Origin: Hydrolagus colliei
Taxonomy: Eukaryota
Assembly (NCBI GenBank): GCA_035084275.1
Contig: CM068756.1
Span: 14,694,001 to 14,758,000 of the forward strand
Length of the DNA stretch: 64,000 nucleotides
Reading direction: 5' to 3'
How positions within the stretch are numbered: position 1 is the stretch's first letter; the number at the start of each line of letters is the position of its first letter. Positions 1 to 64,000 of the stretch are shown piece by piece. The notes beneath the pieces are model-generated. The model saw only the letters and a program-made list of their open reading frames with translations. It was not told where the DNA came from and searched no databases. The translations under genes and the position numbers were made by a program.

Positions 1-190
1 CCGGTTTGAAGACTTTCCTCTTCGATCGTGCCTTTTGTTCTACCCCGAATTCTTTTACCTCCCCTTCGTGTTTCACCCCTTCCCTAACACTCCCCTCCCA
101 GCTCGGGTCACACGCCTCTTGTTCAGCGCCTTGGGACGCCTCCCGACGTGAAAGGCGCTCTATAAATGTAAATTGTTGTTGTTGTTGTTG
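1..190 (+). mobile_element. L2 LINE 3' end with (GTT)n tail, young family
   Basis: Ends gtgaaaggcgctctataaatgtaaattgttgttgttg; nearly identical to the reverse complement of 62270-62460. Confidence 0.85.
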
Positions 191-429
191 CTTCAGTGCT
201 CTGGGTCTGCTACTCACCTTGTTTAATTATTGCTGATGGAAATTCAGAGATTGGGTGCAGCTAATCAATATATTGTGTAAGAGAGTGAACTTTGAATCAC
301 TTTATTTATTGGGGGCAAGTTCGCATTTTGTTCCTGAACTCAAATATTTTACATTGTGGCAATCAACTCTCAGTGAACCATAAAGAGGCAGGTACTATAC
401 ACAGGACACTCAGTAATGATGATCATAAT

Positions 430-755
430 AAAAATAATCCTTGCAATTGACACGGCGCTTTGCACGTCTTCTAGACGTCTCAAAGCGTTTCACAGAATAT
501 ACTGTAAAGTGAATTGATTGTACTTTTGTGGATGAAATGCAGCAGCCAATTGTGCACAGCAGTATCCCACAAACAGTCGTGGATTGAAATGACCAATTTT
601 ATTATTGTTTTTTTTGGGATTATTGTTAGGGGTGTGGAGTAAGGAAACTTGCCCAAGGTTTCACCCTGACCTGCCTGGATTCAAACACAGGTCTCACGCT
701 TGTGAGGCAAGTGCTCTAACCACTGAGCAGCAGGATTCCACTATATAATAAAAAT
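430..755 (-). mobile_element. tRNA-derived Deu-type SINE with L2-like tail
   Basis: Minus strand has A-box/B-box head (gctcagtggttagag...gtttgaatcc), Deu-like core (tgtgggatactgctgtgcacaattggctgc) and tail ending tgcaaggattatt. Confidence 0.75.
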
Positions 756-769
756 AATAACAAAAATAA

Positions 770-1080
770 TAATAATAATCCTTGCATTTGATATAGCACT
801 TTTCAAATCTTATTGATGTCTCAAAGCGCTTCACAGAATATACTGTAAAATGAATTGAATGTTTATATTTGTGGGTGAAACGCGGCAGTGGATTGTGCAC
901 AGTGGTGTCCCACAAACAGTCATGGATTAAATTGACAAATGTTTAGTACAGTGTTGTGTTTTTTTGGACGGATTAGTATTGGGTAAGGAAACTTACCCAA
1001 GGTTTCACCCTGATCTGCCTGGATTCGAACACAGGTCTCACTCTTGTAAAGCGAGTGCTCTAACCACTGAGCTACAGGAG
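770..1080 (-). mobile_element. Deu-type SINE copy
   Basis: Same head/core/tail as 430-755. Confidence 0.75.
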
Positions 1081-1089
1081 CTCGAAATA

Positions 1090-1560
1090 TTTGTACAGTG
1101 TCGGCAAAATGTCCTGAAGTGCTGGACAGTTAAGGATTGGCACCCAAACTGGTGAATGGGATCAAGAGGGGTAAAGGGCAGGGCGGGGAGGGTAGGAGTA
1201 GGAGGGTGACCAAAGGCAGAGTCAAAGAGGAGGGTCTTGAGACGGGTCTTGAAGGAGGTAATGGTGGAAGGACTGCAGGATGGAGTTCTAACAGGTAGGG
1301 CCAGAGTGACTGAAGGCCCACCCGACAATGGTGGGGGAGATGAGGTGGGGGGAACATGAAGCAGGCTGGGGCCCAATGAGTGCACGGAGTAGACCGGTTG
1401 GTAGGGGGGTTAATAGGTCACAGAGGAAGTGGGGAGGGTCAGGGGTGGGGAGATGGGGGAAGAGAGAGAGTACATGGAGGGCTTTGATGGTGAGGATCTG
1501 GATCTTGGATGATCCAGATCCTCACCATGTAACTCCTCCATTACAACAATATGCCCTCCA
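1090..1560 (-). mobile_element. L2 LINE 3' fragment
   Basis: Minus translation ITSFKTRLKTLLFDSAFG matches the L2 ORF2 C-terminus seen in other copies. Confidence 0.7.
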
Positions 1561-2167
1561 GGTAGGGTAGGTCCTCAGAGCGCTTGCAACAGGAGTCAGA
1601 GGAATTGCTCCTCCATTATAAACAAGCTTCCCCACCGCCCCCACACACACACCAGATAAAAAGGCAAGAAGGATTATTAGTACAGTAATAATAATAATAA
1701 TCCTTGCATTTGATGTAGCTCTTTTCAGGTCTTCTAGATGTCTCAAAGCACTTCACAGAATATATTGTAAAGTGAATTGACTGTATATATAATATGCATA
1801 ATGCTTGCATCTGATAAAGCACTATATTATGTAATTGCTCCATCTCAAAGTACTTCACAGGTTATACTGTAAAGTGTAGTGACTGTGTATTTGGGGGGCG
1901 AAATGCAGCAGCAATTTGTATACAACAGTGCCCTACGGTCGCAGTCACAGTTTGAGTGCACAATTTTATTTGAAGAATATTTGGCCAGGGCACCATGAGA
2001 GAGAAAATCCTTTCTCTTTTTTAATGTCCACCTGAACAGGCAGACAGGACCTTTGCTTATTTTCTTCAATTGACAGCACCTCTGAAACTATAACCACACA
2101 ACCCAGGACTGCATCGCAGCTTATACAGTATAATATACTATATCAAAGTATACAGTACTATGTATTA

Positions 2168-2526
2168 TTAATAATAATACTGCATTGATGTCACGATTAA
2201 TATTGCAACCATTCACTGGGGGCAGGGAATAACCCTTCTCAGGGTTATTGAGGGGTGGGGCTAGAACACACAACCTTCTGACTCAGAAGAACCAAGGCTT
2301 GGCGACTTCAGTGTGTGTTGGGGTAACTATTGGAGTCTAACCAACTAACTCCACTTGCCATTCATATCACTGATCTCTGGCAAGTTTTCCTGCTGCTTGT
2401 CCATCTAGGACCACACTACCTATTAGGACTCGCTTGCAGAGTTAACAGAAGCTGAGAAGGGTTATTCCCTGCCCCCAGTGAATGGTTGCAATATTAATCG
2501 TGACATCAATGCAGTATTATTATTAA
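2168..2526. repeat. Perfect 75-bp inverted repeat (2168-2242 / 2452-2526), 209-bp spacer
   Basis: Arms are exact reverse complements by direct reading. Confidence 0.9.
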
Positions 2527-2726
2527 TTCTGCCTATCTCCTCTCTTCCCATCTCACCCCATGCACCAGGTATGAGAAGCTTTGGGTACTGTTTGTTGTTC
2601 AGAGAAGTTAAGCAATCATGTGTGAGACAACCCAGCCTGGGGCAAAGAATATATCACTTGTTATCACATGTTCTGCTACTGGGGGTGATGAACTCTACTA
2701 TTTATCTATCACTGAGACTGAGGAAG

Positions 2727-5700
2727 TGTAAAATGGCGGCGAGAGGACAGGTCTCTGTGCAGCATGAGATTAAGAAGTCCACATGGCAGAGATTGCTCGA
2801 CCTGGTTCCAGCCCCGAGACCCACAGCCCCGGCCCCAGCCACAGGACCCACAGCCCCGGCCTCAGCCACAGCCCCAGGACCCACAGCCCCGGCCCCAGCC
2901 ACAGGACCCACAGCCCCGGCTCCAGCCCCGCGACCAACAGCTCCGTGACCCGCGGCCCCGGCTCCAAGACCCACTGCCCCGTGACTCACGGCCCCGGTCC
3001 CGGCTCCAGCCTCAACCCGGCGACCCATGGCCCAGGCCCACGCAGCCCCGGCAACCGGCCCTGAAACCCACAGCCCCAGCCTCGGCCTCAGGCCCGGCCA
3101 GGCTGCAGATCACAGCGCCTCTGCATCCCCTAGCTGCGGCCTCACATCCATTGGGATGATGCCGCCCCATTGACCCTCGCTCCTGGTCTCCCGCGTGCGC
3201 AATATGGCTACCGCCATGACCCGAGCTTCCCTCCCCCTCCTCAAGTTTTTCCCCCCAACCCCCCCCCTCCGTTATTCCTTATCTACCCTTCTTTCTCTTC
3301 GCCCTCCTCGCCTATTGTCCCTGCTCGACCCTCCCACCGCTTCCCTTTGTTCCAGTTTAGGAATTCTCCGTCGGGCTCACCGTGGTACTCGGCGCTGGGT
3401 GTCCAACAGCAGCCACACCAAGTGCCCTGTCCCCCACCAACACCGCCAGCCCCACCGGACACAAACCCGGGGGGTCAACCTCTCCTCCCTTATCCAGATT
3501 CCCACCCTCCCCGCCGACCATCCCAGCCCCCCCTCACACCCCTCGGCCAATTGCTCTTTCCGCATCGGCCTCCAAAATGTCCGCTCTGTCTGCAACAAGA
3601 CCCTGGCCATCAACGATCTCAGACCCTGCTGAGAACATTGACATCATGGCCCTGACGGAGACTTGGATCATCCCAGGCGACACTTTCCCCCTCGTTGAAG
3701 CCACATCACCCAATTACACATTGCACCATGCCCCTCGACCAAACCGTCGTGGCGGTGGTGTGGCCCTCATTTCAAAGACATCCCTTGCCCTATCCCCCTA
3801 TTCCTCCGTTTTTTTCCCCTCTTTTGAACAGCTCACCCTCTCTCACTCCTCCCACAATTCCTTCAAAATCCTATTTGTTTATCGCCCCCCCCAAAGCCTC
3901 CCCCACTTTCATTTCAGATTTTTCTTCACTTTTAACCTCTTTTTGTGCTTCCTCTGATCGCCTCATCATTCTTGGCGACTTCAACCTCCATTTCACCCCC
4001 TCCTGCCCCATTTCCTCTGAATTTTCCACTTTACTTTCGTCTTTCAATTTCTCCCTTCACATTAACACTGCCACCCACACCCACGGCCATCCGCTCGATC
4101 TGGTGATCACCCGAGGCCTCAAAATCTCTGGCGTCACCATCACCGACAAGGCCATTTCAGACCATTTTTTCATCTCTTTCAACACCTCTATCCCTCCCCC
4201 CTCCACCTCCAAACCCACCACCATCTTCTACCGGCCCTGGAAGAAGATTCCCCCTCAAACTTTCACCTCTGCCCTCGAAACCTCCGACTTCCTCCCACAG
4301 TGGCACTCTTTTTGCACTGACCCATCCTCCGCCTCCACCGCCCTCCATAACACCCTCTCCACTACCCTCGACACCCTGGCCCCCTTCACCACCAGAACCG
4401 TCTCCCACTCCCAATCATCACCGTGGACACAACTCACCTCCGTTCCCTCAAACGCCACGTGAGAGCAGCTGAACGCACCTGGCTCAAATCTGGCCTCACG
4501 GTCCACCGGCAAATCTGGCTGGACCGCATCAAATTTTACCGCTCCGCCCTAGCCACCGCCAAATCAGCCTTCTACTCCAGGATAATCCTGGAAGCGAAGG
4601 ACAACCACCGCCTCCTCTTCGCCACCACCAACCAGCTCCTCCGCCCCCCCACCCCCCCCCCCCCCACCGTCTCGCTTCGCAGATCCTTTCCTCAAACGAA
4701 CGTTGTGAGGAGATGTTGGTCGAGTCCAGGCTACACCTTCCACCACCACACCCCCTGCCCTAACCTATGTGGTAGTGGGGTGGCCATCATCTCCAAAGCT
4801 TCATTTGGTCTTTCTCCCTATGCCTCTGGCTGTTTCCCCTCTTTCGAGCACCTCACCCTCTACCATCTATCTCTTTCTCTAAAAAATATTCTGCTCTACT
4901 GCCCTCCTAAACCACCTTGGTCCTTCCTCTGATATTTCCACTCTCCTCTCCTCCCTGTCCCACAGCTCTGAATACCTGCTAATCATGGGCAACTTCAAAC
5001 TTCACCTAATCTCCACCTGCACCACATCCTCTGATTTCACTGCCCTCCTCCCCTCCCTAAACCTCACCCTCCATATCAACTCTCTAACCCATAACCATGG
5101 CGATGCACTCAACCTTGTCCTCACCCACGGCCTTGACATCTCCAACCTCAACATCATGGACAAGGGTATCTTGGAACACTTGCTCACCTCCTTCTCCTCT
5201 CACATCCCTCTCTCCTCAACAAGCTCTCAACTGCACTCTTCCACCCATGTAAATAGCTTTCCCCCTGTGACCCTCACAGAGGCCCTCACATCCTTTGACA
5301 TCTTATCCCTCTGGCGTTCCACCTGCAGAGATCCTAAAGCAGCCATCCAGCTGTTGCACAATCGCCTCTCCTCCACCTTCAACTCTCTCATCCCCCCGAA
5401 GTCCAAGACCATCTCCAAACCCACCCGATCGCCCTGGTACAATAGTCATCTCCACTCACAAAAGACATAGTCTCGACGGCTTGAGTGCAGGTGGCAGAAG
5501 CACTGTATCAAATGCAACTGTATCACTGCCTGCTGTGGCTCAAGCACCTCCACAGTTACCACTATTATGGTCACGAGCAAAAACAGCTTATTACTCAAAC
5601 ATCATTCTGGAGGGTAAAAACAGCCCCAAAGTCCTCTTTTCCACAACCCACCACCTCCTACATGCACCGTCTCAGGCATCCTAAATCTTCACTTCAAATG

Positions 5701-7305
5701 TGAAGTGCGAGAAGGTCATGGTCTTCTCCAAAATCCACAATATCCACCTGGCAGCCTCCTCCTGCCTCTCATCGCCCACCATCACCACCCACATTCCGTC
5801 CCCCTCACCTTCCCCATCATCAGCTTCTATCACTACTCCGTTCCTACAATCCAGTTTCCGCCCTACCCACAGTACAGAGACTGCGCTTGTGAAAGTCACA
5901 AGCAATGTTCCTCTCTATCTGTGACCAGGGCTCCCTCTGCCTCCTTGTCGTCCTGGACTCTTCAGCAACATTCGACACAGTCGACCACGCCATCCTCCTC
6001 CACCACCTCCTCCGTTGTTCACCTCAGTGTGACTGCACTCGCCTGGTTTGAGTCCTACCTTACAAACCACCGGGAGTATATCGCCACAAATGGCTTTTCC
6101 TCCCGCTCTCACTCGGTTAAATGTGGGGTAACCCAAGCATCCATTCTTGGACTCCTCCTCTTCCTAAACTATCCTCTTCCTTCTTGGTAACGTCATCTGC
6201 AGACATGGGGTACACTACCACATGTATGCGGATGACACCCAATTCTATTTTTCCACCTCACTTTGCGACCCCCTGATGTACTGTCAGCCTGCCTGTCAGC
6301 CATGAGGAGCTGCCTGTCAGACATGAGGAGCTGCCTGTCAGACATGAGGAGCTGCCTGTCAGACATGAGGAGCTGCCTGTCAGCCATGAGGAGCTGCCTG
6401 TCAGACATGAGGAGCTGCCTGTCAGCCATGAGGAGCTGCCTGTCAGCCATGAGGAGCTGCCTGTCAGACATGAGGAGCTGGATGAGCGTGAGTTTCCTGC
6501 ACCTGCATGTTGACAAGACGGAAGACATACTATTTGGCTCTCTTCGTCGTCTTCATTTACATCGCTCTCACCTCCTCCACCTACATGACCTGCCCCTAAA
6601 ACTCTCCGAACCGGTACGCAACCTTGGCGTGAGGTTCAACCCACAAATGTCCTTCCTCCCCCACATCCGGTCTCTCACCAGCACTGCTTTTTTCCACCTC
6701 CGACATTTTGCCCATCTTTGGTAATAACTTGCCCCAAAAGCCGCTGAAACTCTGGTCCATGCCTTTGTCACCTCTCAGCTGGACTCTGCAAATCCACTCC
6801 TCCACCACAATCCATAAAATCCAGCTCAGTCAGAACTCTGACGCCCGCGTTCTCACCCGGACCAAACTTCGCTCCCCCATTACCACAGTCCTTGCCAGAT
6901 TCACTGGCTCCCTGTCCCGGAGAGGATCCATTTTAAGATCCTCAATCTTGGCTTCAAATCTCTCCAATCCTCTGCATCCCTTACCTCTCTGACCTCTTCT
7001 CTCCCCAAAACAGCACCCGTTGCCTTCGCTCCTCCGGTTCAGGTCTCCTCCTCGTCACGCAAATCCTCCGTTCCACAATCGGCGGCCGTGCCTCCAGCCA
7101 CTGCGCCCCGCAGCTGTGGCACTCCCTTCCTCACTCCCTTTGCCTTGCTCCCTCTCTTCCTAGTTTCAGGTCTCTGTTAAAGACCTTTCTGTTCGACGGC
7201 GCATTGGGTCACCTTGCTCCCCTTCCCCCTTTTGTGAAGTGCTCTGAGACGCCATCCAGCTTGGAGGGCGCTATATAAACCAAAGTTGTTGTTGTTGTTG
7301 TTGTA
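2727..7305 (+). mobile_element. Composite, decayed long L2 LINE (endonuclease + RT + 3' tail)
   Basis: APE motifs LQNVRSVCNK, MALTETW, IILGDFNLH (3560-4000); a second APE fragment restarts near 4720; RT HMYADDTQ near 6220; (GTT)n tail at 7285-7303; many frameshifts. Confidence 0.85.
6290..6478 (+). repeat. 9 x 21-bp tandem repeat, in frame (CLS[D/A]MRS)x9, inside L2 RT
   Basis: Unit tgcctgtcag(a/c)catgaggagc counted from the sequence and ORF 6263-6724. Confidence 0.95.
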
Positions 7306-8300
7306 ATCTCCTACAGTTAGGAAGTTTCCACCAGGGGAACCTAATTACTAATCAACAATTCTTCCTTACATTGTGTACAAAAAATACAATGAATTTCCGA
7401 ATATCCCAGAAATCATCACATAGTTCTACTTGGAGACATACCTTCTTACTCCGATTCTAATCTCCAAGTTGTATTCTTGTCGATCACAATGAGAATTATT
7501 AATACATGTTAGGTTTCCACAATGAGTCTTGTTTTAATGCAGCAAATCGTTTCATTGCGAACAAGAACAATCTATTAGGATAATGTTTAATTTCAACTGA
7601 ACGACATTGGTGGAGCTGTGAGAAATTTAAACGAACAGAAGTCAGGTTTAAAACTATCACGTTTTAGCAACACACAATTTACAGGATTATGAAAAAAATG
7701 AACCAAATATCGGATTTGATCCATAAATTCCAAATTTGTTATAGAATAGTTGGTTCTTTGGGCGTCCAATGGTTGAAAATACAGTAATTTGTTATAATAA
7801 TAAGTGAATTCTGAATATATTCAAATATATTTTTTAATGAATCGATTATTTCGATCTACCAGACTAACAATACCCCAATAACACAACACAATATCTTAAT
7901 GCATACGTTCTGAAAAGGTCCCATCAAATGGCTCTGTTGGAGGGAACTGTTGGGAATGTTCTCTCACGAAATTAAACTTGTTTGTGTACGGTCACGAAAA
8001 TGACACTCAGACATTGCACTGAGGAGCTAAACTGTAGTGGCGCGAGATAATAGTTCAAAGAGTAATAAAATATGTATTGGTGTTTCAGATACAGTTCACC
8101 TTGTATCGTTATTGGCGTTAAATCATTTTTAGTCGCTCTTAATGTAGACATCAGCTTTTTTTGAAAATGGAAACCAATTGTATTGCTCAATCTGCAGGGG
8201 CAGGACGTTAGGCGTCACTGACTTACATTCATTTCAGCGTCTGCCACCCCTTGATACAGACTAGCGGCGGGTCAGGTAGTCTCAGACAGTGATCTGAGCC

Positions 8301-8352
8301 ATGGCAAGCACTGCGTTTCACTATTTCTCTCTCGTGGGGTTGCTTTCCACAG
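8301..8352 (+). CDS. Gene A exon 1, signal peptide (MASTAFHYFSLVGLLST)
   Basis: ATG in gccATGg context, hydrophobic leader, phase-1 donor G|GTAGGT; paralogous exon at 28816. Confidence 0.8.
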
Positions 8353-8579
8353 GTAGGTGCTCGGTTTGGTTAAAAAAAAACCTATGTATTTTTGTCCTAA
8401 AGTACGCGCTCCGGGCGCTACCCTGAGAGAGAGATTCGCTAGATAAATGCAAAAATGTTGTGAACGTAGTTTCGTTGCTTCACATTCAACTCCCCGACCT
8501 CACGCTGCGTATTTTCTCTGTACTCGTTTTGATCGGTTATGTATTTTACCCAATCAGTGTCTGAATTTATTCCTGATAG

Positions 8580-8897
8580 TTGCTGACGGTACTTTGATGA
8601 AAGTGACTCAACTCCCCAAACACACTGCAACTAAAGGAGGAAGCGTCACATTCCAGTGTGGCATTCCCTACTTTGATAGCAGCCCACGTATTAAAGTGTA
8701 CTGGTGGAAGTTTGGGGAGAGGGAGTACCTGCAAACAAAGCCAGATCCCAGGAAAATATTTGGTTTCGAACAAGGAGGAAGCGGCTTCTTTCAGCTCCTG
8801 GATGTGAATTTCCAGGACTCTGGAGTTTATCACTGCGCTCTGGTGTTACAGGGGAAAATAGCAGCAAATGGAACTGGATCCACTTTAACTGTTTGCC
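8580..8897 (+). CDS. Gene A exon 2, IgV domain with J-like G strand (SIRP-like receptor)
   Basis: FQC...VYWW...DSGVYHC...NGTGSTLTV; acceptor gatag|, donor C|GTAAGT; 318 nt, phase 1-1. Confidence 0.9.
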
Positions 8898-10074
8898 GTA
8901 AGTGTTAAACCATCGTAGATCTGGACCATTGCTATCTACACATGTTATGCAAACATAACTAACTATTACATTGTACTCTGAAAAGAATCAAAAGTAGAAT
9001 AAAACCTACATGTGTGTTTATCTTCCACTTTGGGGAAATGTTCCAGTTCCTGAAGAGGAATGGCATTCCCTGGTTACCCAATCCTGGAGAGTATAGGTTG
9101 GCAAGTGCCAAGGGCTGGGACCTGAGTTAGCTAAAGCCGCAAACTTGTCCCAGCAATTAAACACTTGAAAACACTGTGTCCAGCAAGCTTCCTGCCGCGT
9201 GTGTGGGGCAGTCAGCCTGCCGCTTACTGACTCGTCCTTGCTAAAGTAAATAGGGGACATGAGTGGGAAGACTCTCTGCCCCCAGCACTGTCTGCCTCTG
9301 ATCCTCGCTGATGAGCCGGGCTGGCTGGTCTGTCACCAGCAACGCTTGAGAGGCTCTGAAGACCTGCCAACGTTAGGAATGGAAACACTGACACAGAGTT
9401 GACTGAGTTGGAACATTGCGCCGCTGAGCGCGTCCCCGTAGAGCAGTTCAGTTCCAAGGAGACTCCATTCACCTCGATAGGGTAATCATTTAATAGCTAC
9501 AAACACGATAAACATGCCAGTAACCAAATTAACCCAAACCAAATAATAATAATGAATTTTAAAATAATAATAATTCGTATCATTAGGAATATACACTGAG
9601 ATTTATTCGCATCGAACTGTCCGAATAACACAATCGAGAATTGCATAACATCTCTAGAATATCCTTGTAAAGGTGGGAAACACGAAATTTATCATGGATA
9701 CTTTTAAGAAGATTGTGATAGTTTTTTTTTGCATTGATATCAGCCACTCGGCTGACTGAAAACATTGTGGAAATGAATCCTTACCTCGTTGACGGTTTAA
9801 ATAGAAAATAGCAGCCGCGTTTTATTCTCGCTTGGGCTATCTTTTTTGTGTGAAGTCATTTACTTACAGGTGAACTAGATTCAATAATATCAATGTTGTT
9901 TCATTACTTTGGGAAACTGTGATTCCTGGAGATTAAATAAATGCTATTACTGAATATGCCGTTAAGTAAGAAATACATAAATCAGATCAATTTGCGGCAG
10001 AAAATTTAATCGGATATAAATCAGAATAAACGTTTCTCCAACTGAAGTTGTGTAATTCGGTTCCAATATGGAGG

Positions 10075-10375
10075 TTTATATCGCGGTGCCTCGAGCCTCA
10101 CAAGCGAGAGACCTGTGCTCCATTCCAGGAGCACAGGTCTCTCGCTTCTCACTCCGATGTGAGGAGTGAGGAACCTTGGGCAAGGTTCCTCACTCCTCAC
10201 ATCGGATTATAATCCCAGAAGAGGATCCACAACAATACATTGATCATAAATTGTCTGTGCGCAATTGGCCGCCGCGTTTCTGCCACAAACGTAAAAGTAC
10301 ATTCTGTGAGGCGCTTGGAGACGTACAGAAGATGTGAAAAGCACTATGTGAAATGCAAGCATTATTATTGTTATT
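10075..10375 (+). mobile_element. Deu-type SINE with rearranged double-hairpin head, abutting the C1 acceptor
   Basis: Core tgtgcgcaattggccgccgcgtttc and tail aaatgcaagcattattatt; head contains two perfect stems. Confidence 0.75.
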
Positions 10376-10388
10376 ATCTAATTTACAG

Positions 10389-10700
10389 TTCCACCAACGT
10401 CGCTGAAGATAATCCCAAGATTCAGACAACATAATACACCCGTATCTCTGACTCTTGTGTGTCAAACGGCTGTGTATTACCCGAAGAATCTCACGCTGAC
10501 TTGGTATAACAATGGCACCGAAATTACAACCGGAATAAATACCACTGAGCAGCAGCATCCAGATGGATTGTATAGAACTTCCAGCTCACTGGAGGTGGCA
10601 CCACCTGTCTTGAATGGGACTGTTTATACCTGTACTGTATCACACATCAGCCTCCAGGCTTCAGAAACCGCCAATTACACAGTTCAGCTTTCCGGAGAAA
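10389..10700 (+). CDS. Gene A exon 3, C1-set Ig domain
   Basis: LVCQTAVYYPKNLTLTWY...DGLYRTSSSL...YTCTVSHISL is a C1-set signature; 312 nt, same length as the gene C C1 exon. Confidence 0.9.
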
Positions 10701-11044
10701 GTAACGTGCCATACATCTTATTATCAATCCGCAGTAAATGTTCGCATGATTATTGCAATTGATCGTAAAGCTAATTTATAATTATTTAAAAAGAAAATCC
10801 ACTTCTGATTCAATGTATTAGAAATGTAGGTACTAATATGTGTGAGTTATTTCCCCCCCCAAATCATACAAGAAAACGCATTACTAACATAAAATTAGAA
10901 ATTCACTAACATAATCTTTATTCTGGTACAACCTGGAGTTAATTAAACTATAAGTTAGTTATCAGGCCACAAACATATTGTGTTGAGAAAAGAAATAAAT
11001 TACACACTATAACCTATCGTTTCTTTATTTATCTTACCATTTAG

Positions 11045-11146
11045 AAGGAAATAATTATTGGATCGCTGGATGTGCAGGGGGTGCACTGATATTTCTAATA
11101 GCTTTAATTATCATTGGAAAGCGATGCCAATTAATGAAACGGAGAG
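11045..11146 (+). CDS. Gene A exon 4, transmembrane, uncharged (WIAGCAGGALIFLIALIIIG-KRCQLMKRR)
   Basis: Hydrophobic run followed by basic residues; AG/GT sites keep frame; 102 nt like the gene D TM exon. Confidence 0.85.
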
Positions 11147-11409
11147 GTGAGAAACATCTGTTTTTTATTGAAATTAAATTATATTACTCGTATTTTAATT
11201 GAATGTTTCAGTGTGTAAACGAGACATCCACGGGTGATGCAGTGGGAAACGGGTTGGAAGACTAAATATCTGTGTAGCTCCTTAATGATTCTTAAATATT
11301 AAGGATGTTCAGAATTTTTATTCATTCCAGTCCGCATGCTATTTTAAATTCCTATTGTAGAAATGTAATACCTGTACATATTTCATTAATTTAATCTCAT
11401 TAATTTTAG

Positions 11410-11453
11410 ACTCCCATAAAAAAACGAATGGATCGCACAGTTCTGGAGAACAG
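11410..11453 (+). CDS. Gene A exon 5, short cytoplasmic exon (DSHKKTNGSHSSGEQ)
   Basis: 44 nt, phase 1-0, homologous to 54282-54325. Confidence 0.8.
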
Positions 11454-11529
11454 GTAACTTTATATAATTTATCTCAGCAGGTTTATCATCTTGCAAGCTG
11501 ATATTGAACGAAAACACAGAGATTGTTCT

Positions 11530-11780
11530 TTATAATTATAATTCTTGCATTTGATCAGAATACACTGTGAAGTGAATTGACGGTATAATTGTCGGTGAAA
11601 TGCAGCAGCCAATTGCAGACAGCAGTGTCCCACAAGCCGTCGTGGATTGAAATGACCAATTTTTTTCGTGATTATTATCAGACAGGTGGAAACTTGCCCA
11701 AGGTTTCGCCCTGCCTGTAATTGAACCCAGGTCTCCCGTTTGCACGTCAAATGCTTTAATCACAGAGCTAGAGGAGTCCA
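11530..11780 (-). mobile_element. Deu-type SINE copy (gene A intron)
   Basis: Same core/head as 430-755. Confidence 0.7.
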
Positions 11781-12264
11781 CAATACTGCTTAAGCACTGA
11801 GTGTCACACTGCGATGAACAAGTGATGTTCAGATGCCTAGTTTAAAATATTTCGAAAAGCATTTGAAAATATTTTACAATACTTATATTTCATCATATAC
11901 ACTGATAACCAATTCAATTGGTTCAATTCCTGGCACAGCAAAATTTGGGGCAAGTTTCCATATGCCGATGTCTCTGTTTACCTAGCAGTCCGTAGGATCA
12001 GTTAGCCGAATGGCGGATCGCTTTGCTCGGGATATTAATCCTTTAAAAACAATAATAAATTGGTCACTCAATCTATGATTGCTTGTAGGAAACTGCCCCA
12101 TTTTCCCACAAATATACAGTCAATTAATTCACAGTATATTCTGTGAAGTGCTTTGAGACATCTGGAAATTTGAAACGCGCAATATCAAATGCAAGGAATT
12201 TTATTATTGTGTTGAGAACAAAAGACAATGAATGAATCATGGAACTACAAGTTGTATTTTACAG

Positions 12265-12348
12265 GGAGCTGACAGTATCACATTGTATTTGACATGTTCC
12301 CAGCAATCTCAAAGACCTAAATATCAGGAAAGGACAGCACACACCCAG
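12265..12348 (+). CDS. Gene A exon 6, degenerate tyrosine-module exon (GADSITLYLTC...TAHTQ)
   Basis: ttttacag| acceptor, CAG|GTGAGA donor, 84 nt phase 0-0, open frame. Confidence 0.6.
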
Positions 12349-12858
12349 GTGAGAAATAATGAATTTAGACATGATACCTTTCAATCCCTAATCTATATTG
12401 GATTAGAAAATAGAAGGAAAATCAAGTTGTTTACCATATTATTATTTATGTACTTCACCCTCTACAAATTGTTTCATTCCTTGGTAGAGTTACACAGATC
12501 CTTCATAACTTATTAAAATAATCATTCTTAATGTGAATCTTGGACTGTGAGTACGCCAAATTATTCAAATGTATGAACATTCTAGATGAATGATGTTTGT
12601 CCTCAAAAGCACAGTTTTGGAATTTTAGCAATTGCCTACAAACTGAATTTTCTCTTCTACTTGCCTTGTGAGAATTTATACAAGCTGCTATTAACCGTAT
12701 TTGTATATGAAAATGAATGTTTAACTCATAGTTTATTTTGCAACCAACCAAGACATACAGAACGCAGTGGTGGAAATTCTGATAGCATTTATTTGGGAGA
12801 TTTCTGAAGTAAGGCAACATAGTTTAATTAATTACATTTACAAACATTTACTTTCCAG

Positions 12859-12966
12859 CCAAAGGGAGCAAACAGGAACAAGCCAACATATGCATTGATG
12901 GATTTCTCTGGCTCCAAGAAAACAGGAAAGGCTAAACCTACCAACAAGAATACAGAATACGGCGAG
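12859..12966 (+). CDS. Gene A exon 7, cytoplasmic with PTYALM and TEYGE|V motifs
   Basis: ctttccag| acceptor, GAG|GTAAGG donor, 108 nt phase 0-0. Confidence 0.8.
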
Positions 12967-13089
12967 GTAAGGGTAATAAACCTCATGAAGCTAATAGTCA
13001 AGAAATGTTACAATACTAGGTATCAAAGCTGATTATTGGTTCATCTTGAGCATACTCCCTTCCATATAGATTAGGTGTCACTTATGGGT

Positions 13090-16000
13090 ATGTCAGTTAT
13101 GTTGGAGTCTCGGACCACTTTCTCTTCTCCTTCTCCTCTCGCATCCCTCTCTCCTCCACCAAGCTCTCAACTGTACTTTTCCGCCCATGGAAAAGTCTCC
13201 CCACTGAGTCCCTCACAGAGGCCCTCACATCCTTTGACTTCCTCTGGCCTTCCACCCACAATGATCATGAAGCAGCCATCCAGCTGCTTCATGATCACCT
13301 CTCCTCCACCTTCAACTCTCTAATCCCCCTGAAATCCAGGTCTATCTCCAAACTTACCCGCTCCCCCTGGTACAACATTCATCTCCACTCCCTAGAAACC
13401 CAAACCCGGCTGCTCGAGCGCAGGTGGCAGAAAACTGGGCTGACAGTTCACCACCAACTGCTTCAGGATCATTGTGGGTGGAAGGCCAGAGGAAGTCAGA
13501 GGATTTGAGGGCCTCTGTGAGGATCTCAGGAGGGAGACTTTTCCATGGGTGGAAAAGTGGCTTGAGCATCTCCACAGTTACCACCGTTCTTTATCTCGCA
13601 CAAAAATGGCCTACTACTCGAATATCATCCTAGAGGCAAAAAGTAACACAAAAGTCATTTTTTCCACCACCCACCACCTCCTCTGTGCACCCCCTCAGAT
13701 ATCCTCAATCTTCACTTCAAATGCGAAGTGCAAGGAGGTCATGACTTCTTCTCCTCCAAAATCCAAAACATCTGCCAGGCAGCCTCATCCTGCTGCCTCT
13801 TGTCAACCACAACCACCACCCCCATTCCATCCCACTCACCCTCCCCATCATCAGCTCCTAACACAACCCCATTCCTACATTCCTTCTCCCCCGTCTCTCC
13901 TTCCTCCCTCTCACTTAACATCACCTCTATGAAGCCCACCACCTGCTGCCTCGACTCCCTTCCCACCAACTTCCTGCTCACCCAGCTCCCCCTCCTCTGC
14001 CGCTGACATCATCAACTAGTCCCTTTCCACAGGATCAGTTCCTGCCTCCCTCAAAACTGCTGCCATCACCCTACTCCTCAATAAACCTCCCTTAGATCCC
14101 TGAAACCCCAGCCACTACTGCCCTATTTCAAACCTGTCCTTCTGTGAAGATGTAATTTTTTACTCGTTCCCAGAACCGTTGTCTTACAAACAGACCATAC
14201 ACCGTGGATAAGAAAATGTAAAGTTTATTTGCTATACCAAGAGCTGATTCTCAAAAGTCAACAGTCTCCAAGTAGAGTACCTGACAGTCAAAAGAATGAG
14301 CTGCCGGTGGTCGGTTAATGCAGCCTTTTTATACCCAAAAAGACAGGGGTTTGCAGTACACACAAAGACAGTTACAGAAGTATTACCAATCACAGGGTTC
14401 CAACAACTATTCGAATGGTGACATCACTCAATCCATGTCTCTCTAACAAAGTGAAATGTTAAAAACAAGCTTATCTCCAGATAGTGTCTAGTTTAGACAA
14501 TGTCAAGGTTTGCTGGAGTTACTGTTTTCTGCCCCGTGAAATACTCAGATAAGGATGCGAGTGGCATTGTGCCAATCTGCATTTCCCAGGACCTGTCTTT
14601 TTCATTTTGTTAGTGGGCCAAAAGCACAGAAATTACATCTAGGCATAAAATGGCTAATTTCATATTTTGTTAGTGGGTTAAAAGTATAGAAGTTACATCT
14701 AGGTATAAATGGCTAAATTTTACAATTTCACATTCCCTCCTTTTATCATATCCCATATGATAACAACAATTATTCATTTTTAATAATTATTTCATTTATC
14801 CCTTGCATTTCATTTTCCTCTTCCCAATATTTCCTGTCCTTTCTTACTTTTCGTTCTGCTAACTCTCTTTTTATTGTTTACTAGACCTTCTTTGAATACC
14901 AAGATACTGAGAGTTCTTTTAGTTCATTTATCACAATATTAGTTCTAATTAAATCATGAATTTGCATGCAGCATTCAATTCCAATAACCTTACACACTCC
15001 ACCATAACTAACTCAGCCAGTTGATCACTTGGACATTGTCCAGAAGCGATGTCAAAACCAGACTATCTAAAGGCCAGAGCTGTAGCCTCCCTTCTTTTCC
15101 CAGACCTTGAGATGGCTCTCCTGCTACTCACTTGGCAATTTCCCAAATGAGTACAATCCTTTGTGTCTTTGTTAATTGTTTCTCTCCCTTGTGCTCAAGG
15201 TTGCTGACTGTGCCTGTGTTGTGGATAGATTGTTTCAATTGGTGCCCGATTGGAACTAACTATAATTTTTAGTACAGTACCTCCATATCCCAACAGACCC
15301 CATCTTGAGAGTGAGAAAATACAATTTTCGATCTCTCACAACCAAACTACGCCTGTATTAATTTAGCAAGTTGTAAATTCCTTTTGTATCATTCTTGCGC
15401 AGCCCTCGGTGTAAATAGCATGTAAGCAGAAAAGTATGAAACCATAAGACATTGTAAAATCACAAAAACATAAGACATGAGAAGTACAGTTCAGAGCAAG
15501 ACATGTGTAGTACAGTTCAGTACAATTAATTAAGCAGATTGATACAGTGGCTGTGATTAGGAATCAACTTTAAAAAAAAAACGTAGTACAGTTTGTGTTG
15601 ATTGTAGAATATCTCCTTTTTTTTTCAAGATCGGTTAGACTTGTCTTCTTTGTTCTCAAACTCAGACGTTTTTGGTCACGCATCCAAATCTGTAGTGAGA
15701 AATTCAACAGCTCGTTTTGACCATTCACTGGTAAAATGTCCTCGAAAGTCCATAGAGTCAGTTTTGTTTCAGCAAACAAGTCCATGAGCCTTTATAATTT
15801 TCTTTTTTGGTCAATGTAAGACAAGACCAGAATGTCCAGTTCCCACCTCGAGTGGGTCAAACTGATTACCATCATCATTATCAAAATCTTCACAATTCCC
15901 TTTTACCTCAGCCACCACATCAATCGTTGCAACTTATTTTAGCATCTGTAACTACAGCACATCATTATCAATGATATCATTATTAACATAAACAGTACAG

Positions 16001-19000
16001 CCACAAAAATTATGAATAGCATTATTGAAATACTGGAATAAACAAACTAAATGGTTCAGAAGGGAGTGGATTTTTCCTTTTTGGACATGTCATCCCTCCC
16101 TGCGGGTTGTTCTGTAAACACGTGAGACATTTCTTACAAAAAAAAATTTTTTTGTATAAGAAGAGAATCCAAAGGTTGTATATCTGCTGTTTACCATAGA
16201 TACCATCCCTCCTTTTGAGACATGACATTTACCATGGCTCAATTCAGCCGCTATGGGAAACAATGCTTTTGGTAATACTGGTAATTCATCCGGCCCTATC
16301 CACAACCCCTCAGCTGTTTTGGTGCATTTATAGTTTTCCCATATGCGTATCTCTGGTGATTTTGCTTCACCTTGCATTTCTCGTAATAGGGTGTGGTCTA
16401 TTTCAGGTGTCTCTTGGATTTGTAAAATTACAGTATACTGACATTCTGAATACTATCAGTTCTCGAACTTCAATTGTCTTTATTCTACCTATCGACCCTG
16501 TCACCTCACACTCTACAACACCCAATGCATACAAAACACATACGGTTGCTAATGTACACGATTGACTGGGTTGCACTTGTCCACTCATCTCCCCCTGAGA
16601 TCGTCGAGTGAAATCAGCTTTGTGGGTGGGAGAGTTGGAGCGAAAAGTATAAGTTATCCCAGAAGAAGTGGCTGCATGGAATGCCATTCTTGTCAGTATC
16701 TGTAAGAACTAAATTACAAGGTGAAATCTCCCGTTTCTTTAAACATTTTCAGTTGTTAACATGACATTATCATTAACTGCAGAAACACTTTCATTCTATG
16801 TGGAAACCAAAGAGTTACGTAAATTCATTTTGTCCACTTAAACCAGAGTGCCTGCAGTCAGTGAATTTAAACTGCTCACAGTCAATGGCTGCAGTTAATT
16901 CTAACTGCCGCAAGTTAACTGCCACAAGCTAATTTATCCATATTTAATTTCTACAAACATTTTAAGTAAATGCTGGAATACACAAAATAAATGATACATA
17001 AAATAAATCAGGCTTTTTTAAAAAAAAATCTTATATCTTCAAAGTTTACTCTACTTTATCGCTTCGTTCTTGCGCCAAATATTCCAAATTATTGGTTGTA
17101 TTTTTACTGTGCTATTACTCAGTACATATGGAACGTGGGTAGTATCTGGCTTATACTCTGCGTCTAGAGAAAAGTCAGACCTATCACGGTCCGGTACTTT
17201 TAAAATAATCCAAAATCTATGGAACATGGATGACATCTGGCCATACTCTGCGTCCAGAGCAAAGTCAGACCCACCATTGTCCTCTTTAAATGCATACATT
17301 ACATAAAACATACAACAAAAGCTTTTCTTCAATTTGCTTTCTTTTTTTTATTTTAATTAATTATTTTAATTGATTTTAATTACAAGCTAAACCATATACA
17401 GGTACAAACTTTTTTTTACACTTCTTTTACACAATAAAAAGGTAACACATTGAGCTCAAGTTTTCTTAAGGACCGTACAGTCACAACTTCCTGTGGGGAG
17501 AAACTTTCAATTAGGAGTATTGTGACTGTTCGGATTGCTCTTTTTAAAGAATAGTTAGGGAGGCACAAGTCTATCAATAATATGCAGAGTGGCCTCAAAC
17601 TCATGTTGTGACTTTTGGCCTTCCCCAAATACTCATTCAAAGGGTCGCATACCCCATAGAGATCGTAAATTCAGATAGCAATTGCTTAAAAAAAAATGTT
17701 TTTCACCTGACATTTTGTCATCACACTTTCTTTTTAATCAGAACAAATGGTGTTATTGGAACATCAAATCCAAATTGTTTTCATTTCAATTTTATGTGTT
17801 TTTACTTATTAAAAAAAAACGGATTCTCAGTCAGGTTAATTAAAAAAATATGCCTGACTTGTTTGAATTTTCGAATGTAAGTCTCTACATTTAAATTTTT
17901 TTTATCAATATACATTTGGTTTTCGACTGTCTGGTCTTTGACTTTCAATTATCTGTTGTAGCATAACATAGTTAAACATATAAAACAATTGTATTAAATA
18001 CGGTAAATATAAAATTGTTATCAATACTTATACTCTAAAATCTTATACTTTACTTTCATGTGTAGTACTTCACAAATTCTTATACTTTAAATCTTATTCT
18101 TTACAACCTTAAACTTTAATGTTCTTATTCTACTTTTAATTAAAAAAACATGTATTTCTTTTATCACCGGCTACCAACTTATTTAACCACAAAATTGACA
18201 TTTTTGCTTCTATGCTTATATAGAAATTCTTAACCTCTAAAACTTATACTGAAACACCTTATTCTTTATCTTTAATCTTATTCTTTATTTCCAAATCTTA
18301 TATTCTAAAATTTCCAATACTTATACCGTATCTTACTTAATGGCCGGCCTCTAAATAACTTATATTGTAAATATGTACATGCAGCGCACTATCGTGACGT
18401 TGTTTAGGAGTGCGACTCCCCTGTGGTTTATTAGTTCATTTTTTTTAGTCCTTTTCCACAACCTCGCTTTTTCCATAATTGTCTGTTAGCTTGCCTAGAT
18501 AGTAAACTAAGTTTTGTCTCATATTCAGGGAATAATGTGCACATGATTTGGACCGGATCCTTATAACACCCGATACAACACCCGATACAACAAGTAACAA
18601 GTCAAAAAAAATTTAAGAAAATTGCTTATGCTAGAAGAACGTCATTCATTATTCAAACAAATTAAATCATTCAAAACTACAAGCACCATTACTAAACAAC
18701 ATGAGCTACTAACGGTTCAAACCTACAACACCCCTATGAAGACATAGTGGGCAGTTTGGCGATGAGCTCCATGCGTAAGGGGTTAGTTTGTCTAGCGATT
18801 AACAAATTTCCTTGTGTTTCCGTGCTACATCCGTTCAAAACTACCAGCAGGTTAGTTTGTGTTACGGTGAGCATTGTACGTACTCCACGTTATGTATGAA
18901 CCCCAACTGGCGGCTCCAATGAGCTCGCTCCAAACATCGGTGAGTTCCAATTACACCTTGTATAATGAGCTCCAGTAACAACAATATGAGCTCCAACCCC

Positions 19001-20615
19001 ACAAAGGGTTCCATTATACCTACACAATTGTTTTTGTTAAAACACAAATTTAGATTTTTTTTAACGTCTTCCACTATATTTTCATCTCCAATGGATGTAT
19101 CTTAACGGTTCTTTTATTGGGTCTCGTCAACAGTTACTTAGGTTCAATAGTCGTGGGTCACATTTGTTGAAAAAAACACCAATGAGAAACCAAGGTTTTA
19201 CAGATATTTTATCTCACCTTGTTGGCCTGTTTCTCGGATGCTGCTCCCAACAACTGTTCGACCTCTTATTCGACTACCCGTTCCTTGATGTAACGTTTTG
19301 AGACCCTGCTCGCAGCGCCAAATGTGAAGTTGTAATTTTTTACTCGTTCCCAGAACCGTTGTCTTACAAACAGACCATACACCGTGGATAAGAAAATGTA
19401 AAGTTTATTTGCTATACCAAGAGCTGATTCTCAAAAGTCAACAGTCTCCAAGTAGAGTACCTGACAGTCAAAAGAATGAGCTGCCGGTGGTCGGTTAATG
19501 CAGCCTTTTTATACCCAAAAAGACAGGGGTTTGCAGTACACACAAAGACAGTTACAGAAGTATTACCAATCACAGGGTTCCAACAACTATTCGAATGGTG
19601 ACATCACTCAATCCATGTCTCTCTAACAAAGTGAAATGTTAAAAACAAGCTTATCTCCAGATAGTGTCTAGTTTAGACAATGTCAAGGTTTGCTGGAGTT
19701 ACTGTTTTCTGCCCCGTGAAATACTCAGATAAGGATGCGAGTGGCATTGTGCCAATCTGCATTTCCCAGGACCTGTCTTTTTCATTTTGTTAGTGGGCCA
19801 AAAGCACAGAAATTACATCTAGGCATAAAATGGCTAATTTCATATTTTGTTAGTGGGTTAAAAGTATAGAAGTTACATCTAGGTATAAATGGCTAAATTT
19901 TACAATTTCACACTTCCTTGCCAAAGCATTCAAACATATTGTTGCCAACCAACATCGCACACATCTCTCCTCCCACTCCCTTTTTGAAACCCTCCAGTCT
20001 GGTTTCCACCCTGCCTACAGTACAGAGACTGCGCTTGTGAAAGTCACAAACGATGTCCTCTCTATCTGTGATCAGGATTCCCTCTGCCTCCTTATCCACC
20101 TGGACCTGTCCACTGTGTTTGACACAGTCGACCAAGGCATCCTCCTCCACCGCCTGTCCTCCATCACCCACCTCAATGGGACCTCACTCACCTGGTTCAA
20201 GTCCTACCTCACAAACTGCCAGCAGTACATCTCCACAAAAGGGTTTTGCTCCCGCTCTCACCCGATTATCTGCGGGGTACCCCAAGGATTCATCCTTAGC
20301 CCCCCTCTCTTCCTCATCGATATGCTCTCTCTTGGGGATGTCATCCGCCGACACTTCCACATGTACGCGGATGACACCCATCCGCGTACTATTTCTCCAC
20401 CTCACTTTGTGACCCCCAGTCCCCTGATGTTCTGTCAGCCTGCCTGTCAGACATCAGGAGCAGGATGAGCATGAACTTCCTACACCTGAATGTTGACAAG
20501 ACGGAAGCCACACTCTTTGGCTCTCGTCAATGTCTCCATTCGCACGGCTCTCAACTCCTCCACCTTCCCAAACTGCTGTTAAAACTCTCTGAATCTGTGC
20601 GCAACCTAGGCATCA
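13090..20615 (+). mobile_element. L2 fragment split by the ERV (13090-14142 and 19913-20615)
   Basis: Joining across the ERV restores the RT motif PISNLSF|LAKAFKHIVANQ; HMYADDT near 20360. Confidence 0.85.
14143..19912 (-). mobile_element. Endogenous retrovirus, internally deleted, young
   Basis: Two 590-bp TG...CA LTRs (14143-14732, 19323-19912), 4-bp TSD CTTC, PBS at 19303-19320 (tRNA-Ser-like), PPT at 14733-14747, integrase HHCC remnant near 16100-16300, env CX6CC (GGVCKVIGIECC) near 14954-15004. Confidence 0.92.
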
Positions 20616-20806
20616 GGGTGGTAGAAAGTGACTTAGAGGGCCTTGATCTTTTAAAAATATATATATATATATTTTTTTTTTATCACATTTTTCATAAAAA
20701 ACTTGCATATAACTAGAGCGAAGTCTACTAATGCAAACTTATAAATAGTATAAATAGTTGGCAGAGTCGCATAAAGTAACAGTATTCTGAAACTTTGTCT
20801 TTACAG

Positions 20807-20935
20807 GTCAAACAAGGGGTAAACAAGCTGACTTACGCTGCTCTGGATTTGGGCAGCTCAACAAAAATGGGAAAGCCTAAATCTAACAAGAATACACAAT
20901 ATGCTGAGCTACATATCAAAACTACAAACGCGTAG
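20807..20935 (+). CDS. Gene A terminal exon, ITIM LTYAAL and TQYAEL, stop
   Basis: ctttacag| acceptor, 43 codons ending TAG; clear paralog of exon 7; total CDS 1149 nt = 383 codons. Confidence 0.8.
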   Translation, partial: VKQGVNKLTYAALDLGSSTKMGKPKSNKNTQYAELHIKTTNA

Positions 20936-23289
20936 CAGAGGTTGTCACCAGTGAATCAGCAACCATATGATGTAGAGGAATCTGTGTTCTTTGTTGCTAC
21001 TCTATTTGTACCTCTCATGCACAACTGTGACTGTTAATGATTTTACTTTATTTAGTGATTTGTTTCAAGAGACCATTGATCTAAAACTATAGTTACTTAC
21101 ATTTTAATGCTTAGTAGAGAATTTTCCCTCCTCTACACATTCCACCTCATATGATTCTACTGACCTGGCCACTGCCTTCTTTGAGCAAACACTGGCCTCC
21201 ATCATGTAGATCAGCTCTACCACAATTGGGAGAGTGTTGACTGATTCTGTCCCATTCTCAACCTTAAAACTTACCTTAACACTTATTGTTTCACCACTCT
21301 ATAGGAAGCTTTACTCCCTTCCTCATCTACCAATACAAAACCACACCAAATTACATAAAGTTGGATTAGCGGTGCAAACAGTTTTTATAGCATTCTAATT
21401 AAGAGCACTTATGATTTTTATATTGTTATATCAGAAGTGTTCTGCTCTAAAAATGAACAGTTTATGAATTATTATTATGAACTACGTAACATTAAAATGG
21501 TTGTGAATCACTGAATGGTGAGTGGCTGTGGATAGCTATTATGTAATATCCATATTAATGCAATAACTGATATGTGCTACAAGACGGGATATCTTTCTGT
21601 ACATTTTTAAGTGTTTCCTGGTCCACTATTACTAAATCTTGGAAGTATGGTGGGTTCAATTCAAATTTATAATGTCTGTTAATTTGTCCTCTATTCCTTC
21701 ACAACCAAATCGCAGAACAAGTTTCGAATTACATTTTCTGTCATACTGTTTTTATTTCTTCATCAGTTAAGCTAGTAGCATTATATATTTAGGCCCAATG
21801 CCAAAGTAAAATCATTAAAGTGAAAACATATTGAGTGATGTCATATTTCTAAATTGTTATTATATAAATACGTATATCTTTACCTACTACTAAGATAATC
21901 AATGTTTTCCAAATACTCCTAGGTTGTAGTATTTGATGCTTAGGGACAGGTGCATGGGACTATCTCAAAAATTGCATTGATGGTTCCAAGATCAATGGTT
22001 TGGAGGAGAAAATCATGACAGTTACTAATGTAAGGTTTGACATACAGCAACACATGCAACATAGTGCCCTTCTTCAATATCATTTAAGAGTGCTTTGTGT
22101 AGTAGTCAGATGATGAGGAAGGGAACAGGTGACCATGAGCATGGTTTAAGGTGGGATTTAAACATGTAGTGAGTAGTCAAATGGGCTGGGGAAGGGATAG
22201 AGTGGGACAGTTGCAGGGGTTAGGTGCGTAATGACCGAAGGCAAGACCACTGGTAATGGTTCAGTTTGCGGGCTAACATGTCTGAGTAATCCAGTGGAAA
22301 AGGCTATCAAAGGAGTGTCATAGGTGATTGGGACAGTGGGGTTTGGTGTGAGTCAGCACTTGTGCAGTGGGTTTTGGATAAGAAGCATCCTGCAATTGTG
22401 AAACCAGGGAAGCCAGCGAAGAGTACAATATAAAATTTTAAACAATACCAATTTACCATTACACAGCTCATTTCATGTTGGAAAGATGTCCTAAAGTGCT
22501 CAAATGACTTGTTTGTTACCCAAGCTCTGGGTGGGAGTGAGGGCGAGGGGAAAGATAAATGAAGGTCCAGGCAACAGGTCTTGAGAAGGACTTAAAAGAG
22601 ATGAGGGAAGCAACAAGTCAGAGCGCTTCAGTTCCAGGATTGAGTTCCACAGAGTGGACAAAGATAGGCTGAGTACCAGATTGTTAGTCTGCGCTGGTTC
22701 TGTTGTGCACCTTGTTTAATTGTTGCTGATGGAAACTATGATATTGGATTTAGAGAATCAATATTTTCTATAAGAGAGTGAACTTTGGATCATTTTATTT
22801 ACTTGGAGGGAGGGAATGGGGAGGTAAGTCTGCATTTTGATCCTGATCAATGAACTAAAATATTTGCCACTGTAGCAAAGTATTGACATTAGCTCCCAGT
22901 AAACATTAAAGTGGCGGCTTCTGTACACAGGACACTCAGTAAAGATAATAACCCCCTGTATTTCGTAAAGCACCTTATTACATTATTGAGACATCTCAAA
23001 GTGCTTCACAGATTATATTATAAAGTGTAGTAACTGTATTTTGTGGGTGAAATTGAATAGCCAATTGTGCACAGCAGTGCCCCACAAACAGATTGAGTGA
23101 CCGATTTTATTTGAAGGATTGTTGGCCAGGACACCAAGAGAGACAGAAATTCCCTTCTCTTTTTTGATGTTCACCTGAACAAGCATATTGGACATTGGTT
23201 CAATGTTTCCTTGGAAGGATGGCACCTACAACAAGGCAAATCCCTATTCTACCACCCCCAGCCCCTCCATCACCATCAATAGCACTGCA

Positions 23290-24432
23290 TTGAAACTTGG
23301 GGCTACAAAGCACAACTTTCTGACTCAGAAGAGCCAAGTTTGGGGACCTCAGAATGTGTGTCGGGGTAACTGCTGAAGTCTAACCAGCAAAGACCACTTG
23401 CCATTGATATCACTGATCATTGGCAAGCTTTCCAGCTGCTTGTGCAGCAAATAGCAATAGCTGTGCTCTCCACCTCTCTAAGCCAGTCAAGAACCTGGGC
23501 ATCTTGCTTGACCCTGAACGATCTTCCTCCCCCGCCATGATTAATACTGCCTTCCACCACCTTTGGAAACATCGCCAGACTCTGCTGTTGCCTCACCCCT
23601 CAGGCTACCAAAACTCTAGTCTACACATTCATCATATCAAGGATCGACAATGGAAACTCCCACCTCAATGGCCTTTCTGGCTCTTCCCTTCACAAGGTGC
23701 AGATCATCCAGAATTCCGCAGCTCATGTCCTCACCCCCACCAAGCTCTGCAACCATATCACTCCCACCCTCGCCGGCTCCATTGGCTCCCCGTCCCGTCC
23801 CATCCCAGAGGATCAAATTCAAGATTCTCATCCTCACTTTCAAGGCCATTTACCACCTTGCCCAGCCCATCTCTCTGACCTGCTGTCCAATTATGAACCT
23901 GCACACCCCCTCCTTTCAGCGGGCTCCAGCCTGCTCCATGTCCCCCGCTCGACCCACCCACCATTGGTGGATGGGCTTTCCGCCTCTCTGCCCTCAAACT
24001 CTGGAACTGCATCCGCAGTCCCTTCACCTTGCTCCCTTCATTGCCTCCTTCAAGGCTGGTCTCAAGACCTTCCTCTTCGATCATGCCTTCTGCTGCCCCC
24101 CAAACTTTTGTTGCTGTCATTTTGTTGTTGTTGTTGTTGTAGGACCACACTACTTGTTAGGGCTTTGGTTTGCTGGGTTTACAGAAGTTGAGGGGGATGA
24201 GTCCCTGCCCCCAGTGACTGGTTGCAACATTAATCGTGATATTAATGCTACCTATCTCCCTGCTCCCCATCTCGCATCTTGCACCAGGTATATGAAGGTT
24301 TAGATACTGTTTGTTATTCAGAGAAGTTAACCGATCATGTGTGATTGTGTTAGACATATCAGCCCAGGGCAAAAAGAATGTACCACTTGTTATCACGTAT
24401 CCTGACACTGGGTGTGATGAATTCTGCTATTT
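23290..24432 (+). repeat. Dispersed repeat (homologous to 2250-2705) interrupted by an L2 3' fragment (about 23465-24140)
   Basis: Both halves align with 2250-2705; the insert encodes KPVKNLGILLD...KAGLKTFLFD and ends in (GTT)n. Confidence 0.7.
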
Positions 24433-25699
24433 AAACCCTCATTGGCCTCCATCACCCTGTTGCTATTTCCTGCCAAAAACAGGTAAATCTGTCCTGTATT
24501 GTCTTCAGAAAGGATGAAAATTATTTCCAGAATTTGGGTGCAAGGTGGCTGAAGACTCGCTGGCTGATGGTGGGCTGGGTGGGTTGAGGGACATGGAGCA
24601 GGCAGGAGCCACTGAGTGGAGGTAACATACACATTGGTAAGGGATCACAGAGGTAGGGTGGGGCACGGCAATGGAGTGCTTTAAAGATGAGTACCAGGAT
24701 CTTGAATTGAATCCTCTGAATAGTAGGGGGATCCACTCCCTCCACTCTAATAAGTCCAGCCTCCTCCTTGTCCCCTAAATCCTCTTCTCCACCATCAGTA
24801 TCTGTGCCATCAGCCACTGTGCTCCGAAAATTTGGAGCTCCCTCTCTCAACACCTTCATCTCACCCACTCCTTTGCCAACTTCAGGTCATGCTTGAGGAA
24901 CTTTCTCTTTGACAGCACTTATGGTCACTTTCACCCTCACCCTGGCTTGGCCTTGGGCTCCACCTTAATGAAGCACTCTCAGATTCCACTCTCCTCAAGA
25001 GCATGTTGAAGTTGTTTTTGTGCTTTAGCAATTCTGGAGTCCATTTAACATCTTCCATCAGCTGTTGACCCACTTTGCAGATGCTCGCAATCAACATGGT
25101 TGAATGATCATTGCAGAAAGTCTTGTGATATGCCAACCACCTTGATGTTTCAGAGGTCTAGTCCCAGTGCCACATATCTGAATAGCTAGCGCTCGAAGAT
25201 GTGCTCAAAAACATCCCAATCTTGCATCAAAAAAGACCCAATAGCACCTTAAACGACTGGGGAGGTGGGGGGAAAAAATCAGGTTCGTTTTGGTGTGCAT
25301 CTGTGGCCAGTTTACCTCCAGGTACACATTTCTACTCAGGGCATTTCTTTTGTTCACACTTGAACAAAATAATAATTTTAACAAATAATAATAATAACAA
25401 ACAATAATTTGGTCACTCAATTCACATCTGTTTGTGGGACCCTGCTGTGCACAAATGGCTGCCGGGTTTCGTCCACAAATATGCAATGAATTCACTTGAT
25501 ATAGTATATTTTGTGAAGCGTTTTGAGATGTCTGGAAGATGTGAAAATGCAAGGATTATTATTATCATCATACAATAGCCAGAGGAAACCTTTGGATGCG
25601 TTCCAAGGAGGTTATTCAGGAAAGCTGGTTGGAGACAGTCTTACACACCACAAGTTTAACCTCAATTTGGACCTGCCTAACTCTAAAGATGAAAATATC

Positions 25700-25830
25700 C
25701 AGACGTTGCTGGAAAAACTCAGCGGGTTAGGCAGAATCCATGGAGAAAGGATAGTGAGTCAACGTTTCGGGTCGACAACCCTTTGTCAGAACTGGAGTAT
25801 GTTGGGAGGGTATGTTGGAGGCTCGTCCCC
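25700..25830. repeat. Possible Penelope-like repeat end
   Basis: gctggaaaaactcagcgggttaggcag...acgtttcgggtcgac...cagaactgg resembles a motif I recall from chondrichthyan repeats; not verified. Confidence 0.3.
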
Positions 25831-27405
25831 CTCCACCATCCCACCATTCCTGCTTCGCTGGTTTTCACCATGTCCCATGCATCTCGTTCCTCCAATTGTT
25901 CCTTACGAAACCCAACCATTGTTCCACCAACCAAATCCCCCACACCCCTCCAGACTCTTTCTCACATCTCTGGCAGCTAACGCTTTAAAGTTGTCTTCTT
26001 TTCAGCTCAGGTGCTGAATGTATCAATCGACTTCACGCTACGGAGTCATCTCAACATTTGGAGTCTTGTGACGCTCAAGTATGTTTCAAGTCCAACACTC
26101 CCTCACCTTCGCAAATATCTTTCCCTGGCACTGCCCAGATCATCATTCATGTTTTCATCACATACAAACTTGATTAACCCAACAGCTACTTGTTGGCTGT
26201 TGCGTTAATCTTTTACCAGATGCAATCGTGTGTCTATTCACATCTTTGCAGCCCCTGCCCTCTTTCGGAACAAAAGCCAACCTATGAATGAAATCCACAA
26301 TGGTTTCCCACCCGACAGCAGATCCCCACCATGTAAGCAACTTCCTGTAACATGATTGACTGAAATGCTCCTTTATCCCAGATATCAGGAGTCTAATTCA
26401 CATCTCCTGCCTTATTGTCCTTCCTCACCATAATAGAATGATCTGTTAGTCATTCTACTGCCGCTTTTTAGAACTCCATTCCAGGATTACTCAGGTTCTC
26501 TCCTTTGCTTCCCAGGTTCAAAGTGCCCCTCAAAACTAACTGCTGACTTATCTTTCGGTTAATTTCCTCCTGCCTGCTGCCAATTCCACCTTCAAATCCT
26601 CAACATTTTGACTCAGATACCCATGCAAGTATCCACCGGGCTTTGAGGTGTCCTACCAATGTGAATGGTGCATTATCAATGTAAATTGTATTCAAATCTT
26701 ATTCCTTATATCCCTGAAAGTTCTGCTGATATTTGGATCGTTTTCATTCATAACCTGTTAATCTGGCCAAACGGTGCAGACAAACCAAAGTTGCATAAAT
26801 ATTTCTTCGGAAAGTTATTCTTTCTGGTTCGAATAAATCCACTTTTAAACCCCAGTACCCGATGGTCATCCTGACGTGAAAGACACTATGCAGGTATACT
26901 TTTGTTATTGTTGTTTTCAACAAATACATTAGAGGGAACTCAATAAAATTTCCCTCTCACCCACACTAAATGGTGATTGTTATTCTCATCTGCACATTAC
27001 ATTACACTGAACATTTTCCTTCTGATTTGTAATTTCCTGCTAAAGATAAAAGTCAGGAAGTTTCCACCAAGTTAACCTAATTACTGAAGAACAATTCTTC
27101 CTTGCATTGTGCACAAAAAAATTAATTTCTGAATATCACAGAAATCATTATATAGTTCTACTTGGAGGCGAACATTTTCTTTTGTATGTCCTTAAAGGAC
27201 ATCCATTTTTACTCCAATTATAATTTGCACTAGGAGTTGTATTATTGTCGATCAAAATAAGATAAATATTGTTTTAATTCAGCAAATCGTTTTACTTTGA
27301 ACAAGAAAAATCTAGAAGGATAATGTATAATTTCAAGTGAATGACATTTGTAGAACTGTAAGAAATGTAAACTAATAGAAATCAGGATTAAAACAATTAC
27401 ATTTT

Positions 27406-27720
27406 CCTGTAGCTCAGTCATTAGAGTACTCGCCTTACAAGTGTGAGAACTATGTTCGAATCCAGGCAGATCAGGGTGAAACCTTGGCAAGTTTCCTTAC
27501 TCCGCATGCCTAATAATAATCCGTCCCCAAAAAACCCAGAATATAATTGGTCATTTCAATCCACGACTGTTTGTGGGACACTGTTGTGAGCAATTAGCTG
27601 CCGCGTTTCCCCATAAATATAGTCAAATTCACATTATAGTATATTCTGTGAAACGCTTTGAGACGTCGATAAGAAGTGAAAAAAGCTATATCAAAATTCC
27701 AGGATTATGTATTATTATTT
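27406..27720 (+). mobile_element. Full-length Deu-type SINE
   Basis: tRNA-like head gtagctcagtcattagag...gttcgaatcc, Deu core, ggattatgtattatt tail. Confidence 0.8.
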
Positions 27721-28815
27721 TAGCAATCTACAACATACAAGCGTATGAAAAAAACCCTAACCCTTCCTCACTCCCTTTGCCTTCTTCCTCTCTTTCTAGT
27801 TTCAGGTTTCGGCTAAAGACCTTTCTGTTCGACTGCGCGATGGGTCACTTTGTTCCCCTTCCCCTGGCATGGACCCGGGATCCGTTTTTGTGAAGCGCTC
27901 TGAGACGCCATCCAGCTTGGAGGGCGCTATATAAACCAAAGTTGTTGTTGTTGTTGTTGCAATCTCCTACAGTCAGGAAGTTTCCACCAAGGGAACCTAA
28001 TTACTAATCAACAATTCTTCCTTACATAGTGTACAAGAAAATCAATGAATTTCCGAATATTCCAGAAATCATTACATACTTCAACTTTTTTATGATTGTG
28101 TGCTTTAAAGTACGTATTTTCTTACTTAAAAAAAGTATAATCTGCACTCCAAGTTGTATTCTTGTCGATCACAATGAGAATTGTTATTAGGTTTCCACAA
28201 TGAGTCTTATTTTAATGCAGCAAATTGTTTCATTACGAACAAGAACAATCTATTAGGATAATGTTTAATTTCAATTGAAGGACATTTGTTCATCTGTGAG
28301 AAATTTAAACGAACAGAAGTCAGGTTTAAAACTATCACATTTTAGCAATACACAACTTATAGGCTTATGAAAAAAATGAAGCAAATATCAGATTTGATCC
28401 ATAAATTCCAAAACATTTATAGAATATTTGGGTTTTTGTGCATTCAACGGTTGAAAATGTATTCATTTGTTAAAATAAGTGATTCTGAATATATTCAAAT
28501 ATAATTTTTAAAGAACTGATTATTTTGATGTACCAGACTAAGAATACTGCAATAGCACAACACAATATCTTGTGCATATGTTGTTTGAAAAGGTCCCTTG
28601 AAATGGGTACCTTGCATCGTTATTCGTGGTAAGTCATTTTTAGTCGCACTTAATGTAGACAACAGCTTTTTGCAAATGGAAACCAATTAAACGTGTTTGC
28701 TCAATCTACAGAGGCAGGACGTTAAACGTCACTCACTTAAATTCATTTTAGCATTGACCACCCCTTAGTACAGATCAGCAGTGAGTTCAGATAGTGTCAG
28801 GTAGTGATCCGAACT

Positions 28816-29371
28816 ATGTCAAGTGTCATGTTCTACTATTTCTCTCTCATGGGGTTGCTTTCCACAGGTAGGTTTAATTTTTTTAAAATAGTTTATATTT
28901 ATAAGTGCTACCCTGAGAGAGAAGCGCTATGTAAATGAAACACGTTGTAAACAGTTTCATTGATGCGCTTTACCTCATGCTTTATATTTTCTCTGTACTC
29001 ATTTTCAAAGGCTATATATATTACTCAATGTTTGAATTTATTTCTGATAGTTGCTAAATGTGCTGTGGTGAAAGTGACTCAACTTCCCAAACACACAACT
29101 ACAACCAAAGGTGAAAGTGTGACTTTCTACTGTGCCATTGCCCATTTAGAAGGCAATTTACGTATAAAAGTGTACTGATGGAAGCTTGGGGAGAGGGAGT
29201 ACCTGCAAACAAGGCCAGATCCCAGGAAACAGTTTGGTTTTGAACAAGGAGGAAGCGGCTTCTTTCAGCTCCTGGATGTGAATGTTCAGGACTCTGGAGA
29301 TTATCATTGCGCTCTGGTGTTACAGGGGGAAATAGCAGCAAATGGAACTGGATCTACTTTAGCTGTTGATG
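28816..29371 (+). pseudogene. Gene B, SIRP-like pseudogene (leader 28816-28867, V exon 29051-29371)
   Basis: Paralog of gene A exons 1-2; the first Trp of the C-strand YWW motif is TGA at 29176-29178; no C1/TM exons follow because homology to the gene A intron stops at the hAT near 30090. Confidence 0.88.
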
Positions 29372-30092
29372 GTAAGTGTTAAACCAGCGCAGATCTGGAT
29401 CGTTGCTATCTTATCATATTAGGCGAGCATATCTAACTAATACACTGTACTCTGAAGGGAATCAAAATTAGGCTGAGAACGACATGAGTGCACATCATTT
29501 AATTTGGGCAATTTTCTAGTAGCTAACCCTAACCTGCTTCTGAAGAATATAGTCTGGCAAGTACCAATGTTTGGGTCCCGCTGGAATTTAATCAGCTAAA
29601 GTCACATACTTGTCCAGCAACTTGAAATAACTGTCTGACAAGATTCCCGCTGTTTATTTTGGGTCGACAAGCCCGGCGTTACTCATTTGTATTGCAAGGT
29701 TAAACAGGAGCTGAATGGGAAGAATCTCTGCCCCCATAACTGTCTGCCTCTAATCCCTGCCAATGAACCTGGCTGGCGGGTCTGTCACCAGCAAGGTCCG
29801 GGATTTCTCAGGACCCGTCAATGTTTGGAATCGAAATACTGACACAGAGGATTGACTGAGTTGCAACATTGCGTTGCTATGCTCATGGAGCCAGTTCAGC
29901 TCCAAGGAGACTCGGATAACCCCAATAGGAGAATCATCTAGGAGCTATAAACACGATAAACGTGCAAGTAACCAATTCAATGCAAGTCAATATTTGTTAG
30001 GTGTGTACTGGAAATAATTCGAATAGAACTGTCCTAGTAGCACAATTCAGGGTTGTTTAACATCTCTAGAATATCCATGTGTAGGTGGGATC

Positions 30093-32766
30093 CAGGGCCG
30101 TACGCAGGATTTTTAATGGGGGGGTGCGAATTGCTAGTGATGGGACCAACAATGGCCGGGGGCTTGCGGGCTGCCCCCGAAGCCCCCTCGAGGCTCCGAC
30201 GTTTTACACAGTTTGAGGTCTTATTTAATCGGTTTAGAAGATCCAATATGAACGGTAAATGTTTCATGTCCTTGGTGTTTAAGAGCATCATTATTTATTC
30301 AGTGTTTTTTTTTCCCCCGGTAGTCCGTGTCTAAATCTTTTGGGAAGGTCGAATGTGTTCGCCGATAAAAGCAAACACGATTGTTGACTCGATGATGTAC
30401 GGAATGTGAACGAGAAAGTAAATTACAATCCAATTAAAACAGTACAATGACGAATGCTTGATAAATGTATGCGTATAAGAGAAAATGATCATAAACTACA
30501 GATTGACAGTAATTAATAAGTTGTTCTGCATTGTTATCCTAAGACTCAATTTCTTTCGGACTGTAATGAACAATAATGTAATAATCACTGCGGATTATAT
30601 CATGGCCAATGATTGTGATGATATGGTTCTGTATTCTAGGTGAGGTATATTTAGAATTCCTATTTGCGAGCCCAACACTAGCAAGGTGATGTCGAAGAAC
30701 CTCGTCATGCTTCGCAATCATCTGTAGGGCTGCCAAAAAGTTTCCCGGATTACGTTTGTAATGTGTGCCGTCACTCGTAACCGTGTTACTTTCCACGACT
30801 CTTTCATTATCTCCTGTAAGTGCAATGTACTGACGTCCACAGAATAATACAGCTTCGGCAACTGTTCTTATGATATGTCGATCTCTTTCAATGTTTTTCT
30901 TCTTTTCATCGACCAAACGAATGTCTATCTTATGTTGTGGGTTCGCAACAGAGTCGCGCATTGATGCCGATCTAATCATAGAATTTACGTGATAACCATT
31001 TCGTTCATGTTCCTTCGCCTTCCCGTTTAGTTTGTAAAACATGGTAAAGGGTGTATTAACAAATGCCCCCATCCGTTTCCTCTCACTTGTTTGGACCATC
31101 AGTGCACAGTGAATGCAACAAGCAGCATCTAATGAAGGACTGTAGACCATCCATTTATAATCTTGCAAGTATCTCATCTTGAACTGGCGCTGACAATGGT
31201 GAAGGAACCGTGACGGGAAAATGTAATCTTCAGATGGGATGAAGTGGCTTGTCAAGAGATGGTATTTATATGCAACATCAAGTTTTTCCAATTGCATTGG
31301 TCAACTCCTCAGGGCTCAGAGTAGCATTTATGATGTTTCCGATATCATTAACGAAATGAGTAGACCTATGTTGTATAATTATAAGGGGCTCGGCAACTTC
31401 AGCAGAATGCTGGACACTTACGCAAACCTTGACCAGGAGATTAGGTGACTCATGAGGTATATACCAGGCTTCAAAGAGCCGCCCTGAACGTTTACTGGCG
31501 ACAGCATCTGACAAATAGTGAGCTATATGGTACACTACCACACTGGTATCACAGACATTACTGCAGAGGCGTCTTAGGTTTAGCGGACATAGCTGGAGAA
31601 GCCGGGAGGAAACTGTCCATAGTCCTACTATCCTATGGGAACCATTGCACTGTCACAGAACACGAGGTAGACCGACCCTAACCTACATCGATACTCTGGA
31701 GCGCGATTGGGGTATTGGCAGGCGGGAGTTTTCAGGCTGCATGGAGAGAAGGGATCAGTGGAGAAGTGTGGTTGTCAATGTCCGAGTTCGCTCGATCGGA
31801 TGACGGTGAAACTATTTTTATGCCAAATTCGTGCGACATTGATGTTTTTTCACTCTGGGTACAAAACTGAATGTGAAATTAAGTAGCATTGTTTATCTTT
31901 GCGGTCATATTTATTTTGCATGCCAGTGGACGTCTCTAAAAGCAATTTTTATTTACAGGAATACATTGTTAATAATATAAATCAAATGTGATAATCAAGT
32001 CAAAACAAGAAACATAATATTTCAGAAACACGCCTATCAAAACTTAAATCAGTTTTACTTACATTTATCAGATTAAAATACGATTTCAGCTTCCACAAAG
32101 TGGTGCTGCCTTTTTATGTAGTGACTGTATACGGGATGATTTCCAATTGACACACCACGTAGACATAGGCGCTAAAGCATTAGGCCTACGTCCATGAGTA
32201 TCTTTTTTAAAGATAAGCATTCCCGTCCAGACACATATCGCTTTTTTGGGGGTTCACAAAAGCTTTAATTTCTCAGAAGCTTGTAAATACGTTGTCATTG
32301 TTTGCTAGCATTACAGTCACACCTCACAAAACTTGAGTCATTTTTACTTACGGTCATCAGATGAAAAGATGATTTTAGCTTCCAGAATTGGTGCTGCCCC
32401 TTGTGGCTGTTTACGGGATGATTTCCAAACGAGGATTTGAGTCTTGGCGCCTATGTTTATCCAATCACGAGTCACAGACTCGCCGCGTCATTGACTCGTC
32501 TATCGACGCGGTATGTTTTGAGTAGACGCCGATTCTGGTGTGCGACTCGATAATTTTATATTAATACTAAAACATTCAAAGATGTGTGTTTATAATTTAT
32601 ACATAGTTTTGAAGAACTGATTGTTACACAAATGCTCAATAAATTTACTTTACTTGGTATCTAAATTTGATAAAAAACTACAATTCTCTACCCCGGAAAA
32701 TGTGGACCTTTTATAATTTGGGGGGGTGCGTACGCACCCGTCGCACCCCCCCTGCGTACGGGCCTG
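30093..32766 (-). mobile_element. hAT DNA transposon (Tip100/ZMYM1/THAP12-type transposase), internally deleted
   Basis: 16-bp TIRs cagggccgtacgcagg / cctgcgtacgggcctg (1 mismatch); ORF 30539-31297 with W-x2-YS-x3-D-x3-C-x2-C zinc finger and DUF4371-like LFCGRQ..AL.G, NPGNFLA, KYTSPRIQN; no TSD. Confidence 0.85.
31457..31700 (+). mobile_element. RTE/RTE-X LINE C-terminal fragment nested in the hAT
   Basis: YTRLQRAALNVYWRQHLTNSELYG-(frameshift)-RRLRFSGHSWR...RGRPTLTYIDTL. Confidence 0.6.
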
Positions 32767-32952
32767 CAATTTAAGATAAGTGACAGTAATCAACTTTGAT
32801 GTGGACAACTATTTTCACAAATCCCCACGATACACTGGGAACCAATCACCTGACCTGACAGAGGCTGGAAGTCAGTCACCACGCCTTAGATGTAAAATCT
32901 TAAACAACTATAACTACTTACTACAGCCAACGATTATTAGTCTCAATACCTA

Positions 32953-33013
32953 ATGAGAATGTCAGCGAGTTTTGTGTTTCAGCATGCATGTCTGTTAGGA
33001 TTGGTTTCCACAG
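32953..33013 (+). CDS. Gene C exon 1, signal peptide (MRMSASFVFQHACLLGLVST)
   Basis: Phase-1 donor G|GTGTGT; paralog at 48318. Confidence 0.78.
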
Positions 33014-33175
33014 GTGTGTATTCTTTTTTTAATCTAATTTGACAAAAATGGACATAGATTATATCATTTTATATAATTTTCTATTGATAGAGCAAGTCTG
33101 TATCTTGCTCTGTGCATTACTTTGTCTTTTGCTGTAATTCTCTTTCTAATTTATGTTTGAATTTATTTCTGATAG

Positions 33176-33496
33176 TTGTTGACGGTACAATGATCAGAGT
33201 GACCCAAATCCCAGATCATATGGAGGCAATTAGAGGCACTAACGTTACCTTCCACTGCATGTTTCCTGACGCTCAATCCAACTCACGTGTAAAAGTTTAC
33301 TGGTTGAAAGAGGGAGAGAATAGCTACCTGCATACAAGGGAGGATAAAAGACAACTGTTTGAGTTTGAAAGTGAACAAAAAAGCTTCTTTAAACTCCAAA
33401 ATGTGAATCTCCAGGACTCTGGTGTGTATCATTGTGTTCTCGTGCTTCAGGGGAAAATAGCGGCCAGTGGACCTGGATCACGTCTGGATGTATGGG
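33176..33496 (+). CDS. Gene C exon 2, IgV domain
   Basis: FHC...VYWLK...DSGVYHC...SGPGSRLDVW; gatag| acceptor, G|GTAGGT donor. Confidence 0.9.
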
Positions 33497-34691
33497 GTAG
33501 GTATGGTTTCAGTGAAGAACGGCAATATTCCAAAATAGATTTTGAGCCAAAAACTCTGACCATGTGTGAAGGACATTTTGATTGTTCTTAGAATATGAAA
33601 CAGGTGTTTCAAAATGTTATCCTTTTAAATGAATCTTCCTGGGACCAGGTGGGGTCTGCTTGGAGATGACTCCCGAAGTATTCACTTGACAATAGAATGT
33701 CTGAATCATATCAACCCTCTGCAATGGCCTCAGTGGTCCAGGTATTGACCCAGGCAGGGCTGCAGTATTCTGGGGGCACTTCTATACAGCCCAGCCAGCC
33801 TGACTCATCATTTGGAAGAGCAGAGAAAGCCTGGTATAATGGGCCACTGTTAACTCTGCAGGCAATATAGCCTTCTTGGGTATGGTTATGTCACATAGCT
33901 CATACACTCATGTGCAATAGCAAATCTTAATTTTATTATTCTTATCGTATTCTTACATGTTTGAAAAGTACATGCTACAGTGTTGGCCGGGAAGGTTGCA
34001 TTACCAGCAGTGCCTTTATTCTGATAAGATCAACAGCCATCCCGCCATTTGAGATTAACAATAAAAAAAATTACATGTTTGAAAAGAGAAGTATTTATTG
34101 GTGTGCTGATGAACACATCCATGATTGTATCCCCAGAAAAAAATGCAAATACAAAAAACTTTATGATTTGAGGGATTTCAACAAAACAAGGACCTATATC
34201 GGATGCAATGGTATTCAAAAATAATTTAATTAAGGTTTTGACAATTTCAAACCACAACTTTTTATTACCGGTAAATAAACTAAATACATTTAGTCAAATA
34301 CATTTTTAGTAATGAACTATTTCTTCACTTTACTGAGTAGGAATACAACAGAGCATACCAGTGTTGGCTATATTGCTGTTGTGACTATGTATATGGCTCG
34401 AACATTATTTTTCCCTCCGGAGTTTCTATCGATAACTATAAAAAACTTTTCCTTATTGCTCCATTCCAGGTAAGAAAACAGAATTAAAAGATCAAATTTG
34501 TATTAACGGGGAGATACATCAGAAGTATGAAAAATGATGTTTTTAGTGGAGATTGAGAAATTCAATGACAATTGTGCTAGCTTTACATGGTGTATTTGTT
34601 TACTTTTTGGAAAAACTGTAGTGACAATAAAGTTTAATCTCCACCAACTGAGTGTAAGTTCTGTAATTCTGCTGTACTGTTCGTTCTACAG

Positions 34692-35003
34692 TTCCTCCAA
34701 CTCCACTGAAAATCTTCTCCAACGTTACTAAAATAGGATCGCCAGTGCCTCTGACTCTTGTGTGTGAAACCACTGCATTTTATCCAGAGAATCTTAACCT
34801 CACTTGGTATAAAAATGGCACCAAAATTACATCTCGAATAGATATCTCTAAACAACGGAACGCAGAGGGATTGTATGAAGTTTCAAGCTTTGTGGAAGAG
34901 AATAAGCCTGTCCAAAGTGGGGTTGTTTATATCTGTCAGGTTTCTCACATCAGCCTTCAGATTCCAGAAATTGCTAACTATATAGTTCAGTTCTCCGACA
35001 CAG
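34692..35003 (+). CDS. Gene C exon 3, C1-set domain
   Basis: LVCETTAFYPENLNLTWY...YICQVSHISL; 312 nt, donor CAG|GTAGGA. Confidence 0.9.
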
Positions 35004-36475
35004 GTAGGATGCCCACAATCTTACTGTCAATTAATTTTTTCATGGTTTTTTTTAGTATCTGATTATATTTCCTGCGTGTTTACGAGTTGAAGCAAATCCC
35101 ATATTTTCTTTCTATTGTATTGGTGAGTTCGGATTTGACTGCTCATTTTCACTGATATCGGAATGAGATCTAGAGATCACTCCGTGGATGCACCCAGCCG
35201 TCCGTTTATAGTAATGATAATAATAATCATCTGTGTCCTTGGCTTTGATATAACACTTGGTAATGTTATTGATGCATCTCAAAATGCTTCACATAATGTA
35301 TATGAAATTGTATTGATTGTGTATATTGACATTAATTTCACCTAAATTGAACATTGCGACCCATGCTCATAGTTTTCCGGTAGAAAGATAGTACGAGAAG
35401 TCAGCTACAATTACAATTTTCACAGATATGCATATAAACTATACATTGCACTCTTTATGCAGAGTAGTCCATGGGACATACCACAGTTGGGGGCTTGGAA
35501 GCTGGGGCTTGATCATAGCTTCTGTCAAAGAGGGAAATGTTAAAGTGGTATTAAAATTAATTAAGAAGGGGGCCAGGCAGAGGGATTAAGGCAGGGATTT
35601 CCAAAGATTAGGACGGGAAATTCGACCAAGGATTACAGTTGTTGGACTTCCCCAGGCTTGCTCGTGACATCTGAGTAATGGGGACGACAGAGGAATGAGG
35701 TTAGAGAGGTTGGGGGCTGTTCGAGTATGAACATGAGACTGAGGGACCTGAAATCTATTCCTTTGAAGCCATGAAGGGAGTCCACGGTCATCAGCGTGCT
35801 GATTTTAACTATGTGAGGACACCAGTGATCCAGATTTGGATGAATTGGACCTTGTAAATGGTGGAACTGGGTGAGCCAGTAAGGAGTCTGTTTGCACTCA
35901 ATGGTGAGATGCAAAAGATGTGAAAAAGTTTATTAGTGGCATCTGGTGTAAGTCAAATACTAGTCGTCTTTCTCTCTTCCAAATAATTAACATTCAGCAA
36001 GCTTCCCTACTCCCCACACCTCTGTTTACCTAGCAATAGTTATTATTCGATTGGTGGTTTGCTTTTCCTGAAGTAATAAAGCCTTGAAAAAAAATCATAT
36101 GTTATTCACTCAATGCACGATTGTTTGTGGGACACTGCTGTGCTCAACTGGCTGTTGCCGGTTGCTCCCAAAATATACAGTCAATTCACTTTATGGTGCA
36201 TTCTGTGAAGCCTTGGAGATGTCTCAAAATATGATAACAACAAAATTAGATTTTGCTCCCACCTTGCTCATTGGGAGAACGTCCAGGTGCAAGTGCAAGG
36301 ATGACATTGACAATTATTATTATTATTAATAAAAACCTACCTGATATTTAATCTCCATTAGAGTTCAGTGATGTTTGCCTTGGCATGTCGTGACTTGTGT
36401 CACCCCCCAGTCTAAACCAATTTCTGTTGAACCCTACCCTGCACACTGGCTCATGGTTCTGTCTTTACTTCATAG

Positions 36476-36591
36476 TTTCTAACAGAGAACGCAATATTAT
36501 AATTTTCCGGTATGTATGCAGTGCGTTGGTAATACTTCTCTTGACTATCATCGTTGTGGACCATTTCAGAATTCATCCCATTCAAAGGTAA
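36476..36591 (+). CDS. Gene C exon 4, TM with Arg and short tail (NIIIFRYVCSALVILLLTIIVVDH...IQR*)
   Basis: ttcatag| acceptor in phase 1; hydrophobic run containing R; total CDS 810 nt = 270 codons. Confidence 0.75.
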
Positions 36592-37716
36592 AATATGTAT
36601 TGCTATTTGAGACTGCTGTTGCTTTAATATTAAATTGTTTGAGACGCAGTACAAAAAAACAGAAATATACTTGTATATCATTGTTTAAATATAACAACAT
36701 TTTTTTCATTTGATATAGAATTGTATCATGTCATTGAAACATCTCAAAGTGTTTCACTAATATATTGTATAGTAAATTGACTGTATATTTTGTGGTCAAA
36801 ATGTGGTAGTGAATTGAACTCAGCAGTGCACTACAAGCATTTGTGCATTGAGTCACCATTTTTTAAGTAGTATTACTGAAGGATATGCCAATTGACTTAC
36901 AACCAGGTTCCAACTTGCTGTGAGGCAAATAGAAGCATGTGGAGGAATAACATTTGTATAGTGCCTTTCACACCTGGAGAACATCCCAAGGCACTGAACA
37001 GTCAGTGTTTCAGACCCGAGCTGGGATCAGGATCAGGATTGGTGAGGGTGGAGTGTGGAACTTAAAGGAGGCTAGGGAGGGAGAGATGCAGAGAGATTGT
37101 GGAATGGAATTCCAGAGGTTAGGGGAGGTGAGCTAAGGCTGGTGGGATTGGTGTATCGGGGGACATGGAGCAGGCCAGAGCCTGCTCAGTGGAGGGAGTG
37201 GACAGGTTGGAAGGGGATGAGGAGGTCGCGGAAGTAAGGTGCACAGCCATGGAGGGATTTAAAGGTGACTTTAAAACTTTAAAGGAAACTTGCCCAAGGT
37301 TACTCTCCACCAAAAGTAAAATATGTTGATGTGGTGGTGGAATAAATATTTCTGTCCTACAAATTGAGGAAATTTGAAAATGAATTTCTTTATAATTGAT
37401 TTTAAATAACATGAATATGATGGTGCAACAAATTGATACTTTCACATTTGGTTGAACAACTTGTGGCAAATTATGCAAAAACCAAATTGCAAACATATTT
37501 TGCAAACAGACTTCACATAAAAGACCATTTTTACGTAAACAAAATGCATGGTGTTTGATGATGTTTTGCATTTGTAAAGTCATGAATGTAGTTTTGAAAA
37601 AAAATTCCAACATTTCAAGAGTTAAACTTAATCTGCGTCAAATCTCAAAACCGTGTATTTCTGCTTAAATACTGTGGAATAATTTCTGACAATGAGAAAA
37701 GCATGTGATATTACTA

Positions 37717-38436
37717 CAGTAGAAGCCCTTTATCCGTAACTCGATGCACCAATACTTCCATATAACTGGCACGCCCCAAAAAAAGTCCTCATTCGATAAA
37801 CCGGAACTTATCCGGAATAATAACAGTGGAGCATTTGTGAATGCATAAATAATAACATAACAGCAGAATATTGCATTGGCACTCACCGTCAAAACCACTA
37901 TCCCGCGCCCCCCAACCCCGCTGGTAGATACTGCGCTTGTATCCATGATGCTGTGGTTGAGGTTTACAGTCCAGCAACTCGCCACAAAATGGAGCACGCC
38001 AAGCGGGCAAAAAAAATGGAACGTATATGACTTTAAAGTCATACTAGCGGCAAGACAATAACGCTAGACGATAACCCACATTGTCGCGCAGGTGCAGTAT
38101 TTCGGTTTGCCACTAGTAGAGTCTAGGGCTTCAGCTTGCAGCTAGTAAAGTGGCGCTGCCGTTTTTTTCACCTGCCTGGCGTCTCCCATTCAAAAAAGAA
38201 TCGCTGGACCCCAACCAGCAAAGGTGAGAAGCGCAAGAGAGCAGCCCCAACAACAAGCACCAACACAACATTCTGTCACTATCTGCCACTACTTAGTCTG
38301 GTGTGTATGGTGTGTGTTAACAGAACTTTAATTTTCTTGTAGTGGGTTTTCGGCCGCGGGCCGCTTGAATATACGGCAGTCGCTTCAACCTTCATTGGCC
38401 AGGTCCCGCGGGTGCCGGATAAACGGGCTTCTACTG
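37717..38436. mobile_element. Tc1/mariner (pogo/Tigger-like) MITE
   Basis: About 21-bp TIRs cagtagaagccc(g)tttatccg, TA target duplication, empty site in the paralogous segment near 43883. Confidence 0.88.
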
Positions 38437-38620
38437 TATATTGAAAATTTATTTTTATATCAAGTACAGTATCTCACATTCAATAAAATATTAGCTGAAT
38501 GTAGGTTTGTTTCTTGGCCAAACGTTCGCACATATGTCTGTGCCTCATGGGAGCTGTACGCAACGTGTTTCAAAAATATCAACCAATCATCTTTCACGTT
38601 GTCTTATTTGTATTTTACAG

Positions 38621-38651
38621 GTTGGAGAGGCAGGGAGGTGCCCGGGCATGA
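38621..38651 (+). CDS. Possible alternative terminal exon of gene C (R-LERQGGARA*)
   Basis: Strong tattttacag acceptor, matches a phase-2 AG|GTAAAA donor at 36587; homologous sequence at about 44210. Confidence 0.35.
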
Positions 38652-40456
38652 AGACTATATAATTATAAATCTAAACACCCTTATTGTTCATGGGGGGTTT
38701 TAATCAAGTTATCTTAAGTGGGTTAATCTTTATTTCCTCTGGTGGTGCCGGAAGCCTCCAAAAGATTTTGGTTTCTTTGTATCATGTTTTTATAAAAGGC
38801 AATCACCTCATCGGTTCTTTTCTGGTGAACTGCAATACTGACACTATATGTCATAGTTTTGGGTAACTGTCACATTCTTCATTCTTAAGGGAAAGATTTT
38901 ATGTGTTTTGGTTGACCCGTATGGCTTGCCATAACTTGCCATTGATGTTGCTATCCTGCTGCCTGTCCAGATAGGATCATTCTGTCCATTAGTGCTTTGG
39001 CTTGCTGGGTTAACAGGAAGTGAGAGGAACTCACCAAGTGACGTGTTGGAATAACAGAGACAGAGTAACTTGCAGCAGTAACTTGCAGAGTAACTGGTGG
39101 ATGCCAGCTACCATATAGAGCACTGTGTATATTAAACCCATGTTATTACTCTGTTATTATCTCTCAAACACAACTTATAGTGTGTATATATTATATATGT
39201 ATATTGGTCATACAAACAAATGAATCAAAAATATAATCAGTCTAAAATGCTGCAAAGTTCAATTGTGATATGTAAATCATATTTTCTGTCTTATTCATCC
39301 TGCGTCTTCAATAAAATTGCAGAAGGAACACAAGTGTTAGCTTGAAATTATTTGAATAAAATACTGCACAATTGATCTACTCCAGTGAAAAAGGTAAACC
39401 ATGGACGGTCTATCGGTCACGTACCTTCTAAAATGGACGCAACAGGATGTAACTAATCGCTCCTTTGTGTTATTTATAACAGCGACAATAAAAAAAAGTT
39501 ACAACGTCTCGCTCTTCACATTAAATATAGAGTGTGTGGTGAGCATCTGTTGCTACTACACAACTATTATTGCAACCAACACATTTGCTCAAACTTCAAC
39601 TGCTAGCTCATTATAGCCATGTTCAAGTGTCCTGGTTCTTTCACAGAAGCCTGGACTGTCCAATTAATACATAGCAACTGGTAAATTTCCCTACCCTGTT
39701 CATTCACCCATGTTGTTCTGGGTGCAGTTTTCTAAGTATATTTTTCTTGAGAGTGGATTACTGATATGTCCGATACTGTCGTGAAATGTTTTCTAAATAG
39801 ATTACAATGACAAGTCATTTCCTCTTGACTATGCACAAACAATCTTTGGACAGATTCCTGTCTAACATTAATGCTGGTGCAAAATTGGTGATATATAATC
39901 ATGTGATTTGTTCCAAAATGTTTCTGGTTTATCGTTTCTATCATTTAGCAGTGTAAATTGCATGAGATTAAACTCTATCCTGTTGTCAGCTTTGATGATT
40001 CACATCAAAACTGCTTATGAATTATTTCAGGCAGGAAAAAGTATATTGTATAAATGGTTGTTTTGTAGTGACCCGATATGTTTTGACCAAAGATTGAATA
40101 TTAGAAGGATATAGCTCTCGTGAAATTATACTTGGTGGCTGCTGTCAGTTAAAACAACCCTGACTCCCAAACAATTCAATTGTGGTTCAGTAAATAAAAC
40201 TTTGAGTGTTGCTTACAAATACAATGTACCTTTCAACTTCGTTGCCAGCAACACATGCGGTTCTGGTCACTCCTTAAGTAGGTCGGGATGTCGGGACGTC
40301 CTCCCGATGTGAAAGATGCTCTATAAATGTAATTGTGTTGTTGTTGTAAGTTGACAACTGCCTTTGCAACCCACTCTCAAAATAAAAATAGGCCAATCTA
40401 GATCTTTAATAATAATCCTTGCATTTGATGCAGCGCTTTTCACATCTTCTAGATGT

Positions 40457-40979
40457 TGTTAATATGGGGACCGGTGTTGAAATAGTTAACTCGCTTATGT
40501 TCGCCTGTGTGCTGAGTGTGCGAAACTAAGAAGTCACAAGATACACTTTTGTCACAAGATACTCTTTTGAACATATGTAAATGAAGGTTGGACCACGGTC
40601 TATCCTGCTTGGTGCGATTCAAACCTGACCCTGACTGGCGGGAAATGTATATCCATTTTTACTGGCTCCTTAGAATATCATGTGACTAACATGCTGAGTG
40701 TCATTGGTTAAACTACTAACAAAGAAGGACTATACAAGCACGTGGTGGAAACGGGGCCACAACCGGGGAATTAACATCAGCCAATCCACTGCCGGAGCCG
40801 GGACCAGGACTGAACAAGAACCGCTGGGGCGCCGTCCAACGGAGCGTTGATTAACCAGTAGTATACGTTGAATATACGTTGTGTGCCACTGCTGTGTAAA
40901 GTACCACATCAATCGAGGATACCCGAATAAACAACCTGCTTATATCAAACCATTCTGATTTCAAGTCTGGTTATTAACA
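40457..40979 (+). mobile_element. 523-bp LTR followed by a partial PBS
   Basis: TGTTAATA...TATTAACA termini, AATAAA at 40926, then TGGCGTAGT (start of a tRNA-Ser-type PBS) at 40983-40991. Confidence 0.75.
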
Positions 40980-43019
40980 AATTGGCGTAGTTGTTAATAA
41001 CCAGACTCGAAATCAGAATGGTTTGATATAAGCAGGTTGTTTATTCGGGTATCCTCGATTGAGGTGGTACTTTACACAGCAGTGGCAAACCACGTATATT
41101 CAATGTATATTCATCCAGGCCTTGATAATCTTGATATAGCATCTAATCACATCATTGAGACGTCTCAAATCCTTCACAGGCTATTCTAAAAACAACAAAA
41201 ATGTTATAGTTGGGGGACGTCCCAACGTGCTTAACAGTCAGTATTTGAGATCCAAGCTGGGGTGGAGACCGCGGAGTGTGGAGGGAAAGGAGGGGAGTGG
41301 GGGATGACCAATGGGTCCGTCAAAGAGGATGGTCTTGAGGCAGGACTTGCAGGAGGCTAGGGATGGGACAATGTGGAGGAATTGCACAATAGAATTCCAG
41401 AGGTTGGGGGCAGAGAGGATCAATGCTCGCTCACCGATGGTAAGGAGGGGATGAGTCCACTGCGAAATTCAAAAGATGCAGGCAGGATGATATCACATTT
41501 CTGCCGGTTGCTGATTGGCTGAGACCTCGGCGAGTTGGAGATGATGGCGATTGCATGGAGGGTCGAGGATGACTCCCACGTGCTCTCCAATTATGAGATG
41601 CACGTGATCTCCCAGATAACATCCTGTAACTGGAACATCTAATTGGAGTGTGATCACACTAGCAGAACTCCTACATCAACAGCTGCAGGAAAGTTTCACG
41701 CATCTAGGTCTTGATGTCCATCAAACAACCTAGAGTACAAAACTACAATGCAAAATTATATTTGTGCAGTAGCATTCACATTGGAGGGACATTCCTGGTT
41801 GCTGGACATCTAGATTTGGCATCCGCATACATATGGAAGTTGAGACCATGGGTATTTACATCAATTAATGTATTGCAAATAATGTTTTATGCAGATAAAT
41901 GTCAAGCTGCTACATTTTGGAAGAACAGGAAACATATGCACCACAAATATACTCAAGCAATAATATGCTCTGGTCAGACATCAACCAGAGACTGCATACA
42001 TTTCTGGTCATTATAACACCAGGAGGTTCCCAAGCAGGAGAGACTGCGCTGATTGGAGCAACGTGGATAATCTTCAGTGTTAGAACAATGAGGTATGGGA
42101 TGGGCCAATAGAAAAATGTAGACGTACATTTTCTGCATTTTCTGCTACAACTGCCCCATTTCCACTACAAATCCGCAACAAACAGCCCTTTGGGACTAAC
42201 CTTTACACAAAGTAAACTAGGCCCCAGGCCTCTCACACTGTATACTAAGGCCGCAGCTAATACTAAGGCCGCAGCGACTCCAATCTCGCATGCAACAATG
42301 GTCACTGAACGCACGACTGCTTGTAGTGCACTATTGTGTTCAATTGACTGCCACATTTCCACCACAAAATAAAATACAGACATAAAAGACCACTTTTATG
42401 TAACAAAAAATCATAATTTGTGGAATCAAGAATCTAATTAATTATTCAGCAAAATTCATAATTATATTCTGTTATTATAGATCGTGTAAGAAAAAATGTG
42501 AATAGAATGGTGTAACAAATTGATGCTTTCAGATTTGGGTGAAAGATGGGTGGCACATTATACAAGAAGCTCCATTGCAAACAGAAATTTCGAACAGACG
42601 TCATATAAAAGACCACTTTTATGTCAATAGTCATAATTTGTAAAAACAATAAGGTAATTAATAAGTCAGCAAAATTCATAATTTTATTCCATTGTTATAG
42701 ATCAAGAAAGCAAAAAGTGGCGAGAAATCTCTGACTGCAGTACAACTGAAGAATCGAGGGAATGTACAGTTTATGTCTGAGTGCATCACAGAAGCAAACA
42801 ATATATGAAAAGAAAGACACAAAACTCAAATTCACCAGTATATTATTGTATTGTTACAGTTATTGCTGTAGTCATATTTAATAATTTCCTTGAATTTGTT
42901 ATACTGTAATAACAATCCTTGCATTTGTTATAGCACTTTTCATGTCCTCTAGATGTCTCAAAGCACTTCATAGAATATACTGTCAAGTGAATTGACTGTA
43001 TATTTGTAGGCAAAATATG

Positions 43020-43564
43020 TGTTCAATTCTGGTCACCACACTACAGAAAGGATGTGAAGGCATTGGAAAGGGTACAACAAAGATTTACTAAGATGGTGCC
43101 AGGATTGAGGGACTTCAGCTATGAGGAGAGGCTAGATAGGCTAGGGTTATTCTCTCTGGAGCAGAGAAGATTGAGGGGAGACCTAATAGAGGTTTATAAG
43201 ATCATGAGGGGTTTCGACAGGGTAAATAGAGAAAAACTATTTCCACTCGTGGGTGAATCTGTGACTCGTGGTCACAGATTTAAAATAGTTTCAAGGCGCA
43301 GTAGAGGGGAACTGAGGAGAAATATTTTCACTCAGTGAGTTGTTCGAATCTGGAATGCATTGCCTGAAAAGGTGGTGGAGGCTGATTCGATAACAACTTT
43401 TAAAAGGGAATTAGATCTTTATTTAGGGAGAACGGGTCTATTAGGCTATGGGGAGCGGGCAGGGCAGTGGGATTGAATCGCTCTTTTCAAAGAGCCGGCA
43501 CAGACTAGATGGGCCGAATGGCCTCCTTTTGTGCCGTAAAATTCTATGATTCTATGATTCTATG
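43020..43564 (+). mobile_element. CR1 LINE 3' fragment inserted in a SINE
   Basis: KALERVQQRFTKMVPGL...RRLRGDLIEVYK; (ATTCTATG)n tail; SINE halves on both sides. Confidence 0.9.
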
Positions 43565-44339
43565 AAAACGCAGTGCCAATTGCACACAATAATACATTAT
43601 TATATTGAAGTGTTTCAAAGGAAATTACTGAGAAATGCACTGACTGTATAGTAGGCAAACACTGACATCAATTTCTGCAAAGTAGAATTTTACCAACAGC
43701 CATGAAATTGTGGTAATTGTTGCGATTTTGCATTTTTACAGTCGTGAATAGAAATGTAGCTTTACAAAAAAAATCCCATGTTTGAAGCGACAAACTCAAA
43801 TTATGTGAAATCTCTGTACTGTGTATTTCTGCCTAAATACTGAGGAATAATTTTTAACATGAGAAAAATTTGTGATATTACTATTTTGAAAATTAGTTTT
43901 TATACCAAGTATCTTGAATTGCATTCAATAAAATATTAGCTGAATATATGTCGGGTTTTTTCATGACCAAATAGGCATGCAGAGATATGTGCCTCATACC
44001 AGGAGCTGTTACAAAAATACCAACTAATCCTGCTTCACATTTTCCTGTTTGTGTTTTATGTGATTATCTTACACTCATCTGCCCAACAAGATCAACAACT
44101 TACTGTTCAAAGTGCGGCCATTCATGTTGCAATGGAGGGTATGAGGGACATGTAGGAATCAAAGCCACTCAATTATAGGCAGCAATAGTTGGTTGGTGAT
44201 TAAACAGGCTGGAGAGGTAGCGAGGTGCCAGGGCATGAAGACAATATAATTATAAACCTGCCTAGCAGCTATATACCTTTAGTGTTCATTGTCATTTTTG
44301 ATCAAATGTGTTAGTTTAAGCGGGTTAAGCTTTTTGGTC

Positions 44340-44660
44340 AATTCAATCCACGACTGTATAATAATATAATAATAATCCTTGCATTTTGATATAGAGCTTT
44401 TCACATTGTCTAGATGTCTGAAGGCACTTCACAGAATATACTGTAAATTTAATTGACTGCATATTTGTGGGTGAAATGTGGTAGCCAATAGCACACAGCA
44501 GTGTCCCACAAACAGTCGTGGATTGAAATGACTAATTTATTATTGCTTTTTTGAGGGATTATTATTAGGTGTTTGGAGTAAGGAAAAGTAAGGTTTCGCC
44601 TTGCCTGGTCTCACGCTTGTAAGGCGAGTGCTCTAACCACTGAGCTACAGGATTCCACGT
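44340..44660 (-). mobile_element. Deu-type SINE copy
   Basis: Same tail/core/head as 430-755. Confidence 0.7.
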
Positions 44661-45599
44661 TGAATGTGTTAATTACCCAAAACTAAAGTTGAGTGCTATG
44701 TATATAAAACCCATGTTATTACTCTGTTAATATCTCTCAAATAGACTTAGTTTTTAGTGTATATATATTGTTCATAGAAACAAATAAATCAAAATATAAT
44801 CAGTCTAAAATGCTACAAAGTTCAATTATGATATGTAAATCATTATTTTCTGTCTGATTCATCCTGTATTTTCAATAAAGTAACAGAAAGTCCCTGAGTC
44901 TTATCTTACCTTGAAACCTTTTTTAGAAACACACATAATTCATAACCTTCCGTAAAATAGTTAAAGTGCGGACGGTCTATCGGTCACATAACTGTTAAAA
45001 TGGACATAACCGGATGTAACTAATTGCTCTTTTGTGTTATTTATGACAGCAACAATAAAAAGAGTTACAACATCTCGCTCTTCACATTAAATATAGAGCG
45101 TGTGGTTAGCGATTTTAGCTATTATACAAATATTATTGCAACCAACGCATTTGCTCACATTTCAACTGCAAGCTCATTGTGGCCATTCGAGTGTTATCTC
45201 TTAGAAGGCTGGACTATACAATTAATATGTAACAACTAGTAAAATAACCTACGCGGTTGTTCAAGGCCCCTTTTTCTAAATATATTTTCTTGGTGCATGT
45301 ACTGGGTTACTCATATGGCCGATGTTGCGAAATGATCATTTGCTCTTGACTATCACAAAGAAATTGCTTATGAATTTGCTCCATGTGGAAAAAGTATATT
45401 GTATAAATGGTTATTTAGTAGTGACTCGATATGTTTGACCAAAGATTCTATATGGTAGAAGGAGATAACTCTTATTATCCTTTCTTTGCTGCTATCAGTT
45501 AAAACAACCCTGAATGACAAACAATTCATTTTGGTTTTTTAAACAAACTTTGAGTATTTCTTACAAATACAATTTAAATTTCATCTTTGTTGACTATGG

Positions 45600-46260
45600 G
45601 AACTCTCTCCTCGTCGGTCTCACCAGCTCTTCCCTTCACAGGCTGCAGATCATTCAATAACCACAACTTTGATTCATATAGCGCCTCCACGCCGGACTGC
45701 GTCTCAGAGCGCATTCAAAATTCTACAGCTCGTGTACACTCCCGTAACAAGCTTTGCGACCACATCACTCCCACCCTCGCCCATCTCCATTGGCTCCTCA
45801 TCACCCAGAGGATAGAATTCAAGATCCTTGTCCTCACTTTCAAGGCCATTCATGGTCTTGCTCCCCTATCTCTCTGACCTACTGTCTTCCTATCAGCCTG
45901 CGCGCATCCTCCATTCAGCAGACTTAGGCCTCCATGTGCACTGCCCTAACCGCCCAACCATTGACGGCTGGGCTTTCAGCCTCTCTGCTCCCACACTGTG
46001 GAACTCCATCCGCACCCCCCGACCCGCCTTGATTCGTCCCTTTCCTCTTTCAAGGCCAGTCTCAAGACCTTCCTCTTCGACTGCGCCTTCGGCTGCCCCA
46101 CAAACTCTTCCCCCTCTCCCACTCTCGTCCCCTTCCCCTTACTCCGACCCTCCTGCACCCCGCTCGGGTCCTGACCAGACTGTTCAGCGCCTTGGGACGT
46201 CCTACTGACGTGAAAGGTGCTTTATAAGTGCAATTTTGTTGTTGTTGTTGTTGTTTGTTG
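45600..46260 (+). mobile_element. L2 3' fragment
   Basis: IQNSTARV...HITPTLAHLHWL...RIEFKILVLTFK; (GTT)n tail. Confidence 0.8.
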
Positions 46261-46744
46261 ACAATAAGACATGAGATTCTAGTTGCTCTTTAAGTAGATG
46301 TGAAGGATGCTTTACAAATATAATTGTGTTGTTGTAGACAACTGCCTGTCCAAGCCATTCCCAAAACAAAAATAGGCATGAGCATGAACATGAACAGGAT
46401 ATTGAACATCACCCACCATTTTTATGTCAAGAAATTGCAATCCCTTGTTACAGACAAGTAACAACAACAGCAAAAAAGTACATCAGTAGAGCACCTTTCA
46501 TGCCAGGAGTATGTCCCAAGACACTGAACAGTCAGGGGATCCAAACATTTGGGCGTTGGTGTGTTGTAGGGGCAAAGTTTGGATGAGGGAGGGCAGAGAG
46601 GTAGGATGGCTGCTAAAGGCAGTATCGAAAAGGAGGGTTTTGAGACCAGCCTTGAAGGGATTCGAGCAAAGTGATGGGATTGTGGAATGTAATTCATCCC
46701 ATAGTTTGGGATTGCAGAGGCATTGTGTGCAGGAAATCAACTTT

Positions 46745-47600
46745 TTGATATTCATAGAATTATAAAGCACAAAAGGAGGCCATTCGGCCCATCTAGTCTG
46801 TGCTGGCTCTTTAAACAGAGCAACTCAATCCCACTGCCCCGCTCTCTCCCCATAACCTAACAGACCCGCCCTTCCTAAATAAAGATCTAGTTCCCTTTTA
46901 AAAACTGTTATGTAATCTGCCTCCACCATCTTTTCAGGCAAGTCATTCCAGATTCGAACAACCCTTCTCTTTGTTCTAGAGAGAATAAGCCTAGCCTATC
47001 TAGCCTTTCCTCATAGCTGAAGTCCCTCATTCCTGGTACCATCCTAGCAAATCTTCTCTGCACCCTTTCCAATGCCTTAATATCCTTCCTAAAGTGTGGT
47101 GACCAGAATTGTACACAGCTGAGGCCTAACCAAAGTCTTATAAAGGTTAATCAGCACTTCCTGACTTTTGTATTCTATACCCCTATTTACAAAGCCCAGT
47201 ATCCCATATACCTTCTTAATGGCTTTGTCTACCTGTCCTGCCACTTTCAAAGAGTCAGTAACACAAATCCCCACGTCTCTCTATTCCTTCACACCCTTTA
47301 AAATTGTACTATCTAGCCTATATTGCTCCTCTCATTTCTTCTCCCAAAGCATATCACCTCACACTTCTCTGTATTAAACTTCATCTGCCATGTTTCTGCC
47401 CACTTTACCATTTTATCTATATCCTCTTGCAGATGGCTACTATCCTCCTCACTATTTACTATTCTCGCTAACTTAGTATCATCTGCAACTTTGGAAACCG
47501 TACTTCCCAAACCCAAATCCAAATCATTAATGTATATTAAAAAGAGCAGTGGTACCAAAACCGATCCCTGGGGGACGCCACTGCACACTTCCCTCCAGTC
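46745..47600 (-). mobile_element. CR1 RT/3' fragment, older copy
   Basis: SGVPQGSVLVPLLFLIYINDLD...VADDTKL. Confidence 0.85.
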
Positions 47601-48317
47601 TGAAAAGCAGCCAATATTAGTTTAAAAAAAAGCTTGATGTTATTATGATTTAAACTTGAGTGCAAGTTTAAAGCAGTCAAACTGCCAGTTAAGTCTTTTG
47701 TTGGTGTTTACTGTCATTATTGTTGTTGATTTGGAAAGAAGATATCAGACCTTCTTTAACATAATTAATTCTGTGATCTTGTGATGTAATACTAATCATT
47801 TTACAACAACAAAATTACAATTGCATAGCACTTTTCGCATTGGGAAGATGTCCCATGACACATTGCTTGGAATCTGAGCTGGGGTCGTGATCAGGGATGA
47901 TATATGGATGACGTGGTGGGGGAAGGTGGGTGACCGATCGACGACACGGTCGAAGAGCAAGGTCTTGGAAGAAACATGAAATTTGCCCTGATTCATATTG
48001 ACATGAAGTACAGCTCTTTGAGTTTGGATTGAAAAGTTAGTTCCCCTTGGTAAAAAGTGTAAAAACAATAACATCAAAATAAACTTTGAGTGTTACCTTC
48101 AGATGGAATTTAGACCCTGTTGCCAATTAAATAACTGAAAGTAATCAACCTTTAAGTGGATAACTGTCTTTGTAAATCTAATCAAACACTCAGAGCCAAT
48201 CGTTTAAACTTACAGAGACAGGAAGTCAGTCGTCATGGCCTTTTATATAAATGCTTAAAACAACCGTAATTACTTAATAGTGAGCAATAATAGCTTCATC
48301 CTTGGTCTCAATCCACG

Positions 48318-48378
48318 ATGAGAATGTTGGTGAGCTTTGTGTTTCTATGTGTACATTTAATCCAGATAATTTTCACAG
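48318..48378 (+). CDS. Gene D exon 1, signal peptide (MRMLVSFVFLCVHLIQIIFT)
   Basis: Phase-1 donor G|GTATGT. Confidence 0.78.
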
Positions 48379-48528
48379 GTATGTGCTCCTTCTATACCAC
48401 AATTTGTCAAAAAGTAAGATAAATGACATAATTTGATATTATTTATTGATAGAATAAGTCTCTTCGCATTGCTTTGTCTCGCGTACTAAATTCTGTTTCT
48501 AATTAGCATTTGAATTTATTTCTGATAG

Positions 48529-48846
48529 TTGTTGATGGTACAATGACCAGAGTGACCCAACTCCCCGACCATGTGGAGGCAATTAGAGGCACGAACGTTA
48601 CCTTTCAGTGCATGTTTCCTGACACTCAATCCAACCTGCGTACAAAAGTGTATTGGTGGAAGCAGGAAGACAATGTATACCATACGAAGCCGGATAAAAG
48701 AAAACTGTTTGGGTTTGACAGCAAACAAAGCAGTTTCTTTAAGCTCCTAAATGTGAGTCACCAGGATTCTGGTGTGTATCAGTGTGCCCTCATGATTGAG
48801 GGAAAATTAGTGGCCAGTGGACCTGGATCACAGCTGATTGTATGGG
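48529..48846 (+). CDS. Gene D exon 2, IgV domain (intact)
   Basis: FQC...VYWWK...DSGVYQC...SGPGSQLIVW; close paralog of the gene C V exon. Confidence 0.9.
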
Positions 48847-50695
48847 GTAGGTATGGAATATTCCAAATTAGATATAGTGCCAAAAATTGTAGAAAAGGAT
48901 AAAAGATGTTGAATTATTTTAAGAATATGAAATGGGTGTTTCAAAATGTTGTCCTTTAAAATGTATCCTCCTGGGGGGAGGTGGGATCTGCTTGGAACTG
49001 AACTAGCTCCCGGGTAACATGCTTGCAATAGAATGTCAGAAACAGGTCAACCCTGTGGGATAGCTGTGGGATTCTCTGGTTCCTGAACCAAGGCACTTCT
49101 GAGGACAGCCCAGCCAGCCTGACTGATCAGCAGGACTTGGAGAGGCAGAGGAGTCTCTAGGGGCAGGGATTGTTCTCACTCAGCTTCCGTTAACCCTGCA
49201 GGTCAAACCCATAATTCTTCTACTTGTCCACAATGGACAAACAGGGGAAAAGCTTGTGAGATAGAGCTCTCGTTGACAAGATAAGGGGTTTTAGCTGTTT
49301 AGATTCCAACAATACCCAACAAACACTCAGGGATTCCCAAGCTTTGGTTTTGCTAGCAATTGCATAATACTCTGTGGAATTACAAAATGCGGGATGGGTC
49401 AGTTTGGAAAGTCAGTGCACATTTCATTCCAATACATGGGAATTTCCACATGTGGGTGGATACATGGTTTGGTTTTGGATACTCTTCTACTGCGCGTATT
49501 AGACCACTGGTTAATCAAAACGTCTCTTTAAAAAAGAACTTTACTAAATAACTGAATGTTGTATATCTCCATATGTTTGAGAAGCACATGCTAGAGTGTT
49601 GGGCAGGAATGTCGGGGAGCTTTGCATTTCCAGAAGTGCCTTTATTTGGATACGATCAATATCCAGTCTGCAGGATGGGATTGATGTTAGAAAAATGACA
49701 CTGTTCGGAGAGACGAGTTTCTTGGTGTGCTGAAGAACATATCAATTCTATCTGTCTCCAGATAAAATTGCTCATTCAAAACACTTGTGATGTGCATTTG
49801 AGGCATTTCAAAATCACAATCAAATACAGTATAAGGATTTTAGAAAAAATTAATTAAGATTTAGACAATTTCAAGCCCATATTTTTATTCAAATCAAATT
49901 CAGTCATCAGTTAGATATACTTAGTTGAATACAATATCAGTAATTAACTATTTCTTCATCTTACTGATGAGGAAAACAATAGCGCAATAGCGCATATCAG
50001 CATTGGCTACTTTGCCGTTATCACATATATTGCTTCAAAATGTATTATCTTCTCTGGATTTTAAATCTGGAACTGTAAAACAATCAAGTTTTTCTTATTA
50101 CTCCAGTTCCATTTATGGAATAGTTTGAAAAGATAAATTTGTATTAATGGGGAGAGGCAATCGGAATTATGGAAAATAATATTTTATTTAGTGAAAATTG
50201 AGACATTCACTGACATTTTGTGCTGGCTTTTCATTGTATATTTATTTGCTTTTGGGGGAACTGTAGTGACAAAGTATCTTTCCCATAACAACTTTTATAG
50301 TTGTCGTGAATGGCGAACAAATCAAAGTTAGAACAAAATATTTAAAAATACTAATCCCTGCATTTGGCTTTTCACATCTTCTAGACATCTTAATCCACTT
50401 CACGGAATATGCTATAAAGTGAATTGACCTCATATCTGTGGACAAAACACGGCAGCCAATTGTGCACAGCAATGTCCCGCAAACAGTCATAGAATGAAAA
50501 AGATTTTGTCCAGCTTGGAATTGTTTAAATACAAAGCAAATGAATCAGAATCAAAATGCTGTATTGAACGGAATAAAATGAAAATCATAATAAAGTTTAA
50601 TCTCCACCAGTTGATTGTACGTTTTTGTAATTCTTCTGTACTGTTTGATGTGAAAGGCGCTATACAAATGTAATTTTGTTGTTGTTGTTCTATAG

Positions 50696-50996
50696 TTCCT
50701 CCAACTCCACTGAAGATCTTCTCCAAAGTTACAAAAATAGTTTCGCCTCTGGCTCTTGTGTGTGAAACCAATGCATTTTATCCAGAGGATCTTAACCTCA
50801 CTTGGTATAAAATGGCACCAAAATTACATCTGGAATAAACATCACTAAACAGCAGAATGCAGAGGGATTGTATGAAGCTTCAAGCTTTGTGGAAGAGAAC
50901 AAGACTGTCCAAAGTGAGGTTGTTTATATCTGTCAGGTTTCTCACATCAGCCTTCAGATTCCAGAAATTGTCAACTACACAGTTCAGTTCTCCAAC
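50696..50996 (+). pseudogene. Gene D decayed C1 exon
   Basis: Versus gene C: 1-bp deletion in the A run at 50809-50812 giving TAA at 50836-50838; donor segment gacacaggtaggatgcc deleted near 50994; about 40-bp L2-type tail inserted in the acceptor (50648-50690). Confidence 0.85.
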
Positions 50997-51499
50997 AATG
51001 TTATTGACAATTAATGTTAATTGTTTCTCACCCAAATATTTTATCACAATCTGATTATATTTTCTGTGTGTTTACGAGCTGAGGTAGGTCCCATATTTTA
51101 TTTCTATCATATGGTGAGTGCAGATTTGCCTGTTCATTTTCACTGTAATGTGCTGTAATTCAGAGATGACTCCATGGATGCATCCAGGCGTCCGTTTCTA
51201 ATACAATTATTCCTCGTTTAACATTGTAGTTGTGTTCTCAAGAAGTACGACATTAAGCAAACCCGTTTTTCCGATATAAATTAATGTATAAACTGGAGTT
51301 AGGTTATTTTGTACATTTTTGAAGAAAATGTTCTAAAAAAAAATTATATTTGCTCCCTGACTGCCTGCCCGGCTCACTCTCTTGCTCCCTGCCTGACCTG
51401 TTCATTTCCACCCGCTAGTGAACGACGCAATAGCGAATGTCACAACGTTAAATAGTTATATATTCCCTATGTATCAGCAACGTAATAATAAAACAATTT

Positions 51500-52220
51500 T
51501 GACCGAAGCAACAAAACAACGTTCACCAGGTTCGATCCCCAATTATCCTTCCTCCCCCGCATCCAGTCGCTCACCAGCACTGCCGTCTTCCATCTCCGAT
51601 GCATCGCCCGTCTCCACCAATATCTAACCCCAAAAGCTGCCAAAACCCTGGTCGATGCCTTTGTCACCTCTTTGCTGGACTATTCAAACATCCTCCTTGC
51701 CAGTCTCCCCTCCGTCACAATCCACAAAATCCAGCTCATACATAACTCCGTCACCTGCATTCTCACCCGTATACAACTGCTCCCCGATTACCCCTGTTCT
51801 TGCCAGACTGCACTGACTCCCTGTCCCGCAGAGGATCAATTTCAAGATCCTCACGCTTGTATTAAAATCCCTCCACTCCTCTGCACCCCCCTACCTCTCT
51901 GACCTCCTCTCCCCTCACATCAGCACCCGTTAGCTTCACTCTACCGGGTCTGGCCTCCTCCTTGTCTCCCAAATCCTCCGCTCCACCACCGGCAGCCGTA
52001 CTTTCAGCCACTACACCCAGAGGCTCTGAACTCCCTCCCTCACTCCCTTTACCTCGCCCCCTCCTTTCCTATTTTCAGGTCTCGGACCTTTCCTTTCGAC
52101 CGCATTTTTGTTCACCTTGTTCCCCTTCCCCCTTGCCCCACCCCGGGATCCTTTATTGGGAAGCGCTCTGAGATGCCATTCAGCATGGAGGGCTCTATAC
52201 AATTCCAAGTTGTTGTTTTT
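51500..52220 (+). mobile_element. L2 3' fragment
   Basis: LDYSNILLASLPSVTIHKIQLIHNS; tail aagttgttgtt. Confidence 0.75.
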
Positions 52221-52669
52221 CTTAAGCAGGGTCTACTTGTAATATTAATAACAACAACAAAATTACATTTATAAAGCGCCTTTAATATCAGGAGGATGTC
52301 CCAAGCCGCTAATTGTCAATTAATCTTTATTTTTTTCACAAGAATATTTCCTGATATTAATTACAACAAATTAGGTAATGTCCTCTTAGGCTTCCCATGC
52401 AAACATACTTATATTTTTCTATCAAATCTAGTTTTTACTATCTACTTTGCAATATATCCTGTGAAACATTGGAAGACATGCTTCCAATGTGAAAGGCATG
52501 CTATTCAATGGTTATTATTATTTACTATTATGTCTCTTTACTTGTGCATCTTCAACAACAAATTAGATTTGCATAGTGTCTTTCACAGTCATTGGTAAAT
52601 TCTGCTTACATCACTAAATGGAATACAGTACTCCTGTTTTACCTTTTCACACTTGTATTGTCATTACAG

Positions 52670-52771
52670 GAAATAATACTGATAAATTAATACAGGTATC
52701 TGGATGTGCAGGATTGACATTTCTTGTGCTTTTAGTCATTGGAATATCATGTCGATTTATGAAACGGAATG
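52670..52771 (+). CDS. Gene D TM exon, uncharged core (SGCAGLTFLVLLVIGISC-RFMKRN)
   Basis: 102 nt phase 1-1, homologous to the gene A TM exon. Confidence 0.85.
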
Positions 52772-52968
52772 GTAAGACATATTAAGGTTTTAATCAGACT
52801 TAAATTTTATTTTTACTTTAATCTAATACTTCAAAGAGTAGATTAACAGGTACCTGGTTGGCATGGCCATTGAAGTGATTTGAAGGATAAAGAATAAACC
52901 AATGCAATTTATTTTACTGCAATTTACATCGCATTTACATCGATGAGGAGAAATTTTTTATTACATCG

Positions 52969-53224
52969 CTGAGGAGAAATTTTTTCACTCAGCGAGTTGT
53001 TCGAATCTGGAATGCATTGCCTGAAAAGGTGGTGGAGGCTGATTCGATAACAACTTTTAAAAGGGAATTAGATCTTTATTTAGGGAGAACGGGTCTATTA
53101 GGCTATGGGGAGCGGGCAGGGCAGTGGGATTGAATCGCTCTTTTCAAAGAGCCGGCACAGACTAGATGGGCCGAATGGCCTCCTTTTGTGCCGTAAAATT
53201 CTATGATTCTATGATTCTATGATT
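52969..53224 (+). mobile_element. Short CR1 3' end in a gene D intron
   Basis: Near-identical to the 3' ends at 43310-43564 and 58387-58640; (ATTCTATG)n tail. Confidence 0.9.
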
Positions 53225-54281
53225 TAGAAATAGATAAGACCAAACTGGTGAATTTAATTAGATGTTTGTTTACAACAAAAGTACAGCGAATATCTCAAGT
53301 ATTGGCAGAAAAGTGCATATAGAAATTTTAGAATTTATATCAAACATGTCTTGTTTGGTGGCATTTACATTAGTGGTGAGTGTAAATATTGCAGAAATAT
53401 TCTGGCAAAATCTGACATCAAAAAATGTTTCATTTAAAAAATTTAACCAAGACAAATAAAGCAGGAAATCAGGTTGGAAATATAGACAGAAAGGGATTAT
53501 AATCAGTTCATGTCGTTTTTCAGTCTGAGAAGGAGCAAAATACACTGGTTGTTCTCATTGTCTTTTATCAATGCCTGTCATGAACACAATAAAAATAACG
53601 ACACCGACTTGCGGCCCATGTCCTCTACCATTGCAAACTCCGTGATCCCATCTCCCCCATCCTTGCCTGACTCCATTGTCTCCCCAGCATCCAGAGGATC
53701 CAATTCAAGATCCTGGTCCTCATATTTAAAGACCTCTACTACCTCGCCCCACCCTACATCCGTGACCTCCTATCCTTTTACCAACCTGCAATCCATATCC
53801 CAATCCCATAAAATCGGTCACTCAATCCACAACTGTTTGTGGGACACTGCTTTGCGCATTTGACTGCTGCTTTTCACCCACAAATGTACAGTCAAGTCAC
53901 TTTACAGTATATAATGTGAAGTGCTTTGAGATGTCTAGAAGATGTGAAAAGGCGCTATATCAAATGCAAGGATTATTATTATTATACAAAAGTGGAACTC
54001 ACAGCCTAATTTGGATATATTTTAGGTTGGTGTTTCTCCATGTGTCAGATACCAGGCTCACCAAAAACACATGATGTCTGGGTTGTTTTAAATTATTTTA
54101 CATGTAATGGTAAAGGAAGATTGATGCTGCCCTTGTCCTGCACCTTGTTTTATATTTGATAAAGTGTCCCAGAAAGCTCTTGGGCAACCAAATCACTTGC
54201 GTTTATTCACCTGTTTCCTGGGAATATAAACAACTTGAAAATTGGCTACACATTTCACTTTTTGAATTTCTTTCATTTCAG

Positions 54282-54325
54282 GATCACACAGGAAGCTGAA
54301 TGGATGTGACATTCGTACAGATCAG
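54282..54325 (+). CDS. Gene D short cytoplasmic exon (GSHRKLNGCDIRTDQ)
   Basis: 44 nt phase 1-0, homolog of 11410-11453. Confidence 0.8.
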
Positions 54326-55023
54326 GTAAAGTACAGATTTAATTCAAGAAGATGTTTCTGTGTTATGATTGAATAAGATCCTTGGTGCTATAATGACGTC
54401 CGAATATTTTGAACAGGGACTGGATATTCTTACCATTGTTAACATCGAATGCTGCATTTATTCTTTTCTATTTCTTACAATTCTTGTCCCCTTCACTGTG
54501 TCATTCATATATTCCCCCTAAGCTATCGATATGCTTAATACATGGCTCAATGTGCAATACAACACTGTTGCATAAATCTGCATAAAACGATGCAAGTGAT
54601 ATGTTAATACTGTATTTGAAATATAGCTGCTGATGTTTATTTCTATTTCAATAGCCTGAGATTTGTACATTAAACAAATATGGGACTGTATTATATGATG
54701 TTTAATGCACAGACATGAGCAGTGTGTTTAAAATGGGCCTGAAAATATTAGCTGTACTTTGAGGTACAGTAAACTACAGGTCCAAGACTCTTCCTCGACT
54801 CCTTTCAGGCCCAACTGAATGCGAGGTTTGGTGAGAGATGAATGCATACCTGTATCTGGGTCTCCAATACAGATTCATTGCATTTAGCCGGTCTCCCCGC
54901 AGATTATATAACAAGCCAAGTTTCAAGTTCCAAATTAATATTTAGATACTGCATTGCTTAACCAACAGTGGAGCCCAGTGAAGACCAGGAACCAACCAAG
55001 TAACCTCACCTTGTGTTTTACAG

Positions 55024-55110
55024 AAAGTCCATGAAACAATGTATGAGACAGTGGGATATGTCCCATCTGATTTGAAAACACATCCACAGGAATTGGTAGT
55101 AGGTGCTAAG
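55024..55110 (+). CDS. Gene D cytoplasmic exon with ITSM TMYETV
   Basis: ttttacag| acceptor, AAG|GTACAT donor, 87 nt phase 0-0. Confidence 0.65.
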
Positions 55111-55648
55111 GTACATACAATCATGATACACACCCTTTATAACTAATATGATATTCTGCTATATTACATAAAATTAAACTGATATTTATTCTTTAGAATA
55201 AAGTTGATTGTGGAATGCAACAGCTTTTCCTCCTCCTAAAATTTTTCCTCTCCTCAGACGCTTGTCTGGATTCAGTTTCTTTTGCAAATTAGTGCACAAA
55301 TAGTCCAAATAATCATTCTTCATGTGTCAGATGAGTCAGTTAGTATGGCAAAATATGTGACACTGGAGAGATCACCAATTGAATATGTCCATAGTGAGAT
55401 TAATAACCACTTCTCACTGGCCAATTAACACTGCCCACAAACTAAGAGATACCAATTCTATTTGCATTTATCACGGCATAAAAAGGAGACTGATGACTGG
55501 GATCTCTGGCTTTATAAATCTGAGTTTAGCATTGAGTGGTGCTTTACTGGATGAGAAATAGGGTGCGAAGTTTTAAATAGTTACTCGAGATTTCTAAATG
55601 CTGACAAAATGAATTAGTAACTGGAAATCTCAACCTTTATCTTTACAG

Positions 55649-55852
55649 ACCAAACAAGTAGCAGCCGGTAACATGTTGACATATACAAATTTGAACTTGT
55701 CTGGCTCCAACACAAAGGAAAAGAGAAATCCTGAATGCAGTGATAGTAAAACAGAGTATGCCCAGGTACACGTGAGAAAACACGCAGCAGCACAACAGAC
55801 CACATACAAGGAACCAACCGTAGCAGAATGCTACAACATAGGTGGAAGCTGA
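55649..55852 (+). CDS. Gene D terminal exon with ITIM LTYTNL and ITSM TEYAQV
   Basis: ctttacag| acceptor, open to TGA; motif order resembles the SIRP-alpha ITYADLNL...TEYASI pair; a possible internal donor at 55766. Confidence 0.8.
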   Translation, partial: TKQVAAGNMLTYTNLNLSGSNTKEKRNPECSDSKTEYAQVHVRKHAAAQQTTYKEPTVAECYNIGGS

Positions 55853-56749
55853 TTGCTGCATGTTGGTACCATTCTGTGATACAGATCATATCAGACCTGC
55901 TTTGTCAATCTAGCATATTTCAAACATAACTGTACATATTTGCGACTTTACCTTTTCTTCCCATCCTTACGTGGCCCCCATCCCCCAGAGGAGTTCCAGA
56001 TACTCATCTTCAATTTTAAATCGCTACACCATCTTACCCCCCTATCCCCACCACCTCTGCAACCTTCTTTAACAATAATAATCTGACCTTCCATCAGATC
56101 AGCAAGTACTGACATGCTTTATGCTCCCTGTGGCACGATCGGCAGTGGGGCTTTCAGCCTGTCTGCTTCCGCTCTCTGGAACGCCAACCAGAAGTCCATT
56201 TACCTTGTACCTTCCCTCAACTCATTCAAGACTTTGGTCAGTTTCAGTTGCTTAACCTCACACTTTCATCGGCCCCTTCTCCTCCCAAACCTTGGGACAG
56301 CTGCAAATCCTCGATAGTTCATTACCTTGGGATAATATCCCTCTGACTTGAAATATTCTACATAAATGCAACTTGTTGTTGCTGTATTTTTATAAAAGAA
56401 GTGTAAGAATATATTACTGGTTAGGCCCTATTATGCTACTTCATTGTAGGGAACGGCGATATGGGATTTTTCCGGATATGGATATATCGGTTTGCTCATA
56501 CCTGCTTAAATCGATCTATCGAGTTTTTATACTGCGCATGCGCGTGCATTCGAAGTGCGCGTGCATTGATGGCGCGCGCGCATTTATGGTGCGCGCTCAG
56601 TCGCGGTGCGCGCGCATTGACGGTGCGTCCGCACTGACGATGCGCGCGCAGTCGCGGTGCACGCACATTTCGAAATGCGTGCTCTAGGTCCAGAAAGTTT
56701 GTAATGTTGGTGTCAAGGTCTGTTGAATTATACGATGTTGTTTGCTCCC

Positions 56750-57570
56750 TACCTCCCCCTCTCCTTCTCTCGCTACCTCCTTCTCTCCCTCCTCTCCTCT
56801 TCTCTCCCTCCCTCCCCCCTCTCCTTCCCTCCCTCCCCCCTCTCCTNNNNNNNNNNNNNNNNNNNNNNNNNNNNNNNNNNNNNNNNNNNNNNNNNNNNNN
56901 NNNNNNNNNNNNNNNNNNNNNNNNNNNNNNNNNNNNNNNNNNNNNNNNNNNNNNNNNNNNNNNNNNNNNNNNNNNNNNNNNNNNNNNNNNNNNNNNNNNN
57001 NNNNNNNNNNNNNNNNNNNNNNNNNNNNNNNNNNNNNTCCTTTCCCCTCGCTCCTTCTCTCCCTCCTTTCCCCCTCTCCTTCTCTCCCTCCCTCTCCTCT
57101 CTTCCTCTCTCCTTCTCTCCCAACTTTCCCCCTCTCCCTCCCTCCCCTCTCTCCTTCTCTCCCTCCTTTCCCCTCGCTCCTTCTCTCCCTCCTTTCCCGC
57201 TCTCCTTCTCTCCCTCCCTCTCCTCTCTTCCTCTCTCCTTCTCTCCCAACTTTCCCCCTCTCCCTCCCTCCCCGCTCTCCTTCTCTCCCTCCTTTCCCCT
57301 CGCTCCTTCTCTCCCTCCTTTCCCCCTCTCCTTCTCTCCCTCCTTTCCCCCTCTCCTTCTCTCCCTCCCTCTCCTCTCTTCCTCTCTCCTTCTCTCCCAA
57401 CTTTCCCCCTCTCCTTCTCTCCCTCCCTCCCTCGCCTCTCTCCTTCTCTCCCTCCTTTCCCCTCGCTCCTTCTCTCCCTCCTTTCCCCCTCTCATTCTCT
57501 CCCTCCCTCCCCTCTCTTCCTCTCTCCTTCTCTCCCAACTTTCCCCCTCTCCTTCTCTCCCTCCATCTCT
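56750..57570. repeat. Polypyrimidine/polypurine low-complexity tract with assembly gap (N at 56847-57037)
   Basis: Almost pure C/T on the + strand with recurring roughly 120-bp higher-order units. Confidence 0.9.
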
Positions 57571-58386
57571 AAACACAAAATAGAACACACACACACCAAA
57601 AACAAAATCTGGAGATTTATTCTCCTCCATTTCTTGCTTGAAAGTAGCATGTAATGTCCACGTGTAAATGAGATCTATTACAATAGAAAAGAGAGAGACA
57701 GACAGTCTGACTGTTAGAGTTAGAAGCCAGATTATCACTGCTGTGTGTGTCTGACTAGACACACACATAGAGGCAGTGATAGTTTGGCTTCTAACTCTCT
57801 CACACACAAAAATAACACTTACAGCCACAAAATGCCACTTATTTTTATGTAGTCTGAAGTCTGAATTAATGTCCTTCGCCATTGGCAAGCTCTCCTTTGC
57901 TATGCAAAAAGTGACAGCGTTCGTGATACTTTGCCACTTTTTGTCCCCTCTCTGGTACAATGTTCTCCTCTTAAATAAAGCAGGAATTGTTTGAGCTGCA
58001 CTGGCCCCACTACCTGTCGCTTTCTCCGAAGCGCTGGTTCGACTTCCTGCTGTTGTCGACAATGATTTCGCTCTGAGGGCAGCGTGCTGGGCGGGGTGGT
58101 GCTGCTTAATGTGATGTCGCAGGTTGCTCGTGCTCGAATCAGATGTCTTAACCAAGACCTTGCAAACTGTACATCTATACACACCATTACTGACTGCATT
58201 GTTTTCAAAGTAGTTTTTCCCCATGATGAGAAAGGTAAATTTTCAAACTACAACTTTCAGCGATGCGACTTTGTTAAGACGCCACGACTCACGTCGAGTA
58301 TACGCAGTAAAGTGTGCGTGCGCATCGGATGTGCGCGCCCGTTAATTGTGCGCGCGCACCGAATGTACGCGCATTCCATGCTCTAG

Positions 58387-60450
58387 ATAGAATCATAGAA
58401 TCATAGAATTTTACGACACAAAAGGAGGCCATTCGGCCCATCTAGTCTGTGCCGGCTCTTTGAAAAGAGCGATTCAATCCCACTGCCCTGCCCGCTCCCC
58501 GTAGCCTAATATACCCGTTCTCCCTAAATAAAGATCTAATTCCCTTTTAAAAGTTGTTATCGAATCAGCCTCCACCACCTTTTCAGGCAATGCATTCCAG
58601 ATTCGAACAACTCGCTGAGTGAAAAAATTTCTCCTCAGCTCCCCTCTACTGCGCCTTGAAACTATTTTAAATCTGTGACCACGAGTCACAAATTCACCCA
58701 CGAGTGGAAATAGTTTTTCTCTATTTGCCCTGTCGAAACCCCTCATGATCTTATAAACCTCTATTAGGTCTCCCCTCAATCTTCTCTGCTCCAGAGAGAA
58801 TAACCCTAGCCTATCTAGCCTCTCCTCATAGCTGAAGTCCCTCAATCCTGGCACCATCCTAGTAAATCTTCGTTGTACCCTTTCCAATGCCTTCACATCC
58901 TTTCTGTAGTGTGGTGACCAGAATTGAACACAGTATTCCAGCTGAGGCCTCACCAAAGTCCTATAGAGGTTAGTCAGCACTTCCTGACTTTTGTACTCTA
59001 TACCCCTATTTATAAAGCCTAGTATCCCATATGCCTTCTTAACAGCCTTGTCTACCTGTCCTGCCACCTTCAACGAGTCACTAACACAAATCCCCAGGTC
59101 TCTCTGTTCCTTTACACCATTTAAAATTGTACTATCTAGCCTATATTGCCTCCCTTCATTTCTTCTCCCAAAATGCATCACCTCACACTTCTCTGCATTA
59201 AACTTCATCTGCCATGTGTCTGCCCACTTTACCAATTTGTCTATATCCTCTTGCAGATGGCTACTATCCTCCTCACTGTTTACTATTCTCCCTAACTTAG
59301 TGTCATCTGCAAACTTGGAAACTGTACTCCGTCCACCCAAGTCCAGATCATTGATGTAGATTACAAACAGCAATGGTCCCAAAACCGATCCATGTGGCAC
59401 ACCACTGCTCACTTCCCTCCAATCTGAAAAACAGCCGCTCACTACAACTCTCTGCTTTCTGTCTCGCAGCCAGTTGTGGATCCACGCTGCCACTGCCCCT
59501 TTTACGCCATGGGCCTTTAATTTCATAATAAGTCTCTCATGTGGCACTTTGTCAAATGCCTTTTGAAAGTCCATGTAAACTACATCAACTGCGCTACCAT
59601 TATCCACCCATTCCGTTACCTCATCAAAACATTCTATCAGATTTGTAAGGCAAGATTTGCCTTTAACAAATCCATGTTGACTGTCCTTTATTAGCCTATA
59701 TCTTTCTAAGTGAAGATCTACCTTGTCCCTGATTATGGACTCTAGAAGTTTGCCCACTACCGACGTTAGACTGACTGGTCTGTAGTTACCAGGCTTGTCC
59801 TTCTGCCCCTTTTTATACAAGGGAGTAACATTAGCTATCCTCCAGTCCTCTGGCACGACCCCTGTGTCCAAGGAAGATTGAAAGATCATGGCCAGAGTCC
59901 CTGCTATTTGCTCCCGTGCCTCACTTAGTAACCTAGGGTGCATCCCATCCGGACCAGGTGACTTATCCACCTTGAGCGACGTCAACCTTTTTAGTACTTC
60001 CTCTCTGGTTATAATTATTCTATCCATTTCTCCTACCCTCTCCTCTAATACCATGGCATTGGCTGTATCCTTTTCTTTTGTGAAGACAGAGGCGAAGTAC
60101 TCATTCAGTACATCAGCCATGCCCTCTGCCTCCACAATGAGATTTCCTCCTAGGTCCCTAATTGGCCCCACCCTCTCCTTGACCAACCTTTTACTCTTAA
60201 TATGTTGGTAAAAAACCTTAGGGTTCCCCTTAATCTTACTCGCTAATTGTTTTTCATGCAGTCTCTTTGCCCCTCTAACTTCCTTTTTGGTTCTATCCTA
60301 CACTTCCTATATTCTGCTTTGTTCCCTTCTGAATTTTGAGCCTGACACTTATCATAAGCCTCTTTTTTTTGTTTTATTTTGGCCCCGATTTCCTTAGTCA
60401 TCCAGGGAGGTTTGGATGCCTTACATTTCACCTTTGTGGGGATGCTTTTG
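58387..60450 (-). mobile_element. Young 5'-truncated CR1 LINE, open RT ORF 58474-60186 (570 aa)
   Basis: KSPGPDGMHP, NYRPVSLTS, YMDFQKAFDKV, GVPHGSVLGP, FADDTKL; (ATTCTATG)n tail. Confidence 0.95.
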
Positions 60451-61929
60451 ACCTGTGAGGTTGCAATGAGATCTAGGAGGTTGCAATGCCGGCGACAAGT
60501 TAAGCTGGAAAAGATCGCATTACATTGATAATACCAACAATATTGATATATTGCCAGGAACGATATTAAAAATATATCGATGTATATTTTTAAAATCGAT
60601 TCTCTCGATATAACAGTTTTTTTAGAATCACCATATCGGCATACCGATCTGAAAATCATATCGGGTTTAATCAAAAAACCGATTAATCGCCGTTCCCTAC
60701 TTCATTGCTTAAAAACAAGTCATGTTTAGAAGAACAACAACAAAATTACAGACGGGAGCATGTTGGGGAAGCCAGTTTGTGTCGATTTAATCCAAATCTT
60801 AGAATTTCTCAAAATCTAACTATGAATGCTTTATGCAAACATGGCTGAAACTATAACATAAGTACCAATAAAACTATGTAATCTTCTTAAAAGCAATTGA
60901 TATAACAGTGCAACTTTTCAATCAACCATTTAATAAAGAATAATAATCCATGCATTTCATGTAGTTATAACCTTATCACATCATGCAGACATTTCAAAGC
61001 ACTTCACAGTATCCTCATTAGTTAAATAAGAACATTGAAGTTAGTATCATAGAAATGCCATAGATTAATAAGATATGTTTATATGTAAATATGTTTTCCT
61101 GATGACATTCAAACAATAATAAATAACTACACACAGAGTAACTCAAACAGAAGCTGACATTGATATTGGGTGCATAATCTTGAACCAAAATATAAAACAC
61201 ATAAACGATTTTCCAAAGAAATGTCTAAAGGACTAAGCTAAAGTTCTCAGTTGAAGATTGGTGAACTATATACGTTCTAAAGTGATTACAAACTGGTTTT
61301 ATAAAGTGTTGTCAGAGGGAAACTGGTAATAAGAAGTTATTATTGCAATATATATTTATTTAATCAAAGATAGTGGTATTTTTGCTTCAATATTTAAAAA
61401 TGGTTATTTTACCTGAAAGTGTTTCTAAATTAAATCTATAGTAATAAAGATGGAATGTCTATCTGTATGTCTATTTGCCAATAACACAATAACAGATTGA
61501 CATAAATACATGATTTTGTACCTCATTGGAAAGGTCTTGGACTTTTTTTAAGGAAAATATCCTATCGTTGATGACCTATGACCTACAAAAGATCATCACC
61601 TTTTGCTTTACATGTGGAGCAGCTTTTCTTAAGGTGTGCACACAGGGTTTACAGCATGTAAAATAGTTTATGAGTGGCTTCACTGACAAATCCCAGAACT
61701 AAAAATAAGCATACAAACATTATGCCAACTGTATCCACAATTGTTCATGAGACAATACAAAAATGTGTGTTACTGTAACACAAGAGAATTATATGTCTGG
61801 ACGAGTTCAATCACACATTTTTATAAAATTTCCAAGAAGTGAAGATTAAGCTTTTCAAGGACAAATAAAAATGCCAGGTGAAAAAGAGAAGGATGATTAA
61901 ATGAAACTGAAAAACAAAGAACATCACGG

Positions 61930-63850
61930 TTGGACTTGGACACAGAAAGGTATACAAATAATGGCATAATGAATTGCGCGCTCAAACAACAGCACGACAG
62001 GACTTCAATCCTCAAAGAAGCGCAAGATCACAGCAAAATGAGTTGCCCACTAAAAGAACAGCCCAGCAGGACAGAAAACAGGAAAATGGCGCTCACCAGC
62101 AGAGGTCACTCCATTCAGTTGTGCTCAACTATGATTCAGGTAGAGACTACCCATCCTATTGGGAATATGTCAAATATATGTGCCCACTGTGGAGCCATGA
62201 AATGGGCAATAGAAGTTCCTTCCATGTATTGCTTGCTTGGCAAGGTGGAACCGGAGTGACTCACAGAGCCAACAACAACAACAATTTACATTTATAGAGC
62301 GCCTTTCACGTCGGGAGGACGTCCCAAGGCGCTGAACAGGAGGCGTGTGACCCGAGCTGGGAGGGGAGTGTTTGGGAAGGGGTGAAACACGAAGGGGAGG
62401 TAAAAGAGTTCGGGGCGGAACAAAAGGCACGATCGAAGAGGAAAGTCTTCAAACCGGCCTTGAAAGAGGAAAGGGAAGAGACGAAACGGAGGGATTGAGG
62501 GATGGCATTCCATAAGGTGGGAGCGGAGAAACTGAAGGCCTGGCCTCCAATGATGGGGCGGTTCGGGCGGGGGGCTTGGAGCAGGCCAAGTCCTGTTGAA
62601 CGGAGGGTCCGGGTGGGCGTGTAGGGGGAGAGTAGATCGGTTAGGTAGGATGGGGCAAGGCCGTGTAAGGCCTTGTAGGTGAGGACAAGGATCTTAAACT
62701 CGATCCTCTGGAGGATGGGGAGCCAGTGGAGACGGGCGAGGGTGGGGGTTATGTGGTCGCGGAGGCGGGTGCGGGATAGTACACGGGCTGCAGAGTTTTG
62801 GATGGCCTGCAACCTATGAATGGAGGAACTGGAGAGGCCGACTAGGAGAGAATTTCCGTAGTCCAGCCGTGAGGTGAAGTATGCATGCACGAGTGTTTCG
62901 GCAGCGCGGGGGGTAAGATAGTTGCGGAGCCTGGCAATGTTGCGTAGGTGGAAATAGGCGGTGCCGGTCAAGGCGCGGATGTGGGGGAGGAAGGAAAGTT
63001 TTTGATCGAACATGATGCCGAGGTTCCTGATTGGCTTTGTGAGGTGGAGAGTGCAACCTTGGATATTGAGGCTGGCAGCGCCCGATGTGCGGAGGCGCTG
63101 GCTTGAGCCAATCAGGAGGGCCTCGGTCTTATTCACGTTCAATTGCAAAAAGTGTTCATGTGTGGAGAAGATGAGCCTCAGGACAAACATGTGAATCTAT
63201 ATACAGTACATGGTGGCTCTGCAAATGGGGCTAATGCCAATCTCCTTCTGGAAATTTGGGATAGCAAAATTCCAGTGAATCCAAAGATGGCCAAATTGAG
63301 AGTCCCAAAGGTTGTGGGGGGATTGTTCAAGATACAGCAGAGCTCAAAAGCAAACCTGAACCTCATCCACAACATCACAAATCATAGTGTTTGTATGAAC
63401 GAACAATCCTTGCTCCAAAAAATGAGTATCCCAGTGAGATCAATTCCCAGCGACCCAATGCCATTTCTAGCCAAAAAAACTGTACAAGTCCATACGTTTC
63501 TGACAATGAAAATGCGATTAAAATGCGATTTATCCAACAGAGTTTTCAAACTCTTTGGAGTCACGTGGTATGTCTCCACACAAACCTATACTGAAGGTTG
63601 GATGATAATCATGCTGCTAATGTATCTAGATGCACCAAAGCTATGCGGTTGTTGGTAAACCAATTAATGCCACATATTACAGAAGCAACTATTCTGATGG
63701 ATCAGTTCAAAGGGGAAGATATATTCATTATTCACATCTGAACGCTCCAAAGTGACTGCCCATTTGAATTCAAAAGGCTACAATTCCCTGTTCAAATGTG
63801 CTCTACCATGACAATTAACAAAGCACAGGGGCAGAATTCAAAGGTTGTTT
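61930..63850 (+). mobile_element. Helitron remnant (N-terminal Zn finger + PIF1 helicase), interrupted by L2
   Basis: IGNMSNICAHCGAMKW.....YCLLGKV (62150-62250); ERTILAPKNE, EFSNSL..G.SPH..LKVG, LDAPKLC, FEFKRLQFPV..TINKAQGQ (63390-63840). Confidence 0.85.
62270..63150 (-). mobile_element. Young 5'-truncated L2 LINE
   Basis: Open ORF2 C-terminus (LNVNKTEALLIG, RNLGIMFD, RLDYGNSLL, LHWLPILQRIEFK), (GTT)n tail. Confidence 0.92.
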
Positions 63851-64000
63851 TTGTCTACATAGAAGCCTTGCAATAACTCGAGTATTTGCTGGATCACACA
63901 GTAAACCCCTTCAGTACGCATAGCAGAATGGGGTCAATTTCCACATGTACACGGATGACACCCAATTCTATCTCTCTGCCTCCATCCTCGATTCCAGGAC

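Follow-up and report, generated by a model that had tools for sequence, protein, structure and literature searches.

The 64-kb window of the Hydrolagus colliei genome analysed here, to which all positions refer, contains a tandem gene cluster which, judged from its sequence, probably represents a family of membrane-bound, paired V(J)-C1 receptors of the immunoglobulin superfamily (IgSF) which occurs in cartilaginous fishes and whose genes do not rearrange. Four V exons, all on the forward strand as are all exons given below, were detected by tblastn (E-values from 1e-29 to 1e-68) and define the copies A (8580-8897), B (29051-29371), C (33176-33496) and D (48529-48846). The cluster extends from the start of the ATG of gene A at 8301 to the final base of the stop codon of D at 55852. 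The predicted states of the copies differ, with A being inhibitory, C activating, D half-decayed and B dead. The cluster is not a new kind, as relatives in other sharks and rays have already been annotated automatically. The first-pass annotation of this DNA had described four tandem paralogs with a common leader/V/C1/transmembrane (TM)/tail layout. This holds for the four V exons, but not for the complete layout, as B has no C1, TM or tail exon and the C1 exon of D is broken.

In A, C and D, the boundaries of the exons for leader, V, C1 and TM follow the AG/GT rule and are in phase 1, with the exception of the C1 donor of D, which bears out the proposed phase-1 Ig exons. Each of the V exons A to D is closed by a J-like strand (G-x-G-S-x-L-x-V) which reaches up to the splice donor. 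A search for recombination signal (RSS) heptamers (CACAGTG/CACTGTG) in the V exons yielded no hits. The genes thus differ from rearranging antigen receptors (Ig light chain or TCR) with their separate, RSS-flanked V and J segments, V and J-like strand being contiguous in one exon. Pfam recognised a C1-set domain in A (E = 1.2e-16) and C (E = 4.3e-14), and no second C1 exon was found in the genes of the window, leaving one C1-set domain per receptor. The dN/dS values are 0.4-0.5, which indicates that coding constraint persists. LINE and transposon insertions are abundant across the region.

Gene A covers 8301-12966 and probably also 20807-20935, with a complete open reading frame (ORF) over eight predicted exons. 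The leader exon (8301-8352) starts with the ATG and ends in phase 1 at the donor CAG/gtaggt. It is followed by the V(J) exon (8580-8897; J-like strand NGTGSTLTV), which shares 73% identity with the V domain of Callorhinchus milii P0001, the C1 exon (10389-10700, phase 1-1) and the TM exon (11045-11146), encoding an uncharged TM and then KRCQLMKRR. Cytoplasmic exon 1 (11410-11453) was assigned by its match to the P0001 tail and its splice sites, cytoplasmic exon 2 (12265-12348) holds a degenerate ITIM cassette (SITLYLT...RTAHTQ), and cytoplasmic exon 3 (12859-12966) encodes PTYALM and TEYGE/V, read-through past its donor leading to a stop at 13032. A terminal-type cytoplasmic exon with LTYAAL, TQYAEL and a stop (20807-20935) is probably the last exon of A; otherwise it would be a relic of a lost copy. 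The junction between exon 7 and exon 8 of A is predicted; the C. milii P0007 gene shows the same splice from cytoplasmic exon 3 to 4 after Y-x-Q as proposed for A. The tyrosine motifs of the tail are thus PTYALM/TEYGEV plus LTYAAL/TQYAEL. The uncharged TM and tail tyrosine pairs of ITIM/ITSM type, which had been noted for A before, could be confirmed, but not a canonical ITIM, given the degenerate motif at the start of the tail and the non-canonical PTYALM.

The earlier designation of B as a pseudogene is supported by its V exon (29051-29371), in which a TGA stands where the invariant Trp codon would be expected (around 29175-29177). Its leader exon (28816-28868) was recognised by homology to A. 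The homology tract between A and B (8098-9527 and 28609-29975, respectively) ends within intron 2, about 0.7 kb from its start. Exons for C1, TM and tail are absent, and B is a 5′ fragment consisting of leader and V.

Gene C (32953-36591) is predicted to be intact, with a complete ORF over four exons and consensus splice sites. These are the leader exon (32953-33013), placed by splice site and phase, the V(J) exon (33176-33496), supported by tblastn and splice sites, the C1 exon (34692-35003) and a combined TM and short-tail exon (36476-36591). The latter encodes an Arg within the TM (IIIFRYVCSALVILLLTIIVV), followed by DHFRIHPIQR and a TAA stop, so that the tail has only 10 residues and the stop codon closes the TM exon. 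A TM arginine without tail tyrosines, as previously described for C, was found. Homologues of the TM of C occur in C. milii P0006 and in shark proteins, and the position of the Arg is fixed among them; across five species (six proteins), it stands exactly 19 residues ahead of a D/V-H-F motif. On the strength of these alignments, this putative activating TM module is kept from chimaeras to sharks. An AlphaFold model of the C ectodomain (pLDDT 89.3) exhibits a V and a C1 fold, and its top PDB folds are antibody light chains. An exact-protein look-up for C gave no match.

Gene D consists of a leader exon (48318-48378; splice site and phase), an intact V(J) exon (48529-48846; tblastn and splice sites), a C1 pseudo-exon (50696-50999), an uncharged, A-like TM exon (52670-52771; homology to the TM of A and splice sites), a first cytoplasmic exon (54282-54325; tail match and splice sites) and a terminal exon (55649-55852) with an LTYTNL ITIM, a TEYAQV ITSM and a TGA stop. 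The C1 pseudo-exon carries a 6-bp deletion and a 1-bp deletion giving a stop, and has lost its phase-1 GT donor. With this frameshift stop and the lost donor, D cannot make a V-C1 protein. An assembly error could account for the 1-bp deletion, which lies in an A-run; a real decay of the exon is nevertheless indicated by the 6-bp deletion together with the loss of the donor. The frame is kept only by a splice from V to TM, with a predicted V-only product of 242 amino acids, for which an exact-protein look-up gave no match. D may also simply be a pseudogene. Hence, its reported uncharged TM and ITIM/ITSM tyrosines stand, but its status as an intact gene does not.

Identity between C and D amounts to 70% in V and 83% in C1, and the two were recovered as sisters in the V tree (support 99/91) as well as in the C1 tree (100/99). 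Their homology tract (32832-35213 and 48186-51203) ends about 200 bp past the C1 exon. Sister ectodomains which are joined to predicted opposite signalling modules are the signature of paired receptors, and the proposal of a paired inhibitory/activating family is borne out by the different TM/tail modules that follow them. The same applies to birth-and-death evolution, to which pseudogene B, the dead C1 exon of D, the tail exon at 20807-20935 (orphan or terminal) and the V relics of the C. milii locus all point. In such a system, the paired receptors would share or compete for one ligand via their similar V domains. In A, and likewise in D provided that it is expressed, phosphorylation would take place at tyrosine pairs 22-25 residues apart, and the phosphorylated tails might recruit tandem-SH2 phosphatases of the SHP-1/2 type and thereby dampen leukocyte activation. 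C would instead signal by binding of its membrane arginine to an Asp-bearing ITAM adaptor (FcR-gamma, CD3-zeta or DAP12 type). New pairs could arise when duplication or conversion places a leader-V-C1 block on different TM/tail modules, with copies decaying after duplication. A decay of the entire cluster, leaving no functional gene among the four copies, appears very improbable. B and one exon of D are dead, the first tail cassette of A lacks its tyrosine motifs, and LINE and transposon insertions fill the region. However, the complete ORFs of A and C with consensus splice sites, the dN/dS values and the retention of the conserved Arg and DHF motif in the TM module of C speak against such a general decay.

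About 49 proteins of this family were found in holocephalans, sharks and rays, including long-tail ITIM forms and short-tail TM-Arg forms. They have 230-400 amino acids and begin with the V domain. The closest relatives are C. milii genes (about 61-76% identity per domain). As the best relatives are all from C. milii and the window genes are sister to C. milii genes in V and C1 trees, the presumed cartilaginous-fish origin of the DNA is supported. A pairs with C. milii P0001 (support 100/97), and C. milii P0006, a TM-Arg form, is placed next to C and D in the V tree. The eight-exon layout recurs in the P0007 gene of C. milii, which is adjoined by V relics. The names given by public pipelines vary and include SIRP-like, tapasin-related-like, Ig-lambda-like, NCR3-ligand-like and CD276-like, as well as NCR3-like for V-only isoforms.

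The family is SIRP-like in its architecture. True orthology or co-orthology to tetrapod SIRP-alpha/beta, with binding of a CD47-like ligand, is possible, but rather doubtful. The plan of a VJ-type V with C1-set domain(s), occurring as ITIM and charged-TM forms in pairs, is common to both, and many members are named SIRP-like by NCBI. The SIRP-alpha tail carries tyrosine pairs resembling the xTYAxL(22-25 residues)TEYxxV pairs of the family. Outside the chondrichthyans, the profile search retrieved a single protein of the V-C1 kind, which is SIRP-like and comes from a lungfish (E = 6.5e-31), and lungfish SIRP-like C1 domains top the hmmsearch with the family C1 profile (53 bits). In the C1 tree the family groups with SIRP d2/d3 and the C domain of B7-H6 and is separated from Ig/TCR and MHC. 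Yet this node is weak (87/42), and the order within it, including the position of B7-H6 C, is not resolved. In the V tree the family forms its own clade apart from SIRP, NKp30 and B7-H6. The profile scores (hmmsearch, hhalign) are near ties between SIRP-like, NKp30, TCR-alpha and CD79b for V, and between MHC-II beta2, B7-H6 C, SIRP-like and Ig-lambda C for C1, with hhalign placing MHC-II beta2 and B7-H6 C above SIRP for C1 and NKp30, TCR-alpha and SIRP-like level for V. An apparent lead of SIRP in the PDB search is a sum over two C1 domains, of which the family has one, and no other conserved gene was found within the 64-kb window which could provide synteny. The first-pass annotation had taken the germline J-like strand together with the ITIM/ITSM pair as the SIRP hallmark. 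The strand is present, but the pair is common among many IgSF inhibitory receptors, and the assignment to SIRP is not borne out by either tree or by the profile scores.

Membership in the shark NCR3 (NKp30) family, in which the C1 domain would be an optional extra to an NKp30-type VJ domain, is unlikely. V-only isoforms of C. milii family genes are named NCR3-like by NCBI (P0042), and the sole possible product of D would be V-only and NKp30-like. In the family as in human NKp30, the TM Arg is situated close to the outer helix end. The family V profile matches a profile of mammalian NKp30, to which both the hhalign search and the V tree were limited, with a probability of 97.4% (E = 1.2e-11). 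However, NKp30 scores no better than TCR-alpha or SIRP-like V, and mammalian NKp30 falls with CTLA4/CD28 in the V tree and not with the family. A single-VJ-only ectodomain of the NKp30 type was not found in A and C, which have an in-frame, intact C1 exon; V-only ectodomains are limited to D and some C. milii isoforms. The shark NCR3 family is described as MHC-linked (Kinlein et al., 2021). In white shark, the genes annotated as NCR3 are neighbours of AIF1 and PRRC2A at 101.9-102.3 Mb of MHC chromosome 19, in a gene list which ends at 115.6 Mb (PMC10751288 supplement). Members of the family described here lie on chromosomes of 193.5 Mb (white shark) and 198.8 Mb (catshark), which are not the MHC chromosomes listed there; judging from these lengths, the elasmobranch members appear to be off the MHC chromosome that carries shark NCR3. 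Still less probable is a role as V-C1 ligands or chaperones of the B7-H6 or tapasin type instead of receptors, even though some members were automatically named NCR3-ligand-1-like, tapasin-related-like or CD276-like and the B7-H6 C domain equals the best C1 references (50.7 bits, hhalign E = 5e-15). The family V profile reaches only 10.2 bits against a verified B7-H6 V domain (hhalign E = 2.8e-4), the V exons contain a J-like strand, the N-terminal domain of tapasin is absent from the family proteins, and the split into ITIM-tailed and TM-Arg forms is typical of receptors. The robust grouping with B7-H6 or tapasin, which had been named in advance as refuting a receptor family, was seen neither for V nor for C1.

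For the family of V(J)-C1 paired receptors preferred here, it is conceivable, albeit with a low probability, that it represents the surviving cartilaginous-fish form of an ancestral membrane VJ-C1 receptor, from which SIRP arose by C1 duplication and NKp30-like V-only receptors by C1 loss. If true, gene D, with its decaying C1 and intact V, TM and tail exons, and the V-only isoforms of C. milii would show C1 loss in progress; the phase-1 exon design allows such a loss without cost to the frame. A tie to a non-rearranging VJ-C1 ancestor of antigen receptors is speculation.

Among known systems, the SIRP family (SIRP-alpha, -beta and -gamma on human 20p13) shares a C1-set domain behind a germline-joined V domain of VJ type, the pairing of a form with ITIM-type tyrosines and a short-tail form with a basic TM, and tandem gene clusters. 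It differs in the two C1 domains of mammalian SIRP-alpha/beta/gamma and in a mid-membrane Lys, compared to one C1 domain and an Arg near the outer TM end in the receptors described here. NKp30/NCR3 resembles them by its non-rearranging VJ domain in one exon, by the TM Arg of the activating form and by the V-only products annotated in C. milii and left as the sole option for D, whereas most members here have a C1 domain, many have ITIM tails, the V domain stays apart from mammalian NKp30 in the V tree, and the elasmobranch members seem to be located outside the MHC chromosome. KIR, LILR/PIR, CHIR and the teleost NITR and LITR likewise set closely related ectodomains on ITIM or charged-TM backbones, in tandem arrays with pseudogenes and fast birth-and-death, but their ectodomains are of C2/I-set or V-only type and none is known to have the V(J)-C1 combination. 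Ig light chains are still the best fold match of the C ectodomain model, despite the lack of V/J rearrangement signals in these genes. UrIg and UrIg2 are non-rearranging shark VJ-C1-C2-C3 genes described only in elasmobranchs (PMC12227049). UrIg2 is among the best PDB sequence matches of the window receptors, and both groups are cartilaginous-fish genes with a germline-joined VJ plus C1; UrIg and UrIg2, however, have an antibody-like V-C1-C2-C3 structure, whereas the genes of this cluster are predicted to encode transmembrane signalling receptors with a single C1 domain.

Searching the window by tblastn with its obvious Ig reading frames as queries yielded four V and three C1 exons. They share the + strand, are arranged as V-C1, V, V-C1, V-C1 and belong to the four tandem receptor genes A, B, C and D. 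Exon boundaries were read by eye and then checked by script. The junctions of the gene models consist of AG/GT with a pyrimidine tract, apart from the lost C1 donor of D; leader, V, C1 and transmembrane (TM) exons are in phase 1 and tail exons in phase 0. The limits proposed in the first-pass annotation, 8301 and 55852, coincide exactly with the ATG of A and the end of the stop codon of D. Its assignment of the second domain to the C1-set was borne out by Pfam (E 1.2e-16 and 4.3e-14), as was the proposed J-like strand (G-x-G-S-x-L-x-V), which is contiguous with the V exon up to the splice donor. A search of the V exons for an RSS heptamer found none.

Gene A comprises a leader (8301-8352), a V exon (8580-8897), a C1 exon (10389-10700), a TM exon (11045-11146) and three cytoplasmic exons (11410-11453, 12265-12348 and 12859-12966). 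An intact terminal-type tail exon on the same strand, encoding LTYAAL...TQYAEL and then a stop, is found at 20807-20935, 7.8 kb 3′ of exon 7 and past LINE debris, and is either the last exon of A or a relic of a lost copy. Alternatively, exon 7 of A is read through as far as a stop at 13032. Read-through of the exon 5 donor (11454-11498) gives VTLYNLSQQVYHLAS and a stop, with 24 of 28 residues matching the C-terminus of the Callorhinchus milii model P0001. Such conservation is unusual in an intron, so this stretch may encode the end of a second, short-tailed isoform carrying a YxN motif. The V exon of A ends (8890-8897) with an extra cysteine (LTVC). This residue is typical of the A lineage, occurs in several family members from C. 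milii and is replaced by tryptophan in C and D; it could be unpaired and used for dimerisation.

Gene C consists of a leader (32953-33013), V (33176-33496), C1 (34692-35003) and a TM exon with a TAA at its end (36476-36591). Gene D contains a leader (48318-48378), V (48529-48846), a dead C1 exon (50696-50999), a TM exon (52670-52771) and two tail exons (54282-54325 and 55649-55852). The signalling features described in the first-pass annotation were recovered. The TM segments of A and D are uncharged and followed by basic stop-transfer residues, and the tyrosines lie in PTYALM...TEYGE(V) in A, with LTYAAL...TQYAEL added if exon 8 is used, and in LTYTNL...TEYAQV in D. Both tyrosines of each tail pair are 22-25 residues apart. 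The TM segment of C, IIIFRYVCSALVILLLTIIVV, contains an arginine and is followed by DHFRIHPIQR and a stop. In ITIM/ITSM receptors, phosphorylated tyrosine pairs at such spacing dock SHP-1/2-type tandem SH2 domains, and a basic residue close to where a TM helix meets the outside forms a pair with the aspartate of FcR-gamma, CD3-zeta or DAP12-type adaptors. By analogy with these two modes, A would be an inhibitory receptor and C the activating type of counterpart to it. D would be an inhibitory copy without a C1 domain, or one on its way to death, and B would be a dead fragment.

The pseudogene status of B is upheld by a TGA at the invariant tryptophan codon of its V exon, but the exon layout claimed for all four copies does not extend to B, which lacks C1, TM and tail exons. 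Its homology to A takes in the promoter, the leader, the V exon and some 0.7 kb of the following intron and then ends where transposase-like ORFs lie on the opposite strand. These adjoining ORFs (30539-31541, - strand; 252 and 87 aa) have a weak DUF4371/transposase-like match (E 0.008) and are situated just past the end of the homology at about 30090. B may have been truncated by an insertion or rearrangement near them.

D had been taken as intact, which its C1 exon contradicts. Compared with C, this exon lacks 6 bp at one site and a single base in TATAAAAATGG, the latter loss creating a stop a few codons on, and its donor has changed from ACAG/GTAGG in C to AATGTTATT. The 1-bp loss, in an A-run, could be an assembly error if taken alone; the lost donor cannot be explained in this way. 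As the exons concerned are all in phase 1, direct splicing from V to TM stays in frame and is predicted to yield a V-only protein of 242 residues with the ITIM/ITSM tail intact.

Maximum-likelihood trees join C and D as sisters (V 99/91, C1 100/99), with P0006, a C. milii protein with a TM arginine, as their nearest neighbour in the V tree (98/92), and A is the sister of P0001 (100/97 for V, 100/96 for C1). Per-domain identities are 73-76% for A and B against P0001 and 61-68% for C and D against P0006. At the DNA level, the homology between C and D (32832-35213 vs 48186-51203) starts 5′ of the leader and continues for about 200 bp after the C1 exon. Beyond this tract, C has the arginine-containing TM exon and D an A-like TM exon (69% DNA identity to that of A) with tail exons. 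The V part of C and D is more diverged (73% nucleotide identity, dS 0.34) than the C1 part (83%, dS 0.15) and therefore suggests a mosaic origin or gene conversion, despite the dead C1 exon of D. No sign of domain-wide positive selection was seen, as dN/dS is 0.4-0.5 throughout. In C and five relatives from Callorhinchus, Heterodontus, Scyliorhinus (two species) and Mustelus, the TM arginine is placed exactly 19 residues ahead of a D/V-H-F motif, which sits where the helix ends on the inner side and is followed by a tail of 3-15 residues. With the position of the arginine fixed from chimaeras to sharks, this distribution indicates that the activating TM module probably dates back to the ancestor of chondrichthyans.

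The surrounding sequence is vertebrate DNA with much LINE and transposon debris and one N gap (56847-57037), which lies in a GA-rich simple repeat (56680-57650; GREGE/SLPPS runs in translation). Beside this repeat is an ORF starting with a BED zinc finger (about 57900-58224, - strand; E 3e-4). A LINE reverse transcriptase ORF of 570 aa lies at 58474-60186 (- strand; RVT_1 E 3e-33). Related fragments occur inside the receptor cluster at 47313-47588 (- strand) and 43054-43338 (+ strand), and a 21-bp tandem repeat, translating into SDRQLLM or MRSCLSD units, is found within LINE-like sequence at 6193-6528. A 254-bp repeat located 3′ of C (43312-43565) and in an intron of D (52969-53222) is 99.2% identical between these copies, which are thus far more alike than the two genes. 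A third, inverted copy (46752-46962) is 88% identical, and this short element has probably been active recently.

A search with protein A returned ten matches, all from cartilaginous fishes, the best being a C. milii protein with 72% identity. A profile search extended this to 49 proteins of the V(J)-C1 family from Callorhinchus, Heptranchias, Heterodontus, Scyliorhinus, Hemiscyllium, Mustelus, Carcharodon, Pristiophorus, Amblyraja, Leucoraja, Mobula, Hemitrygon and Pristis. Outside the cartilaginous fishes, it matched only a SIRP-like protein of lungfish (E 6.5e-31) and one of loach that is named myelin-associated glycoprotein. The window's own proteins were absent from the protein collection searched, which, with the per-domain identities above, marks the source as a genome of holocephalan type distinct from the C. 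milii assembly. NCBI's automatic names split this one family into SIRP-alpha-like, SIRP-beta-1-like, tapasin-related-like, Ig lambda-1-like, CD276 homolog and NCR3-ligand-1-like, and V-only isoforms of C. milii family genes are called NCR3-like. In the searchable literature, the coverage of which lacks key shark NCR3 papers, the family appears only under such inconsistent names. Exact-protein look-ups of predicted C, V-only D and the V-only C. milii protein P0042 found no record and no transcripts. The same layout of eight exons is found in the C. milii gene for P0007, alongside which lie relics of V exons and a next copy. On its contig (MU249845.1, cluster at about 15.55 Mb), orphan V exons at 1538-1807, with stop codons, and at 24901-25140 flank the gene and a next full copy begins at 27981, the same relic pattern as in the window.

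The first-pass annotation had regarded the cluster as SIRP-like, which fits its architecture and putative paired-receptor mode. Trees and profile scores do not tie the family to SIRP, and orthology to SIRP is less likely than not. For these comparisons, the human NKp30, SIRP-alpha and B7-H6 references were checked against PDB chains. The family V profile scored CD79b 37, NKp30 31, lungfish SIRP-like 29, TCR-alpha 26, SIRP-alpha 22 and B7-H6 V 10 bits in hmmsearch. In hhalign, TCR-alpha, NKp30 and SIRP-like tied at E ~1e-9, and the mammalian NKp30 profile was matched with a probability of 97.4%. In the V tree the family forms a single clade, recovered in 99% of bootstrap trees and separate from SIRP(+CD79b), NKp30(+CTLA4/CD28), Ig/TCR and B7-H6. 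For C1, hmmsearch gave lungfish SIRP-like 53, B7-H6 C, Ig-lambda C and SIRP-alpha d3 51 each and MHC-II beta2 49 bits, and MHC-II beta2 and B7-H6 C ranked first in hhalign. The C1 tree groups the family with SIRP d2/d3 and B7-H6 C on a weak branch (87/42) without internal resolution, and places Ig/TCR C and MHC/beta2m elsewhere. SIRP-gamma, the apparent best C1 match in PDB profile searches, was discarded as its score summed two C1 matches; per domain, MR1/MHC alpha3 and B7-H6 C stand above it. A confident AlphaFold model of the C ectodomain (pLDDT 89.3) has antibody light chains as best PDB folds, a generic V-C1 shape. Among 1.8 billion proteins, the top 150 matches of the V profile were family members and giant multi-Ig proteins only, the latter because whole-protein scores sum over domains. 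Overall, the family stands as a lineage of its own among V(J)-C1 signalling receptors, confined to cartilaginous fishes in the protein-A search, and is neither a B7-H6-type ligand nor a rearranging receptor.

The NCR3-like names raise the alternative that these genes are the MHC-linked NCR3 family of sharks. A search seeded with human NKp30 and the V-only isoforms for non-mammalian NKp30 recovered mammalian NKp30 only. White-shark genes annotated as NCR3 lie on the MHC chromosome 19 at 101.9-102.3 Mb, beside AIF1 and PRRC2A, and the last gene listed for this chromosome is at 115.6 Mb (PMC10751288 supplement). The white-shark family member, at 104.56 Mb of CM029971.1, would by number fall into MHC class III between ATF6B and CYP21A2, a placement rejected because its own chromosome measures 193.5 Mb. 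The catshark members are on a chromosome of 198.8 Mb, and the coordinates listed for the catshark MHC chromosome include none of about that size (same supplement). The family is therefore probably not the MHC-linked one, an argument drawn from chromosome lengths in white shark and catshark rather than from a direct map or from the window itself.

Paired inhibitory and activating receptors are a recurrent device of vertebrate innate immunity with a poorly mapped deep history, and V(J)-C1 is the proposed layout of the antigen-receptor precursor. With homologues in public annotations of more than 12 species and the paired-receptor principle well known, this kind of family is not new, and current views are not overturned; the family would still gain from being properly described and named. 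In this cluster, both putative halves of a receptor pair are seen in a genome of the chimaera lineage. Of interest to specialists are the very old activating TM module and the V-only and V-C1 alternatives, with the C1 exon of D caught in mid-decay. The oldest jawed vertebrates also have, in this family, membrane-bound V(J)-C1 signalling receptors that apparently lie outside the MHC, which deserves their attention as a further point of comparison to UrIg and NCR3. In its mode of action, this family would resemble SIRP and other paired receptors.

Follow-up and report, generated by a model that had tools for sequence, protein, structure and literature searches.

Gene A, which lies in the 64,000-nucleotide stretch of Hydrolagus colliei DNA that was analysed (the window), is probably an inhibitory member of a V(J)-C1-TM receptor family whose cytoplasmic tail derives from a tandemly duplicated, phase-0 exon carrying two tyrosines. 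The tail consists of three duplicated short exons (exons 6–8), each of which once held a pair of tyrosines of the phosphatase-docking kind. A slash marks the splice junction in the motifs below, and the coordinates of genes A and D refer to the plus strand.

Gene A and a cartilaginous-fish receptor family

Gene A spans positions 8301–20935, and its eight exons splice to 1149 nt encoding 382 residues with no internal stops, the introns being GT-AG throughout with 14 of 14 splice sites canonical. Exon 1 (8301–8352) supplies the start codon and signal peptide (MASTAFHYFSLVGLLST), is in phase 1 at its 3′ end and shares 70% identity with the beginning of P0025, the orthologue from Callorhinchus milii. 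The V-set Ig domain is encoded by exon 2 (8580–8897; 69% identity to P0025 by tblastn), which includes GTGSTLTV, a J-like motif joined in the germline, and gives Pfam matches to Ig_3/ig/V-set over residues 27–122. The sole C1-set domain is encoded by exon 3 (10389–10700; Pfam C1-set, E = 2.7e-16), and a tblastn search with 55 family proteins found no second C1-set exon between the V and TM exons. Exon 4 (11045–11146) contributes the transmembrane segment (YWIAGCAGGALIFLIALIIIG) and a stop-transfer sequence, KRCQLMKRR, and is followed by a juxtamembrane exon 5 (11410–11453; DSHKKTNGSHSSGEQ), which converts phase 1 to phase 0. For exon 3, structures matched in the PDB include antibody constant domains and SIRP-alpha (2wng). 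The second-best PDB match, 9dmx, is annotated as 'UrIg2 V-C1-C2-C3', an architecture unlike that of gene A, and the UrIg paper mentions neither ITIM, ITSM nor SIRP; identity with UrIg was rejected on both counts.

The gene is collinear with C. milii LOC103185890 in both exons and introns, at 72–78% nucleotide identity. Its exon plan, comprising V(J), one C1, TM, a phase-1-to-0 juxtamembrane exon and then phase-0 two-tyrosine module exons, is identical in six loci from four species (L001–L006), which include the C. milii paralogues L001, L004, and L006, Heptranchias L002, and Heterodontus L005. Family proteins were matched with E-values of 1e-127 to 1e-17 and carry automatic NCBI names such as "SIRP-alpha-like" and "tapasin-related-like", and the tails of ∼40 members contain between one and four modules. 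When 1.84 billion representatives were searched with a profile of the tail, essentially this cartilaginous-fish family alone came back, with no tetrapod SIRP at E ≤ 1e-3. A word-indexed search with the tail of the C. milii orthologue (P0025 residues 266–392) gave zero matches, which is likely explained by a tail-less cluster representative combined with the penalty on short low-complexity scores. No published description of this large, mis-named chondrichthyan receptor family was found in the searchable literature.

Gene C, elsewhere in the window, has a TM exon (36475–36582; ...IIIFRYVCSALVILLLTIIVVDHF...) containing Arg and Asp and followed by a short tail, and it resembles C. milii P0011. 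With its charged TM, gene C is a partner of the activating type, as is usual in clusters of paired receptors.

Tyrosine modules of the cytoplasmic tail

The initial annotation had described exons 6, 7, and 8 of gene A and the last exon of gene D as copies of one module on symmetric phase-0 exons, and the coordinates, splice sites and phases proved exact. Exon 7 (12859–12966; 108 nt, phase 0-0; PKGANRNKPTYALMDFSGSKKTGKAKPTNKNTEYGE) and exon 8 (20807–20935; VKQGVNKLTYAALDLGSSTKMGKPKSNKNTQYAELHIKTTNA, then the stop codon), the terminal module and entered in phase 0, are both of a second type, and the last exon of gene D (55649–55852; TKQVAAGNMLTYTNLNL...TEYAQVHV...) is a single terminal module entered in phase 0 from a juxtamembrane exon at 54283–54326. 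Formal alignment bears out the homology of these three: exons 7 and 8 match each other by tblastn within the window (E = 7e-7) and in shuffle comparisons (z = 12.1), and the gene D exon scores z = 8.6 against exon 8 and z = 4.9 against exon 7.

Exon 6 (12265–12348; 84 nt, phase 0-0; GADSITLYLTCSQQSQRPKYQERTAHTQ), a degenerate first-type module, gave no significant similarity to exons 7 and 8 when compared directly by tblastn and Smith-Waterman (z = −0.3 and 2.5). Consequently, its homology was established through the orthologous first modules of relatives. Exon 6 scores z = 7.3–11.2 against the first tail module in five of six relatives (2.3 in Heptranchias), the first and second modules of relatives with intact tails are homologous to each other (z = 12), and a module tree pairs exon 6 with the first module of the C. 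milii orthologue (support 99/96). Two old module types are distinguished in the family, the first ending in ...ERTVYAQ and the second in ...NKNTEYxE.

Relative to the C. milii orthologue, exon 6 is 21 nt shorter through indels, and this shortening has removed the first tyrosine, so the xTYxxL motif formerly ascribed to the exon is absent. The second tyrosine has been replaced through a TAC to CAC change, in agreement with the Tyr-to-His substitution previously read in TAHTQ/V; normal splicing, however, yields TAHTQP and not TAHTQV. The corresponding residue in relatives is mostly Thr (TVYAQ/T), so that the first-module motif would be no canonical ITSM in any case. Exon 6 is a spent module that has lost both signalling tyrosines. 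Exon 7 supplies a non-canonical ITIM (PTYALM) together with the Y and Y+1/+2 positions of an ITSM, and exon 8 a canonical ITIM (LTYAAL) and an ITSM-like motif (TQYAEL); neither PTYALM nor TQYAEL fits the strict consensus, of an ITIM and an ITSM respectively.

Under the preferred reading, tandem duplication of one short phase-0 exon would have generated the tail, the original module being a docking unit with an ITIM-like xxYAxLDL followed, after 22–25 residues, by T-x-Y-x-x. Internal modules have their donor directly after Y+2, so that Y+3 is always encoded by the codon that opens the following exon; in gene A this codon is GTC and completes a canonical ITSM, TEYGEV. Every module exon is symmetric, so that modules can be gained, lost or skipped in frame, and for this reason paralogues differ in having one to four of them. 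The effective tail motifs in H. colliei would be TEYGEV, LTYAAL, and TQYAEL. Upon ligand binding, Src-family kinases are predicted to phosphorylate the tail tyrosines, the tandem SH2 domains of SHP-1/SHP-2 to dock on the doubly phosphorylated module, and signalling to be damped, the kinase and phosphatase partners being those of established ITIM/ITSM biology (PMC12975943). Binding of SAP by the tail is pure conjecture.

Splice junctions and alternative readings

Exon 7 ends in ...ACA GAA TAC GGC GAG/gtaagg, and the first codon of exon 8, GTC (Val), completes TEYGEV just as had been proposed. The C. milii orthologue shares the junction (TEYAK/GTC), and its RefSeq model, LOC103185890, agrees with gene A both in the three module exons and in the GTC codon; another C. 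milii paralogue has TVYAK/ATC. Read-through of the exon 7 donor yields TEYGEVRVINLMKLIVKKCYNTRYQS, with a stop at 13030–13032, but the earlier point that splicing and read-through both rebuild TEYGEV is overstated. The coincidence is uninformative, since all phase-0 donors start with GT and the first retained codon is always GTN, i.e. Val, as is also seen at exon 5 (SGEQ/V) and exon 6 (TAHTQ/V). Read-through of the exon 5 donor gives VTLYNLSQQVYHLAS, ending at a stop, which matches the C terminus of the C. milii Ensembl model P0001, and both Ensembl and RefSeq models of relatives (P0001, P0045) read through donors. An AATAAA hexamer at 12975–12980, 9 nt into intron 7, was rejected as evidence for a truncated isoform because it precedes the read-through stop and has no counterpart in C. 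milii.

How internal modules came to end at Y+2 may be asked separately. It is conceivable, if doubtful, that they arose from terminal ones in which the GTA codon for the ITSM valine was a latent 5′ splice site that became the donor when a further copy came to lie downstream, the lost valine being regained by selection on the opening codon of the exon that follows. Terminal modules do contain donor-like sequence at this point (GAG GTA CAG in C. milii M3; CAG GTA CAC GTG AGA in gene D), and the tblastn alignment of exon 8 with exon 7 continues past the donor by three codons of intron 7 (ELHI versus EVRV), but an extension of that length is within chance and the scenario is not needed to account for the data. 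In some internal modules the donor lies two codons further on, with the Val or Leu held within the exon (TEYAQLQ/gtgagt, IEYTAVQ/gtgaga), which accords with such an origin and indicates that the donor position is labile. Upstream and downstream of the module exons, however, the flanks retain no significant paralogy, most pairs scoring z = −0.9 to 1.8, and the idea is for this reason a conjecture.

On a second alternative view, regulated splicing is what the architecture serves: skipping of exons 6 and 7, or intron retention, would set how many tyrosine motifs there are and of which class, and the chosen downstream exon would fix Y+3 and hence the presence of an ITSM at the junction. Any skip would be in frame, as the module exons are all symmetric, and isoform tuning through them is possible on this ground. 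In the horn shark, annotated isoform X3 (XP_067905924) is X1 without exactly one exon, the first module exon of 111 nt, and in another gene X2 (XP_067906081) lacks the terminal module of X1; skipping of exon 7 in C. milii would convert TAYTQ/T to TAYTQ/V. A mammalian precedent is provided by Ly108-H1, in which exons 7 and 8 are missing along with one ITSM (PMC3135348). Nevertheless, the horn-shark isoforms are computational annotations and concern neither gene A nor the module exons of its orthologue. Exons 6 and 7 have strong donors (CAG/gtgaga and GAG/gtaagg), skipping of the motif-free exon 6 would change nothing in H. colliei, and the read-through peptides show no in-frame conservation with C. 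milii past VRVIN. Regulated splicing is unlikely as the purpose of the tail.

The tail could also be a relic, gene A being a decaying copy in a fast-turnover cluster and its modules fossil duplications with no present signalling role. Both exon 6 tyrosines are lost, and the tail exons have high dN/dS values of 0.65–1.26 between the window and C. milii, from which it follows that much of the tail beyond the motif cores is weakly constrained. Gene B contains an in-frame stop and gene D a 1-nt deletion within an A-run of its C1 exon, and the C1 exon of the C. milii orthologue is frameshifted in GCA_018977255.1, which explains why its RefSeq model has shrunk to 201 residues. The C. milii frameshift and the defective-looking genes B and D raise the possibility of relaxed selection on the lineage. 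Moreover, intron 7 (12967–20806; 7.8 kb) has grown thirteen-fold over its ∼580-bp C. milii counterpart through a young 7.2-kb nest of transposons, the excess being a LINE fragment with an RVT_1 domain (∼13050–14140 and 19905–20620) that is split by a ∼5.8-kb element bounded by near-identical ∼596-bp direct repeats (14143–14738 and 19323–19918). Against decay, 382 of 382 codons are open and 14 of 14 splice sites canonical, and both species keep the ITSM valine codon. Around the exon 8 ITIM, gene A and C. milii are identical over 18 residues, with only two synonymous changes in 54 nt, and the homopolymer frameshifts in the neighbouring genes and the other assembly may be sequencing errors. A decaying gene A is distinctly improbable.

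It is very unlikely that motif class is set at the splice junction itself, with the downstream exon supplying Y+3 after a donor that always follows Y+2, and with the motif being an ITSM when that residue is Val or Ile but not when it is Thr. If true, regulated exon choice would alter both the number of motifs and the ITSM status of a given phosphotyrosine, and a paired-receptor family of early jawed vertebrates would have a switch of signalling quality encoded in its splicing.

Comparison with known inhibitory receptors

SIRP-alpha (SHPS-1/PTPNS1) resembles gene A in having an N-terminal V-set domain that bears a joined J-like motif, then C1-set sequence and a single-pass TM, and in its repeated tail tyrosine pairs (xTYAxLxL ... 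TEYAx[I/V], ∼24 residues apart), which bind and activate SHP-2/SHP-1 (PMC5589908, PMC12975943). The modules are alike in motif and spacing to a published two-tyrosine, SHP-2-activating SIRP-alpha peptide (z = 4.5–9.4), but the likeness is short and motif-dominated and could reflect convergence. As defined in PMC12975943, the SIRP family has a membrane-distal V-set domain, which is present in gene A, and a paired activating member with a charged TM, which gene C fits; inhibitory and activating members are likewise clustered. That definition also names cytoplasmic ITIMs recruiting SHP-1/SHP-2, for which gene A has the candidate motifs LTYAAL, TEYGEV, and TQYAEL, as well as CD47 binding and orthology or synteny with tetrapod SIRP loci, where the tail profile reached no tetrapod SIRP at E ≤ 1e-3. 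In contrast, gene A has one C1-set domain and not two, and its family has a variable number of modules (one to four), each on its own exon. The broader functional class of inhibitory ITIM/ITSM receptors of the IgSF is recognized by at least one (I/V/L/S)xYxx(I/V/L), with or without TxYxx(V/I), in the tail of a type I protein with Ig domains, and LTYAAL and TEYGE/V of gene A conform to these patterns.

The SLAM family (Ly108/SLAMF6, 2B4) also has tyrosine motifs spread over short cytoplasmic exons, and Ly108 isoforms differ in motif number (PMC3135348). These receptors have no sequence relationship to gene A and differ in having a V-C2 ectodomain of the CD2/SLAM type and single ITSMs binding SAP/EAT-2, as opposed to the ITIM and ITSM pairs of the gene A family. 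Mammalian inhibitory receptors such as Ly108 have made the principle of a motif-per-exon tail familiar, and the gene A tail reveals no new signalling principle. What it documents is that phase-symmetric inhibitory tails of this kind were already present in a family common to chimaeras, sharks and rays, a design in which evolution, and possibly splicing, can add or remove phosphatase-docking units with the frame intact. The curated gene model and module classification should be of use to comparative immunologists.

PECAM-1 is, by its exon layout, a spliced-tail ITIM/ITSM receptor. Together with CEACAM1 it shares with gene A an ITIM and ITSM tail that recruits SHP-1/2, as is predicted for gene A, and in this type long- and short-tail isoforms are made by alternative exon use (PMC11646291, PMC5856374). 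The CEACAM1 isoforms arise via a frame-shifting exon and not symmetric cassettes, and in both receptors the ectodomain is unrelated to that of gene A and the tail module is unrepeated.

Gene A and its Callorhinchus milii orthologue

Gene A (8301–20935, + strand) was built by hand from the sequence and then verified by script, giving eight exons with every intron of the GT-AG type and a coding sequence of 1149 nt (382 codons) with zero internal stops. Cartilaginous fishes supply all of the best protein matches, led by Callorhinchus milii with 71% identity, and the gene runs collinear with C. milii LOC103185890 (72–78% nucleotide identity, in exons and introns alike). The window therefore most likely stems from a second holocephalan, with gene A as the orthologue of this locus. 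Exons 1–4 (signal, V-set, C1-set, and transmembrane) follow the usual phase-1 plan of immunoglobulin genes, with the C1-set domain recognized in Pfam at E = 2.7e-16. The 44-nt exon 5 changes the frame from phase 1 to phase 0 and is followed by three phase-0 exons on the + strand: exon 6 (12265–12348, 84 nt, peptide GADSITLYLTCSQQSQRPKYQERTAHTQ), exon 7 (12859–12966, 108 nt, peptide PKGANRNKPTYALMDFSGSKKTGKAKPTNKNTEYGE), and exon 8 (20807–20935, 126 nt plus stop, peptide VKQGVNKLTYAALDLGSSTKMGKPKSNKNTQYAELHIKTTNA). The coordinates in the initial annotation, its TEYGE|gtaagg donor, the GTC opening exon 8, and the read-through stop at 13030–13032 were all exact.

Intron 7 spans 7.8 kb in gene A versus ~580 bp in C. 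milii. It contains a LINE fragment with a reverse-transcriptase domain (13050–14140 and 19905–20620), split by a 5.8-kb element that is bounded by near-identical direct repeats of ~596 bp, 5180 bp apart (14143–14738 and 19323–19918). No recognizable ORFs were found between the repeats, and the element looks like a young non-autonomous insertion of the LTR type.

Homology and history of the tyrosine modules

Exons 6, 7, and 8 and the last exon of gene D had been proposed to be copies of the same module, and formal homology was established for exons 7 and 8 (tblastn E = 7e-7; z = 12.1 from 2000 shuffles) and for the last exon of gene D, with shuffle z values of 8.6 against exon 8 and 4.9 against exon 7. 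Compared directly, exon 6 had no detectable similarity to either exon 7 or exon 8 (z = −0.3 and 2.5, respectively), and it joins the set only via the first modules of relatives. The tails of these relatives open with a module of the form xxYAxLDLxxSxKxPRPKHQEERTVYAQ, to which exon 6 gave z = 7.3–11.2 in five of six tested (Heptranchias, 2.3); within intact relatives' proteins the first and second modules are themselves homologous (z = 12).

Alignment of exon 6 with the orthologous C. milii exon, TVQGAHDEMAYVTLDLTSSQKSPRPKYQERTAYTQ, revealed that exon 6 lacks 21 nt at the 5′ end, and with them the tyrosine at the ITIM position, and that the codon of the second tyrosine has changed from TAC to CAC. 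The Tyr-to-His replacement read earlier at this site was thus correct, and the xTYxxL motif assigned to the same exon is no longer in the module. The two tyrosines that are present (TLYLTC and PKYQER) arose from Asp or occupy shared non-motif positions, and neither fits an SH2 consensus. Exon 6 therefore reads as a spent module.

A maximum-likelihood tree of 22 modules separated the first type (ending ERTVYAQ) from the second (ending NKNTEYxE) with 100/97 support, and both types are found in holocephalans and elasmobranchs. Each of exons 6, 7, and 8 had a single partner among the three C. milii orthologue modules (99/96, 97/91, and 93/92, respectively), and the three-module tail is therefore older than the split of the two species. 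Tails across ~40 retrieved family members carry 1–4 modules, with a recent duplication of a module pair in one horn-shark (Heterodontus francisci) protein; exon gain and loss has therefore been recurrent in the family.

The splice-junction ITSM and module splicing

The ITSM reported to be completed across the exon 7/8 junction is genuine: Y+3 is Val (GTC), and the same codon is conserved in the C. milii orthologue (TEYAK|GTC). In most of the relatives' loci examined (C. milii LOC103185890 and three paralogues, Heptranchias perlo, and Heterodontus francisci), the donor of internal module exons lies directly after Y+2, and thus Y+3 is encoded by the next exon; the junction-completed ITSM is a consequence of this family-wide donor position. 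After first-type modules Y+3 is usually Thr, from the TKQG... that opens the next module, giving the non-canonical TVYAQT. Another C. milii gene has TVYAK|ATC at the junction, and in two further genes the donor lies two codons later, with Leu or Val within the exon (TEYAQLQ|gtgagt and IEYTAVQ|gtgaga). Across these sequences, a hydrophobic Y+3 after second-type modules is kept whichever exon encodes it, which argues for a functional ITSM.

The further suggestion that read-through also rebuilds Val is empty, because a phase-0 donor starts with GT and GTN encodes Val; exons 5 and 6 behave likewise, and past VRVIN the read-through frame of gene A departs from that in C. milii. An AATAAA hexamer at 12975–12980, 9 nt into intron 7, was rejected as a sign of a truncated isoform, being upstream of the read-through stop and absent in C. 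milii (gtcatcaacc there).

In the horn shark, annotated isoform X3 (XP_067905924) differs from X1 precisely by the loss of the first module (37 residues), which is a 111-nt phase-0 exon in the genome (21927–22037 of the locus), and isoform X2 of another gene is annotated with a short alternative end in place of the terminal module. The Ensembl and RefSeq C. milii models (P0001 and P0045) read through exon-5 or first-module donors. The horn-shark annotation parallels mouse Ly108-H1, which is without exons 7 and 8 and one ITSM (PMC3135348). Splice tuning of module number is a plausible conjecture for gene A, because annotated models in relatives lose module exons or read through donors; the strong donors of exons 6 and 7 in gene A count against it.

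Predicted function, constraint, and neighboring genes

In each module, 22–25 residues separate the two tyrosines. The published SIRP-alpha peptide DITYADLNLPKGKKPAPQAAEPNNHTEYASIQTS, which activates SHP-2 when doubly phosphorylated (PMC5589908), has matching motifs at a matching spacing. Shuffle z values against this peptide were 4.5–4.9 for the window modules and 8–9 for those of intact relatives. Because this match is joined by a V-C1 ectodomain, a PDB match to SIRP-alpha (2wng), and the "SIRP-alpha-like" names that NCBI gives to family members, it is reasonable to infer that the tail works like SIRP-alpha. In established ITIM/ITSM biology (PMC12975943), Src-family kinases phosphorylate such tails and SHP-1/2 are then recruited, and the gene A tail would be expected to act in the same way. 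The SIRP family proper differs in one defining feature, having two C1 domains where gene A has one. A tail profile searched against 1.84 billion representatives matched 30 proteins at E ≤ 1e-3, with no tetrapod SIRP among them. The named matches were chondrichthyan members of gene A's family, bar one teleost hypothetical protein and one spurious bacterial match (P0042). Ten were checked by name (nine from C. milii, Heterodontus francisci, Heptranchias perlo, and Mobula, and one Channa striata hypothetical protein) and the others were judged by sequence only. Gene A is best described as a putative inhibitory receptor within a V-C1 paired-receptor family of chondrichthyans; its docking tail is modular by exon and SIRP-alpha-like.

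Relative to C. milii, the V exon has a dN/dS of 0.58, and the values for exons 6, 7, and 8 are 0.81, 1.26, and 0.65, respectively (small counts). Within exon 8, the 18 residues of VKQGVNKLTYAALDLGSS are identical in the two species, their 54 nt differing by two synonymous changes versus ~12% local divergence, a picture of apparently constrained motif cores within a fast-evolving tail. There is room for the view that the gene A lineage is under relaxed selection, as exon 6 is spent, genes B and D look defective, and in the current assembly the C. milii orthologue has a frameshifted C1 exon (~9977 of the locus; GCA_018977255.1, MU249845.1). A frameshift is needed there to match the older RefSeq XP_007902823.1, and the current model, XP_007902823.2, has 201 aa and begins inside C1.

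The window holds four related immunoglobulin-superfamily genes (A–D), all on the + strand. Gene B (28816–29424) consists of just two exons, signal and V, and is interrupted by an in-frame stop (KVY*WKLGERE); it shares 75% identity with gene A's orthologue in C. milii, no C1, transmembrane, or tail exons follow 3′ of it, and it is probably a pseudogene fragment left by partial duplication. Gene C (V, 33124–33495; C1, 34670–35074; transmembrane, 36475–36582) has V and C1 exons that are close kin of those of gene D. Its transmembrane exon (...IIIFRYVCSALVILLLTIIVVDHFRIHPI) contains Arg and Asp with a very short tail, resembling the C. milii protein P0011, and by these features gene C looks like an activating partner in a paired-receptor set.

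Gene D consists of V (48483–48875), C1 (~50695–50990), transmembrane (52670–52772), juxtamembrane (54283–54326), and last (55649–55852) exons. At ~50800–50815 its C1 exon reads TATAAAATGGC versus TAT AAx AAT GGC in relatives, an A-run 1 nt short that shifts the frame to TAA, which points either to a pseudogene or to a sequencing error in the homopolymer. After the ITSM, the last exon carries GTA CAC GTG AGA AAA (55766–55780). Two sites in this stretch resemble donors (CAG|GTACAC and CAC|GTGAGA), and they fall at the two positions where internal modules of relatives have their real donors.

As a whole, the window is vertebrate DNA of ~34–54% G+C (2-kb windows), with LINE and other transposon debris abundant throughout the 64 kb. 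Upstream of gene A, a ~24-nt tandem repeat encoding SCLSDMR/SCLSAMR units (6236–6552) lies inside LINE-derived sequence. On the − strand at 56499–58242, a long Gly/Glu/Arg/Lys-rich low-complexity repeat encloses an assembly gap (N run, 56847–57037). The ORF beside the gap (57038–58242) encodes a BED zinc finger (E = 1.7e-4) and is probably a hAT-type transposase, either domesticated or decaying.

Follow-up and report, generated by a model that had tools for sequence, protein, structure and literature searches.

A SIRP-like V-C1 receptor gene of Hydrolagus colliei with an arginine-bearing transmembrane exon: a candidate activating-type receptor among inhibitory-type paralogues

Again and again, pathogen decoys and the need to calibrate self against non-self have been met with pairs of activating and inhibitory receptors. 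To our knowledge, descriptions of such pairs are plentiful for mammals, birds and teleosts and all but absent for the cartilaginous fishes, the oldest living lineage which has immunoglobulins, TCR and MHC. We describe here a gene of Hydrolagus colliei, gene C, and compare it with the known systems. Mammalian SIRP are type I proteins in which a germline V(J) domain is followed by C1-set Ig domains, their ITIM-bearing and charged-transmembrane (TM) members having near-identical ectodomains and lying in one cluster: gene C and its neighbors resemble them in all these respects. However, SIRP are built as V, C1, C1 while gene C has one C1 and not two, and activating SIRP-beta1 has a central Lys and uses DAP12 while gene C has an Arg at TM position 5-6. 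With one C1, and Arg rather than Lys, we call gene C SIRP-like and not SIRP. The Arg in the N-terminal third of the TM segment is found again in Fc-alpha-RI, NKp46, GPVI, LILRA/PIR-A and chicken CHIR-A. In Fc-alpha-RI, NKp46, GPVI and LILRA2, an acidic residue appears to stand 17 positions past this Arg, and in such LRC-type Arg receptors it would often be closely followed by His, which is the spacing R-x16-D-H encountered below. The ectodomains of LRC-type receptors are nevertheless C2/I-set where that of gene C is V(J)-C1, and TM homology is undetectable beyond the pattern.

TCR alpha has the same V-C1-TM-stub architecture as gene C, with an Arg at about TM position 5 which binds the zeta-zeta dimer, CD3zeta being present in the TCR complex of every jawed vertebrate. 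Unlike TCR alpha, gene C has neither rearrangement, nor a second basic TM residue, nor the conserved stalk cysteine, and it belongs to a paired family with ITIM and charged-TM members. An unpaired TM Arg normally leads to retention in the ER: this is the rationale of adaptor-dependent receptors. Hagfish APAR, teleost NITR and skate MDIR are germline V-domain receptors occurring in ITIM and charged-TM forms; unlike gene C, they have other domain compositions and are not known to have a membrane-adjacent C1. Finally, UrIg and UrIg2 of elasmobranchs (PMC12227049) are, like gene C, genes of cartilaginous fish with a split leader and a non-rearranging VJ exon followed by a C1. We considered gene C as a member of the UrIg/UrIg2 family and ruled this out because of their multi-C-domain architecture (9-11 C domains in UrIg2, several in UrIg; PMC12227049); activating/inhibitory pairing and the R-x16-DH cassette are not described for them.

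The window (we call so the whole stretch of 64,000 nucleotides analysed, positions 14,694,001 to 14,758,000 of contig CM068756.1) contains four paralogous Ig-superfamily units on the + strand, genes A, B, C and D, found by self-tblastn and by tblastn with homologues (Table 1). The leader, V and C1 exons of gene C each keep one base before their GT, every junction being of phase 1, and the TM exon, preceded by a pyrimidine-rich tcatAG acceptor, opens with the two other bases of a split codon. Hence the four exons join into one open reading frame (ORF) of 267 residues, in which a signal peptide precedes a V-set and a C1-set domain and one hydrophobic segment; all four are open and have consensus splice sites. 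The V exon ends with a J-like motif, SGPGSRLDVW (type G-x-G-x-x-L-x-V). Between 35.0 and 36.4 kb, tblastn revealed no second C1-like exon, which leaves gene C with a single C1. A hydrophobic ORF at 35205, between the C1 and TM exons, was tried as an exon and rejected: it is a dispersed repeat with copies at 745 and 1670.

Table 1. Features of the four Ig-superfamily units in the window.
Feature	Positions	Strand	Details
Gene A, inhibitory-type paralogue, apparently intact	8301-20935	+	leader 8301-8352; V 8580-8897; C1 10389-10700
Gene A, distal exons	11045-11146; 11410-11453, 12859-12966; 20807-20935	+	uncharged TM; cytoplasmic (two exons); probable terminal
Gene B, lone V exon	29050-29370	+	81% to gene A V; conserved Trp codon is TGA, 29176-29178
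Gene C, leader exon	32953-33013	+	MRMSASFVFQHACLLGLVST plus 1 base; donor G/GTGTGT; collinear with gene D leader 48318-48378
Gene C, V(J)-type Ig exon	33176-33496	+	phase 1 at both ends; Pfam V-set E=1e-9
Gene C, C1-set Ig exon	34692-35003	+	Pfam C1-set E=4.2e-14
Gene C, connecting-peptide/TM/short-tail exon	36476-36591	+	exon 4 of 4; HMM E=4e-11
ATTAAA hexamer	36629-36634	+	38 nt past the gene C stop; possible poly(A) signal, should the donor be unused; weak, in AT-rich DNA
Gene D, inhibitory-type paralogue	48318-55765	+	leader 48318-48378; V 48529-48846; C1 50696-~51000
Gene D, distal exons	52670-52771; 55649-55765	+	uncharged TM (...SGCAGLTFLVLLVIGISCRFMKRN); ITIM exon (LTYTNL, TEYAQ)

The best full-length database match of gene C is XP_007902896 of the chimaera Callorhinchus milii (P0001, 266 aa, 98% coverage), which ends with ...AISRFTLSMLLILFLAIIIVDHFRKNPL. 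All the relatives found by protein search are V-C1 proteins of cartilaginous fishes, those of C. milii being the closest, with 57-85% identity; the first ones outside chondrichthyans are SIRP-annotated proteins of coelacanth and pig. Against PDB sequences, the ectodomain matched SIRP-gamma (4.7e-18), SIRP-alpha (9.5e-17) and, in third place, UrIg2 (5.7e-13), followed by TCR-beta chains, B7-H6 and CD276, while Foldseek against PDB with the model of gene C returned generic V-C1 chains, mostly antibody light chains, and so bore out the architecture but did not discriminate between families. The public names of the family members are automatic and inconsistent: SIRP-like, tapasin-related-like, MHC class II beta-like, Ig lambda-like, NCR3LG1-like. 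Our literature search found no description of this chondrichthyan V(J)-C1 family or of its charged-TM members. Judging by these comparisons, gene C is a member of a SIRP-like V(J)-C1 multigene family spanning the cartilaginous fishes. Paired Ig receptors with a TM Arg are already thoroughly known as a kind, of which gene C is a further member.

In frame +3, the TM exon of gene C (36476-36591) reads (V)SNRERNIIIFRYVCSALVILLLTIIVVDHFRIHPIQR and then TAA at 36589-36591, so that the peptide of exon 4 is ...NIIIFRYVCSALVILLLTIIVVDHFRIHPIQR followed by the stop. An earlier note on this DNA, made from the letters alone, had claimed that this exon bears an Arg: the Arg codon is indeed there (CGG, 36508-36510), with the Asp-His codons at 36559-36564. 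We built a TM-tail HMM from nine chondrichthyan tails of seven species, leaving the window sequence out of the profile, and ran it against the 1604 six-frame ORFs of the window. It matched only +36394-36588 (E=4e-11; the runner-up had 0.34). In a tblastn search against the window, P0001 of C. milii aligned to 36475-36582 (E=1.5e-4). These matches to foreign tails mean that 36476-36591 is not a hydrophobic ORF arisen by chance: the TM exon of gene C is a real exon, and the sole one of its type in the window. A word-based protein search with residues 222-267 of gene C alone gave no match, the segment being short and degenerate for this method, and PDB searches with the TM peptide and with the TM-tail profile gave chance matches only (serpin peptides, SecE, C5aR).

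We compared the tail of gene C with nine others. In all ten, the most hydrophobic segment of 21 residues starts 4-5 residues before the Arg, which places the Arg at position 5-6, and the Asp of the cassette lies just beyond the cytoplasmic end of this segment. The 16 apolar residues between Arg and Asp are too short for a bilayer, hence the segment which bears the Arg is needed to span it. An AF2 model from an alignment of 38 sequences (mean pLDDT 88.5) has a single continuous helix over 229-262, containing R241 and D258. The topology prediction called for in the earlier note thus puts the Arg inside the membrane and not outside, as far as prediction goes, and both hydropathy and the modelled helix agree with its claim that the Arg lies within the TM segment near the extracellular side. 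The Arg may snorkel to the outer headgroup region.

The motif R-x16-[D/E]-H is common to the ten tails with identical spacing, apart from a Gln in place of the Arg in one of them. R-x16-[DE]H is present in C. milii, Heterodontus, Heptranchias (two genes), Scyliorhinus, Carcharodon, Chiloscyllium punctatum and C. plagiosum. The presence of the cassette in chimaera and in six shark species means that it is older than the split between holocephalans and elasmobranchs. In the alignment of the ten tails, the His is invariant, and conservation reaches 90% or more at the Arg, at the Asp and at three aliphatic positions; past Asp/Glu-His, one usually finds a hydrophobic residue and then Lys or Arg. 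The Arg is kept in nine tails out of ten, the exception being a paralogue of Heptranchias perlo (P0036, XP_067853650). In this natural charge-loss variant the rest of the cassette is intact (16 apolar residues, Asp-His) despite the Gln, from which it follows that the cassette may have a role independent of the charge.

This leads to a first alternative: gene C could be a non-signalling or decoy receptor, like SIRP-gamma, with a snorkelling Arg, where R...DH would serve positioning, trafficking or retention, or a partner without ITAM. The Gln of P0036 speaks for it, as does the fact that the His and Asp of the inner boundary are conserved as well as the Arg, and the residues before the Arg are weakly hydrophobic in some orthologues (SLTH in Carcharodon, VFP in Heterodontus). 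On the other hand, the Arg is retained in nine tails out of ten, in seven species and across the chimaera-shark split, with a fixed spacing; 16 apolar residues deprived of the segment holding the Arg cannot span a bilayer; and an unpaired TM Arg normally entails retention in the ER. We consider a decoy unlikely.

Most members of the family have an uncharged TM segment and tails with ITIM/ITSM, and a minority, gene C among them, carries the R-x16-[D/E]-H cassette (R-type tails). In the tree of ectodomains, R-type tails fall on at least four separate clades, each beside ITIM-type members; P0032 and P0087 are ITIM-type, and the polyphyly of R-type tails does not rest on either. In Heptranchias, the C1 domains of P0081 (R-type) and P0112 (ITIM-type) are nearly identical. 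Genes C and D have about 72% (V) and 85% (C1) identity to P0061 and P0038 of C. milii, which are inhibitory-type (the TM segment of P0038 is uncharged, of the type of gene D), against only 60-64% to the R-type P0001 of the same species. The ectodomain of gene C, nearer to P0061/P0038 than to P0001, is therefore of the inhibitory lineage and was re-paired with an old R-type cassette. Repeated re-pairing of a single TM module is typical of paired receptors. One could go further and see in R-x16-[D/E]-H an ancient mobile activating module, which predates the chimaera-shark split and was repeatedly grafted onto ectodomains of the inhibitory lineage; we put this forward tentatively, as a rather doubtful extension.

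According to the earlier note, the ectodomain of gene C is closest to that of gene D. This was borne out: amino-acid identity between the two is 78% overall (69% in V and 86% in C1), and the tree joins them as sisters with a support of 99. Their DNA is collinear at 70-83% of nucleotides, introns included, starting ahead of the leader exon, from 32765 against 48121 through 35213 against 51203. The homology ends about 200 bp past the C1 exon, beyond which only dispersed repeats are common to both. The C1 exon of gene D (50696-51003), when compared to gene C, has a 6-nt in-frame deletion and a 1-nt deletion in a run of five A (A4 at 50809-50812) which shifts the frame, and its donor has changed from GT to TT at 51001, while the V, TM and ITIM exons are open. 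Gene D is broken in this assembly and may be a pseudogene. The deletion in the A run could be an assembly error; the change of the donor is less likely to be one. The junctions on either side of this C1 exon are of phase 1, so that skipping it would leave an in-frame, V-only inhibitory product. The classic paired-receptor pattern that had been read into C and D therefore stands as regards the near-identical ectodomain, the uncharged TM and the LTYTNL motif of D, but is less secure as regards an intact inhibitory partner, the C1 of D being frameshifted and its donor lost in this assembly.

Gene A, with 55-57% identity to gene C, has a probable last exon which encodes VKQGVNKLTYAALDLGSSTKMGKPKSNKNTQYAELHIKTTNA up to the stop and lies 8 kb past the last clear exon of the gene. 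Joined in phase 0 to 12859-12966, it gives TEYGEV (an ITSM completed across the junction, TEYGE/V), LTYAAL and TQYAEL. By this join, which we infer, the exon probably belongs to gene A; otherwise it would be a relic of a lost gene. On its sequence, gene A is thus an apparently intact ITIM/ITSM partner within the window. Gene B is a pseudogene fragment, as follows from the TGA at its conserved Trp codon and from the fact that no C1 or TM exon comes after its V exon. Just downstream, on the - strand (30539-31297), lies an ORF of 252 aa with a weak match to DUF4371 (E=0.008); it is possibly derived from a transposase and may mark the disruption of gene B. In Heptranchias perlo, locus L002 has at 2162-4278 a V + C1 unit of the family, upstream of the R-type P0019, with in-frame stops and a break of the C1 frame. 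Damaged copies thus lie beside R-type genes in sharks too, which fits a rapid birth-and-death of these clusters.

We come now to the possible partner of the Arg. The work of Feng, Call and Wucherpfennig (PMC1440944) shows that assembly depends almost only on a well-placed basic TM residue and on the Asp pair of the adaptor: in every Fc-gamma partner, it is the N-terminal TM segment which bears the Arg (at position 3 for Fc-alpha-RI, with the Fc-gamma Asp at position 6), and the type I partners of DAP12 carry a central Lys, near position 9. The latter rule agrees with what the earlier note had said of mammalian SIRP-beta, namely that it uses a Lys with DAP12. Under the same rule, position 5-6 for the Arg speaks for the zeta/gamma class and against DAP12. 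We therefore weighed a second alternative, in which gene C would be activating and coupled to an adaptor of DAP12 or DAP10 type, like mammalian SIRP-beta. This would suit its SIRP-like ectodomain (the matches to SIRP-gamma and SIRP-alpha given above, and nearest non-chondrichthyan relatives annotated as SIRP), and rodent DAP12 does accept the TM Arg of Ly49 (PMC1440944). Ly49 is, however, a type II protein; gene C has Arg and not Lys, at position 5-6 and not about 9; Fc-alpha-RI, with its Arg at position 3, failed to assemble with DAP12, and KIR in which K was changed to R assembled with DAP12 at only 15% (PMC1440944). We see little chance that gene C couples in this way.

The likeness of gene C to receptors coupled to FcRgamma or CD3zeta, proposed in the earlier note, needs a correction in its FcRgamma half. 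The N-terminal Arg rule (PMC1440944) upholds it, whereas Akula et al. (2014; PMC4016189) looked for FcRgamma homologues and reported none from shark genomes or from lamprey. This reported absence is also a point in favor of the decoy mentioned above. In our search with human FcRgamma, only tetrapods appeared among the 120 matches listed; the method is word-based and requires shared 5-mers, so that this is uninformative for cartilaginous fish. With FcRgamma reported absent from sharks, it is easier to defend CD3zeta, or a relative yet to be discovered, and we regard a zeta-family dimer as the most defensible partner for gene C.

Taken together, we think that gene C is probably a charged-TM activating-type receptor, a type I protein of about 267 aa, coupling to an ITAM adaptor of the zeta/gamma family. 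The analysis shows the structure of the gene, the conservation of the motif, the place of the Arg in the membrane (by hydropathy and a model) and a genomic layout of paired receptors, while adaptor binding, adaptor identity, activating output and the exact C-terminus are what we only infer. From the N-terminus, the receptor has a signal peptide, then a non-rearranging V(J) domain, one C1, a short stalk, a TM helix and a stub of at most about 10 encoded residues. Its Arg is predicted to sit one to two turns inside the outer leaflet and would pair with an ITAM adaptor of the CD3zeta/FcRgamma family, a disulfide-linked dimer, through the two TM aspartates of the latter; a ligand bound to an ectodomain nearly identical to that of the inhibitory neighbor would then activate the cell instead of inhibiting it. 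This adaptor model offers no explanation for the two conserved residues of the inner boundary, the invariant His and the near-invariant Asp.

The C-terminus of gene C can be read in two ways. Past the hydrophobic stretch, the tail reads DHFRIHPIQR, without Tyr, and a short Tyr-free tail is the likely reading. The stop codon TAA (36589-36591), however, overlaps a good donor, CAAAG/GTAAAA (GT at 36588-36589, AG/GT at 36587/36588). We compared the window with the shark loci L001-L006 (the loci of C. milii P0001 and Scyliorhinus P0047 were not included) and found this donor conserved in seven loci out of seven, gene C and the six sharks: the orthologous exons of L001-L006 all end with (A/G)AG/GTAAG, 2-10 codons past Asp-His, and the AGG-TAA overlap occurs likewise in Heterodontus and in C. 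punctatum. The NCBI models of all six shark loci splice on to a further exon, which adds 4-47 residues. The conserved donor argues that the TM exon is usually internal; and since the stop overlaps it, a tail ending at QR is only one of two readings. The shark additions are mutually unrelated, even between the two Heptranchias paralogues, and without a shared motif, and this lack of conservation argues that they are not a functional tail. The earlier claim of a Tyr-free tail is thus correct for DHFRIHPIQR, and less secure for the finished protein, to which the conserved donor could add a few residues from a 3' exon.

A last alternative must be examined here: either gene C does not work (an unexpressed duplicate), or its product differs through splicing from 36587 to an exon which changes the tail. 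The donor over the stop, the use of downstream exons in six shark models out of six and the damage to the neighbors B and D, a sign that the cluster is turning over, all lean this way. Yet the four exons of gene C are all open with consensus splice sites; the shark 3' exons, unrelated even between Heptranchias paralogues, have no common motif; and from 36.6 to 47.3 kb an ITIM-type exon was looked for by tblastn with 23 family proteins and not found. The + strand of the whole window holds 15 ITAM-like strings, no more than expected by chance. We consequently hold this alternative to be very improbable. We also tried YHCLNITTFFSFDIELYHVI (36676), whose phase agrees with that of a cag acceptor at 36660-36662, as an ITAM-like extension and rejected it, because the acceptor comes after a poly-A tract and the intron would be of 75 nt; as an ITAM, it was rejected because of a Tyr spacing of 12 and because the + strand has 15 such strings by chance.

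The window offers a clean genomic case, with an intact R-type gene adjoining ITIM-type paralogues and a sharp breakpoint of homology, and the comparison between species shows the great age of the charged TM cassette and the strictness of its spacing. What gives gene C additional interest is the age of the cassette, its strict spacing, and the question of the adaptor in a lineage reported to lack FcRgamma. The question of which ITAM adaptors were used by germline V-C1 receptors at the root of jawed vertebrates can now be put to the bench (R241, D258, H259), and with it that of whether FcRgamma, or CD3zeta alone, exists in cartilaginous fishes. If, on the doubtful extension given above, the cassette is homologous or functionally equivalent to that of the FcRgamma-coupled LRC receptors of tetrapods, zeta/gamma-type coupling of germline V(J)-C1 receptors predates bony fish, and did so in a lineage from which FcRgamma is reported missing. 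The partner would then be CD3zeta or an undiscovered relative of it, and an innate receptor shaped like a TCR (V-C1-TM) would be tied to the signalling dimer of the TCR.

Finally we must note some features of the surrounding DNA, which is AT-rich vertebrate DNA with much LINE and SINE debris. Two identical arrays of 60-bp tandem repeats (14472-14716 and 19652-19896), with identical flanking ORF strings, lie 5180 bp apart within gene A, in its long last intron; they point either to a segmental duplication of recent date or to a transposable element present in two copies. The block 2000-7000 is GC-rich (about 54% GC at 2-6 kb), with a GC skew down to -0.5, and contains proline-rich repeats of 27/33/60 bp (2808-2945) as well as an array of nine 21-bp units (6289-6480). 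It also holds two successive copies of an apparent LINE 5' part, with one ORF reading ENIDIMALTETWI..., which we take to be an endonuclease-type start. We read this block as a decayed, internally duplicated retrotransposon and not as a host gene. At 56538-57564, an assembly gap (N run 56847-57037) has at its flanks GC-rich 34/51-bp repeats and a long CT-rich 25/126/151-bp array (TCCCTC-like), and this repeat DNA is probably the cause of the gap.

What the first reader, a model, noticed from the sequence alone, without database searches (positions are those of the whole stretch)
48318..55852. Gene D lost only its C1 exon, predicting an in-frame V-only ITSM-ITIM-ITSM receptor
Three lesions hit the C1 exon: a 1-bp frameshift, a deleted splice donor and a retro-tail in the acceptor. 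All six other exons stay open with canonical sites. V ends and TM begins in phase 1, so skipping gives exactly 816 nt = 271 aa plus stop. The product would be a single-IgV inhibitory receptor with a PD-1-like layout, evolved by exon death rather than gene death (inference).
Basis: partly seen in the sequence, partly recalled or inferred. Interest (0 to 1): 0.8.

Follow-up and report, generated by a model that had tools for sequence, protein, structure and literature searches.

The report
SIRP-like receptor gene with dead C1 exon
One inhibitory member of a SIRP-like immune-receptor gene cluster in a chimaera-like fish genome has a broken middle (C1) exon but can still encode a shorter one-domain receptor, a form its relatives already make by exon skipping, so this is a plausible but unproven case of a known kind of exon loss.

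Summary
Gene D (48318-55852, + strand) has six open exons with AG/GT sites that join to exactly 816 nt, or 271 aa plus stop. Its C1 exon (50696-50997) carries D-specific lesions:
- a 1-bp deletion (A5 to A4) that gives a stop at 50836;
- a 5-bp deletion that removes CAG|GT, the donor;
- a 6-bp in-frame deletion;
- a 40-bp SINE-tail insert 11 nt upstream of the acceptor.

The insert is not a demonstrable lesion. The acceptor is as pyrimidine-rich as in the intact paralogues, and gene A has a similar tail there.

The gene belongs to a SIRP-alpha-like family, not to the PD-1 family. Its neighbour C is the activating-type partner and has its own arginine-bearing TM exon, which is conserved in Callorhinchus milii.

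The phase argument applies to Ig exons in general. C1 skipping is already annotated in relatives: catshark isoforms X1 and X2 differ by exactly the C1 exon, and a C. milii gene skips an intact C1. So the V-only product is the fixation of an existing isoform, much like KIR2D pseudoexon 3.

D's C1 is 92% identical to C's, so the lesions are young. A rough Bayes factor of 5-25 favours continued constraint on the other exons, but it falls to an estimated 1-2 if the homopolymer frameshift is an assembly error.

Verdict: partly supported, a new member of a known kind.

The parts
48125..48317 (+). Gene D promoter block: CCAAT box, ETS-like CAGGAAGTCAGTC at 48219-48231, and a TATA-like ATATAAA
   Evidence: Aligns with the gene C promoter and with the C. 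milii co-orthologue at L005:21690-21880. The motif is found only upstream of C and D in the window and once, at the orthologous place, in the fetched loci.
48318..48378 (+). D leader exon (61 nt, ATG, donor CAG|GTATGT)
48529..48846 (+). D V exon (318 nt, phase 1-1). VJ-type V-set domain with a J-like GPGSQLIV. Carries a D-specific in-frame 3-bp deletion after 48680.
   Evidence: Pfam V-set 8e-08. D-branch changes are 10 synonymous and 15 non-synonymous with the C. milii outgroup. Deletion located.
50271..50588 (-). D-specific SINE insertion in the V-C1 intron
   Evidence: 318-nt gap in C in the C/D alignment, with repeat matches elsewhere in the window
50645..50684 (+). 40-bp 5'-truncated SINE-tail insert, 11 nt upstream of the C1 acceptor
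   Evidence: Absent from C. Matches SINE tails at 52247-52290, 46206-46249 and others. The acceptor is still 12/17 pyrimidines with TAG.
50696..50997 (+). C1-set pseudoexon. Lesions: 6-bp in-frame deletion after 50744; 1-bp deletion after 50808 (A4 run 50809-50812); premature TAA at 50836-50838; 5-bp deletion of CAG|GT after 50997.
   Evidence: Alignment with the C1 exons of A and C. Pfam C1-set hits on both halves. Premature stop shown. 92.1% identical to C's C1.
51084..51119 (+). Cryptic donor candidates: GAG|GTAGGT at 51084 and ATG|GTGAGT at 51114
   Evidence: Rough donor weight-matrix scores of 5.0 and 6.3, against 1.3-5.7 for D's real donors. Either would add a frame-shifting exon extension.
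52670..52771 (+). D stalk and TM exon (102 nt, phase 1-1)
   Evidence: The predicted helix spans residues 129-159 and begins two residues after the last V strand.
52968..53220 (+). Young LINE 3' end in the TM-cy1 intron
   Evidence: 98.8-99.2% identical to copies at 43312-43565 and 58387-58639, the latter being the 3' end of the open RT ORF
54282..54325 (+). D cytoplasmic exon 1 (44 nt)
55024..55110 (+). D cytoplasmic exon 2 (87 nt). Contains TMYETV (ITSM-like). The family's first ITIM is degenerate here (VGYVPS) and the family's TVYAQ tyrosine is lost.
55649..55852 (+). D cytoplasmic exon 3 (204 nt including TGA). LTYTNL (ITIM) and TEYAQV (ITSM) sit at the family-conserved positions.
32953..36591 (+). 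Gene C, the activating-type partner (269 aa model). L 32953-33013, V 33176-33496, intact C1 34692-35003, own TM exon 36476-36591 (IIIFRYVCSALVILLLTIIVV, short tail, TAA stop).
   Evidence: Model built. The TM exon is conserved in C. milii at L001:764-862 (E 9e-8) and L006:358-444, where it is the last coding exon of RefSeq XP_007902898.2.

Best explanation
Gene D is the inhibitory member of a SIRP-alpha-like activating/inhibitory receptor pair (C and D). It lies in a multigene cluster of a cartilaginous fish whose nearest database relative is Callorhinchus milii.

Shown by sequence:
- D's C1-set exon has become a pseudoexon through a frameshift and the loss of its 5' splice site.
- Joining V to TM is the only way to an open frame. 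It gives a 271-aa type I protein: signal peptide, one VJ-type V domain, almost no stalk, a TM helix, and a tail with one ITIM (LTYTNL) and two ITSM-like motifs.

Inferred:
- Without a donor, the exon is no longer defined and the spliceosome joins V (48846) to TM (52670).
- Relatives with an intact C1 already make this isoform by alternative splicing. D would now make it as its only productive mRNA, and any C1-containing transcripts (for example through the cryptic donors at 51084 or 51114) would carry a premature stop.
- The product would recruit SH2-domain phosphatases, as SIRP-alpha does, and would oppose the signal of its partner C, which keeps V and C1 and has an arginine in its TM segment.
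- The lesions are recent. This is best read as the fixation of an existing V-only isoform, not a new architecture.
For: - Exon arithmetic and motifs.
- Lesions are D-specific against two paralogues.
- Family assignment: Pfam V-set and C1-set; best solved relatives are SIRP-gamma (7.5e-18) and SIRP-alpha (1.3e-16); the nearest proteins are the C. milii SIRP-alpha-like cluster.
- V-only relatives align collinearly with the skipped product, including the V/stalk/TM junction.
- Catshark LOC119970986 isoforms X1 (382 aa) and X2 (288 aa) are identical except for exact removal of the C1 exon.
- The only recorded product of C. milii LOC103185896 (268 aa) skips a C1 exon that is open, AG/GT-flanked and phase 1-1 (L001:11141-11461).
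- A V-only splice form of mammalian SIRP-alpha has been reported: PMC3564380.
- Gene C has its own conserved TM(R)-stop exon, so D's TM and tail exons are not needed by C.
- D's V exon shows no relaxation. Its D branch has 10 synonymous and 15 non-synonymous changes, omega about 0.4, no higher than C or the C. milii copy.
- D keeps the promoter block shared with C and C. milii.
- The ITIM and ITSM at family positions Y3 and Y4 are kept.
- Simulation: if the whole gene had been neutral since the first C1 lesion, the other 816 nt and 10 splice sites would still be intact with probability about 0.04-0.19. That is a Bayes factor of about 5-25 for continued constraint.
Against: - No transcript evidence could be reached with these tools.
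- D's C1 is 92.1% identical to C's, against 73-77% in the introns. Its D branch has only about 7 substitutions, so the lesions are young and there has been little time for other exons to decay. At t = 0.005-0.01 substitutions per site the intact state is expected by chance in 34-59% of cases.
- The Bayes factor depends on how many C1 indels are counted as events after the exon died. I estimate it falls to about 1-2 (not computed) if the A4 frameshift is an assembly error and the 6-bp deletion came earlier.
- Strong cryptic donors lie 86 and 116 nt downstream and could keep the dead exon in the mRNA.
- D's membrane-proximal tail differs from the family consensus. The first ITIM is degenerate and one conserved tyrosine is lost, which could equally be early decay.
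- No AATAAA or ATTAAA lies within 2.1 kb of the stop.
- Pseudogenes are common here; B is a lone V pseudo-exon.
Confidence: 0.55

Rival explanations
1. D is simply a young pseudogene. A first hit in C1 ended selection on the whole gene. The other exons are open only because too little time has passed, and any V-to-TM transcript is noise.
For: - C1 is the least diverged part of the C/D duplicated unit (92.1% identity), and its D branch is short at about 7 substitutions.
- The probability that the rest stays intact by chance is 0.34-0.59 at t = 0.005-0.01.
- D's tail has a degenerate first ITIM and has lost a conserved tyrosine.
- No nearby poly(A) signal.
- The cluster contains other dead pieces, such as B.
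Against: - With 2-4 independent D-specific indels in and around C1, the inferred neutral time (posterior mean 0.02-0.04) makes an untouched 816-nt frame plus 10 splice sites unlikely, at 0.04-0.19.
- The V exon's omega on the D branch is about 0.4.
- The promoter block is conserved.
- A C1 lesion does not abolish the V-only isoform that relatives already make.
Confidence: 0.3
2. Part of the damage is an assembly error or a polymorphism. In that case D, at least in some individuals, is still an ordinary V-C1-TM inhibitory receptor.
For: - The frameshift is a 1-bp length change in an A homopolymer, the typical long-read error.
- In C. milii the orthologue of gene A shows just such a G4-versus-G5 difference in its C1 exon between the current assembly and the older protein model.
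Against: - The 5-bp loss of CAG|GT, the 6-bp deletion and the 40-bp insert are not homopolymer errors.
- Even with the frame restored, no usable in-phase donor remains. The best GTs give exon lengths of 388 or 418 nt, both 1 mod 3, after an in-frame stop in the read-through.
Confidence: 0.07
3. D's TM and tail exons stay open because transcripts starting at gene C splice across D to use them. On this view C and D are one transcription unit with two alternative 5' cassettes.
For: - The C/D duplicated unit covers only promoter, L, V, C1 and about 200 bp.
- No inhibitory-type TM or tail exon lies between C's C1 and D.
- C's C1 donor is intact.
Against: - C has its own phase-1 TM exon with an arginine and a TAA stop at 36476-36591.
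- That exon is conserved in C. milii and is annotated there as the last coding exon of a 302-aa RefSeq protein. Its ectodomain nearly matches that of a separate inhibitory gene.
Confidence: 0.04

Closest known systems
SIRP-alpha / SHPS-1 (PTPNS1) family, including the annotated 'tyrosine-protein phosphatase non-receptor type substrate 1-like' cluster of Callorhinchus milii (LOC103185890-LOC103185896 on MU249845.1)
   Same: - VJ-type V domain followed by a C1-set domain, then a single TM and a tail with ITIM/ITSM tyrosines.
- The motif pair LTY..L(N/D)L ... TEYA.(V/I/L) is at conserved positions.
- The best solved-structure relatives are SIRP-gamma and SIRP-alpha.
- Activating-type partners with a charged TM residue and nearly the same ectodomain exist.
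- V-only isoforms are known.
   Different: - One C1 domain rather than the two of mammalian SIRPs.
- In D that C1 is a dead exon, so V-only is the sole open product.
- The activating partner carries Arg near the outer end of its TM segment, where SIRP-beta has Lys (the SIRP-beta detail is from my own knowledge).
- Orthology to tetrapod SIRPs, CD47 binding and phosphatase recruitment were not tested.
Pseudoexon 3 of human lineage III KIR (KIR2DL1-3, KIR2DS)
   Same: An Ig-domain exon is still recognisable inside an otherwise working receptor gene. It is left out of the mRNA, the frame is preserved, and the receptor has one Ig domain fewer. It is taken as evidence of descent from a longer form (PMC3504360).
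   Different: - For KIR the skipping is shown by cDNA and the receptors are known to function. For D both points are inferred.
- KIR loses the membrane-distal D0 domain. D loses the membrane-proximal C1, which puts the V domain almost directly on the membrane.
- The gene families are unrelated.
Alternatively spliced V-only isoforms: mammalian SIRP-alpha, catshark LOC119970986 isoform X2, and C. milii LOC103185896
   Same: The same V-to-TM junction, produced by leaving out the C1 exon or exons. The junction aligns residue for residue with the predicted D product (PMC3564380).
   Different: In those genes C1 is intact and skipping is optional, or at least not forced by lesions. In D inclusion is lethal to the reading frame.
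PD-1
   Same: One IgV domain, a TM segment, and a tail with ITIM and ITSM motifs.
   Different: - No specific sequence or fold affinity. PD-1 is absent from the 60 listed PDB sequence hits, out of 190 at E up to 1. It ranks 37th among generic V domains by fold.
- The motif order is ITSM-ITIM-ITSM rather than ITIM-ITSM.
- The V domain is VJ-type with SIRP-like relatives.

Membership tests
SIRP (signal-regulatory protein) family | N-terminal V-set Ig domain of VJ type | tested here: met
   Pfam V-set 8e-08 on residues 32-125. A J-like G-x-G-x-x-L-x-V (GPGSQLIV) is present. The model shows a beta-sandwich with pLDDT 56-81.
SIRP (signal-regulatory protein) family | C1-set domain(s) between V and TM | tested here: not met
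   The gene has a C1-set exon (Pfam hits on both halves), but it is frameshifted and lacks a donor. Paralogues A and C meet this feature (2.5e-15 and 2.5e-12). The feature is met for the locus but not for any open product of D.
SIRP (signal-regulatory protein) family | Closest characterised relatives are SIRPs | tested here: met
   The V-C1 of paralogue C gives SIRP-gamma 4i2x_E (7.5e-18) and SIRP-alpha 2wng_A (1.3e-16) as best PDB hits. The nearest database proteins are named SIRP-alpha-like or SIRP-beta-1-like by RefSeq and UniProt. These names are automatic.
SIRP (signal-regulatory protein) family | Cytoplasmic tyrosine motifs that recruit SHP-1/SHP-2 | tested here: inconclusive
   The motifs TMYETV, LTYTNL and TEYAQV are present, the last two at family-conserved positions. 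Phosphorylation and phosphatase binding cannot be tested here.
SIRP (signal-regulatory protein) family | Orthology or synteny with the tetrapod SIRP locus, and CD47 binding | not testable with these tools
   No tetrapod genomes or binding assays are available. Only synteny with C. milii was shown.
Paired activating/inhibitory immune receptors | Neighbouring genes with similar ectodomains: one with an ITIM tail, the other with a charged TM residue and a short tail | tested here: met
   C and D share promoter, L, V and C1 homology only. D has an ITIM/ITSM tail. C has a TM exon with Arg and a 10-aa tail. That exon is conserved in C. milii, where it is annotated in P0169 alongside an inhibitory twin, P0152.
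Pseudoexon-bearing Ig receptors (KIR2D type) | A recognisable Ig exon with disabling lesions inside a gene whose other exons are intact | tested here: met
Pseudoexon-bearing Ig receptors (KIR2D type) | The exon is absent from mature mRNA and the shortened receptor is expressed | not testable with these tools
   No transcript data for this genome. There is only indirect support from annotated skipping in relatives.
PD-1 / CD28 family | Specific sequence or structural affinity of the V domain to PD-1/CD28-family members | tested here: not met
   PD-1 is absent from the 60 listed PDB sequence hits, out of 190 at E up to 1. By fold it ranks 37th, behind Ig-beta, TCR and antibody V domains. The model was of modest quality (mean pLDDT 51).

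The most novel reading that the evidence does not exclude
In a chimaera-lineage SIRP-like receptor pair, the inhibitory member has been permanently turned into a one-domain (V-only) receptor because its C1 exon became a pseudoexon. Its activating partner keeps V and C1. The two partners would then present nearly the same binding domain at different heights above the membrane. This would be an independent, much older-lineage parallel to KIR2D pseudoexon 3, and an example of an alternative isoform being fixed through exon decay.
Probability: 0.45. Interest if true: 0.45.

Novelty: new member of a known kind. Interest (0 to 1): 0.35.

Why it matters
If transcripts confirm it, D would show that domain loss by pseudoexon formation also operates in a cartilaginous-fish SIRP-like family. 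That route is known from primate KIR genes. It would also show the route starting from an isoform the family already makes by alternative splicing.

The result would give a natural experiment on whether the C1 spacer matters for inhibitory signalling in a paired receptor.

The wider by-product may be more useful than the finding itself. Holocephalans have a large SIRP-like cluster with activating members (Arg in the TM segment) and inhibitory members (ITIM/ITSM tail). I found no paper in the searchable library that describes it. If the finding is not confirmed, D is an ordinary young pseudogene in a birth-and-death gene family.

Tried and rejected
- The word-index protein search with the skipped product found nothing. 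The exhaustive HMMER search was needed.
- tblastn for inhibitory-type TM or tail exons between C and D found none. A hydrophobicity and splice-site scan gave one candidate, with about one chance hit expected per 13 kb. It became convincing only once it was found to be conserved in C. milii.
- Exact look-ups of P0003 and P0021 were not on record. As a result, the C1, TM and tail region of the C. milii co-orthologue and a true orthologue of D could not be fetched. No per-exon dN/dS on orthologues was possible.
- The 374-aa C. milii gene whose last exon is the closest match to D's (L002) turned out to have an unrelated V domain (P0009-type). It is not D's orthologue.
- dN/dS between the C. milii paralogues in L001 and L002 was uninformative: V 0.81, C1 0.90.
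- Parsimony with gene A as outgroup is weak because dS is 0.65-1.2. The C. milii V exon was a better outgroup, but only for V.
- The structure model was of modest quality (mean pLDDT 51), and the fold search returned generic V domains.
- Literature searches for SIRP-like genes in cartilaginous fishes found no relevant paper.
- I rejected the idea that the retro-tail disables the acceptor.
- I rejected the idea that the exact 816-nt fit is evidence of selection.


Full report
**1. What is in the sequence**

The window is repeat-rich vertebrate DNA with SINE tails, LINE reverse-transcriptase ORFs and one N gap at 56847-57037. On the + strand it carries four related immunoglobulin-superfamily units:
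- Gene A, about 8301-13025: L, V, C1, TM and tail exons.
- B, 29050-29373: a lone V pseudo-exon with an in-frame stop.
- Gene C, 32953-36591.
- Gene D, 48318-55852.

The exons are L 48318-48378, V 48529-48846, TM 52670-52771, cy1 54282-54325, cy2 55024-55110 and cy3 55649-55852. Each is flanked by YAG and GT. Together they make 816 nt, or 271 aa plus stop. The product contains TMYETV, LTYTNL and TEYAQV.

**2. The lesions**

I aligned D's C1 region with the intact C1 exons of A and C. The following are D-specific:
- a 1-bp deletion after 50808 (A5 to A4);
- a 5-bp deletion after 50997 that removes the last three exon bases and the GT donor;
- a 6-bp in-frame deletion after 50744;
- a 40-bp SINE-tail insert at 50645-50684;
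- a 318-bp SINE at 50271-50588, further upstream.

If C1 is included, the frame stops at 50836-50838. Apart from the frameshift, the exon has no other stop.

The tail insert does not visibly harm the acceptor. D has TAG with 12 of 17 pyrimidines, against 12/17 in C and 11/17 in A, and gene A also has a SINE tail just before its C1 acceptor. That leaves two disabling lesions, not three.

A rough donor matrix, with weights from memory, finds no usable GT at the old position. It does find strong cryptic donors at 51084 and 51114, so C1-containing nonsense transcripts remain possible.

**3. What family this is**

Pfam finds V-set in D and C1-set in A, C and both halves of D's dead exon. The V-C1 of C is closest, among solved structures, to SIRP-gamma (7.5e-18) and SIRP-alpha (1.3e-16).

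An exhaustive HMMER search with the skipped D product gave 149 hits. The best are Callorhinchus milii proteins from one scaffold, named 'tyrosine-protein phosphatase non-receptor type substrate 1-like' (that is, SIRP-alpha-like), 'SIRP-beta-1-like', 'tapasin-related' or 'NCR3LG1-like'.

Synteny with C. milii holds. The orthologue of A (V 73% identical) lies 12 kb upstream of a V exon that is 70% identical to those of C and D. The orthologous V exons of A have dS 0.26. The window therefore comes from a different species whose nearest database relative is C. milii, most likely another holocephalan (inference).

**4. C and D are a receptor pair**

C and D share DNA homology only from about 190 bp upstream of the ATG to about 200 bp past C1. 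No inhibitory-type TM or tail exon follows C.

There is, however, a phase-1 exon at 36476-36591. It encodes SNRERN-IIIFRYVCSALVILLLTIIVV-DHFRIHPIQR followed by a stop. It is conserved in C. milii at L001:764-862 (E 9e-8), including the arginine, the VDH.RI motif and the TAA that overlaps a GGTAA. At L006:358-444 it is the last coding exon of RefSeq XP_007902898.2. The ectodomain of that protein almost duplicates the ectodomain of the inhibitory XP_007902825.2.

C is therefore an activating-type partner and D is the inhibitory one. This removes most of the force from the idea that D's TM and tail exons are kept open for C's use.

**5. Is V-only plausible?**

Yes, and it is not new to the family.
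- Catshark LOC119970986 has RefSeq isoforms X1 (382 aa) and X2 (288 aa). They are identical except for exact removal of the 94-aa C1 exon.
- V-only 'isoform X2' or 'X4' models also exist in Mobula and Heterodontus.
- In C. milii the only recorded product of LOC103185896 (268 aa, collinear with D's product over residues 6-249) skips a C1 exon that is open, AG/GT-flanked and phase 1-1 (L001:11141-11461).
- A V-only splice form of mammalian SIRP-alpha is reported in PMC3564380.
- All these proteins align with D's product across the V/stalk/TM junction.

It follows that the 'exact 816 nt' fit is a general property of these exons and is not evidence in itself.

The closest conceptual precedent is pseudoexon 3 of lineage III KIR. 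That Ig exon is left out of the mRNA and yields two-domain receptors (PMC3504360).

**6. Exon death or gene death?**

Between C and D the identities are as follows:

| Region | Identity |
|---|---|
| Introns | 73-77%, with about 2.2 indel events per 100 bp |
| V exon | 82.7% |
| Leader exon | 64% |
| C1 exon | 92.1% |

C1 has dS 0.17, below both V (0.33) and the between-species value (0.26). The C/D split is at least as old as the species split, because C is closer than D to the C. milii copy in the promoter, leader and introns. Taken together, this suggests purifying selection, possibly with gene conversion between the partners' C1 exons.

D's C1 branch has only about 7 substitutions (1 synonymous, 6 non-synonymous), against 14 (7 and 7) for C. 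The direction fits relaxation, but the numbers are tiny and the outgroup is distant. The lesions are therefore young.

D's V exon shows no relaxation: 10 synonymous and 15 non-synonymous changes with the C. milii outgroup, omega about 0.4, compared with about 0.63 for C.

I simulated neutral decay of D's 816-nt frame and its 10 splice sites, using the local indel rate:

| Neutral time t (substitutions per site) | Probability still intact |
|---|---|
| 0.005 | 0.59 |
| 0.01 | 0.34 |
| 0.02 | 0.11 |
| 0.03 | 0.04 |

I then combined the C1 substitution and indel counts into a crude posterior for t, which had a mean of 0.02-0.04. The chance that the rest is intact under whole-gene neutrality comes out at 0.04-0.19. 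That is a Bayes factor of about 5-25 for continued constraint.

This estimate is fragile. It shrinks to an estimated 1-2 (not computed) if the homopolymer frameshift is an assembly error and the in-frame deletion came before the exon died. A G4-versus-G5 difference between assemblies in the C1 exon of the C. milii orthologue of A shows that such differences do occur in this family. The pattern was also selected after the fact.

**7. The product**

- The signal peptide, both V cysteines, the Trp and the J-like motif are intact.
- The model shows a V-type sandwich with pLDDT 56-81. The TM helix (residues 129-159) begins two residues after the last strand, so there is virtually no stalk. The tail is disordered.
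- The fold search returns generic V domains, with PD-1 only at rank 37.
- In the tail, the family's third and fourth tyrosine motifs are kept (LTYTNL and TEYAQV). The first ITIM is degenerate (VGYVPS), with a new TMYETV beside it, and the conserved TVYAQ tyrosine is gone. This is compatible with either lineage-specific tuning or early decay.
- The promoter keeps the CCAAT box, the ETS-like GGAAGTCAGTC and the TATA-like block shared with C and C. milii.

**8. Verdict**

D is best described as a SIRP-like inhibitory receptor gene whose C1 exon has become a pseudoexon. Its only open product is the V-only isoform that relatives already make. Whether that isoform is still expressed and selected is undecided on sequence alone. 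I put it at about 0.55, against about 0.30 for a young whole-gene pseudogene. This is a new member of a known kind, of moderate interest. Transcript data would settle it.

Noticed in passing
window 36476-36591 (+); L001:764-862; L006:358-444: Gene C has its own terminal TM exon with an arginine (IIIFRY...) and a 10-aa tail ending in TAA. It is conserved in C. milii and annotated there as the end of a 302-aa protein. This makes C an activating-type partner, and the cluster a set of paired receptors.
   Followed up: yes
L001:11141-11461 (C. milii LOC103185896): This C1 exon is open, AG/GT-flanked and phase 1-1, yet it lies in the V-TM intron and is left out of the gene's only recorded RefSeq product (268 aa). 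An intact C1 is being skipped in a relative.
   Followed up: partly
L005:9960-9975 (C. milii orthologue of gene A): The current C. milii assembly has CCAGGGGATTG (G4) where the older protein models need G5. This frameshifts the C1 exon and shortens the RefSeq model from 392 aa to 201 aa. It is a homopolymer difference between assemblies, of the same type as D's A4 frameshift.
   Followed up: partly
window 29050-29373 (+): Unit B is a lone V pseudo-exon with an in-frame stop (VY*WK). It is closest to gene A's V (dS 0.23). No C1, TM or tail exon was found with it.
   Followed up: partly
window 48219-48231 and 32865-32877 (+); L005:21782-21792: A conserved promoter block lies upstream of C, D and the C. 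milii co-orthologue: CCAAT, then ACAGAG.C.GGAAGTCAGTC with an ETS/PU.1-like GGAA core, then a TATA-like box. It hints at myeloid-type regulation.
   Followed up: partly
window 52968-53220, 43312-43565, 58387-58639; ORF 58474-60186 (-): There are three copies of a roughly 253-bp LINE 3' end, one of them in D's TM-cy1 intron, and the two others match that copy at 98.8-99.2%. One of the three is the end of an open 570-aa reverse-transcriptase ORF. The LINE family appears to be young and possibly active.
   Followed up: partly
window 34692-35003 vs 50696-50997: The C1 exons of C and D are much more alike (92%, dS 0.17) than their V exons, introns or leaders. They are also more alike than orthologous V exons between species (dS 0.26). 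This suggests gene conversion between the activating and inhibitory partners, confined to about the exon plus 60 bp upstream.
   Followed up: partly
window 12240-13025 (+): Gene A's tail has TAHTQ where the family has TVYAQ, and a degenerate first motif. It keeps PTYALM and TEYGEV. Its full exon model was not completed.
   Followed up: no
window 56684-58224 (-): An ORF starting with a BED zinc finger (Pfam 5.6e-05) runs into a long GA-rich simple repeat that contains the window's only N gap (56847-57037). It is probably a domesticated or decaying hAT-type element.
   Followed up: no
L002:10001-13244 (C. milii XP_042196356.1): The RefSeq model (235 aa, 'tapasin-related') ends by reading through the C1 donor into the intron. 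Yet an inhibitory-type TM exon, containing one N, lies 1.2 kb downstream. The model is probably truncated by the ambiguous base.
   Followed up: no
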